DNA of 25,009 nucleotides from Patescibacteria group bacterium (GTDB taxonomy: Bacteria > Patescibacteriota > Minisyncoccia > Minisyncoccales > JAHIOY01): contig JAHIOY010000066.1 in NCBI GenBank assembly GCA_018894495.1, positions 1-25,009 on the forward strand. Reading direction: 5' to 3'. The translations under genes and the position numbers were made by a program. The number at the start of each line of letters is the position of its first letter. Positions within the stretch are counted from its first letter, which is position 1. This document shows positions 1-25,009 of this stretch, piece after piece. Under the pieces are notes generated by a model, which had not been told where the DNA came from, made no database searches, and was given only the letters and a program-made list of their open reading frames with translations.

Positions 1-38
1 GGCATCTAAGCATGCGCCTCAAGGCACCTGCTGACGAC

Positions 39-846
39 CATATGCTTCTCTTGTTACCAAAAGTATGGACTATACCATTTCCCCGCCTAATTTTTGTTTT
101 ACAAAATTTTGGCGGGGGCCAGCGTATAATGATGGGTTACATCATTAAACTCTCTTTATCTCTCGTGAGAGTTAAGTCTCTACGGGGTGCGAATACTAAT
201 TTTTGTAATTTCACTGAATAAGGTAAAATATTGTCTAAAAATTTTTCCGCCTCGTAGCGGGAAACATATAGACAAAATGTATTTGCGCTTTTATAGTAGT
301 AAACTTTCACATTGCTAATTCCAATTTTTTTGAGAATCTCTTTATCCATTTCTGTTTCATTTTTATTCCCGTAAACAATCCTGCAATCACTGCGTAAATT
401 TTTATCAATTGAACCATCGCCATCGAATCTGCCAGCGAAATACGCTTTAATTATGTTTTCTTTCTTTAAACTTTCTAAATTATCTTTGGCTTTTCTGAAT
501 TCTCTTAATAATGGTCGGCTATTCACAAACAAGTGATTTCTGTTAAATTTTATTCTACTTTTTGGAAAATGTGTTCCCAAAAATTTTCTAAATCTCTCAA
601 TTAAATCGGGGTCAGTATTGCTTAATCCAATCGAACTCGACCACCAATAACTATCAGCGCACCAAAGGCCAAGAATATAAGCATCTTCCTTTTTTGAAAA
701 GAAATTACAAAAATTAGTACTCGCACTTCCCACGGTATTACCCATTCTCCCATTATATCATGAAAGAACTCGGGTTTCACCGTTATGAGCTGGTTTTTCA
801 ATCCGCCTTACAGCGGAAAGGGTCGTATGCTTTTATAAAAAGCACC
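39..846 (-). mobile_element. Group I intron in 16S rRNA after approx. U1060 (808 nt)
   Basis: Removing it restores GCATGGTT|GTCGTCAGC. The 5' exon ends in U and the intron ends in G. The IGS ACGACC (821-826) pairs with the 5' exon (U-G at the splice site) and with the 3' exon. Core motifs present: ACGGTGAAACCC, AATACCGTGGGAAG, GTAGAGACT, GGTATAGTCC (67-76). Confidence 0.92.
137..745 (-). CDS. Intron-encoded LAGLIDADG homing endonuclease (two motifs)
   Basis: Motifs AYILGLWCADS and AYFAGRFDGDGS; lies inside the S1060 intron. The start codon is uncertain because it overlaps the ribozyme core. Confidence 0.88.
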   Translation of the reverse strand: MGNTVGSASTNFCNFFSKKEDAYILGLWCADSYWWSSSIGLSNTDPDLIERFRKFLGTHFPKSRIKFNRNHLFVNSRPLLREFRKAKDNLESLKKENIIKAYFAGRFDGDGSIDKNLRSDCRIVYGNKNETEMDKEILKKIGISNVKVYYYKSANTFCLYVSRYEAEKFLDNILPYSVKLQKLVFAPRRDLTLTRDKESLMM

Positions 847-988
847 AACCATGCAGCACCTGTCCGTTTGTCCTTGTGGGTGGCTCCGACTTTCATCAGA
901 GTTTCAAACGGATTTCTAGCCCTGGTAAGGTTCCTCGCTTATTGTCGAATTGAGCCACATGGTCCACCGCTTGTGTGAGTCCCCGTCT

Positions 989-1020
<32 letters not shown>

Positions 1021-1121
1021 TCCCAGGCGGGACACTTAACGCGTATGCTTCGCCACTTGAAGGGTCGACACTTCAAATAGCCAGTGTCCATAGTTTAGGG
1101 CGTGGAATACAAGGGTATCTA

Positions 1122-2018
1122 CATTATTGTTACTATTGCTTTTTAGCAATGGTTAGGACATTTCTGCCTAACTCTCCACATTACTGTGGAGATCGGACTA
1201 TATCATCACCGAGCACCTAAAATTTTACATGCTCGGGCTCGGCGTATAGTCTCTACAGGGCTATAGGAAATTTATATTTAAAACTCGGTAAAAGATATTT
1301 TTTCACAATTCGGTATAATTCTTTGATTTCTCTTTTCGGAAAATATAGTATCCACTTCCCCTTATTCCTTCTTAACGATGTTTCTAATTTAAAGTTCTTT
1401 CTGATAGTCTGACCTAATCGTCTTACCTCATTCTTTTTAAAAGAATGAGTTTGGATTGTCATTCCAAATGTATCGCTTGCGCCATCATCCATCAGAAACA
1501 CTGTTAAAGATAAAGGATGATAAAATATCTGGTCAATTTCACGGGGAATAATTTTTCGGGAATCTTTGTAAAATATTTTTCTGTATTTATTGAACACGAC
1601 ATGAGTAAGAGTTACAAACTGAATAAATTTATACTCTTTCTCTTTTACTTTCTGCGTAAAATAATTTAGTGGCATTAATACGATATTTTTAAAAACATCA
1701 TATTTCCACTTAATTAATTTTCGCTGATTCTCTGCGTGTTTAATAAATAATCGATAATTTCTTCCTCGTTTAGCCAAACTTCCATCGCCAAGCAAAGTGC
1801 CAATTAATACTAATTTTTGCCTTTCTGACAATTTGAATCTTGATTTTTTCAATATACCTTTTACGTTCATTAAAGTTTCCTAAGCTTCCCTCGGTATTGT
1901 CCTCTACTACCATAAGTAAAGGGGTTTCACCGATATAGCCAAGTTTTCTCATTTCTTTATTAGAAATGAGGGACTAATACTTTTACTTTATTATACCACA
2001 ATGGGTATCTAAAAGTTA
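1122..2018 (-). mobile_element. Group I intron in 16S rRNA after approx. U788 (897 nt)
   Basis: Removing it restores GGAT|TAGATACCC; terminal G. The IGS TTAGTCC (1971-1977) pairs with GGAU|UAA with a U-G wobble. Core motifs: ATCGGTGAAACCCC, AATACCGAGGGAAG, GTAGAGACTATAC (near 1243-1256), GATATAGTCC (near 1195-1204). Confidence 0.93.
1253..1870 (-). CDS. Intron-encoded LAGLIDADG homing endonuclease (LAGLIDADG_2-like)
   Basis: Motifs LIGTLLGDGSL and LTVFLMDDGA; stop codon lies in the intron R element. Confidence 0.92.
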   Translation of the reverse strand: MNVKGILKKSRFKLSERQKLVLIGTLLGDGSLAKRGRNYRLFIKHAENQRKLIKWKYDVFKNIVLMPLNYFTQKVKEKEYKFIQFVTLTHVVFNKYRKIFYKDSRKIIPREIDQIFYHPLSLTVFLMDDGASDTFGMTIQTHSFKKNEVRRLGQTIRKNFKLETSLRRNKGKWILYFPKREIKELYRIVKKYLLPSFKYKFPIAL

Positions 2019-2432
2019 ATCCTTTTTTATGCCCACGCTTTCGTCCCTCAGCGTCAGGGCCATCCCAGCTGATTGCCTTCGCTTTTGGTGTTCCGGCAGA
2101 TATCAACGGATTTCACCCCTACACCTGCCGTTCCATCAGCCCCTGAGACCCTCTAGTCTGGCAGTTTTTGACGCAGCCCTCAGGTTAAGCCCGAGGTATT
2201 TAACGCCAAATTTACCAGACCGCCTACGGACCCTTTACGCCCAATAAATCCGGATAACGCTTGGGGGTTCTGTATTACCGCTCCTGCTGGCACAGAATTA
2301 GGCCCCCCTTATTCCTCGCTTACTGTCAATCTTGCGATTTCATCAGCGAGAAAAGCCGTTTACGCTCCGAAGAACTTCTTCCGGCACGCGGCGTCGCTCG
2401 ATCAGGCTTTCGCCCATTGTCGAATATTCTCG

Positions 2433-2465
<33 letters not shown>

Positions 2466-2630
2466 GCAGTTCCATTGTTGGGGAACAAGCTCTCACTTCC
2501 CCTACCCGTCATCGCCTTGGTAGGCCATTACCCCACCAACTAGCTGATAGGCCGCAGACCATTCGCCGAGCGGCTTCTTGCGAAACCTTTACTGGTAACC
2601 GATTACTTACCGCAAAAACCGCTCGGCTCA

Positions 2631-2732
2631 AATTAAAAGTTAAAAATTAAAAGTGAAAAGTTGACGACGAAATTTCGTATAACTTTAAACTTTTAACCGT
2701 AACTTTTAACTTTGAACTTTGCACTTTTAACT
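2631..2732. repeat. Heptamer-periodic AT-rich hairpin (AAAGTTA/AAAGTGC type, 'family B') inserted in 16S V2
   Basis: Arms aattaaaagttaaaaattaaaagtgaaaagtt and aacttttaactttgaactttgcacttttaact lie between otherwise collinear 16S sequence. Confidence 0.85.
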
Positions 2733-2874
2733 CTTGCGAGAAATAATCGATCACCAGGCTATTGGGTATTAGCTCCGCTTTCGCGGAGTTATTCCCATCT
2801 CGGTGGTATGTATCTACGTGTTACTAACCCGTTCGCCGCTATCGCTCGCGCCTCGCTATGCTCGGCACTCGCTC

Positions 2875-2988
2875 AAGTTAAAAGTTAAAAATGTAAAGTT
2901 AAAAGTTGAATTCAAAGTTCAAAATTTTAATATAATAACTTTTGACTTTAAACTGTAACTTTTAATTTTTAACTTTGAACTTTTAACT
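2875..2988. repeat. Family B heptamer hairpin inserted in 16S V1 (helix 6), on a GC-rich REP-like base stem
   Basis: Arms aagttaaaagttaaaaatgtaaagttaaaagtt and aacttttaatttttaactttgaacttttaact. The flanking stem GTGCCTCACTGCGTTCGGCGC / GTGCCGAGCATAGCGAGGCGC extends helix 6 to about 190 nt. Confidence 0.85.
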
Positions 2989-3095
2989 GGAGTTCGCGCC
3001 GAACGCAGTGAGGCACGAACGACCGCACGACTTGCATGCCTTATCCACGCCGCCAGCGTTCATCCTGGACCAGGATCAAATCCTCAAAAATAATG

Positions 3096-3128
3096 TTCGT
3101 TAAAAATCAATTCGTGATTTTTAAACTA
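3096..3128. repeat. REP-like hairpin TTCGTTAAAAATCA-N5-TGATTTTTAAACTA in rRNA leader
   Basis: Same arms and flanks as the copies at 9319 and 10021. Confidence 0.75.
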
Positions 3129-3158
3129 GTCGGGACAACTCTAAAGAACCGTACTTTA

Positions 3159-3175
3159 TTCAGTTTTCAAAGTAC
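3159..3175 (-). promoter_or_regulatory. boxA-like rrn leader motif GTACTTTGAAAACTGAA
   Basis: Resembles the rrn antitermination boxA/leader motif; lies between promoter and 16S. Confidence 0.4.
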
Positions 3176-3263
3176 TTCCCTTTCGCTCTTCGCCTCTGCT
3201 TTATTTGCAGCAGCCGCAACAGCCGCCTTTCTTTTCGTCTTTCATATTGTCTCTTCAATTACA

Positions 3264-3291
3264 ACCTTACTCTTTAATAAATTCCTGTCAA
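3264..3291 (-). promoter_or_regulatory. Putative sigma70 rRNA promoter
   Basis: TTGACA (3286-3291), 16-nt spacer, TAAGGT (3264-3269), upstream of 16S. Confidence 0.6.
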
Positions 3292-3306
3292 GCCCCGCAG
3301 TAGATT

Positions 3307-3600
3307 TTATTTTGTCTCGGCGGGCTTCTTTTTCGGTTTTTTGTGTTTCGGGATTTTTTTGCCCGCGATAATTTTCTCCGAAATCAATAAATTATAAATG
3401 GTGGCCGAGGGTTTGGCTCCGACGGACAACCAGTATTTAACTCTGTCTGCTTTTAGAATTTTTTCTTTTGTTAGAGGATTCCAAAAACCAACCTCTTCCA
3501 CAAAAATCCCGGCTCTCGGCGGATTTTTTTTGTCAGTAACAACTATTTTAAAATTGGGTTGATTCTTTTTGCCGACGCGAAATAATCTTATAACTAGCAT
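3307..3600 (-). CDS. rpsP: 30S ribosomal protein S16
   Basis: MLVIRLFRVGKKNQPNFKIVV...EEVGFWNP...YWLSVGAKPS. Confidence 0.97.
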   Translation of the reverse strand: MLVIRLFRVGKKNQPNFKIVVTDKKNPPRAGIFVEEVGFWNPLTKEKILKADRVKYWLSVGAKPSATIYNLLISEKIIAGKKIPKHKKPKKKPAETK

Positions 3601-3606
3601 AATATT

Positions 3607-3634
3607 AATTTTTAATTTTTAATTTTTAATTTTT
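3607..3634. repeat. (AATTTTT)x4 heptamer tandem repeat filling rnc-rpsP gap
   Basis: Four perfect 7-nt units. Confidence 0.85.
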
Positions 3635-3639
3635 AAAAT

Positions 3640-4329
3640 CTACCAACCTTTTTGTTCAAGCGCATTTTTGGCTGCTTTTTCTTCTGCCTCTTGTTTTGAA
3701 GAGCCATCGCCCTTGGCTATCAGTTCTTCGTCAAGAAAGACACCGATAATAAAATGTTTGGCATGGTCGGGTCCCCATTCTTCTAATGCCTTATAGCCGG
3801 GGGTAATCCCAACCCTTTCCTGAGATTCTTCCTGGAAACGCGATTTGTTGTCTCTAAAAAGCCCTTTTTCAATAATTTCCGGCAGTTCAATGATTAAATT
3901 TTTATCAACAAATTCTTTGGCAGCTCCATAACCTTGGTCAAGATAAGTCGCACCAATTAACGCTTCCAAAGTATTGGCTAAAATGTATTGCCTGGCTTTG
4001 CCGAGCTCTTTTTGTTCGCCTTTGGATAATAATAAAAAATCATTCAAACCGAGGTCTTTGGCAATTTGGGAAAGGGTTTTGGCGTTAACCAAAGAGGCTC
4101 TCCAGCTTGTCAACTCGCCCTCTGACTTTTTGGGGTAATTCCGGTAAATGTATTCGGTAACCGCTAACTCCAAGACCGCATCTCCTAAAAATTCAAGCCG
4201 CTCGTTGTGCGCCAAATAAAAATTCGGATTTTCGTTTAAATAAGAGCGATGAACAAATGCCTGCGTCAATAAGTCCTTATTGTTAAATTTTAAACCAAAT
4301 TTCTTTTCAAGTAAAGAAAAATCTTTCAT
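3640..4329 (-). CDS. rnc: Ribonuclease III
   Basis: [13 protein letters not shown] signature; C-terminal dsRBD (GPDHAKHF...[12 protein letters not shown]). Confidence 0.98.
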
Positions 4330-4736
4330 AGTTGTTTATAGACCGTCCCCAAGACGCCATTGATAAATTTCCCGGACCTGTCTCCGCCAAACGCCTTTGC
4401 CAATTCAATGGCTTCGTTTATCGCCACTTTTGACGGAACGGCTTTTTTATCTCCATATAGAACCTCATATAATCCGAGTCGCAAAATATTCCTGTCAACT
4501 ATGCTTATCTGTTCAATCGGCCATTCCGAAGCCGTTTTTTCAATAAGATTATCAATTTCTTTTAAATGTGAAAGGACGCCGTTCACTAATTGTAAAGCAA
4601 ATTCATCGCTCAGTCCCGGTCCAAATTCTTTAATGTTTCTTTCTAAGATTTTTTTTAGGTCTGCCTTCTTTTCGTAAAAATCCCATTCATATAAACTTTG
4701 GATAGCGATGGCGCGCGATAAATACCGGCTTGACAT
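4326..4736 (-). CDS. nusB: Transcription antitermination factor NusB
   Basis: [13 protein letters not shown]...VDRNILRLG...[14 protein letters not shown]...FINGVLG. Confidence 0.97.
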
Positions 4737-4745
4737 AAATTTCTA

Positions 4746-4876
4746 AAATCCGAAATTCGAATATCGAAATTCGAAACAAATCCAAATAATTAAAATTTAA
4801 AATTCTAAACCGGTTTAATTTTTTGAATTTAGAATTTAGATATTGTTTCGGATTTCGTGCTTCGTGCTTCGAATTT
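4746..4876. repeat. Heptamer hairpin (AAATTCG/AAGCACG type, 'family A') filling rpmF-nusB gap
   Basis: Imperfect ~60-bp stem; shares 20 identical nt (4852-4871 = 9018-9037) with the insertion in rnhB. Confidence 0.88.
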
Positions 4877-5156
4877 ATCTCTTGGAAAGTTCTTCCATAT
4901 TTAAGGGTTTTTCTTTTTTTATTCCTTTGCTTTCTTTCAGTTCCTTCTCTTTTCTCTTTTTTTCTTTTTTTGTCAATTTTTTAAAAACATCAATTACCTC
5001 CACTCCCTTGTAATAACCACAAAGAGGACAAACCCGATGGGGTAAAATTAATTTCGCGCATTTTTGGCATTTAACTAAAAAAGGGGTCTTCAAAAAAATA
5101 TGCATCCGCCTTTTATTCCTTCTTGATTTTGTATGTCTTTGAGTTTGAACAGCCAT
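4875..5156 (-). CDS. rpmF: 50S ribosomal protein L32 (zinc-ribbon type, Lys-rich C-terminal tail)
   Basis: MAVQTQRHTKSRRNKRR...CQKC...PHRVCPLCGYY. Confidence 0.96.
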   Translation of the reverse strand: MAVQTQRHTKSRRNKRRMHIFLKTPFLVKCQKCAKLILPHRVCPLCGYYKGVEVIDVFKKLTKKEKKRKEKELKESKGIKKEKPLNMEELSKR

Positions 5157-5165
5157 ATATACTAC

Positions 5166-5194
5166 ACTATAGCAGAAGTTATTTATTCATTCAA
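5166..5194 (-). promoter_or_regulatory. Putative promoter of rpmF-nusB-rnc-rpsP
   Basis: TTGAAT - 17 nt - TATAGT with extended TG; -10 ends 9 nt before the ATG. Confidence 0.55.
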
Positions 5195-5203
5195 GTTCTA
5201 AAA

Positions 5204-5231
5204 CCCCAATGGCCAAACCCCAATGCCCAAA
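5204..5231. repeat. Heptamer half-arm CCCCAAT-GGCCAAA-CCCCAAT-GCCCAAA
   Basis: Four 7-nt units at the downstream edge of the accessory island. Confidence 0.6.
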
Positions 5232-5254
5232 CTTCATAAGTTTAAAGTTCATTG

Positions 5255-5278
5255 TCTCGAAAACGAAAGTTTTCGAGA
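5255..5278. repeat. Perfect 10-bp hairpin TCTCGAAAAC-GAAA-GTTTTCGAGA (possible terminator or REP)
   Basis: Perfect inverted repeat downstream of DUF2283; no clear U-tract. Confidence 0.6.
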
Positions 5279-5310
5279 AACTTGACCAAGAATATCCTAT
5301 TTCCTTTTAG

Positions 5311-5544
5311 CTATTTGCCCGTAACAGAAATTGGTTGTAAATTCACTAATTCAAGATGTAGCTTTTTATATTTCCGTTTGCGAAGATATCTTTTGGCGTC
5401 AAGAATCTCTATCCCAACCACTGAACCATCAGGAGCATAGTTTATTGCTATGTCTTCGCTAATTCGCTGAGTGATCACTTGAAAATCGCCGTCTTTTAAA
5501 CGGATATAAGCAGCATCAACTTTTGGATCGTAAATTATTTTCAT
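5311..5544 (-). CDS. DUF2283 domain protein (putative antitoxin)
   Basis: MKIIYDPKVDAAYIRL...GSVVGIEILDA. Confidence 0.88.
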   Translation of the reverse strand: MKIIYDPKVDAAYIRLKDGDFQVITQRISEDIAINYAPDGSVVGIEILDAKRYLRKRKYKKLHLELVNLQPISVTGK

Positions 5545-5551
5545 AATTTTG

Positions 5552-5806
5552 TTAGAAATAAAATGTATAAACTGTAATCACGATGATTTTATTTTGTTCT
5601 TCTTTAATTATTGGCATTATTTGTTTAATTCGATAGAATTTCTTACTCCATCTTTTGTTGAATTAAAAATTTTTACGATAAGTATGGCGATTTTCTTTAA
5701 CTGGTAGTTTTTCACTTGTTCTAATAGTGTCTATGACTTCATCTCTTGTGGCTCCTCGTTCTTGCATTTGAAGTAAAGCATGATTTGAGAAAACAACCAG
5801 TTTCAT
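5552..5806 (-). pseudogene. DUF4258-like (RelE-like) toxin interrupted by in-frame TAA at 5663-5665
   Basis: Manual translation: MKLVVFSNHALLQMQERGATRDEVIDTIRT...YRKNF*FNKRWSKKFYRIKQIMPIIKEEQNKIIVITVYTFYF*; directly upstream of DUF2283. Confidence 0.8.
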
Positions 5807-5889
5807 TTAAATAGTCTATCAATTCAAAAACCAAAAGTCAAATTAAATAGCCGGATTATCAGTTTATTCTTGAATTCTTCGTTATTCAT
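5803..5889 (-). pseudogene. Possible N-terminal remnant of a four-helix-bundle (IVS-type) protein
   Basis: MNNEEFKNKLIIRLFNLTFGF*IDRLFK*; directly preceded by a heptamer arm. Family assignment is from remembered similarity only. Confidence 0.45.
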
Positions 5890-5890
5890 A

Positions 5891-5927
5891 AACTTTTAAC
5901 TTTGAACTTTGCACTTTTAACTTTGCA
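5891..5927. repeat. Family B single arm
   Basis: 5891-5922 is identical to 2701-2732 in the 16S V2 hairpin. Confidence 0.88.
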
Positions 5928-5955
5928 GGAGTCGGGTCTCTGTCGGTTTTTTGAC

Positions 5956-6186
5956 TTAATCTCGTGGGAATTTAATAAATTCTTCAATAGTTATATTTAT
6001 GTCATCTATAATTCCTTTTAAGGTTTTCCTGCCTATATCTTTTCCTGAATGAATGGGAACGGTTACTCTGCGACCATCAGAATGCTTAAATTGAGCATGG
6101 CTACCAACTTGATGATGTTTATAAAAACCGAGTTTAATTAAAACTTGAATTAGTTCTTTTGATCTCAGGACGGGTAGTTTCGGCAT
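5956..6186 (-). CDS. hicA: HicA family mRNA interferase toxin
   Basis: LGFYKHHQVGSHAQFKH...VTVPIH...IGRKTLKGI. Confidence 0.93.
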   Translation of the reverse strand: MPKLPVLRSKELIQVLIKLGFYKHHQVGSHAQFKHSDGRRVTVPIHSGKDIGRKTLKGIIDDINITIEEFIKFPRD

Positions 6187-6195
6187 TAAATTTAA

Positions 6196-6453
6196 TTAAG
6201 AAACAGGATTTAATTCTTTTTGAGAGAATGACTGGATAAATTCAAAAGCATCCTCTTCTCTGGGAATAGATTGTTTATCTTTTAACAATCCCTGGATATG
6301 ACATTTAATTGCCTCTCTAATATTTTTTTTTACTTCTTCAATGGTCTCGCCGCAAGTATGCAATCCCCTTAGAATAGGAACGAAACCATAATATCCTTTC
6401 GGCTCATCAGGTTCAATAATAACTCTAAATGTATAGGTATTAGAATATTTCAT
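6196..6453 (-). CDS. hicB: HicB family antitoxin (short form)
   Basis: YTFRVIIEPDE...VPILRGLHTCGETIEEVKKNIREAI. ATG at 6453 is preferred over the upstream TTG. Confidence 0.9.
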   Translation of the reverse strand: MKYSNTYTFRVIIEPDEPKGYYGFVPILRGLHTCGETIEEVKKNIREAIKCHIQGLLKDKQSIPREEDAFEFIQSFSQKELNPVS

Positions 6454-6460
6454 ATATTTA

Positions 6461-6489
6461 ATGTTAACAAATTGTGAAGATAAAATCAA
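6461..6489 (-). promoter_or_regulatory. Putative hicBA promoter
   Basis: TTGATT - 17 nt - TAACAT with extended TG; -10 is 7 nt before the ATG. Confidence 0.5.
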
Positions 6490-6704
6490 ATTTCAAAACA
6501 GAGTTGGAAAAAATAGAGTTGACCCCATTTTCTTTTCTGTTTTAAACAAGGGAAAATAGAGTTGACCCCGTTTTTTTTCGTTTTTAAAAGTTTTACAAAA
6601 TAAACGAAATCTTCCTTCTCCCGAAAAACTGTTTGTCGATTGTTTCCTCTATTAAGAACATGAAAAGGTAGGTTTGGAAGAGTAATTCGTAAGGGTCTTG
6701 GCAT
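6486..6704 (-). pseudogene. Truncated REP-associated tyrosine transposase (RAYT/Y1) N-terminus
   Basis: MPRPLRITLPNLPFHVLNRGNNRQTVFREKEDFVYFVKLL matches RAYT N-termini. Similarity stops after about 42 aa, before the HUH motif. Confidence 0.8.
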
Positions 6705-6780
6705 ATGGATCTATCATAACGCAAATTGTTAAATTAAATAGAGTTGACACCTATTTCTCACCTTCACCTATTTCTCACCT
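6510..6780. repeat. Three copies of AAATAGAGTTGAC(C/A)CC (6510-6526, 6553-6569, 6736-6751) plus tandem CACCTATTTCTCACCT x2 (6748-6780)
   Basis: Direct repeats bracketing the RAYT fragment. Confidence 0.8.
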
Positions 6781-6880
6781 TTTTTTAACTAATAGTGGTA
6801 TTCCCTTAACTCCACCACCCATCGGAGCCTCGCGTGAAGTGCTCGTCGAGACGGTGGCACACTGTGCATACCCCTATTAG

Positions 6881-7972
6881 CTAATGACAACCGATCTCCA
6901 CCCTATTGGTTGAGGGATTGCCGATGGTGCAGACATTAGAGCAATATATTGATGGGGGTCCGACGTCGTACCATTTGCTCCATTGGTTATATAAGCAGTC
7001 ACCGCAGTTGACGGGGCCGAAGCCGGCGCCGCAGTTATATTTTTGGATTGCGGCGGTGTTGGACCACGTGGTGGGGCCACTAGATATGTTGCCCCCGCAG
7101 CTGTCGCCGCCCCATGTGGCGATTGTATAGCGTTGCCAACTGGCTGCTTGTATCCATGTAGCCGGGCAGTCGGTGGCCGTATATTTACAGAAAGTATATG
7201 TGCCATCTGTGACTATTATTCCACCTCCTTCTGTGCATAGCACTTCGTTGTGCGTTGAACCAGGGTATGTCAGAGGTAATGGGGGCGTTGCGCTTACTTC
7301 AGCAGATTTGACACCTTCGCCAATTGCGTTAATTGCCGAGACTTTGTAATAATAAGTGCCGCCGGTAAGGGCTGTATCGGTGAAAGAAGTAGCGGCTGAA
7401 CCAACATTAGTAAGATAAATTTCCGAGCCGGAAGAAATACTCCTGTAAACCTTGTAATCCGTAATGGCCCTGCCATTATCAGTTGGAGCAGACCAAGACA
7501 GAGAGACTTGGGAATTGCCGGGGGTAGCTGAGAGGTTGGTGACTTGGGAAGGCGCCGCGGCACCGCTCGTCAAGATGACATACGACTGGCCGTTTATGGA
7601 AACTTTGAGGTCTTTAGTAGTAGGGTCAAGATAAATCACTGCTTGATTTGGAGATGAAACTGCTGGTTGAGATATTGCCCTAAAAATCATTGCTCCATTT
7701 ACATCTAGCTTCGCCCCCGGGATTGTCGTCCCGATGCCGACATTGCCGTAAGGAACCAAGAGTCCATTAGCTAAAGTTCCGTCGGTATTTAACATTAGAT
7801 TACCTTGTTTGGATTGACCTATGGGACCAGCATTGATTGGGGCCGAGACATTGCCTGCTGGCGGGGCTGATGTTGGTTCTGTCCATGCATAAATGATAGC
7901 CACCACAAGGAGAGTGGCAATGACGATAGCTGGCAAGCCAGCCAAGAAAACTGACTTTATTTTTTGAAACAT
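6881..7972 (-). CDS. Membrane-anchored surface protein: N-terminal TM, WTEP..PP.GN..AP module, GNVGIGTT repeat, fibronectin type III domain, Cys-rich C-terminal domain
   Basis: Hydrophobic N-terminus; FN3 pattern PSQVTNLSATPGNSQVSLSWSAP...YKVYR...FTDT...YYYKVSAIN; many Cys in the last ~120 aa. Confidence 0.85.
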   Translation of the reverse strand: MFQKIKSVFLAGLPAIVIATLLVVAIIYAWTEPTSAPPAGNVSAPINAGPIGQSKQGNLMLNTDGTLANGLLVPYGNVGIGTTIPGAKLDVNGAMIFRAISQPAVSSPNQAVIYLDPTTKDLKVSINGQSYVILTSGAAAPSQVTNLSATPGNSQVSLSWSAPTDNGRAITDYKVYRSISSGSEIYLTNVGSAATSFTDTALTGGTYYYKVSAINAIGEGVKSAEVSATPPLPLTYPGSTHNEVLCTEGGGIIVTDGTYTFCKYTATDCPATWIQAASWQRYTIATWGGDSCGGNISSGPTTWSNTAAIQKYNCGAGFGPVNCGDCLYNQWSKWYDVGPPSIYCSNVCTIGNPSTNRVEIGCH

Positions 7973-8050
7973 GGTTTTTTAAAATTTTTAATTTCTAATT
8001 CTTCAATTTTTAAACGGGAAATCTGATTGAAAATTTTATTGTTGCGACCT

Positions 8051-8380
8051 TTATTTTGGCGGGGTTAATTTCTTTAAAATTTCTTCAGCGGTTTTTGAAG
8101 TTTCTTTTGTTGGAGAAGAGAGATTCTTAAAGGTCTCTTCCAAGTCCTTTCTTTCTTTTTCAGAAAGGGGTTGAGGCGGAGTTAGAGCTCTTAAAATCTC
8201 TTGAGGGGTTTTTTCTTTTTTAATTTTGATAATGGGCTGATAGATTTCTTTTTCAATTTCTGGCATTCTTGAGAAACGCCATATTAAGACAAAAGAAATT
8301 AAACTAACTAAAATAATAATGCTAAAATAGAGAAAGGATTTTTTGTCTTTTGTTGATTGAAATTTTAGAGTTTTCCACAT
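8051..8380 (-). CDS. Small membrane-anchored hypothetical protein
   Basis: One TM segment; duplicated motif KTxxEILxxLTPP. Confidence 0.75.
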   Translation of the reverse strand: MWKTLKFQSTKDKKSFLYFSIIILVSLISFVLIWRFSRMPEIEKEIYQPIIKIKKEKTPQEILRALTPPQPLSEKERKDLEETFKNLSSPTKETSKTAEEILKKLTPPK

Positions 8381-8381
8381 C

Positions 8382-9170
8382 TTATATTAAAATACTCTTA
8401 ACTGGTTCAAATGTCAAACGGTGAATAGCCGAGGGGCCATATTTTTTTAGCATAGCCCGATGTTTTTTTGTTGGATATCCTTTGTGTTGGGCAAAACCAT
8501 ATTGGGGGTATTTCTTGTGATACCTTTTCATTATTTTATCCCGCCAGACCTTTGCCAAAATGCTTGCCGCGGCGCAGGAAAAAACTTTTTCATCTCCTTT
8601 GATAATTGACTTTTGAGGGATTTTCACATCAATTTTAAAGTTCCCATCTAAAATTAAAAAATCAACCTTACCACTTAACCAGCGATCGCCGTTTAAGTGG
8701 TAAAATTGGTGACAGCCCGCCCTCTGCAATTTTTTTCCTAAGTTTTTAATTGCTTTAATCATCGCCAATTTCGTCGCCTCCAAAATGTTAATTTTATCAA
8801 TCACTTTTTCTGAAACCCTGCCTATCCCCCACTCAATTTTAGGATGCGTAGTTAATATCTTATAGAATTTTTCTCGCGCCTTTGGAGAAAGTTTCTTAGA
8901 GTCACGAAGTTTTAAATCCGAAATCCGAAATCCGAAATCCGAAACAATATTTAAATTCAAAATTCTAAATTCTAAACTGTTTTGAATTTGGGATTTAGAT
9001 ATTAGGATTTGTTTCGAATTTCGTGCTTCGTGCTTCGGATTTTTAATCATTACTGCCCCTGCGACTACCGGTCCTGCGAGCGGACCTCTCCCTACCTCAT
9101 CTAATCCCACCACTCTTTTATATCCCCTTCTCCATAATTTTCTTTCTTCAAAAAAATTTGGATATTTCAT
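8382..9170 (-). CDS. rnhB: Ribonuclease HII with two in-frame hairpin-derived insertions
   Basis: GLDEVGRGPLAGPVVA, RDSKKLS, DG, KGDEK..SCAAASILAKV.RD, HKGYPT motifs. Confidence 0.96.
   Translation of the reverse strand: MKYPNFFEERKLWRRGYKRVVGLDEVGRGPLAGPVVAGAVMIKNPKHEARNSKQILISKSQIQNSLEFRILNLNIVSDFGFRISDLKLRDSKKLSPKAREKFYKILTTHPKIEWGIGRVSEKVIDKINILEATKLAMIKAIKNLGKKLQRAGCHQFYHLNGDRWLSGKVDFLILDGNFKIDVKIPQKSIIKGDEKVFSCAAASILAKVWRDKIMKRYHKKYPQYGFAQHKGYPTKKHRAMLKKYGPSAIHRLTFEPVKSILI
8913..9044. repeat. Family A heptamer hairpin inserted in frame in rnhB (about 44 codons)
   Basis: (aaatccg)x4 arm and ttcgtgcttcgtgcttcgg arm; encodes KNPKHEARNSKQ...SDFGFRISDL. Confidence 0.88.
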
Positions 9171-9270
9171 AAAATTATTGTATTATTAAATTATTATATC
9201 ATATTCTTTACATCCTTTTCTTTTTCTAAAATTTTTTCTATAATAAGAGAGCGTTGAGTAATTGAGCGGA

Positions 9271-9293
9271 ATGTTGAGGTTAGACCTCAACAT
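9271..9293. repeat. REP-like hairpin ATGTTGAGGT-TAG-ACCTCAACAT
   Basis: Perfect 10-bp stem; homolog at 18769-18793. Confidence 0.8.
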
Positions 9294-9318
9294 CTTCCAA
9301 ATAGTAAGAGTGTTGAAC

Positions 9319-9358
9319 TTCGTTAAAAATCAATCTTTATTGATTTTTAGACTATGAA
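9319..9358 (+). repeat. 40-bp hairpin-containing direct repeat, copy 1
   Basis: ttcgttaaaaatcaat-cttt-attgatttttagactatgaa. Confidence 0.9.
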
Positions 9359-10028
9359 TAATAATAATATTTTAAGCCAGGCAGAAATTGAAAAGGAGCT
9401 AATGTCGGCTGAGGTAGCTGGCAGAGGAGCTAATTTCAACAAAAAAATAATTAAAGAAATTAACCTTTCGGAAACGGAGATTAAAACACCCGTTTCATTT
9501 GAAGGGACAAAGTTTTTAGGCCGGGCTTATTTTAATAAAACAATTTTTGACGGCGATTTAATTCTCAAATCAGCTATTTTTAACACCGGTCTCTATTTAG
9601 GAGAGGCGATTTTAAAGGGAAACCTGCAGGGACAGGAACTCAGGGTAAGAGAATCAATCAATATGATTGGAATAAAAATAGAAAAAAATATCAATTTAGA
9701 GGCGGCTAAAATCAGGGGATTTTTCGGAATAAATAAGGCCGAAATCAGGGGCGATGTCAATTTTAAAAAAATAATTGTTTTAAATCTGGAAAGCCCGAGC
9801 GGAATTATTCCCGGGGACGTCTATTTCCAAAACACTAAAATAATGGGTTCGGTTGATTTGCAAGAAGCGCTCATCAGCGGCTTATTGGACCTCAGCGGCA
9901 TAATAATCGGGCATTCTTTAAATCTGACTAATGCTGAAATTAAAGAATATTTACTTTTGAAACAGGGTATAATAAACGGAGAGGTTAAATTAAGCGGCTT
10001 GAAATATAAAGAGAAAATAATTCGTTAA
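9354..10028 (+). CDS. Hypothetical beta-helix / pentapeptide-like repeat protein
   Basis: About 11-residue periodic pattern (F/L-x-x-A-x-I-x-G-x-V/L) over most of its length. Confidence 0.7.
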   Translation: MNNNNILSQAEIEKELMSAEVAGRGANFNKKIIKEINLSETEIKTPVSFEGTKFLGRAYFNKTIFDGDLILKSAIFNTGLYLGEAILKGNLQGQELRVRESINMIGIKIEKNINLEAAKIRGFFGINKAEIRGDVNFKKIIVLNLESPSGIIPGDVYFQNTKIMGSVDLQEALISGLLDLSGIIIGHSLNLTNAEIKEYLLLKQGIINGEVKLSGLKYKEKIIR

Positions 10029-10060
10029 AAATCAATAAAGATTGATTTTTAGACTATGAA
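10021..10060 (+). repeat. 40-bp hairpin-containing direct repeat, copy 2 (loop reverse-complemented)
   Basis: ttcgttaaaaatcaat-aaag-attgatttttagactatgaa. Confidence 0.9.
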
Positions 10061-13000
10061 GTTCACTCATTTACACGTTCACTCCCACTACTCTCTTTTA
10101 GACGGCCTGCCGAAAATCAGCGAACTCTTGGACTATGTGAAAAAGAACGGAATGGATTCGGTTGCTTTAACCGACCATGGAAATATTTACGGCGCGGTTG
10201 AATTTTATAAAAAGGCAAAAGAAAAAGGAATAAAGCCCATTCTAGGCTGCGAATTCTATCAGGCAATTGAAAAGATGACCCAGGAGAGACCAAATATTGA
10301 TAATAAAAGATACCATCTAGTCTTATTGGTTAAAAATGAAATCGGCTACAAAAATTTGGTCAAACTGCTCACTAAAGCCAATCTGGAAGGATTTTATTAT
10401 AAGCCGCGTCTTGATGAGGACTTGCTGGCAGGGCACGCCGAAGGTTTAATTTGTTTATCCGCCTGCATAGTTGGAAAAATCCCAAAATTAATTTTGGCAA
10501 AAAACATTGAACAGGCGGAAAAAACCGCCCTCCTGTATAAAGAAATGTTTGGCAAAGATAATTTTTATTTAGAAATACAGGAGCACCCGAACCTCAAGGA
10601 GCAAAAAATTGTCAATGATGCCTTAATTTCTATTTCCAAAAAATGTGGAATTCCTCTGGTAGCCACCAATGATTGCCATTACCTAAAACCGGAAGACGCC
10701 AAGGCTCAGGATATATTAATGCTCATAAATACCAACTCCAATCCGAGCGACCCGGAACGACTAACAATGCGCGACGAGGACTTCTCAATGAAAAAACCTG
10801 AACAAATGTTTAAGGATTTCAAGGATTTTCCGGAAGCAGTCGCCAATACTCAAAAAATTGTAGATGCCTGCAACTTTGAATTTGCTTTAGGAAAAACAAA
10901 AATTCCTTCTTATCCCCTACAGGAAGGCAAAAACGCGGATGAAGAGCTTAAAGAATTATGCCTCCAGGGATTGGAAAAAAGAGGGCTCAAAGAAAGCAAA
11001 AAAATTACGGAGCGATTGGACTCGGAACTCTCAGTAATTAAACAAACCGGCTTTGCGTCCTATTTCTTAATTGTTCAAGACGTGGTTAATTGGGCAAAGA
11101 AAAACCGAATCGTGGTGGGTCCCGGCCGGGGTTCAGCCCCCGGCTCCTTAGTTTCCTACCTGCTCAATATCACCGCCATTGACCCCTTGAAATATAATTT
11201 ATTGTTTGAAAGATTTTTGAATTCGGGGAGAACGGCTGCTTCGCTTCCCGACATTGACCTGGATTTTAATGACAGGCGAAGAGACGAAGTGATTGACTAT
11301 GTTGCCCAAAAATATGGCCGAGAGCGCGTGGCTCAAATTATCACCTTTGGAACAATGGCTTCCAGAGCCGCGGTCAGGGATGTTGGAAGGGCTTTGGGAT
11401 ATAGTTACGGTTATTGCGACAAAATTGCCAAAATGATTCCCTCTGGATTAACCCTTGACCAAACCCTGGCCGGGGTTGAAGAATTTCGTCGGGAGTATCT
11501 ACAGGACTCTCAAACCCAAAAACTAGTGGACTTTGCCAAAAAATTGGAGGGTTGCGCCAGGCACGCCTCAACCCATGCCTGCGGAGTGGTCATATCAAAA
11601 GACCCCTTAGACGATATTGTGCCTTTACAGCGCCCAACTCAAGACGCTAAGGCAATTATCACTCAGTATGAAATGCATTCAATTGAGGACTTGGGATTGT
11701 TAAAAATGGATTTTCTGGGCTTGAAAAATTTGACAATCATTGAAGACACTTTATCGCGGATTTATAAAGTTCAGGGAAAAAACGTTGTTCTTGAAAAAAT
11801 TCCTTTAGATGATAAAACAACTTACAAACTTTTCCAAAAAGGAGGGACAATTGGGGTCTTTCAATGCGAATCAGAGGGTTTTAGAAAATATTTAAAACAA
11901 TTAAAGCCAACTGAATTTGAAGATATCGTGGCAATGGTCGCTCTTTATCGGCCTGGTCCCATGCAGTTTATTGAAGATTATATTTTGGGAAAGCATAAAA
12001 AAAGGCGCCTTGAATATCTGCATCCAAAATTGAAACCGATTTTAGAAACAACTCAGGGTATTTGCATTTTTCAAGAGCAGTTAATGCAGATTGCTCAAAA
12101 ATTAGCCGGATTCACTTTGGCTGAAGCCGATGTTTTAAGAAAAGCGGTTGGAAAAAAAATAAGGTCATTGCTTTTGGAACAAGAGGAAAAAATGTTAGCC
12201 GGAATGATAAAAAACGGGGTAGAAGAAGAAACCGCTAAGAAGCTCTGGAATTGGGTTTTACCTTTTGCGAGATATGGTTTCAATCGCGCCCACAGTTGCT
12301 CCTACGCTATGCTCGCCTATCAGACGGCTTATTTAAAATCCAATTTCCCGGTTGAATTTATGGCTTCGCTTTTGACTTCGGAAAAAGTAGAGGTGGAAAG
12401 AATCGGTTTTTTAATTGGCGAGTGCAAAAAAATGGGAATCGAGGTCTTGCCGCCGGATATAAATGAGAGTTTGGAAAACTTTACCGTTGTCCCGCCAAAA
12501 AAAATTCGTTTTGGCTTGTTAGCGATAAAAAACGTTGGTTCTAACATCGCCAGGGCCATTGCCGCAGAAAGAAAAGCGTCAGGTCCCTATAACTCAATTA
12601 CTAATTTTCTGAACAGAATTAATTCCAAAGACCTGAACAAAAAGTCATTGGAAAGTTTAATCAAAGCCGGTGTCTTTGATAAGTTTGCCGAGAGAAATCA
12701 GCTTTTAGTTAATCTGGAAAAACTGCTGGAAATAACTCGGGAAACCCAAAAAACAAAAGCCAATGGTCAGAAAGGGCTTTTTGACGGATTTTCTTCCAAT
12801 AACGAATTTCGCCTGACTCCAGCCAAGCCCGCTTCAAAGTCAGAAAAATTAAAATGGGAAAAAGAACTCTTGGGACTTTTTGTCTCTTCTCATCCTTTAG
12901 ATGATTTTCAGAAAATTTTGGAAAAAAAATCGCTGGCCATATCAAAAGTAAAATCATTGATCGCTTCCAACCGAATAATTAAAATCGGCGGGGTCATTTC

Positions 13001-13223
13001 TAAAATCAAAAAAATAATCACCAGAGCGGGAAGACCAATGCTCTTTATGAGTTTAGAGGACTTAACCGATAAGATAGAGGTGGTTGTTTTCCCGGGGTCA
13101 ATTGAGAAAAATCCGGCCGCTTTTCAGGAAAACAAAATTGTCTTTGTTTCCGGAAGGGTGAACACCAGAGACGGCGCCTCAAAAATAATTTGCGAAAATA
13201 TAGAAGAAATCATAGAAACGTAA
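10056..13223 (+). CDS. dnaE: DNA polymerase III alpha subunit
   Basis: PHP domain HLHVHSHYSLLDG; GRGSAPGS; PDIDLDF; KMDFLGL; YGFNRAHS; OB fold. No intein seen. Confidence 0.99.
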   Translation: MKFTHLHVHSHYSLLDGLPKISELLDYVKKNGMDSVALTDHGNIYGAVEFYKKAKEKGIKPILGCEFYQAIEKMTQERPNIDNKRYHLVLLVKNEIGYKNLVKLLTKANLEGFYYKPRLDEDLLAGHAEGLICLSACIVGKIPKLILAKNIEQAEKTALLYKEMFGKDNFYLEIQEHPNLKEQKIVNDALISISKKCGIPLVATNDCHYLKPEDAKAQDILMLINTNSNPSDPERLTMRDEDFSMKKPEQMFKDFKDFPEAVANTQKIVDACNFEFALGKTKIPSYPLQEGKNADEELKELCLQGLEKRGLKESKKITERLDSELSVIKQTGFASYFLIVQDVVNWAKKNRIVVGPGRGSAPGSLVSYLLNITAIDPLKYNLLFERFLNSGRTAASLPDIDLDFNDRRRDEVIDYVAQKYGRERVAQIITFGTMASRAAVRDVGRALGYSYGYCDKIAKMIPSGLTLDQTLAGVEEFRREYLQDSQTQKLVDFAKKLEGCARHASTHACGVVISKDPLDDIVPLQRPTQDAKAIITQYEMHSIEDLGLLKMDFLGLKNLTIIEDTLSRIYKVQGKNVVLEKIPLDDKTTYKLFQKGGTIGVFQCESEGFRKYLKQLKPTEFEDIVAMVALYRPGPMQFIEDYILGKHKKRRLEYLHPKLKPILETTQGICIFQEQLMQIAQKLAGFTLAEADVLRKAVGKKIRSLLLEQEEKMLAGMIKNGVEEETAKKLWNWVLPFARYGFNRAHSCSYAMLAYQTAYLKSNFPVEFMASLLTSEKVEVERIGFLIGECKKMGIEVLPPDINESLENFTVVPPKKIRFGLLAIKNVGSNIARAIAAERKASGPYNSITNFLNRINSKDLNKKSLESLIKAGVFDKFAERNQLLVNLEKLLEITRETQKTKANGQKGLFDGFSSNNEFRLTPAKPASKSEKLKWEKELLGLFVSSHPLDDFQKILEKKSLAISKVKSLIASNRIIKIGGVISKIKKIITRAGRPMLFMSLEDLTDKIEVVVFPGSIEKNPAAFQENKIVFVSGRVNTRDGASKIICENIEEIIET

Positions 13224-15035
13224 ATGACTATTGAAACAATTAGACATTCATTGGCACACATAATGGCAACTGCGGTGCAAGAATTGTATCCTGGCGCCAA
13301 ATTTGGCATTGGGCCGGCAATTGAAAACGGATTCTACTACGACTTTGCTTTGCCCGCCGACTTGTCCGCCGTAGCTTTAGCGAAGGTGGAAGCCTTTGGT
13401 GAAGGCGGGACTATTACTCCGGAGGATTTGCCGAAGATTGAAAAGAAAATGAGAGAATTAATTAAACAAAACATTTTTTTCAAAAAAGAAAAGTTGGCGA
13501 GGTTTGACGTCGCCAAACTATTTAAAAATCAACCCTATAAATTAGAACTAATTGAGGAAATTGCACGGGTGCAACCCGTGTCAATTTACGCATCAGGGGG
13601 CTTTGTTGATTTGTGCAAGGGACCGCATATCAAATCAACCCTTCAATTACATTCAGGGGAAGCCAAAGAAATAATTGATGCTTTCAAATTAACTAAAATT
13701 GCCGGCGCTTATTGGCGGGGTTCAGAAAAAAATCCGATGCTCACCAGAATTTACGGCATTGCTTTTCCGAGTAAACAAGAACTAGACGATTACTTAAGAC
13801 ACCAGGCAGAGAAAGAAAAACGAGACCACAGAATTTTAGGGGAAAAATTAGAACTGTTTATGATTGACGAGAAAATAGGAAAGGGCCTTCCGTTGTGGCT
13901 TCCCAAAGGATATTTTATCAGACATTTAATAGAAGATTATATTTATAAATTAGAACTAAAAAACGGATACCAGCATGTTTTAACCCCGCATTTAGCCAAG
14001 GAGGACTTGTATAAGACCTCAGGCCATTTGGCTCATTACAAAGAAAATATGTACGCGCCGATTGAAATTGAGGGAGAAAGATATTATTTGAAACCGATGA
14101 ATTGTCCGCACCACCACTCAATTTATAAAAACAAAATCCGCAGTTATCGCGATTTGCCATTAAGAATCGCGGAATTTGGGACGGTTTATCGCTACGAACG
14201 GTCCGGCGTGTTAAGCGGATTAATCCGCGTGCGCGGATTTACCCAAAACGACGCCCATATATATGTAACGCCGGAAAAATTAGAACAAGAAATTATTAAT
14301 TTCCTAAAATTGCACAAAAAGGTCTACGAGGATTTTAAAATTTCCAATTATTGGTTCAGATTATCGCTTCCCGATTTTAAAAACAAGGAAAAATTTGGCG
14401 ACATAAAAAATAAAAAAATGTGGGAAGAGGGGTCAACGGTTTTAGAAAGGGTCTTGAAAAAATTTGGCGTTAAATTCATTAAAGCCGAGGGCGAGGCCAC
14501 TTTTTACGGGCCGAAAATAGACATTCAAATCAAAAACATTCAAGGCAAGGAAGATACTATTGCCACAATCCAAGTTGATTATTATTCGGCTAATAAATTT
14601 AATTTGTCTTACATTGACAAAGACGGCAAAGAAAAACCGGTCATAGTTATCCATCGGGCGATACTCGGCTCTTTTGACAGATTTTTCGCTTTTCTGCTCG
14701 AGCAGACCGCTGGCGCTTTTCCGGTTTGGCTGGCCCCGGTCCAAGCGCGAATCATTCCAATTTCTGCTGAAAAACATCTTGACTATGCCAAAAAAATTTA
14801 CAATGAACTTTTGAAACAAGATATAAGGGCTGAATTAGACGAATCAAACGAGACCTTAGGCAAAAAAATCCGCAACGGAGAAATGCAAAAAATCCCCTAT
14901 CTTTTGGTTGTTGGCGACAAAGAAATGAAGGCAAAATCAGTCGGGGTCAGAGAAAGAGGCAAGGGCGACATTGGTATGATGAATTTGACTAAATTTTTGG
15001 AAAAGGCGAAAATAGAAATAGAAAAAAAGAAGTAA
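13224..15035 (+). CDS. thrS: Threonyl-tRNA synthetase
   Basis: RHSLAHIMA, DLCKGPH, KPMNCPHH, YRYERSG, VIHRAILGS..RF. Confidence 0.99.
   Translation: MTIETIRHSLAHIMATAVQELYPGAKFGIGPAIENGFYYDFALPADLSAVALAKVEAFGEGGTITPEDLPKIEKKMRELIKQNIFFKKEKLARFDVAKLFKNQPYKLELIEEIARVQPVSIYASGGFVDLCKGPHIKSTLQLHSGEAKEIIDAFKLTKIAGAYWRGSEKNPMLTRIYGIAFPSKQELDDYLRHQAEKEKRDHRILGEKLELFMIDEKIGKGLPLWLPKGYFIRHLIEDYIYKLELKNGYQHVLTPHLAKEDLYKTSGHLAHYKENMYAPIEIEGERYYLKPMNCPHHHSIYKNKIRSYRDLPLRIAEFGTVYRYERSGVLSGLIRVRGFTQNDAHIYVTPEKLEQEIINFLKLHKKVYEDFKISNYWFRLSLPDFKNKEKFGDIKNKKMWEEGSTVLERVLKKFGVKFIKAEGEATFYGPKIDIQIKNIQGKEDTIATIQVDYYSANKFNLSYIDKDGKEKPVIVIHRAILGSFDRFFAFLLEQTAGAFPVWLAPVQARIIPISAEKHLDYAKKIYNELLKQDIRAELDESNETLGKKIRNGEMQKIPYLLVVGDKEMKAKSVGVRERGKGDIGMMNLTKFLEKAKIEIEKKK
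13353..13409. repeat. 57-nt nested hairpin inserted in frame in thrS (PADLSAVALAKVEAFGEGG)
   Basis: cccgcc...ggcggg outer stem and tccgcc...ggtgga inner stem; exactly 19 codons. Confidence 0.75.
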
Positions 15036-15157
15036 TCAACGAATATCGAATCAATTACGAATAAACGAATAAACGAATTCGCAAATTCGTAATAAATTCG
15101 TTTTTCGCTGATTTGTTTATTCGCAAATTCGTAAAGAATTCGTTATTCGCTGATTTC
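15034..15157. repeat. CGAAT-rich hairpin ('family C') after thrS
   Basis: 15127-15155 is the reverse complement of 24661-24689 at 28/29 nt. Confidence 0.85.
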
Positions 15158-15192
15158 AAAAGGTCGAAAAAAATTATAAACTATAAAAATTT

Positions 15193-16758
15193 ATGATAAA
15201 TCGAACAAAGATATTTCTTTTAAGTTTTGCTTTGCTGTTTAGTATAAGCTCGGCTGTCTTGGCTCAAGAAACGCAAACCACCGCAGAGGCGGTTAATCTT
15301 GATGAAAATATACAGGCAAGTGATTTAGGAATCGGAGAACCCAGTATTTTGCCTGACAGCCCGCTTTATTTCTTGAAAAATTGGGGCAGAGGAATTCAGA
15401 GTTTTTTTACCTTTAATCCGATTGCCAAATCAGAATTGAAAGAAAAATTTGCCAATGAGAAACTGATGGAATTGAAAAAAACAATTGAACAAAAGAAAAA
15501 CGCAGAAGTCATTAAAAAAGCGGCTGAAAATTATCAACAGGAAGTAGAAAGAGTAAAAGAGCAGGTTGAAAAAATAAAAGAAAAGGCAGCAGAAAATCCG
15601 AAGGTGGATAGTTTCTTGAATAAATTTGTTCACCAGCAAACTTTGCACCAGAAACTTCTCCAAAAACTTGAAACTCAGGTTCCGCCGGAAGCATTTGGGA
15701 AAATAAAAGAATCAAGGGAAGCGCATATAGAAAGATTTGGAGATGTCCTGCTGAAACTTGAAGACAGGCAGGATAAAATCACCGAAAAACTTGATGAAGT
15801 TTTACAAGAACAAAAAGGCAGTCAATTCAAAGAATTCAAGAATTTGGAAGTCCTGAAAAACCTGGAAGAGAAAGTGCCAGAAGAAGCAAAAGAAGCAATC
15901 CGAAAAGCCCAGGAAAATTCCCTAAAACGTCTTCAGGTAGGATTGGAAAATATGTCGCCGCAGGGGCAGGAAACGTTTAAAGAATACATTAATACAACTT
16001 CCGGCGCCAAAGAAAAACACTTGGAAATTTTAGAAGATGTGAAAGCGGGAATAATGAGAATGCCGACGGCAACAGGAACTATTCAACTCCAAGAAAACTT
16101 AGAGAAAGGGAAATCGGGTATTTTGAAAAAAATTGATACAGCGGGTCAACAAATCGGCTGTCCGGCGTGGAGCGTTATTCCCGAATTTTGTCAGAAAGGA
16201 AGAGTAATTATGGAAAAAGATTCAGCCGGTTGTTTCACGCCCAAATGTATAATTCCGAGCGATACCACAGTTCCTCCTTCTGGTACAGTTCCTCCCGCTC
16301 CTCCGGCTACCGGCACTACTCCTCCTTCTACTGGCGTTGGTCGTGCTTGCATCCAATCGTGGGACCCTGTTTGCGGCAAAGATGGAAAGACATACTCAAA
16401 TAAATGTTTTGCCGAACTGGCTGGAGTGGAAATTGACTATGAAAGAGTTTGCAAAGAAACAAAATGTCCGGAAATCAAATGCGTCTGGGACCCTTGTCCT
16501 GGGCAACATCTTCCTGATTCGGCCGGCTGTGTAGGCTGTGCCAGTCCTTGCAGGGAAACTCCACCTCTTCCACCCGGCAGCGAAATCCCGCCCTCTAACC
16601 GCGGCCGCGTTTGCGCCCAAGTAATTACCCCTGCGGTAAGTTCTGATGGAACCTGTAAAGAATTTCCAACTCCTTGTGAGGTACCTTCAGATTGGAAGAA
16701 AGTTGATAAATGTCCAATACCAGAAAACACTATTACTCCGGGAATTCCTACCGAATAA
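15193..16758 (+). CDS. Secreted protein: DUF5667-like N-terminus, coiled coil, Pro/Thr linker, Kazal-type and other Cys-rich domains
   Basis: Signal peptide ending VLA; ILPDSPLYFLK motif; CIQSWDPVCGKDGKTYSNKC...C Kazal pattern; CAQVITPA...C...PC...W..C terminal domain. Confidence 0.85.
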   Translation: MINRTKIFLLSFALLFSISSAVLAQETQTTAEAVNLDENIQASDLGIGEPSILPDSPLYFLKNWGRGIQSFFTFNPIAKSELKEKFANEKLMELKKTIEQKKNAEVIKKAAENYQQEVERVKEQVEKIKEKAAENPKVDSFLNKFVHQQTLHQKLLQKLETQVPPEAFGKIKESREAHIERFGDVLLKLEDRQDKITEKLDEVLQEQKGSQFKEFKNLEVLKNLEEKVPEEAKEAIRKAQENSLKRLQVGLENMSPQGQETFKEYINTTSGAKEKHLEILEDVKAGIMRMPTATGTIQLQENLEKGKSGILKKIDTAGQQIGCPAWSVIPEFCQKGRVIMEKDSAGCFTPKCIIPSDTTVPPSGTVPPAPPATGTTPPSTGVGRACIQSWDPVCGKDGKTYSNKCFAELAGVEIDYERVCKETKCPEIKCVWDPCPGQHLPDSAGCVGCASPCRETPPLPPGSEIPPSNRGRVCAQVITPAVSSDGTCKEFPTPCEVPSDWKKVDKCPIPENTITPGIPTE

Positions 16759-16779
16759 AATTTCTTTCTCTAAAGAAAT

Positions 16780-16812
16780 CCAAAAACCCGTCTAAAAGCG
16801 GGTTTTTGGTTT
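16780..16812 (+). terminator. Intrinsic terminator-like hairpin
   Basis: ccaaaaacccg / cgggtttttgg 11-bp stem 21 nt after the stop codon. Confidence 0.65.
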
Positions 16813-16838
16813 GAAAAGATGAAAAATTTTGTTAGAAT
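16811..16838 (+). promoter_or_regulatory. Putative miaB promoter (leaderless geometry)
   Basis: TTGAAA - 16 nt - TAGAAT with extended TG; 7 nt to the ATG at 16846. Confidence 0.5.
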
Positions 16839-16845
16839 AAACAAT

Positions 16846-17847
16846 ATGAAATATCACATTATAACCTTTGGCTGTCAGATGAATAAATCGGATTCAGAAC
16901 GAATTGCTACGGTTTTGGAAAACAGGGGTTATCAACCGGCTTCAAATATTAATGAGGCTGATTTAATCGTGGTTAATATGTGCTCGGTCAGACAATCGGC
17001 CGTTGACCGAGTGTATGGCAAAATTTCTGACTTTGCCAAGTTAAAAGTTAAAAATGAAAAGTTAAAAGTTATTTTAACGGGTTGTATCACAAAAAGCGAT
17101 AAACGGAAATTTGAAAATAAATTTGACCAGATCCTAAAATTCAAGGATTTATTAAAAGAGCAGCCAAAATATCAAGATAAATCCATAGTTTATGTGCCGA
17201 TTTCCAGTGGCTGTAATAATGCCTGCACTTATTGCGTCGTGCCTTTTACCCGTGGTAGTTTAGTTTGCCGAGACCATCGGGAGATTTTAAAAGAAGTGAA
17301 AAAGGTAGTTCAAAATGGCGCCAAAGAGATATGGCTTTTGGGACAAAACGTGAATGACTATACCTCGCGCACGGATGGTTCAATTGATTTTTCCGAATTA
17401 TTGAGAATGATAAATGATATTCCCGGCGATTTCTTAATTAGATTCGTCTCTCCAAATCCTAAAAATTTCTCTGACAAATTAATTGAGACAATGGTCGGAG
17501 CGAAAAAAATTACCAAGTACCTTCATCTGCCCGTCCAATCAGGAGACAACGAAATTTTAAAAAAGATGAACCGGCCTTATACGGTTGAACAATATAAAAA
17601 TCTGGTTAAAAAAATTCGGAAAAAAATTCCGAAAATCAATTTATCAACCGACATTATTGTCGGTTTTCCCGGGGAGACAGAAAAACAATTCCAAAACACA
17701 GTGAAATTATTTAAAGAAATTAAATTTAATTATGCCTACATTGCTAAATATTCTCCAAGACCCGGAACAGCCGCCTTTAAATTAAAAGATGATGTTTCAT
17801 TAAAGGAGAAAAAGCGGAGATGGAAAATTTTAAATTCGTATATATGA
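16846..17847 (+). CDS. miaB: MiaB-like tRNA methylthiotransferase lacking TRAM domain
   Basis: FGCQMN, NMCSVR, TGC cysteines; radical SAM CNNACTYC; HLPVQSG; DIIVGFPGET; adjacent to miaA. Confidence 0.9.
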   Translation: MKYHIITFGCQMNKSDSERIATVLENRGYQPASNINEADLIVVNMCSVRQSAVDRVYGKISDFAKLKVKNEKLKVILTGCITKSDKRKFENKFDQILKFKDLLKEQPKYQDKSIVYVPISSGCNNACTYCVVPFTRGSLVCRDHREILKEVKKVVQNGAKEIWLLGQNVNDYTSRTDGSIDFSELLRMINDIPGDFLIRFVSPNPKNFSDKLIETMVGAKKITKYLHLPVQSGDNEILKKMNRPYTVEQYKNLVKKIRKKIPKINLSTDIIVGFPGETEKQFQNTVKLFKEIKFNYAYIAKYSPRPGTAAFKLKDDVSLKEKKRRWKILNSYI

Positions 17848-18770
17848 AAAAACTCATTGTTATTTTAGGACCAACGGCTGCGGGAAAAACTGAATTGGCG
17901 ATTAGATTAGCTAAAAAATTTGACGGCGAGATCGTTTCGGCCGATTCAAGGCAGGTCTATCGGGGAATGAATATCGGAACCGGCAAAATTACTAAGAAAG
18001 GCAGGGGCGGTATCCCCCACGAGCTTTTAGATGTTGCCAGTCCGAAAAGAAGGTTTACAGTTACTCAATATCAAAAATTGGCTCTTAAAGCATTAGAAAA
18101 GATTTTTAAAAAAGGAAAAATTCCGATTTTAGTTGGCGGAACAGGATTTTATATTCAAGCCGTAGTTGATGGGATAGTTATCCCCGAAGTAAGGCCGAAT
18201 TGGCGGTTGAGGTCTAACCTCAACAAACTTCCCGTTGAGGAACTTTATAAAATCTTAAAAAAACTTGACCCCAAAAGGGCGAAGACAATTGAAAAGGAAA
18301 ACCCAAGAAGATTGATTAGGGCAATTGAAATTGTAAAGAAAACAAAAAATCCAGTTCCGCCATTAAAATTCAATCCTCTCCCCTACCCTGTTTTGATGCT
18401 CGGAATTAAGAGACCAAAAAAAGAATTGGAAGAAAAAATAAAAAAAAGATTTTTTGAGTGGCTAAAAAGAGGGCTCATTTTGGAAGCAATAAAATTAAGG
18501 AAAATGGGGCTCTCTTTCAAAAGGATTGAAGAATTTGGAATGCACTATAGAGAAATTGCAAAATATTTACAAAATAAAATAGATGAAAAAGAAATGATTG
18601 AGAATTCGATAAAAGAAATCCAAAACTATGCTAAACGGCAAATGACTTGGTTTAAGCGCGACCCCGCACCAGAACCTTCGATTCGGTACGGGGCAGGCAA
18701 AAGAATTCTTTGGGTTCAAAATTACCGAATGGCAGAAAAATTAGTAAAAAATTTTTTGAAAAAAAAATAA
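17844..18770 (+). CDS. miaA: tRNA dimethylallyltransferase
   Basis: GPTAAGKT, SADSRQVYRGM.IGTGK, GGTGFY, YAKRQMTWF; ATGA overlap with the miaB stop. Confidence 0.97.
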   Translation: MKKLIVILGPTAAGKTELAIRLAKKFDGEIVSADSRQVYRGMNIGTGKITKKGRGGIPHELLDVASPKRRFTVTQYQKLALKALEKIFKKGKIPILVGGTGFYIQAVVDGIVIPEVRPNWRLRSNLNKLPVEELYKILKKLDPKRAKTIEKENPRRLIRAIEIVKKTKNPVPPLKFNPLPYPVLMLGIKRPKKELEEKIKKRFFEWLKRGLILEAIKLRKMGLSFKRIEEFGMHYREIAKYLQNKIDEKEMIENSIKEIQNYAKRQMTWFKRDPAPEPSIRYGAGKRILWVQNYRMAEKLVKNFLKKK

Positions 18771-18793
18771 TGTAGAGGTTAGACCTCTACATT
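18769..18793. repeat. REP-like hairpin AATGTAGAGGT-TAG-ACCTCTACATT between convergent miaA and gatB (possible bidirectional terminator)
   Basis: Perfect 11-bp stem; compensatory change relative to the 9271 copy. Confidence 0.8.
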
Positions 18794-18811
18794 GAATAAT
18801 TAATGGCAACG

Positions 18812-20395
18812 TCAAACGTTGCCAGCCGTTGCCATTAACTTATTGAGCAGGTTATGGACGATGTCAGGGTTGGCTTTGCCTCCGGTTTCTTGTATTACCT
18901 GACCAATTAAAAATTGGAGGGCATTTGCTTTTCCTTTTTTGAAATCTTGAACCGCTTTTTGGTTTCTTAAAATCACTTCTTTGACAATTTTTTCGAGCGC
19001 CGACTCATCGGTTATTTGAACTAAGCCCTTTTCCTCAATAATGTGGGAAGGGTCGGCTCCGGTTGAAAACATTTCTGTCAGAACCATTTTAGCAATTGGC
19101 GATGAAATTTTTCCTTCATAAATTAAAATTATAAATTCAGCAAAATTTTCAGGAGTAATTAACCCCGTTAGAGATTCTTTCTCTAACGGGGTAAAAAAAT
19201 CTTTACCCTCCCAAGTTTTTTTCAAAAATTTGGGAGGGCGAACCGATGCCCCTTTTAATAACCCCCGCAGGTCAGTAAGCAGATAATTAGAACAAACTTT
19301 TATGAGATGAAAATAACTCTCTTTCTTTGGTTCTGGCTTTATTTCTTTTAGCCACTGGCCTAATTCTGAAATCGCTTTTTCAAAGTAATTACTCAATGCC
19401 CGAGCTTGAATAAAAATCTCAATCTCTTGAGCTGACAAATTGTATTCTTTTTTAAACCTTTCTCTCTTTTGCTGCGGCAGTTCGGGAATTTCGGATTTTA
19501 TTTCATCAATTAAATTTTGAGAGATGGATAAAGACGGTAAATCGGGCTCGGGAAAATAGCGATAATCCTGAGATTCTTCCTTCTCTCTTTGACTAATGGT
19601 CACTCCTTTAACATCGTCCCATCCTTTCGTTTCTTGAATAACTTTTTCTCCGAGAGCAAGCAGTTTTGACTGCCTTTCAATTTCATAATCAATCGCCTTT
19701 TCCAGCGCTTTAAATGAGTTCAAGTTTTTAATTTCCACCTTTGTCCCTAATTCCTTATTCTTAATTCCTGATTCTCGCAATGATATATTCGCTTCAACGC
19801 GCATTTCTCCTTTTTCCATATCAGCGTTGGAAACGTTAAGGTATCTTAAAATCAATTGTAATTCTTCGGCAAACTTCCTTGCTTCTTTGGCTGACCTCAA
19901 GTCTGGCTCCGTAACCAACTCCATTAAAGGAATTCCAGCCCGATTAAAATCAACCAAAGAATAATTCTTTTCATGGATTAAACTACCCGTATCTTCCTCT
20001 AAATGAACTTCCCGAATTCTAATTTTTTTTACCCCGTTGGAAGCCGAAGGCTTTCCTTCGGGGCTACCATTAATTTCTAAAAATCCATTTTTGCAAAAAG
20101 GAGCGGCATACTGGCTTATCTGGTATCCTTTTGGCAAGTCAGGATAAAAATAGTTTTTCCGTTCAAATTTTGAATATTCAGGAATTTGGCAATTTAGGGC
20201 CAGACCGGTTTTTATTGTTTTTCTGACCGCTTCTTTATTAATGACCGGAAGCGTTCCCGGCTGCGCCGTGCAAATCGGACAAATATTAACATTCGGATGA
20301 CATTCATTGGGATTGTTGAGGCAATCGCAAAACATTTTACTCCGCGTATTTAATTCTACATGTATCTCCAGTCCAATTATTGGTTGATACTTCAT
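18812..20395 (-). CDS. gatB: Asp-tRNA(Asn)/Glu-tRNA(Gln) amidotransferase subunit B with three hairpin-derived inserts
   Basis: IGLEIHVEL, RKNYFYPDLPKGYQISQ, HLEEDTG, DFNRAGIPLMELV, YRYFPEPDL. Confidence 0.98.
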   Translation of the reverse strand: MKYQPIIGLEIHVELNTRSKMFCDCLNNPNECHPNVNICPICTAQPGTLPVINKEAVRKTIKTGLALNCQIPEYSKFERKNYFYPDLPKGYQISQYAAPFCKNGFLEINGSPEGKPSASNGVKKIRIREVHLEEDTGSLIHEKNYSLVDFNRAGIPLMELVTEPDLRSAKEARKFAEELQLILRYLNVSNADMEKGEMRVEANISLRESGIKNKELGTKVEIKNLNSFKALEKAIDYEIERQSKLLALGEKVIQETKGWDDVKGVTISQREKEESQDYRYFPEPDLPSLSISQNLIDEIKSEIPELPQQKRERFKKEYNLSAQEIEIFIQARALSNYFEKAISELGQWLKEIKPEPKKESYFHLIKVCSNYLLTDLRGLLKGASVRPPKFLKKTWEGKDFFTPLEKESLTGLITPENFAEFIILIYEGKISSPIAKMVLTEMFSTGADPSHIIEEKGLVQITDESALEKIVKEVILRNQKAVQDFKKGKANALQFLIGQVIQETGGKANPDIVHNLLNKLMATAGNV

Positions 20396-20403
20396 TTTTC
20401 TGA

Positions 20404-20442
20404 TATAACACCTTTTCTCACGATCGTGAAAAAGGTGTTATA
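20404..20442. repeat. Near-perfect 39-nt palindrome between thyX and gatB
   Basis: tataacacctttt-c-tcacgatcgtga-aaaaggtgttata. Confidence 0.8.
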
Positions 20443-20464
20443 GTAATGATTTTGGCAATTTTTT

Positions 20465-21118
20465 TTATAAATCGTCAAAAATTATTGGTATTTTCTTTTT
20501 AAGGTCTTCTAATAAATTTTTCATAACCTGCCTGATTTCCCAATGAGCGTCCGGAGCCGTTCTCACTTTAAAAATATGACGCCACTCTCTAAAATTTGCC
20601 GTTACTACAATTTGCGCCTTAATCCCATTTGGCAAAACCTGTCTCGCGTCCTGGCGAATCCAACCGGCTTTCCTTAATCCGCGATACATCTGTTCATTTA
20701 AATCCATCCAATCCTGAAAGGAAACCTTGAGTTTTATGCCATTAGGCAAATTGAGTTCAACCAATTTTTCGTCTTTGTCTTGAGCGGGCGGAATAACAAC
20801 TTTAAAATCGCCGCCATCAACGTATCTTGTTGACTCTTGGGTAAAAGAAGCTAAGCGATGGCGGACGAGCTCATGGGTAAAACCGCGGCTTACATTGTTG
20901 AATTCAACAGTCATGCAGGAATGTTCCAAAACCGACTCGTGGCCCCGTTCTCTGAGCATTTTCACAAATCTGGCTGCTGAATCGTTAGTAATTTGAGCCC
21001 GACTTTGATAAGAAGTTCGGCCGGCTAATTCAATTAACTGTAAAGAGTTCTCGCCTCCAATTCCCGCCATAATCGCCAAAATTCTGTGGCTTCCCTGATT
21101 TTTTAGGATTTGAGCCAT
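20465..21118 (-). CDS. thyX: Flavin-dependent thymidylate synthase
   Basis: GHESVLEH, THELVRHRLASFTQESTRY, NFREWRH, AHWEIR. Confidence 0.96.
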   Translation of the reverse strand: MAQILKNQGSHRILAIMAGIGGENSLQLIELAGRTSYQSRAQITNDSAARFVKMLRERGHESVLEHSCMTVEFNNVSRGFTHELVRHRLASFTQESTRYVDGGDFKVVIPPAQDKDEKLVELNLPNGIKLKVSFQDWMDLNEQMYRGLRKAGWIRQDARQVLPNGIKAQIVVTANFREWRHIFKVRTAPDAHWEIRQVMKNLLEDLKKKIPIIFDDL

Positions 21119-21148
21119 TGTTTTAAAATTTGAAAAATTTTAGAAAAT

Positions 21149-21751
21149 TTATATATAAATAATTTTTTTAATCTGGGAAAATACTTCTTCCCTCGATTTC
21201 TCTCCGTCAATGAGATAGACATTTTCAAATTTTTTTGCCAATTTTTCATAATTTGCCCAGACCTTTGCCAAAACCTCTTCTTTTTCAAAAAGGGTGAGTT
21301 CAAATCGATCTTTTTTTATTCTTTCAACGCAACTTTTAGGAGAGACCTTTAGAAAAAAAGTTAAGTCCGGCAAAAGAAATTTGTTATTTATCTCAATCAA
21401 CCAGTCGAGGTCTTTGATTTGCAAATTTCCATAAGCCATTGTTGAAAAAAAATATCTATCAGAAATGACGTTGATTCCCCTTTTCAGCAAAGGGCTCACT
21501 TCTTTTTCTAAATGATAAGCCCGGTCAGCTGAAAATAAAAGTTGAAGGCATTCTGGCGAAGATTTCCAATCGTGAGTGAGCTGGCTTTTGATTAGTCCTC
21601 CAATTAAACCCGAAGTTGGCTCTTTTGTAATATGAGTTCTTTTCCCTTTATTATTTAAATATTCAGCAAGCAAATTCACCTGAGTGGAATTCCCGGCACC
21701 ATCAAGTGAATCAAAAACAATAAATTTTCCCGAGTATGGATTTTTTTTCAC
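21149..21751 (-). CDS. tmk: Thymidylate kinase (non-canonical P-loop)
   Basis: KFIVFDSLDGAGNSTQ, TKEPT, LFSADRAYH, SDRYFFSTMAY, PDLTFFL; GTG start. Confidence 0.92.
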   Translation of the reverse strand: MKKNPYSGKFIVFDSLDGAGNSTQVNLLAEYLNNKGKRTHITKEPTSGLIGGLIKSQLTHDWKSSPECLQLLFSADRAYHLEKEVSPLLKRGINVISDRYFFSTMAYGNLQIKDLDWLIEINNKFLLPDLTFFLKVSPKSCVERIKKDRFELTLFEKEEVLAKVWANYEKLAKKFENVYLIDGEKSREEVFSQIKKIIYI

Positions 21752-21853
21752 CCCGTTAGAAGTCTGTCTTTATACGATTAAACAGGTTTTTATTTCTGAA
21801 TTTTTCAAATTCCGAAATAAAGAACATCGCTTTCAGACAGACCTATATTTTTT

Positions 21854-22483
21854 CTATTTTTTATATCTTTTAACCTCTTTTTCCAAAAATTCTTTGATTT
21901 CTTGCGACTGAAAACTTTTCTCTAAAAAATCTATTTTAAGCTCTTCTAAAACATTGAAATAAATTAACTGTCCTAAAAATAATTTCTCTGAAAAAAGTCC
22001 TTGAAACTTTTTCTGGGCATCGCGAATAATTCTCTCCAAATTATGACCCCTCTTAATTATGAAAAATAAATCAACATAATCCCGCCAAACTGGACGTCTG
22101 CCGAGGGTGTAAGATTTGTCGGCTGCAATATCTTTCCAATCAAAAATAGAAATTGAGGAAGTTTTAATTATTCTATAAAGCGGCCTGAATGGGTAGTAAA
22201 AAAATGTAACTTTAATGTCTTGGGGAGTAAAAAAGGTCAGTTCATTTTCTGATTCTTGAATTACCTTTATTTTTTTACTAAAAATTTTTCCAATTTCCCA
22301 GGATAAATTCACAGGGATTTTCTTTGAGGTAAAAATATCAAAATCATAAGACCTCCTGTGCCTCAACTGAAAAGCCAGGGCCGTGCCTCCAGCCATAATT
22401 CCGATTTGCTTTAGAACTTTTAGTTTAGTGAAAACCGATTTTTGATTAGGGGTTAAAACCTCATTAATATAAAGTTGCGACAT
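21854..22483 (-). CDS. AbiEii-like nucleotidyltransferase (type IV TA toxin)
   Basis: MAGGTALAFQLRHRRSYDFDIF; AADK...GRR..WRDYVDLFF. Confidence 0.85.
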   Translation of the reverse strand: MSQLYINEVLTPNQKSVFTKLKVLKQIGIMAGGTALAFQLRHRRSYDFDIFTSKKIPVNLSWEIGKIFSKKIKVIQESENELTFFTPQDIKVTFFYYPFRPLYRIIKTSSISIFDWKDIAADKSYTLGRRPVWRDYVDLFFIIKRGHNLERIIRDAQKKFQGLFSEKLFLGQLIYFNVLEELKIDFLEKSFQSQEIKEFLEKEVKRYKK

Positions 22484-22802
22484 ATTTTTCGGGAAATAAG
22501 GTTTTCCCTTTTATATCTAAAATTATTTTCTTAATAAAATTGAAGTTTTGCGGGGTATAGATTTTCATTGGATTTTTTTTAAAAATCTCTCTCACCTGTT
22601 TTCTGGAGTAAATCTTAAATAGTAAAGATATGTCTTTTAAATCGCCATACATTAAGACCTGATGAATAATATAGTTTTTATCTTTCTCCCAATCAAGTTT
22701 TTTTATATTACAAGACCATAAAATTCCCTGCCAATTTTTAGGAATCGGGGGAAAAGTTTTTTTGAAAGATTTTAATCTTTGTCTATTTTGTATTTTGTTC
22801 AT
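22464..22802 (-). CDS. DUF6922-like partner protein
   Basis: LWSCNIKKLD.EKDKNYIIHQVLMYGDL...L...Y; overlaps the NTase start by 20 nt. Confidence 0.7.
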   Translation of the reverse strand: MNKIQNRQRLKSFKKTFPPIPKNWQGILWSCNIKKLDWEKDKNYIIHQVLMYGDLKDISLLFKIYSRKQVREIFKKNPMKIYTPQNFNFIKKIILDIKGKTLFPEKYVATLY

Positions 22803-22844
22803 AATTCTTTTATTTTATTTCTTCTTATATTTTTTCTATTTTTT

Positions 22845-24653
22845 TCAAACTTTTGGCAAGGTTAAGCCCTCTTGTTTTTGATATTTTCCCTTTCTGTCTT
22901 CGTAGGAAATTTCGCAGGGCTCGCTTCCTCTGATAAATATGATTTGACAAATACCTTCTTCTGCGTAAATTTTTGCCGGCAAGGGAGTGGTGTTTGAAAT
23001 TTCAACCGTAACATAGCCCTGCCAGCAATTGCTTGACCAACAAGCCTTGCCTTCTCTTCTAACATAGAGGGTGTGATTGGGAACGGTTACATCGTAGACA
23101 AAACCATCGTAATCTATTTTTGAAAATGAATTCTTATAAATCTTTGGGGTGAGATGTCTCTTGCTTATGCGAATTTTATATATATCATAATTGGGCTTTA
23201 TTAAATGACCTCTCAATTTTCTAACTGGAAAATCCTCTTTTGATATTCGCCTTACTATTGCCACCCAGCCACATTTTAATATTATTTCTTGTAAATCATC
23301 AGCTAATCTTTTAGAAGAAGTTGTAAAGGTGAGAGTCTGAGCATTTCCATCTCCTAACAAAATTGCTTCTAATAAAATTTTTAATTGCTCAAGCGGTAAA
23401 GATTTAATTTCTTTTGGAACAAATTTTTCAGGAGCATGACCAAATTGAAAAAGATAGGAGCAAAGCTGTTTGTTAATTATGGTAAAGCCTGTATTAGTTG
23501 GAAGGTAGTGAAAAGGAAGTTTCTTTAGCCAACTTTCTATTGTTGCTTTGGTATCCTTTTTAAATGCGGCAATTTTGACTATGTAATCGCCTGATCTTGA
23601 TTTATAAGCACTTCCCTCAGCGCACCATATCCCAAAGAACCTTAACCAATCATTTATAGGGATTTTGAGAGGAGAAAGAAAAAACGATAATTCTTTCTCT
23701 GGATAAACTTTTTCCCAGAGAGAAACTTTTATACTATGCCTGTTTATGATTTCTCTTTCGTATTCCCTTTGGAGATATCCTTGATTTTCTAATTTGGCTA
23801 AAGTCCATAAAAATTTTCTCGGCTTAATTTCCTCGCCACAATTTTCATATAACTCTTTGGTGGTTAAGGTATTGCTGCCCAAATCGTTTAAAATTTCTTT
23901 CTTGAGGATGTAACTTGGAAAAAATTTTTTATCTAATTCAATTGCTGGCAATTCAAAGTAATCTATTTTATTGCCTTTCCAAATCGCATCCCTCTTTAAT
24001 TCGTAATTATACTTCTTGTAAACCTCTTGAGCTGGTATAAACTCAAATTCTTTTCTCCATCTATTCCTCACTAAAAGCAAATGGGTTGAGGTTACTGCCA
24101 AATCTATATTTCTGCCCAAAATTCTTATGAGTTTTCCCTTATAGGAAAATTTATGAAATTTTAAAATTTTCTGGTATTCAAGTTCTTCTTTTTTATTTAG
24201 AGTAGCAATACTCTCTGTTCCTTTTAATTCATAAAATCTTTTCCAACCATCTAAGGTTAATATTTCTGTCTTTTCATCATAGCAGGGCTCCAATGGCGTA
24301 ACATTAACTATAATTCCGCAACGGGCATAGGTGGATTTTCCGAGACAGATGCCGATGACGTCTCTCGGAATCTTGAAATATTCAATGCTTCGGCCCAAGA
24401 CAAATGAATTGGGAGGAATTATACACACCTTGCCTTTGAAGTCCACGAATGATTTTGGGTCAAAATTTTTAGGGTCAACTATGGCATTATTGACATTAGT
24501 GAAAATCTTAAAATCATCGGCTATTCTAAAATCATAGCCGTAAGATGAAGCGCCAAAAGAAATCACTCCCTTTCTGACTTGGGACGCGGTAAAGGGCGCA
24601 ATCATTCCATATTTCTTCACATATTCTTTTATTTCTTTATCTGAAAGAACCAT
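22845..24653 (-). CDS. dcd: dCTP deaminase precursor with intein (183 aa after splicing)
   Basis: [25 protein letters not shown] | [24 protein letters not shown]. Confidence 0.96.
23028..24284 (-). mobile_element. 419-aa intein with LAGLIDADG endonuclease
   Basis: Block [11 protein letters not shown], block B VTSTH, LAGLIDADG blocks [10 protein letters not shown] and ILLGDGN, block [15 protein letters not shown]-terminus SSN followed by Cys+1. Confidence 0.95.
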
Positions 24654-24660
24654 ATTAATA

Positions 24661-24757
24661 AATCAACGAATAACGAATTCTTTACGAATATACGAATTTA
24701 AAAACTATATTATTCGTTATTCGTAAATTCGTAACATATTCGCTATTCGCTGATTTC
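24661..24757. repeat. Family C hairpin filling rplK-dcd gap
   Basis: aatcaacgaataacgaattctttacgaat ... attcgctattcgctgatttc; overlaps the last codons of rplK. Confidence 0.85.
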
Positions 24758-25009
24758 TATTCCCATATTTTTGGCCGTGCCCTCTATGATTTTGACAGCC
24801 GCTTCAATGTCTTCGGTATTTAGGTCAGGCATTTTTTGTTCAGCGATTTTTTTCAATTGCTCTCTGGTGATTTTACCAACTTTTTTCTTATTTGGCTCTC
24901 CCGACCCCTTTTCGATGCCGGCTGCTTTTTTGAGCAATTCAGAGGCCGGCGGCTGCTTCATTTTTAAATCATAAGTCCTGTCCTCATAAATGGTAATTTC
25001 AATCGGAAC
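24743..25009 (-). CDS. rplK: 50S ribosomal protein L11 (5'-truncated by window edge)
   Basis: [41 protein letters not shown]...KMPDLN...[10 protein letters not shown]. Confidence 0.97.

Follow-up and report, generated by a model that had tools for sequence, protein, structure and literature searches.

To our knowledge, rRNA intervening sequences (IVSs) and their origin have gone without explanation for decades, as has the surplus of 7-base repeats that many bacterial genomes show. Dispersed heptamer repeats are known in cyanobacteria as STRR. The Rickettsia palindromic elements (RPE) are small palindromic repeats of a reduced genome; they occur in intergenic sequence and RNA genes and also, in frame, within protein genes. 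CPR rRNA genes with short insertion sequences that lack ORFs were reportedly described by Brown et al. in 2015. In the Coxiella 23S IVS, whose stem measures 28 bp and which is excised by RNase III, tandem GACAGAT heptamers precede an S23p ORF (PMC4990558); that paper cites the Xanthomonas S23p protein as a homopentamer. In CPR bacteria, the available text of Tsurumaki et al. 2024 (PMC11270868) describes 16S and 23S inserts of <200 bp that are ORF-less, belong to neither class of intron (group I or group II), and occupy classical IVS sites, as well as 23S_rRNA_IVP ORFs in some 16S and 23S inserts. Separately, TAACTGA heptamer repeats have been described in Beggiatoaceae, Cyanobacteria, and Bacteroidetes (PMC4679880, from which the terms "four helix" and "intervening sequence" are both absent) and GGGNATC repeats in Xanthomonas/Nostoc (PMC4692102).

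Here, we analyzed a stretch of 25,009 nucleotides (the window; contig JAHIOY010000066.1) from a member of the Patescibacteria, a tiny groundwater bacterium. Its 16S rRNA gene (566..3083, minus strand; Rfam RF00177) is matched in two pieces, at 1026-3083 (model 9-873, 591 bits) and 566-1024 (model 875-1387). The gene also holds a group I intron and two LAGLIDADG ORFs, with profile matches to LAGLIDADG_2 (1253-1870) and LAGLIDADG_3 (137-745). In the Rfam alignment, the V1 helix loop has 162 extra nt and the V2 helix 145. The inserts themselves, of ~190 nt in V1 and ~157 nt in V2, both fold into near-perfect hairpins of AAAAGTT/AACTTTT heptamers. The IVS-type insert in V1, at the tip of helix 6 (2837..3028, minus strand), is built of a GC-rich clamp stem (~2837-2874 and 2989-3028) enclosing a heptamer hairpin at 2875-2988; the V2 insert (2596..2752, minus strand) bears its heptamer hairpin (2630-2735) on a short extended stem. 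Hairpins of ~100 to 115 nt had been noted at both sites in a preliminary description of this DNA, and their predicted RNA folds are strong, at -86.6 kcal/mol for V1 (z = -11.4) and -52.4 kcal/mol for V2 (z = -7.5), with 0/200 shuffles as good in either case. Because DNA runs from other studies (X4 and X7) contain identical contig pieces, one of them spanning 2703-2987 across the V2-V1 stretch, this arrangement is not an assembly artifact of a single sample.

The same description had pointed to copies of the arms elsewhere in the window, and both matches hold. The V1 arm (2874-2907) agrees with a segment of miaB (17037-17070) at 33/34 positions, and the V2 arm at 2701-2732 is identical to 5891-5922 over 32/32 nt, where 0 matches are expected in 100 shuffles. 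The second V2-type copy abuts the ATG (5889-5887, minus strand) of an ORF that opens MNNEEFKNKLIIRLFNLTFGF and then meets a stop. The first 18 residues of this ORF are identical at 15/18 positions to the N terminus of an intact protein encoded elsewhere in the genome (C150:6617-6988), a TIGR02436 four-helix-bundle protein of 123 aa (107.6 bits, cutoff 24), and the arm-ATG junctions of the two loci agree at 93% over 44 nt. The intact gene is bracketed by arms: an AAAAGTT array ends at its ATG, and an AACTTTT array begins after its stop. This complete arm-gene-arm form occurs once in this genome.

Likeness to the C150 cassette and a recurrent breakpoint indicate that the window locus (5810..5950, minus strand), which lies between the hicA stop and the ATG of a DUF4258 gene, is an internal-deletion derivative that retains both cassette ends. 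In minus-strand order, a REP-like motif, AAAAACCGACAGAGACCCGACTCCTG (5950-5923), is followed by the 5' arm (5925-5891), by the opening 17 codons of the four-helix-bundle ORF, ATG included (5889-5839), and by what is left of the 3' arm, namely its distal end (~5838-5810); promoter-like -35/-10 sequences lie at 5841-5813. Derivatives with the identical breakpoint are found at C118:2166, C118:2854, and C41:938, and a shorter, partial one at C128:578; these copies stand in front of different genes. The preliminary description was correct in placing an ORF directly against the arm, but the ORF that it called decayed reads better as a defined internal deletion, present in several copies, than as a product of random decay. 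The remnant itself (5827-5889, minus strand) yields no HMM match because, at 21 aa, it is too short; the match of the full protein starts at residue 13.

The association between arms and four-helix-bundle genes, proposed from the window alone, extends beyond this genome: across the order, complementary flanks accompany 15/27 four-helix-bundle genes and 0/24 control ORFs. We take TIGR02436/PF05635 to be the "23S rRNA IVS protein"/S23p family. Although structures of PF05635 "IVS proteins" have been solved, we know of no explanation of their function, even after decades. The C150 protein matches two solved structures, 2RLD (9e-17) and 2GSC (2.5e-4), each deposited with five chains. The protein may bind the arms. 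An identity as the diversity-generating retroelement (DGR) accessory protein Avd was rejected (NF033474, 16.9 bits against a cutoff of 80), and the 89%-complete genome contains no match to a reverse transcriptase (RVT_1). The element neither encodes nor adjoins a transposase, a nuclease, or a reverse transcriptase.

Genome-wide, the AAAAGTT family comprises 74 loci, namely, 21 hairpins, 25 solo arms in ORFs, and 28 solo noncoding arms, though some hairpins at the ends of contigs may have been counted twice; against these 74 loci stands a single intact four-helix-bundle gene with arms of this type. All 21 hairpins are noncoding, and all have the order AAAAGTT...AACTTTT, like the flanks of the gene. 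The inverted heptamer arms thus form terminal inverted repeats, and no consistent target-site duplication was found in the flanks of the 21 hairpins. A subfamily of 104-nt hairpins numbers ~10 copies with a median identity of 95%, the differences being mainly 7-nt indels. The periodicity is specific, with 143 exact runs of period 7 and at most 7 of any other period from 4 to 12.

Two further copies of the family reside in the organism's own 23S rRNA, one near the 5' end and one in helix 45, a site assigned by reading the flanking sequence. The helix-45 insert (z = -12.5) aligns with the V1 insert, clamp included, and the second insert also folds strongly (z = -8.4); a long stem formed by paired termini is present in all four rRNA inserts. 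Upstream of the 16S gene and on the same strand lies rnc (3640..4329, minus strand), encoding RNase III (Pfam Ribonucleas_3_3, 8.7e-41, plus dsrm), whose product is a candidate processing enzyme. As in classical IVSs, stems of 50 to 85 bp in the rRNA precursor would be cut out by RNase III without religation, and such excision would therefore allow the element to be tolerated in essential RNAs. Among 24 sequencing runs found, the six RNA runs contain only 11 to 16% of the sampled words; in metatranscriptomes X15 and X17, depth on the organism's unique sequence is zero, and the apparent joints there carry short V1 loops of other organisms. Inserts of this kind lengthen CPR 16S rRNA, may fragment it, and disturb amplicon surveys of V1-V2.

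We compared the inserts with those of relatives within the order. V1 measures 37 nt in G030 and 190 nt here, and the V2 region measures 65 to 87 nt in most relatives and 216 nt here. The V2 heptamer insert is present in 0 of ~30 relatives of readable V2 size; only G034 is enlarged at this position, and its enlargement is not heptamer-built. V1 is short in most relatives and enlarged in ~7 to 8, in which the tips read consist of different repeat units (that of G021 is not clearly repeat-built, and that of G035 is unread). The helices are thus not common to all relatives; their presence in all close relatives is what the preliminary description would have taken as a sign of ancient expansion. 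The GC-rich V1 clamp found here is also present in G024, G036, G015, and G017, with differing heptamer tips, and in G006, G024, and G015 the V1 tip matches the dispersed family of the respective genome. G006 additionally carries a 98% twin of its 134-nt V1 hairpin inside the 23S rRNA and a four-helix-bundle fragment flanked by arms of the V1-tip family.

These comparisons bear on whether the hairpins are functional RNA or DNA elements kept by the cell rather than selfish DNA, serving as RNase III processing or stability signals, as 5'-UTR or promoter modules, or as retained rRNA expansion segments, with the four-helix-bundle protein as their binding partner. Such roles would fit the adjacency of the elements to start and stop codons, the -35 TTGACT/extended -10 that truncated copies place before different toxin-antitoxin genes, the conservation of the V1 clamp stem across families of the order, and an arm length quantized near 33 nt. 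We nevertheless regard host function as an unlikely account of the family, since nearly all relatives of readable V2 size have a short V2, unrelated units take the place of the V1 tips, many housekeeping proteins read the arms as arbitrary 11-aa loops, and family composition differs between relatives that are 85% identical.

The arms in coding sequence raise a different possibility, that nothing moves at all. The 33-nt AAAAGTT-type array in the MiaB-like gene (17038..17071, plus strand) reads KLKVKNEKLKV and is unchanged in length relative to 11/12 homologs, which mostly read KLKTKNEKLKT. Protein and DNA alignments rule it out as an insertion, the interpretation first given to it, and mark it as a native, length-conserved position of 11 codons. 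Compared with an 84%-identical ortholog, the array DNA has both synonymous and nonsynonymous differences, all of them towards the arm consensus. From these alignments, it looks like a templated overwrite of a native 33-nt heptamer array with length unchanged, which points to a copy mechanism by conversion and not to cut-and-paste. In LeuRS, too, two of the four "arrays" called by TRF were rejected as insertions, being either native, conserved sequence or same-site arrays, so that 89, the number of arrays counted in ORFs, is too high as a figure for true insertions. EF4 does have extra loops of 10 aa and 7 aa that its T. thermophilus counterpart lacks and that are encoded by arrays; these resemble the in-frame extra loops of Rickettsia-type palindromic elements, whereas the miaB arm, a same-length replacement, does not.

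An origin in situ would have replication slippage specific to 7 nt build and homogenize arrays in A-rich sequence, with hairpins and families as by-products. Consistent with this, copies differ by exact 7-nt indels, at least 25 different repeat units exist in this one genome, two sites in LeuRS hold arrays built from different units in 85%-identical orthologs, and all relatives have a heptamer array of 33 nt at the miaB site (of AAACTAA type in P0124). Slippage cannot explain, however, why one 33-nt arm, its internal variants included, occurs at dozens of loci, why the deletion derivative recurs at several sites with an identical breakpoint, or why G006 holds near-identical hairpins in its 16S and 23S rRNAs. 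Nor can it explain why the miaB array is 33/33 identical to that of a more distant ortholog, P0130, when the flanks are only 83% and 66% identical. We therefore find a purely in situ origin quite doubtful.

Mobilization in trans by the genome's HUH Y1 (RAYT/IS200-like) transposases, in the manner of REP/REPIN, was rejected as very improbable: enzymes of this type do act on DNA hairpins, the genome has seven PF01797 matches (four above the cutoff, in open frames of ~185 to 340 aa), and LeuRS, miaA, and gatB also contain in-frame insertions of REP-like palindromes, but the repeat that flanks each Y1 gene is a GC-rich REP-like palindrome of its own, and heptamer arrays flank no Y1 gene but four-helix-bundle genes instead.

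The explanation that we favor is an IVS-type element existing in gene-bearing, deletion, hairpin, and in-frame-arm forms, and we consider this account as a whole probable; with it, the V1 and V2 inserts would be gene-less copies of an IVS-type hairpin element whose arms are inverted AAAAGTT arrays. Sequence comparison shows the homology of all forms, their copy number, and their sporadic distribution in relatives. Internal deletion of a complete cassette would give the arm, 17 codons, and arm-end form found at 5810-5950, and further loss would give the arm-loop-arm hairpins in 16S (V1, V2) and 23S helix tips and between genes, with single 33-nt arms read in frame inside proteins as a further form. 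At the DNA level, arrays may be copied from array to array by a templated, conversion-like process, with 7-nt slippage helping. Speaking against this explanation are the lack of an adjoining enzyme and of a consistent target-site duplication, the zero depth in both metatranscriptomes, the native or in situ character of some coding arms, the single intact gene among 74 loci, and the possible double counting of hairpins. The mobile-element interpretation of the preliminary description, an arm-ORF-arm element whose empty forms entered rRNA helices, intergenic gaps, and coding DNA, thus appears largely right, and none of the three grounds for refutation that it named goes against it; rRNA, intergenic, and solo coding copies are all present, and the miaB arm is the part that falls away as an insertion.

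A more speculative extension, to which we give little credence at present, is that the four-helix-bundle protein, whose relatives of solved structure were deposited with five chains, reads five consecutive heptamers, a length near the ~33-nt quantum of the arms, and drives or guides templated array-to-array copying with neither a transposase nor a reverse transcriptase. If true, the element would represent a mobile type of a new kind, installing and swapping heptamer arrays in rRNA helix tips, intergenic sequence, and coding loops, and classical rRNA IVSs would be merely its most visible members.

How does this family compare with described systems? The layout of a gene within heptamer arms has been only partly described in print. 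We found no paper linking heptamer repeats with the four-helix-bundle family, the closest being PMC4990558 and PMC11270868, and the latter, in its available text, treats CPR inserts as uncharacterized and draws no link to dispersed heptamer hairpins, non-rRNA cassettes, or coding arrays. With STRR, TAACTGA, and GGGNATC repeats, the family shares a genome-wide excess of 7-nt tandem repeats, a preference for small copy number, and adjacency to start and stop codons; the descriptions of those repeats, however, concern mainly direct arrays between genes and tie them neither to rRNA inserts nor to a four-helix-bundle gene. RPEs have no sequence relation to it and are not known to be heptamer-built or to have an associated gene, and here it is mostly single 33-nt arms, not the whole palindrome, that are translated. 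REPIN-RAYT systems likewise combine a single-copy gene flanked by a genome-dispersed repeat with hairpin repeats in nonautonomous copies, but the gene flanked here encodes a four-helix bundle with no known catalytic activity, and the true RAYT-like genes of this genome carry other, GC-rich repeats.

The closest likeness is to the ORF-bearing 23S IVSs of Leptospira and Coxiella burnetii (the S23p IVS; PMC4990558), which also occupy variable rRNA helix tips including helix 45, form a long stem from terminal inverted repeats, are sporadically distributed, and have tandem heptamers adjoining an ORF of the same PF05635/TIGR02436 family. Unlike them, the family described here is known from DNA sequence, with excision predicted by analogy; its rRNA copies are gene-less and extend to the 16S rRNA (V1, V2), its gene-bearing copy lies outside rRNA, and its arms are long, pure heptamer arrays present in ~74 copies, some inside protein genes. 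This genome thus links rRNA IVSs, PF05635 proteins, and 7-base repeats as one element family, with the gene cassette, a multicopy deletion derivative, gene-less hairpins in both rRNAs, and arms translated in housekeeping proteins all present together.

We show that the AAAAGTT heptamer repeats of this genome form one family that occurs in several forms and many copies, occupies the same sites sporadically and replaceably, and changes by slippage of 7 nt. The genome, from groundwater, comprises 1.01 Mb at 37% GC in 154 contigs and is 89% complete; the window is the entire contig C48, and its sequence is reproduced piecewise by DNA contigs from two other studies. Genome-wide, exact runs of period 7 number 143, and no other period between 4 and 12 yields more than 7. 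TRF gives about 200 arrays, with units of at least 25 types, and the lengths of solo arrays peak sharply at 30 to 36 nt instead of decaying. The AAAAGTT family accounts for 74 loci. Hairpins with an arm-loop-arm structure make up 21 of them, all non-coding and all ordered AAAAGTT...AACTTTT, while single arms lie within long ORFs at 25 loci and in non-coding DNA at 28. One hairpin subfamily of about 10 copies has a median identity of 95%, with differences mostly of one 7-nt unit. No target duplication is visible at the hairpin loci, and no reverse transcriptase was found in the 89%-complete genome. Seven matches to Y1 transposases (IS200/RAYT-like, PF01797; contigs C79, C34, C17, C68, C86, C125, and C31), occupy open frames of about 185 to 340 aa, and four score above the cut-off. 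The repeats associated with these genes are GC-rich, REP-like, and their own, not heptamers; at most of the seven a palindrome of this kind is visible in the flanks.

In the window, rpmF, nusB, rnc (encoding RNase III, 3640 to 4329), rpsP, and the 16S rRNA gene follow one another on the minus strand. The V1 and V2 helix loops of the 16S rRNA each hold one large insert (2837 to 3028 and 2596 to 2752, minus strand). As the preliminary description proposed, both are heptamer hairpins, with inverted AAAAGTT and AACTTTT arrays as arms, and both fold far better than shuffled sequences (V1, -86.6 kcal/mol, z = -11.4; V2, -52.4 kcal/mol, z = -7.5). The V2 arm at 2701 to 2732 recurs exactly, over 32 nt, at 5891 to 5922, also as described, with 0 such matches expected by chance. 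The 23S rRNA gene, on contig C122, contains two further clamped AAAAGTT hairpins (C122:4554-4744 and 5858-6012; positions 555 to 745 and 1858 to 2012 of the extracted locus L064). One is an insert in helix 45 whose GC-rich clamp and hairpin align to the 16S V1 insert, clamp included, and the distance of the other from the 23S 5' end is about 160 nt. We infer from the literature on intervening sequences (PMC4990558, PMC11270868) that such stems would be removed from rRNA precursors by RNase III. The 16S rRNA gene also contains a group I intron signal (1174 to 1359) and two LAGLIDADG homing-endonuclease ORFs (1253 to 1870 and 137 to 745), and the 3' third of the rRNA aligns poorly. A group I intron-like signal is present further along the 23S rRNA gene, and the 39 nt that separate rnc from rpsP are filled by a (TAATTTT)n run at 3605 to 3636.

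V1 and V2 were sized in about 30 order-level relatives with readable spacing of conserved blocks; the genomes compared are from the same order, none closer, and the closest proteins to LeuRS and MiaB are named Nealsonbacteria or Parcubacteria/Patescibacteria. V2 is short in every sized relative except G034, whose larger V2 is not built of heptamers, and V1 is enlarged in about 7 to 8. The V1 inserts of G024, G036, G015, and G017 have the same clamp stem as in our genome, with tips assembled from different repeat units, in one case an octamer. The V1 tip of G006 belongs to an AAATTCG/CGTGCTT family of about 15 copies, including a 98% twin within the 23S rRNA. The V1 tip likewise belongs to a family dispersed in the same genome in G024, with 4 copies, and in G015, with about 8 partial ones; that of G036 does not. 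Because the tips of G006, G024, and G015 match their own dispersed families, the comparison indicates that the helix tip is a site refilled from each genome's own pool.

The same arms flank a four-helix-bundle gene. Four TIGR02436 matches were identified in the genome, the best of which (C150:6617-6988, 123 aa, 107.6 bits; PDB 2RLD, 9e-17) lies between an AAAAGTT array that ends at the ATG and an AACTTTT array that begins directly after the stop codon; around the remaining three, the flanking arrays are built of different units. Across the order, TIGR02436 genes are present in 71 of 151 genomes, and the flanking unit varies from locus to locus. At 15 of 27 TIGR02436 loci with both flanks, the flanks are complementary (16 or more of 20), versus 0 of 24 control ORFs from the same loci, a difference whose P value of 6e-6 is indicative only, the relatives being non-independent. 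The rRNA insert tip is of the same family as the arms of the four-helix-bundle gene in our genome and in G006, where a four-helix-bundle fragment is surrounded by arms of the V1-tip family, but not in G024, G015, or G036.

The arm at 5891 to 5922 had been described as adjoining a decayed four-helix-bundle ORF. A kinship is probable: the window ORF, MNNEEFKNKLIIRLFNL, agrees with the N-terminus of the C150 protein at 15 of 18 positions. The window copy, however, is no product of random decay. The same leading unit, in which a REP-like motif and the arm precede the ATG and the initial codons, is found twice on C118 and once each on C41 and C128. The C118 and C41 copies break after codon 17, as does the window copy, and then continue into what appears, aligned by eye, to be the distal end of the 3' arm; the C128 copy ends after about 12 to 14 codons. 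The copies precede different small genes. The window copy (5810 to 5950, minus strand) is an internal-deletion derivative that retains both ends and has been copied. Its 3' end (5813 to 5841, minus strand) is promoter-like, with TTGACT-17-TAGACT and an upstream TG. In the window, C118, and C41, the TTGACT -35 and extended -10 elements lie directly upstream of different toxin-antitoxin genes. Truncated cassette copies may act as portable promoters, and selection for the promoter-like 3' end could help to explain the derivative's spread.

In open frames 150 codons or longer, 89 TRF arrays are translated as 7-aa-periodic peptides, such as KLKVKSEKLKV, NSKFKIQNSKF, and NPKSKIQNPKS. Two arrays in EF4 form loops, 10 and 7 residues long, that are additional relative to a solved EF4. 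LeuRS is mixed: two apparent arrays are native or same-site arrays, and at the same two sites orthologues 85% identical have arrays built of different units; a 45-nt REP-like insert and a C-terminal extension are peculiar to our genome. The V1 arm does resemble miaB, matching 17037 to 17070 at 33 of 34 positions, but the proposed insertion of an arm there is ruled out, as the 11 residues are present in all homologues, mostly as KLKTKNEKLKT. The DNA reads AAG TTA AAA GTT... in our genome versus AAA CTT AAA ACT... in the closest orthologue, and the changes, synonymous and non-synonymous, are all towards the arm. In a more distant orthologue (P0130), all 33 nt are the same, although the flanks are 83% and 66% identical. 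Given this direction of change and this identity, miaB looks like a case in which one heptamer array has been overwritten with another as the template. In a close relative (L070), a 30-nt AAACTAT array stands at the miaA start (about 2404 to 2440; compare window 17820 to 17850) and a 33-nt REP-like insert lies in frame in miaB; our genome has neither.

Other repeats share the window. A second hairpin family, with AAATCCG/AAATTCG ... CGTGCTTCG units, which also forms the 16S V1 tip of G006, occurs at 4745 to 4877 and 8913 to 9043. These copies are inverted, about 4 kb apart, and enclose rpmF, toxin-antitoxin genes, an fn3 protein, and a 109-aa ORF; the second (8914 to 9037) is in frame within the N-terminal part of RNase HII (8382 to 9170). 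A third hairpin family, of ACGAATA/AACGAAT units, is present in two intergenic gaps, at 15034 to 15157 and 24660 to 24757, and a copy extends the C-terminus of LeuRS (contig C7). The short palindrome TCTCGAAAAC-GAAA-GTTTTCGAGA (about 5255 to 5285; 15 genome copies) reads SRKRKFSRN in ORFs, for example in LeuRS, and often adjoins heptamer arrays. GC-rich REP-like palindromes of the kind that flank the Y1 genes are, in comparison with a 72 to 86% identical relative, in-frame insertions in LeuRS (45 nt), in miaA (36 nt, about 18662), and close to the 3' end of gatB (42 nt, about 19164).

Among known systems, short ORF-less rRNA inserts of CPR bacteria are listed as uncharacterised (PMC11270868), and the layout of a gene within heptamer arms has been partly described in print for Coxiella (PMC4990558).

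Follow-up and report, generated by a model that had tools for sequence, protein, structure and literature searches.

In a Parcubacteria bacterium with a tiny genome, whose nearest named relatives are Nealsonbacteria, small repeats occupy intergenic gaps, the tips of rRNA helices and in-frame positions within essential enzymes. These repeats were catalogued in a 25,009-nucleotide stretch of DNA, hereafter the window (Table 1), for which a sequence-only reading had proposed at least six hairpin families that colonise nearly every intergenic gap and five core genes without breaking frame. BLAST and clustering upheld the family count, with more than six dispersed families, and at least nine families are present in the window. 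They fall into two classes, one of compound hairpins (70-190 nt) with arms of tandem 7-nt units (E1, E2 and E3) and one of simple, REP-like hairpins (20-60 nt; E4-E7 among others). The clustered hairpins comprise 38 of E3, 25 of E2 and 12 of E1, plus at least eight small families, and BLAST located each of the large families at 20-62 loci. What dominates is not the hairpin itself but the tandem 7-nt repeats from which the arms are formed, and this points to STRR-like slippage dynamics.

Across the whole genome (37% G+C, 154 contigs), TRF identified 292 period-7 arrays that cover 10.9 kb and include 50 inverted pairs. At a stricter score 151 period-7 arrays were found, against 0-1 in order-5 Markov genomes, and a strict count gave 108 arrays of period 7 against 1-6 for periods 5-6 and 8-12 (simulations, 0), while the 29 arrays of period 4 were fewer than the simulated 41-42. 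The array excess is specific to period 7, with other periods at background. Hairpins scoring at least 14 numbered 207, against 15-18 expected. Both excesses survived the codon-shuffle control that the sequence-only reading had set for itself: in 592 long ORFs with synonymous codons shuffled, 22-35 arrays and 4-8 hairpins remained, against 98 and 35 observed. Over a quarter of the 292 arrays (81) lie within ORFs of at least 200 aa, including those for enolase, GyrA, LepA, TrmD, MetRS and TsaD; the sense strand is the A-rich strand in 67 of these 81 (p 2e-9), and Lys makes up 23% of their residues compared with 11% of the proteome. No preference for gap orientation was found (elements in 27% of convergent, 22% of divergent and 24% of co-directional gaps), and Rfam returned no family match. 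A T-run is missing from most elements, which are therefore not terminators as a class.

In the window, a significant hairpin or a repeat-family member occurs in 13 of the 16 gaps beyond position 3600. "Nearly every gap" is thus accurate for this stretch but not for the genome, where 24% of gaps (median length 95 nt) contain a strong element. Gap folds were scored against dinucleotide shuffles (n=200). Seven of the gaps named earlier (nusB-rpmF, pentapeptide gene-dnaE, thrS-DUF5667, miaA-gatB, gatB-thyX, tmk-NTase and dcd-rplK) folded far below them, with z of -3.0 to -9.1 and 0-3 of 200 shuffles equally low, but two others did not: the fold of the FN3-109aa gap is weak (z -1.4), and the heptamer run of the rpsP-rnc gap does not fold (MFE ~0). 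The 112aa-dcd gap contains no element. The overlaps with stop and start codons that had been noted are real, since the thrS TAA, the rpmF stop, the rplK stop and last codons, the TAA of the pentapeptide-repeat gene and the gatB TGA all fall within hairpin arms, and E4 hairpins end at the same distance from the ATG of both the pentapeptide-repeat gene and dnaE. Many of these elements have relatives elsewhere. The nusB-rpmF hairpin, one of 12 in the E1 cluster, is 74-82% alike to the rnhB copy, and the E3 arm upstream of hicA shares 32 identical nt with the 16S V2 arm. Among the simpler repeats, the genome holds ~28 loci of E4, ~24 of E7, eight of the 14-nt repeat AAACCCCAATGSCC and five of the GGCAACGTCAAACGTTGCC hairpin (one within a RAYT-like ORF), while E6 has four clustered hairpins and six loci with its core motif.

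Table 1. Repeat elements and associated features in the window, with coordinates counted from its first nucleotide.
Position	Strand	Feature	Evidence
2615..2728	.	E3 heptamer-arm hairpin (AAAGTTA-type units), tip of 16S rRNA helix V2	hairpin score 16
2842..3022	.	E3 heptamer-arm hairpin, GC-rich outer stem, tip of 16S rRNA helix V1	score 37
3605..3636	.	(TTAATTT)x4.6 heptamer run filling rpsP-rnc gap	TRF, 100% matches
4746..4876	.	E1 compound hairpin, nusB-rpmF gap, one end overlapping rpmF stop codon	z -3.7, -4.2
5201..5232	.	Tandem repeat, 14-nt unit AAACCCCAATGSCC, rpmF-DUF2283 gap	TRF
5890..5925	.	Lone E3 arm (AACTTTG/AACTTTT units) upstream of hicA	TRF
6486..6704	-	RAYT-like Y1 transposase N-terminal remnant	blastp and tblastn against the genome's full-length copies
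8663..8708	-	Second in-frame rnhB hairpin, residues ~150-168, 11-13-bp stem, GCGATCGC at tip	
8914..9042	-	E1 compound hairpin read in frame, RNase HII residues ~44-86	ortholog alignment; z -6.5, -7.2
9272..9294	.	E5 simple hairpin TGTTGAGGTTAGACCTCAACA, rnhB-pentapeptide gene gap	z -4.2; ~23 loci in genome
9324..9349	.	E4 hairpin TAAAAATCAAT-CTTT-ATTGATTTTTA, 5 nt short of pentapeptide-repeat gene ATG	
10026..10051	.	E4 hairpin, loop inverted (AAAG), upstream gene's TAA within, 5 nt short of dnaE ATG	
13359..13427	+	thrS in-frame insert of ~18 aa, GC-rich hairpin	12/13 orthologs without it
15034..15157	.	E2 hairpin(s) of ACGAATW units, thrS-DUF5667 gap, beginning within thrS TAA	z -6.7, -8.9
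17038..17071	+	E3 arm in frame in miaB (KLKVKNEKLKV), length-neutral	32/33 nt match 16S V1 arm
18206..18225	+	E5 hairpin core in miaA (RLRSNLNK), length-neutral	20 nt identical to gap copy
18672..18707	+	miaA 12-aa in-frame insert PAPEPSIRYGAG with hairpin	z -4.3 on - strand
18771..18791	.	Hairpin TGTAGAGGTTAGACCTCTACA, miaA-gatB gap; loop and inner stem of E5 type	z -5.2
18804..18824	.	GGCAACGTCAAACGTTGCC hairpin across gatB stop and final three codons	
19154..19219	-	gatB 21-aa in-frame insert, 13-bp hairpin (ACCCCGTTAGAGA family)	z -5.9; 13 orthologs without it
19746..19774	-	AATTAGG heptamer run in frame in gatB (ESGIKNKE)	TRF; net gain 2-4 aa
20024..20059	-	gatB 12-aa in-frame insert (SPEGKPSASNGV), GC-rich hairpin	z -2.9
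20404..20443	.	E6 hairpin ATAACACC...CGATCG...GGTGTTAT, gatB-thyX gap	z -4.7
21762..21842	.	Nested hairpin, tmk-NTase gap; inner element E7	z -4.7
24660..24757	.	E2 hairpin, dcd-rplK gap; right arm codes rplK last codons and stop	z -6.6, -9.1

In the 16S rRNA gene, encoded on the - strand, cmscan resolved the two E3 elements as a 145-nt insertion at model position ~188 (V2; fold -32 to -33 kcal/mol) and a 162-nt insertion at ~80 (V1; 83-nt arms, fold -66 to -84 kcal/mol). Heptamer repeats also occur within the 16S and 23S rRNA genes, and the insertions belong to the same repeat families as those in gaps and proteins. In other bacteria, intervening sequences at rRNA helix tips are excised by RNase III, and rRNA insertions in CPR bacteria were reportedly described by Brown et al. 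in 2015. As in those cases, additional hairpin-shaped segments lie at the tips of variable helices in 16S and 23S rRNA, beside insertions that encode homing endonucleases. The insertions here differ in belonging to families also found in gaps and proteins.

In-frame elements were compared with 13-19 orthologs of the same order, and alignment substantiated both elements in rnhB, the larger being a 43-aa insert that corresponds to the whole 129-nt E1 hairpin. RNase HII was the sole protein modelled; AlphaFold2 gave pLDDT <50 only in the two inserts (residues 47-81 and 154-167) and 80-96 in the core, so both are predicted as low-confidence loops. The rnhB site holds orthologous E1-type hairpins in at least 11 lineages (10 besides this genome, 60-68% protein identity), and the same elements appear there in independent assemblies from other samples. 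At least one insert, that of rnhB, is ancient and common to an order-level clade, and the earlier description of colonisation as "ongoing" is not supported, this hairpin being so widely orthologous. The expectation that inserts would not be conserved in orthologs also proved partly wrong, as the miaB run likewise lies in a conserved native segment. Across the rnhB series, the variable base changes in every unit of an arm and is matched by a complementary change in the opposite one. Here 90.5% of cells are paired compared with 86.9% after shuffling, and 11 cells changed on both sides compared with 5.4 (0 of 500 shuffles reached 11), a signal carried by three alignment columns in related sequences. 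Structure-preserving evolution appears only in this orthologous series, because complementarity between the two arms of a paralogous copy was no higher than with arms taken from other copies. Unrelated heptamer units occupy the same rnhB and miaB sites in other genomes.

Ortholog alignment likewise confirmed the three elements proposed for gatB. For thrS, where one or two inserts had been suggested, one in-frame element was recovered, but it folds only slightly better than its shuffled versions (z -1.6). miaA contains the expected element and one more: the PAPEPSIRYGAG insert is missing in 12 of 13 orthologs, with a similar insert in genome G001, and the E5 core stands in for a native segment that reads KLRKKLAKK, at equal length, in orthologs. 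The heptamer run of miaB is real and in frame, but its description as an insert was rejected, since the orthologs contain a segment of similar length at this place, in some cases with different heptamer units; E. coli MiaB presumably has a segment of about this length too. Copies in enolase and TrmD are nearly length-neutral, and, together with the miaB run and the miaA E5 core, they do not behave as copy-paste transposition predicts. In-frame elements are read as Lys/Asn/Ser-rich loops in housekeeping proteins.

All 12 copies of E1 have one and the same asymmetric layout, made up of an arm carrying GCACGAA, the hinge GAAACAAT and an inner arm with AAATTC, and its orientation relative to transcription is uniform in all seven co-directional or in-gene cases, which argues for copying from a master over independent growth. 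E2 copies have common termini, with one subfamily bounded by CTAC...GTAG, and many E2 and E4 copies finish 0-8 nt from a start codon. A 33-mer of E3 (KLKVKSEKLKV) is repeated at 0-1 mismatch in many genes; copies identical over all 33 nt, down to a shared variant unit, are present in no fewer than 10 unrelated genes and across several families of the order, and a variant unit is placed exactly where the repeat would give TAA. In 37 E1 and E2 flanks inspected by eye, neither a target-site duplication nor a fixed target motif was seen. Elements of this kind are patchy across the order, with the E3 33-mer present in 32 of 201 genomes (G000 being the richest, with 63 matches), and one 21-mer from a non-periodic hairpin is exactly repeated in Saccharibacteria and Nealsonbacteria genomes.

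The RAYT fragment reported in the window is a 72-aa ORF without a Pfam match, in which 28 aa align with a full copy at 43% identity (E 1e-6). Three copies of AAATAGAGTTGACMCC (6511, 6554 and 6736), a direct-repeat family named D12, flank the remnant. Y1_Tnp gave seven hits in the genome, four of them over the Pfam cut-off, and the RAYT-like proteins scored 27-41 bits against an NCBIfam RAYT cut-off of 80. Two RAYT-like ORFs (contigs C34 and C68) have their own small hairpins on both sides. No heptamer-arm hairpins were found adjoining RAYT-like genes, whose flanks are small, simple GC-rich hairpins, so mobilisation of the large heptamer-arm families by RAYT is a conjecture. Five E3-rich genomes have 1-3 RAYT-like genes and five E3-poor genomes 0-2, a weak trend among non-independent genomes.

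We consider that the window probably represents, at high density, a population of small repeats spread over the whole genome, which are selfish or near-neutral and are copied and then remodelled in 7-nt steps. The elements would behave as tolerated DNA, with family members copied to new sites and their arms remodelled in place as 7-nt units are gained, lost and homogenised via slippage or short-patch conversion; selection would retain only copies with the frame intact, stop codons avoided and the A-rich strand as sense. More speculatively, the copying enzyme could be a RAYT-like Y1 (HUH) transposase, and some copies might come from ectopic conversion of a native segment and not from insertion. 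It is unlikely that the hairpins are instead functional RNA or DNA structures under selection that spread by regulatory recruitment, whether as RNase III processing or stabiliser sites in polycistronic transcripts, start-codon operators or excisable rRNA intervening sequences. Such roles would suit the hairpins at rRNA helix tips and the rnhB hairpin, held at one site with some compensatory change, but unrelated sequences occupy the same site in different genomes and arm covariation is missing among paralogous copies. The uniform E1 orientation is equally explicable by strand-specific insertion relative to replication, and the closeness of many E2 and E4 copies to start codons is expected anyway given the median gap length. 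Gap types are equally used, the same families occur in ORFs, rRNA and gaps alike, and Rfam has no matching family.

Arrays grown purely in situ by 7-nt polymerase slippage, a process also suggested for cyanobacterial STRRs, with palindromes formed by local template switching and no movement, would account for the strictly period-7 excess, the concerted change of units, the different units at one orthologous site in different genomes and the length-neutral arrays within native segments. Heptanucleotides are the most common of the long SSRs in several bacterial groups, and slippage has been proposed for them as well (Mrazek et al. 2007, cited in PMC4679880). We nevertheless find this account improbable, given the compound 130-nt E1 architecture with its non-repetitive hinge and loop at 12 sites, the common E2 termini, the identical 33-mers in unrelated genes, and the multi-copy non-periodic hairpins E4-E7, together with the 21-mer found in both Saccharibacteria and Nealsonbacteria. 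Chance, A+T-rich low complexity, codon usage or assembly artefact deserves next to no credence: the base composition and the fragmented assembly invite it, and Lys/Leu/Val-rich peptides in common codons do give some 7-nt periodicity, as the synonymous shuffles attest, but it is refuted by the Markov, dinucleotide and synonymous-codon controls, which were exceeded several-fold or more. Moreover, the elements are internal to contigs, their flanks are unique and the reading frames are intact, and they recur at the rnhB site in independent assemblies.

The likeness to Rickettsia palindromic elements (RPEs), reportedly described by Ogata et al. in 2000, had been drawn aptly. The families here fill gaps and core genes without a frame break. 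Both are palindromic families of ~100-150 nt in a reduced genome, lie between genes and in frame in housekeeping proteins, and are read as extra surface loops that do not destroy the protein. The repeat type is different, and no paper describing such repeats in CPR bacteria was found in the literature searched: here tandem 7-nt units make up the arms and are gained or lost whole, rRNA helices are colonised too, some copies replace native segments at unchanged length, and the rnhB insert is ancient in an order-level clade. RPEs are among the elements treated in a MITE review (PMC10969869). Heptanucleotide SSRs include the TAACTGA repeats of Beggiatoaceae (PMC4679880) and heptamers of Xanthomonas and Nostoc (PMC4692102). 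With these and the short tandemly repeated repetitive (STRR) heptanucleotides of heterocystous cyanobacteria, our repeats share a genome-wide excess of exactly 7-nt tandem units of several types, mostly in short arrays of 3-10 units, many near start codons. In contrast, the present units (AAAGTTA, AAATCCG, ACGAATT) are rich in A/T, long hairpins are formed by half of the paired arrays, long ORFs contain over a quarter of all arrays, and it is a CPR bacterium that carries them. The REP/REPIN elements associated with RAYT transposases (PMC3733652, PMC3116915) are also small imperfect palindromes in several families per genome, some REPs being known inside genes, and the Y1/HUH genes with their own flanking hairpins and the CTAC...GTAG-bounded E2 subfamily are further parallels. 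Copy number is low here, at 4-28 loci per simple family; the genome has seven Y1 paralogs in place of a single domesticated gene, their proteins fall below the RAYT cut-off, and the large heptamer-arm families are not seen beside any of these genes.

The unifying feature of the hairpin elements is a 7-nt period. In the source genome, a Parcubacteria assembly of 1.01 Mb in 154 contigs (37% G+C, 89% completeness; the window is the entire contig C48), TRF detected 151 period-7 arrays at a score of at least 40, compared with 0-1 in three order-5 Markov genomes. A strict detector returned 108 arrays for period 7 and 1-6 for periods 5-6 and 8-12, while period 4 gave 29, less than the simulated 41-42. 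At a TRF score of at least 34 there are 292 arrays (10.9 kb in total), 100 of which form 50 inverted pairs, i.e. hairpins with heptamer-array arms. A mismatch-tolerant palindrome scan returned 207 hairpins at a score of at least 14 and 79 at a score of at least 20, where simulation gave 15-18 and none, respectively. Within 592 long ORFs, 98 arrays and 35 hairpins were found, compared with 22-35 and 4-8 after synonymous codon shuffling. Chance and composition were rejected as explanations, as the signal exceeds all three controls: the order-5 Markov genomes, dinucleotide shuffling gap by gap, and the synonymous shuffles. The usual picture of CPR bacteria is one of streamlining; in this 1-Mb genome ~1% is period-7 repeat DNA.

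The sequence-only reading had counted at least six hairpin families, and clustering combined with BLAST defines at least nine in the window. The compound hairpins with tandem heptamer arms comprise E3 (AAAGTTA-type units; 38 hairpins, ~60 loci), E2 (ACGAATW units and a central ACGAATTCGT; 25 hairpins) and E1 (AAATCCG/AAGCACG outer units, a GAAACAAT hinge and AAATTC inner units; 12 hairpins). The simple REP-like hairpins (E4, E5, E6, E7, a ACCCCGTTAGA type, a GGCAACG type and others) occupy 4-28 loci each. E4, at ~28 loci, is present in both loop orientations between constant CGTT...AGACT flanks, and the window holds two 40-nt direct repeats whose sole difference is a 4-nt hairpin loop, CTTT versus AAAG, these loops being reverse complements. 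On another contig of the genome (C138), three overlapping exact matches to the E3 33-mer, the heptamer-arm sequence encoding KLKVKSEKLKV, lie 21 nt apart and form a super-repeat that would encode (KLKVKSE)n. Of the 308 contig ends, 23 are no more than 150 nt from a period-7 array, and the fragmentation of the assembly is probably due in part to the repeats.

To place the elements along the window, both strands of every gap were folded and compared with 200 dinucleotide shuffles. Hairpins or heptamer runs had been claimed for nine named gaps, and seven of these are strongly structured (z -3.0 to -9.1); the rpsP-rnc gap holds a perfect (TTAATTT) heptamer run that does not fold, and the structure of the gap between the FN3 gene and the 109-aa ORF is weak against the shuffles. 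Hairpins were also found in gaps that had not been named, with two between rnhB and the pentapeptide-repeat gene and more between the DUF5667 gene and miaB, and hairpins do overlap stop and start codons, as had been reported. The claim that nearly every gap is occupied holds for the window, where 13 of the 16 gaps past position 3600 contain a significant hairpin or a repeat-family member, but not genome-wide, where a strong element is present in only 24% of gaps. Intrinsic terminators were rejected as a class, as the three gap types (convergent, divergent and co-directional) are occupied equally often across the genome; a single hairpin of the window, with a GC-rich stem and a T-run, resembles a classical terminator. 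Known RNA families were rejected likewise, the 16S rRNA being the only Rfam match in the window.

Coordinates of features in the window and on other contigs of the source genome
Feature	Contig	Position	Detail
16S rRNA gene	window	1-3083 (- strand)	Rfam match within 1026-3083, spanning only model positions 9-873
LAGLIDADG ORFs in 16S rRNA gene	window	137-745; 1253-1870	
Region between rpmF and rnhB	window	5157-8381	DUF2283, HicA/HicB, RAYT-like fragment, FN3 protein, 109-aa ORF
rnhB	window	8382-9170	recorded product (P0001) of 222 aa, beginning at M41
Tip of rnhB insert-2 hairpin	window	8680-8690	GCGATCGC
40-nt direct repeats	window	9319-9358; 10021-10060	
thrS insertion LHSG(E/Q)AK	window	13641-13679	7 aa (21 nt)
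Terminator-like hairpin	window	16780-16810	DUF5667-miaB gap
miaB	window	16819-17847	342 aa
Tip of E6 hairpins	window	20420-20427	CGATCG
dCTP deaminase gene (dcd)	window	22845-24653	602 aa
Y1 ORF	C34	4862-5575	CAGAGAAC-N-GTTCTCTG hairpins flank at 4829 and 5578
Y1 ORF	C68	721-1476	CACAGGTCCGACCTGTG flanks at 653-705 and 1484
E3 super-repeat	C138	7488-7562	21-nt unit

In-frame elements were assessed by alignment with orthologs from 30 genomes of the order, every one from another family. The two elements proposed for rnhB correspond to net gains of 43 aa and ~20 aa, the three in gatB to +12, +2-4 and +21 aa, that in thrS to ~+18 aa and that in miaA to +12 aa. At the DNA level each of these insertions matches a hairpin or a run of heptamers, although the thrS hairpin is just marginally better than shuffles, and the 43-aa insert of rnhB is a 129-nt hairpin that leaves the reading frame intact. 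The gatB, thrS and miaA inserts are missing from 12-13 of 13 orthologs, all of them from other families; the rnhB insert is common to at least 11 lineages. The proposed miaB insert was not borne out: its run, AAGTTAAAAGTTAAAAATGAAAAGTTAAAAGTT (KLKVKNEKLKV), lies in a segment of equal length in all 13 orthologs aligned and is therefore not an insert. When RNase HII was modelled with AlphaFold2 on 30 homologs, the core had a pLDDT of 80-96 and values below 50 were confined to residues 47-81 and 154-167, so that both inserts are predicted to occupy permissive surface sites, as expected of a Rickettsia palindromic element (RPE).

Other copies are length-neutral. A 20-21-nt E5 hairpin in miaA replaces the native KLRKKLAKK by RLRSNLNK, the miaB segment is an E3 arm of this kind, and KLKVKSEKLKV in enolase and TrmD adds a net 3 aa relative to solved homologs. 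The length-neutral copies are unlike transposon behaviour. The repeats may mislead gene callers, the rnhB record being a candidate case: its start lies directly upstream of the hairpin insert, so the catalytic N-terminal DEVGRG motif is missing although it is contiguous in frame, probably a gene-calling error. The sequence at the tip of the second rnhB hairpin is the octamer called HIP1 in cyanobacteria. The 7-aa LHSG(E/Q)AK insertion in thrS is present in four genomes of different families, including the source genome, and missing from the remaining ten; no hairpin was found at this site.

Genome-wide, 155 of the 292 arrays are intergenic on our own ORF map, which assigns 15% of the genome to non-coding DNA, and 81 lie well within ORFs of at least 200 aa. 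Ten such hosts were checked: enolase, GyrA, LepA, a GlmU-like transferase, TrmD, ribosomal protein L25, a radical-SAM enzyme, MetRS, TsaD (four arrays) and a DUF6938 protein. In 67 of the 81 in-ORF arrays (p = 2e-9) the sense strand is the A-rich one, and Lys, Ser, Asn and Gln are abundant in the encoded peptides. Translation of an array passes through all three phases, as 7 and 3 are coprime, and yields 7-residue periods such as KLKVKSE, NPKSKIQ and NSKFKIQ. A pure AAAGTTA repeat would put TAA at every seventh codon; translated copies have GAA, CAA or AATGAA at that position. Single arms are far commoner in long ORFs than complete hairpins, to which 3 of the 50 pairs there amount. Both large rRNAs are also reached, with two insertions at the V1 and V2 helix tips of 16S rRNA and, on contig C122, a 23S gene ~1.4 kb longer than the model with four family hairpins inside.

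The elements are unevenly distributed among relatives. Unbiased 20-kb samples from 20 relatives gave a mean of 7.9 period-7 arrays per 100 kb, compared with 19.5 in the source genome, and ranged from 11 arrays per 20 kb in one genome to none in several. Allowing up to three mismatches, the E3 33-mer was found in 32 of 201 genomes of the order, and the source genome has 63 matches to it compared with eight for the reversed control. The exact 21-nt E5 palindrome, for which we estimate ~1 chance match, occurs in three Saccharibacteria MAGs (multi-copy), one Nealsonbacteria MAG and single contigs labelled as four other phyla, where MAG contamination is possible. E1 and E2 had no blastn match (word 11) in 50,697 phage records, a weak negative because the low-complexity filter was on.

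Several known systems share part of this behaviour. The in-frame behaviour is that of RPEs, as had been proposed: both feature a dispersed palindrome of ~100-150 nt in frame in conserved proteins, here the 129-nt rnhB hairpin, with smaller hairpin inserts in gatB, thrS and miaA. A significant genome-wide excess of 7-nt tandem units, of the type known from STRR-type heptanucleotide repeats (PMC4679880, PMC4692102), is shared with heptanucleotide SSRs. MITEs, which derive from DDE transposons, differ, as the entire element here is palindromic without separate terminal repeats, and neither target-site duplications nor fixed flanks were seen by eye in 37 E1 and E2 flanks. The STRR repeats of cyanobacteria differ in turn, since the host here is a member of the Parcubacteria and the units are AAAAGTT, AAAGTTC, AAATTCG, AAATCCG and similar, which presumably do not match the STRR1-3 consensus. 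The likeness to REP/RAYT systems (PMC3733652) concerns the small hairpins: cognate GC-rich hairpins on both sides of two Y1 ORFs (contigs C34 and C68) form the classical arrangement. Seven Pfam Y1_Tnp matches were found in the genome, four of which exceed the cut-off in ORFs of ~225-250 aa and three of which are weaker, while the Y1 proteins score 27-41 bits against NCBIfam REP_Tyr_transpos (cut-off 80). The RAYT fragment noted in the window corresponds to a 72-aa ORF, the N-terminal remnant of a RAYT-like gene. Unlike in REP/RAYT systems, the heptamer-arm families are not seen as transposase-flanking palindromes: six of the seven matches were examined, all but that on contig C79, and none of these RAYT-like ORFs has an E1, E2 or E3 hairpin closer than 400 nt. 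REP palindromes have a conserved GTAG or CGTC tag at one end; one E2 subfamily reads CTACGAATTT...AAATTCGTAG. In a small, non-independent sample, five E3-rich genomes have 1-3 Y1_Tnp matches and five E3-poor genomes 0-2.

Copying of elements between sites is supported because E1 keeps its asymmetric compound layout at 12 sites, with a uniform orientation relative to transcription in 7/7 informative cases, because E2 termini are shared and because identical 33-mers recur in many genes. No arm-to-arm covariation was found among paralogous copies in the source genome. In-place remodelling is also supported, because E1-type hairpins recur at the rnhB site in 11 lineages, because other genomes have unrelated heptamer units at the rnhB and miaB sites, and because some copies are length-neutral. 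These unrelated units form hairpins or arrays at rnhB and, in one genome, (AAAGCTC)n at miaB, read as KAQSSKL. The rnhB-site hairpins of the 11 lineages, from different metagenomes, all still fold (z -2.7 to -7.7). In their alignment the variable heptamer base is G, T or C throughout the 5' arm and C, A or G in the 3' arm, 90.5% of cells are paired (86.9% when shuffled) and 11 cells are changed on both sides, compared with 5.4 in shuffles, none of 500 of which reached this number. This is suggestive of arm-compensated unit change, a grading chosen because the sequences are related and the signal comes from three columns only. For close strains, an exact-protein look-up of nusB gave no second contig, and the nearest rnhB homolog is 68% identical.

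A more specific proposal, which we consider rather unlikely, is that a dedicated DNA-level process writes heptamer-built palindromes into Parcubacteria genomes and keeps them palindromic, with arm units changing in concert and coding segments overwritten without change of length. Such a process could work by template-switch or short-patch conversion, and Y1/HUH enzymes might drive it. The elements would then be neither ordinary transposons nor products of slippage, but a generator of protein loops and rRNA expansion segments that is specific to the clade. Overall, the observation made from the sequence is confirmed, its interpretation partly supported and the mechanism only partly resolved.

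Searches of open-access full text found no account of heptamer or palindromic repeats for CPR, Patescibacteria or Parcubacteria, nor did the searchable literature return the combination seen here: heptamer-built hairpins, many of them translated, present in rRNA and subject to whole-unit turnover in a CPR clade. After Rickettsia, this is a second natural system, independent of the first, where translation turns selfish-type palindromes into protein loops, and it extends to RNase HII, GatB, ThrRS and MiaA as well as to enolase, GyrA, LepA, TrmD, MetRS, TsaD and both large rRNAs. The 7-nt units and 7-residue periods provide a clear signature that would ease the tracing of gain, loss and turnover over hundreds of MAGs, and the repeats inflate the apparent divergence of proteins and rRNA. 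Length-neutral overwriting of native segments and concerted, arm-compensated unit change raise mechanistic questions.

The gene content of the window begins with the 16S rRNA gene and its two LAGLIDADG ORFs, followed by rpsP, rnc, nusB and rpmF. The middle of the window features rnhB, whose product has its nearest named homologs in Candidatus Nealsonbacteria and other Parcubacteria, the pentapeptide-repeat gene, dnaE, thrS, a gene for a DUF5667/Kazal protein, miaB and miaA, and the right end gatB, thyX, tmk, an AbiEii-DUF6922 pair, dcd and rplK. In three relatives (L122, L126 and L127) rnhB and rpmF adjoin, and they are 3.2 kb apart in the window, where the region between them (DUF2283, hicAB, the RAYT-like fragment, the FN3 gene and the 109-aa ORF) looks like an inserted accessory island. 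MiaB has no C-terminal TRAM region, which is found in most relatives; its gene overlaps miaA by 28 nt, and in relatives L069 and L075 the two share one open frame. An intein that includes a LAGLIDADG-like domain splits the dCTP deaminase gene, whose product has DCD matches at both termini.

Follow-up and report, generated by a model that had tools for sequence, protein, structure and literature searches.

The window, i.e. the whole stretch of 25,009 nt that was analysed (contig C48), is part of a 1.01-Mb metagenome-assembled genome (G000 hereafter; 154 contigs, 37% GC, 89% complete). The host is a tiny groundwater-type CPR bacterium, and its closest RNase HII proteins are named in the sources as Candidatus Nealsonbacteria or Parcubacteria, which are CPR bacteria. 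The window carries rnhB (encoding RNase HII) with a palindromic element inside its reading frame, and a second copy of the same element family between rpmF and nusB (encoding L32 and NusB, respectively). The features concerned are the following:

8382..9170, minus strand: rnhB ORF (RNase HII), 262 aa from start M1
9084..9101, minus strand: DEVGRG motif, aa 24-29, with the catalytic residues D24 and E25, upstream of the large insert
8913..9044, minus strand: palindromic element with heptamer arms, 132 nt, in frame, encoding aa 43-86
9009..9042, minus strand: 5' outer arm of the element (coding strand), AAATCCG-type units including two GCACGAA, then the joint AAACAA; encodes NPKHEARNSKQ
8952..9004, minus strand: inner arms and loop (loop at about 8972-8982), the section that is inverted relative to the rpmF-nusB copy
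8914..8947, minus strand: 3' outer arm (coding strand), four times CGGATTT; encodes the hydrophobic half ...SDFGFRISDL
8895..8903, minus strand: DSK motif, aa 90-92, three residues past the large insert
8679..8729, minus strand: second, smaller in-frame insert, aa 148-164, low pLDDT (<50)
4745..4877, minus strand: intergenic copy of the family, filling the whole rpmF-nusB spacer, in the minority ('flipped') configuration

The rnhB product matches the Pfam family RNase_HII (PF01351) well above threshold (E 2.4e-32; 112.9 bits, with the cut-off at 25.8), but the insert divides the match into two stretches. The alignment to the RNase HII of T. maritima falls into three pieces (query residues 11-43, 88-147 and 165-261, with a break at residues 44-87), so that the protein has two inserts. 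D24, E25, G27-R28-G29, D90-S91-K92, D125, D175 and Y232 are invariant among 39 homologues and align to the T. maritima enzyme, and the HKGY motif (aa 229-232) is invariant in the same comparison, in agreement with the claim of the first-pass annotation that the frame and all catalytic motifs are intact. The roles of the catalytic acidic residues and of the GRG, DSK and Tyr motifs we take to be those of the RNase HII family in general. The public gene call (P0002, 222 aa) begins at M41, just ahead of the element, and thereby drops the DEVGRG motif with D24 and E25. As the N-terminus is conserved among the homologues, M1 is the real start and the start at M41 is probably an artefact of the gene caller. 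The second insert site varies in length from 18 to 62 aa among the homologues, and a short hairpin at 8670-8701 (ACCACTTAA ... TTAAGTGGT, a 9-bp stem with GCGATCGC in the loop) overlaps the low-coordinate end of the second insert.

In an AlphaFold model, made with the 39-sequence alignment, the core reaches a pLDDT of about 84-96 and a helix is predicted at residues 66-78. Values of pLDDT under 50 are confined to residues 47-86 and 154-167. This is not to be read as proof of a harmless disordered loop, and the insert adjoins the DSK substrate-contact motif. A Foldseek search against the PDB returned RNase HII structures as the best matches (3o3f, 7uwh and 5y9p; TM-scores ranging from 0.76 to 0.87; 3o3f_A with E 5.7e-18 and TMt 0.76, 7uwh_C with TMt 0.87), so that the RNase H-like fold is present. 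The model thus suggests, as had been proposed from the sequence at first sight, that the insert sits in a loop that the fold can tolerate.

The element at 8913-9044 is free of stops in the rnhB frame and takes the place of a loop of about 5 residues in the T. maritima enzyme, a net gain of about 39 aa. It folds as one long imperfect hairpin of -42.2 kcal/mol (z -6.3; none of 200 shuffled sequences was equally stable). The reading of the segment as a hairpin that lies in frame within RNase HII is thereby confirmed. A repeat placed in rnhB by the assembler might look the same, since the element is repeated and the genome is a MAG in 154 contigs. However, a second, independent public assembly that is 99.58% identical across 8,397 nt without gaps has the identical insert, which excludes misassembly of this segment. 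Moreover, orthologues from NCBI, JGI and ENA assemblies carry the insert at the same codon, and in rnhB itself the frame and both flanks are continuous. We therefore give an assembly artefact practically no weight.

We found the rnhB element to be one of 15 copies of 111-151 nt in G000, next to about 17 shorter pieces of the same family. These are AT-rich palindromes of about 130 nt, the arms of which are runs of 7-base units in a fixed module order: outer AAATYCG units with interspersed GCACGAA or AATATCG units, the joint AAACAA, inner ATTCNAA-type units and a short loop. Most full copies occupy an intergenic spacer, where they touch the adjacent stop or start codon. The family is present in 56 of the 201 sampled genomes of the order (E<=1e-8), with up to 88% identity. 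An ungapped palindrome scan reported only 23 hairpins in G000 and was replaced by a gapped self-alignment scan, which yielded 130 strong hairpins, of which 114 fall outside long ORFs. Within protein-coding ORFs, no hairpin but the rnhB copy is longer than 80 nt. Single arms of 52-72 nt do occur in frame in other G000 genes, i.e. those for TsaE, SecA, TopA, a GatA-type amidase, the CCA-adding enzyme, a radical-SAM protein and TsaD, and in a 440-aa ORF. In all of these (8/8 in G000, and 4/4 in genome G006, of another GTDB family) the A-rich strand is the coding strand, and the peptides encoded are rich in K, N, S, P, Q, E and I.

A comparison of the G006 copies with the orthologous sites in G000 showed that the rnhB site is common to both. 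At one other site G006 has a copy and G000 has none, the two forms being too diverged for a target-site duplication to be read. At four G006 sites of the AAATCCG family, G000 has intergenic hairpins of similar size made of another unit family (AAAAATG / AAAAACT; C13:4588-4700, C58:3046-3161, C86:12939-13067 and C132:1678-1798). As the position of the hairpin is kept while the unit family differs, permissive sites are reused or their content is overwritten. In topA, different elements have made use of one permissive site: the codon position that holds a GC-rich in-frame hairpin in G000 (C139:6390-6432) is occupied in G006 by a single A-rich arm from the heptamer family (L062:3001-3063).

The copy at 4745-4877 overlaps the rpmF stop codon and ends 8 nt ahead of the nusB start. 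Its outer arm is identical to that of the rnhB copy and has the same orientation (9018-9037 equals 4852-4871 at 20/20 positions), as had been noted before. The inner segment had been described as inverted between the two, and this also holds: the marker at the arm joint is swapped, the GCACGAA arm going with AAACAAATCC in rnhB and with AAACAATATC in the rpmF-nusB copy, from which it follows that the interior is inverted relative to the outer arms. When every copy was oriented with its GCACGAA arm at the 5' side, this arm was found joined to AAACAAAT in six G000 and eight G006 copies, both rnhB copies among them, and to AAACAATAT in four copies of G000, among them 4745-4877, and in two of G006. 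The rnhB copy thus has the majority configuration and the rpmF-nusB copy the minority one. Both sites vary among lineages. The rnhB insert of orthologue P0016 has the second configuration (the AAACAATAT type), and that of P0017, with an unchanged interior, has its GCACGAA units in the 3' arm. The rpmF-nusB copy is of the first configuration in the genome of P0016 and of the second in G000. Interior and outer arms therefore flip their relative orientation in place, and do so repeatedly, so that the interior flips are a real and recurrent property of the element family. The first-pass annotation had taken the inversion to point to hairpin-driven template switching or recombination; the inversion stands, and its mechanism may be either of these (recombination between the inverted arms, or template switching at the hairpin) or conversion from an oppositely aligned copy, three routes that leave the same trace.

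The distance between the DE(x)GRG and DSK motifs was determined in the 120 nearest homologues, a gap of at least 45 aa being taken as insert-bearing against a baseline of 29-35. It is 45-91 residues in 60 of them, with modes at 55 and 66-67, and 27-44 in the other 60. All of the long loops read as the rnhB element, e.g. NPK[FHS][EK]A[LR]NPKQ ... SN[FL]GFRI[SL][DN]L. The alignment of orthologues proposed in the first-pass annotation thus did reveal a loop of similar length, but this loop is the repeat itself and not a sequence unrelated to it. In G006, the RNase HII of which shares 62-66% of its amino acids, the homologous insert lies at the same codon, in the same configuration and with 81% nucleotide identity. 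The recent insertion that had first been assumed is contradicted by this distribution, given that the same site is occupied in half of the nearest homologues and in a different GTDB family. On a tree of the RNase HII core, presence of the insert can be explained with 28 changes, whereas shuffled labels give 40.4 (and never fewer than 32). Presence is thus clustered but very homoplastic, as for an insert that is inherited and often trimmed or lost; the tree is short and quickly built, for which reason gains and losses were not counted from it. The shorter versions of the insert retain the outer arms and have lost the centre, as expected for palindrome-centred deletions. Two orthologues have GC-rich secondary hairpins nested, in frame, in an arm of the heptamer element (L072 10115-10333 for P0026 and L073 10115-10342 for P0119), and in P0119 the nested GC-rich unit recurs in the second variable loop of its own RNase HII (L073 10507-10626).

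Whether a whole element ever entered rnhB can be questioned. The loop may have grown on the spot by 7-base slippage and palindrome formation (snap-back or template switching) and may then have been made to resemble the dispersed copies by gene conversion, with no insertion at all. Orthologues free of the insert already show heptamer-like coding at the loop (e.g. KNPKFQIQNL), which makes local growth at the rnhB site possible; the length of the insert is continuous from 45 to 91 aa, and the different unit families of G000 and G006 at several kept hairpin sites indicate that conversion-like replacement occurs. Furthermore, neither a target-site duplication nor an empty and filled pair close enough to reveal an insertion was found at the rnhB site among the genomes compared. 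Nevertheless, the full module order is common to the rnhB copy, to unrelated sites and to 56 genomes, and the site that is filled in G006 and empty in G000 indicates that whole elements are gained or lost. We consider a purely local origin unlikely.

The pattern of conservation within the insert differs clearly from that of the gene around it. Among nine orthologues, identity at codon positions 1, 2 and 3 is 68.6, 73.3 and 68.2% in the insert and 72.7, 78.9 and 47.3% in the flanks, and at the amino acid level the insert reaches 49.7% identity and the flanks 64.8%. This flat profile in the insert, next to a coding-like one in the flanks, implies that the insert evolves as a nucleic acid and the flanks as a protein. 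It is, on these comparisons, the nucleotide sequence of the element that is conserved, the peptide being a passenger. The numbers bear directly on the idea that the 44-aa loop is an adaptive module that gives RNase HII a new property, for instance an arm that binds a partner or nucleic acid. Its long retention, its position next to the DSK motif and the predicted helix would fit such a role. Yet the peptide is less conserved than its flanks, while its third codon positions are more so; in addition, many close homologues lack the insert or have heavily trimmed versions, its pLDDT stays below 50, and the arms swap sides between orthologues, which alters the peptide. An adaptive module thus seems very improbable.

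Conservation of the pairing is a separate matter. RNAalifold, applied to seven orthologous inserts, recovered only a local stem of 10 pairs, because slippage of the units spoils the alignment, and was replaced by projection of the G000 fold onto the alignment. In the projected hairpin 78% of the cells pair, against 18-59% in shifted controls. Double changes were seen in only 5 cells, against 6 in the +1 shifted control, and the variable seventh position of the unit often mispairs. With so few compensatory changes we make no claim of selection for pairing; it is the unit sequence of both arms, and not pairing itself, that has been retained.

Conservation at the level of nucleotides and not of protein would also fit a function in RNA, and the first-pass annotation had suggested that the insert might be removed at the RNA level. 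The hairpin in the rnhB mRNA could be cut by RNase III and be excised or, more plausibly, lower expression as a post-transcriptional brake, which might also come on top of read-through. The stability of the fold, the presence of an RNase III gene (rnc) in the window, the occurrence of the same family within the 23S rRNA gene and the cleavage by RNase III of the inverted-repeat stems of rRNA intervening sequences in other bacteria (PMC4990558) all speak for this possibility. Against it stands above all the state of the reading frame. In 11 orthologues for which DNA was available, the insert-region segments, cut identically in all, measure 117, 120, 153, 156, 219 or 228 nt, and all 11 are multiples of three and free of stops. 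Excision would need neither of these, so that removal at the RNA level is unlikely. Nor are the two properties built into the family, an open frame being rare in other copies: only 11 of 84 frames (13%) are open in the other 14 full copies and only 4 of the 14 lengths are multiples of three, while the rnhB copy is open in just one of its six frames, the one used by rnhB. The single arms in other ORFs are in frame as well although they cannot form the hairpin. From these findings we infer that the rnhB insert is read through and translated. The scarcity of compensatory changes argues in the same direction, and we know of no ligation activity that would rejoin a bacterial mRNA after cleavage by RNase III. 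In all, a role or removal at the RNA level has a small probability, and the insert is most likely translated as an extra floppy loop.

Two family copies lie inside the 23S rRNA gene of G000 (C122 (L067) 4159-8475), at 5075-5225 and 6577-6708, near positions of about 590 and about 1772 of the Rfam model. The gene measures 4,317 nt against the 2,925 positions of the model; near 5925-5990 another unit family apparently forms a hairpin, and a LAGLIDADG ORF within the gene (7183-7686) suggests an intron. A link with PF05635, the 23S rRNA intervening-sequence protein, was found as well. In G006 the only PF05635-like ORF lies between two arms of the rnhB-insert family; on this single ORF, just under the Pfam cut-off (32.7 bits against 33.8) and with a decayed C-terminus, the link for the family itself depends. 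In G000 (89% complete) no family copy with a PF05635 ORF in its loop was found. Four PF05635 genes or fragments in that genome do adjoin runs of short (about 7-base) repeat units, and at two of the loci (C150 and C89) heptamer arms from other unit families stand on either side in inverted orientation. Inverted unit-repeat arms were seen at 14 of 28 PF05635 loci examined in the order. PF05635 itself occurs in 96 of the 201 genomes, i.e. in 44 of the 56 with the element and in 52 of the 145 without it (Fisher OR 6.6, from a hand tally in which related genomes are not independent).

Among the possible movers considered, no enzyme could be assigned to the family. No reverse transcriptase (PF00078) was found in G000 (89% complete). 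The genome contains seven genes for RAYT-like Y1 transposases (PF01797, 184-330 aa; C86:6632-7366 and on six other contigs). As a mover of the rnhB-insert family these were rejected, for the readable RAYT flanks show other short GC-rich palindromes and none of that family. Wherever the flanks were readable, each of these genes is adjoined by a short GC-rich palindrome of its own, on both sides for four of them. These palindromes are dispersed, with about 22 copies of GTTGAGGTyNNACCTCAAC; two of the copies lie in the window (9273-9291 and 18206-18224), and rnhB has one of the two directly upstream. A 1-Mb CPR genome thus seems to contain several systems of the REP/RAYT type.

Taken together, we propose that the rnhB insert is an old, inherited and translated copy, without a gene of its own, of a family that resembles the stems of rRNA intervening sequences, its peptide being a passenger and the core of the enzyme being intact; we put the probability of this reading at roughly three in four. 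The rnhB segment is one gene-less copy of the AT-rich palindromic elements of about 130 nt with arms of 7-base units, a family that would behave like the stem of an rRNA intervening sequence, being found in spacers, in a 23S gene and, in one loop, with a PF05635-like ORF. Long ago, before the families of this CPR order split, one copy would have landed in the RNase HII loop that connects the strand after DEVGRG with the DSK motif. It would have been inherited ever since, repeatedly trimmed from the centre and flipped in place, and would persist because its length is divisible by three and the frame of its host runs through it without a stop. Read through by the ribosome, it would yield a loop of about 44 aa, hydrophilic where the A-rich arm is translated and hydrophobic where the T-rich arm is, and the enzyme core would stay intact. 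What was first observed at this locus is confirmed and the interpretation first given to it is supported in part: judged by sequence, an inherited and old palindromic element, similar to intervening sequences and to the Rickettsia palindromic elements and translated with rnhB, is the most likely description.

With considerably more reserve, we consider that the heptamer-armed hairpins might form one undescribed, long-lived class of CPR elements that would unite the PF05635 rRNA intervening sequences, REP-like hairpins and inserts like the Rickettsia palindromic elements, and that would be recognised and homogenised by a trans-acting factor while the interior flip-flops in place. The identity of 75-88% across family-level divergence, even at rnhB third positions, together with the swap of unit families at kept sites, would in that case imply such recognition or homogenisation. 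The factor would possibly be the PF05635-type four-helix-bundle protein. We regard this wider unification as tentative and rather less probable than not.

The analysis adds to the first description the depth of the rnhB orthologues, the codon-position test, the frame statistics, the 23S copies of the family and the repeated flips in place. Essential enzymes of ultra-small bacteria can evidently harbour repeat DNA for a very long time, and gene callers mishandle such genes, as P0002, which lacks two catalytic residues, illustrates. The occurrence of one element family in a protein, in rRNA and in spacers makes it a natural test case for rRNA intervening sequences and for the widespread PF05635 gene. 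The comparison of codon positions is a simple and reusable way to separate a passenger peptide from a selected domain, and the flip polymorphism at orthologous sites indicates that long palindromes in CPR genomes recombine or convert in place.

Our literature searches on hairpins or in-frame palindromic repeats in CPR/Patescibacteria returned no description of such elements, and several systems known from other bacteria are comparable in part. MITEs (e.g. ERIC, BOX and Correia) are small non-autonomous repeats that sometimes give in-frame fusions (PMC10969869). The present family shares with them that a small repeat occasionally lies in ORFs, but here the whole element is one palindrome instead of a sequence with short terminal inverted repeats, and neither a target-site duplication nor a parent transposon was seen. 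In REPIN/REP-RAYT systems extragenic hairpins consist of two inverted halves (PMC3116915, PMC3337134). The present family likewise forms hairpins from two inverted halves, leaves singlet remnants, persists vertically for long and has many copies that abut the ends of genes; unlike in those systems, however, the seven RAYT-like (PF01797) genes of the host have, in the flanks that were readable, other short GC-rich palindromes next to them and no copy of this family.

The 23S rRNA intervening sequences with an S23p/PF05635 ORF, as in Coxiella and Leptospira, have inverted-repeat stems that are cut by RNase III (PMC4990558). The long inverted-repeat stem and the location in 23S (two family copies) are points of likeness. 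The small four-helix-bundle ORF that some intervening sequences have in the loop may be another, given the decayed PF05635-like ORF of one G006 copy. Classical intervening sequences have been described in rRNA only, whereas the ORF-less rnhB stem lies in the coding region of an mRNA and must be read through, and the arms of its family, unlike theirs, are unit repeats.

The Rickettsia palindromic elements (RPE; Ogata et al. 2000, as summarised in PMC10969869) are palindromic repeats that lie in frame in housekeeping genes and are presumed to be translated. In both cases dispersed palindromic repeats of about 100-150 bp occur in a small genome, both between genes and in frame within unrelated housekeeping genes, and are thought to be translated where this is compatible with the protein fold. 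The rnhB-insert family differs in its host phylum (CPR), in the tandem 7-base units of its arms, in having copies in an rRNA gene and an association with a PF05635 ORF, and in having single-arm copies and a nucleotide sequence that stays highly conserved between families. Compared by description and not by sequence, the rnhB element appears to work most like an RPE, as an analogue and not as a member of that family.
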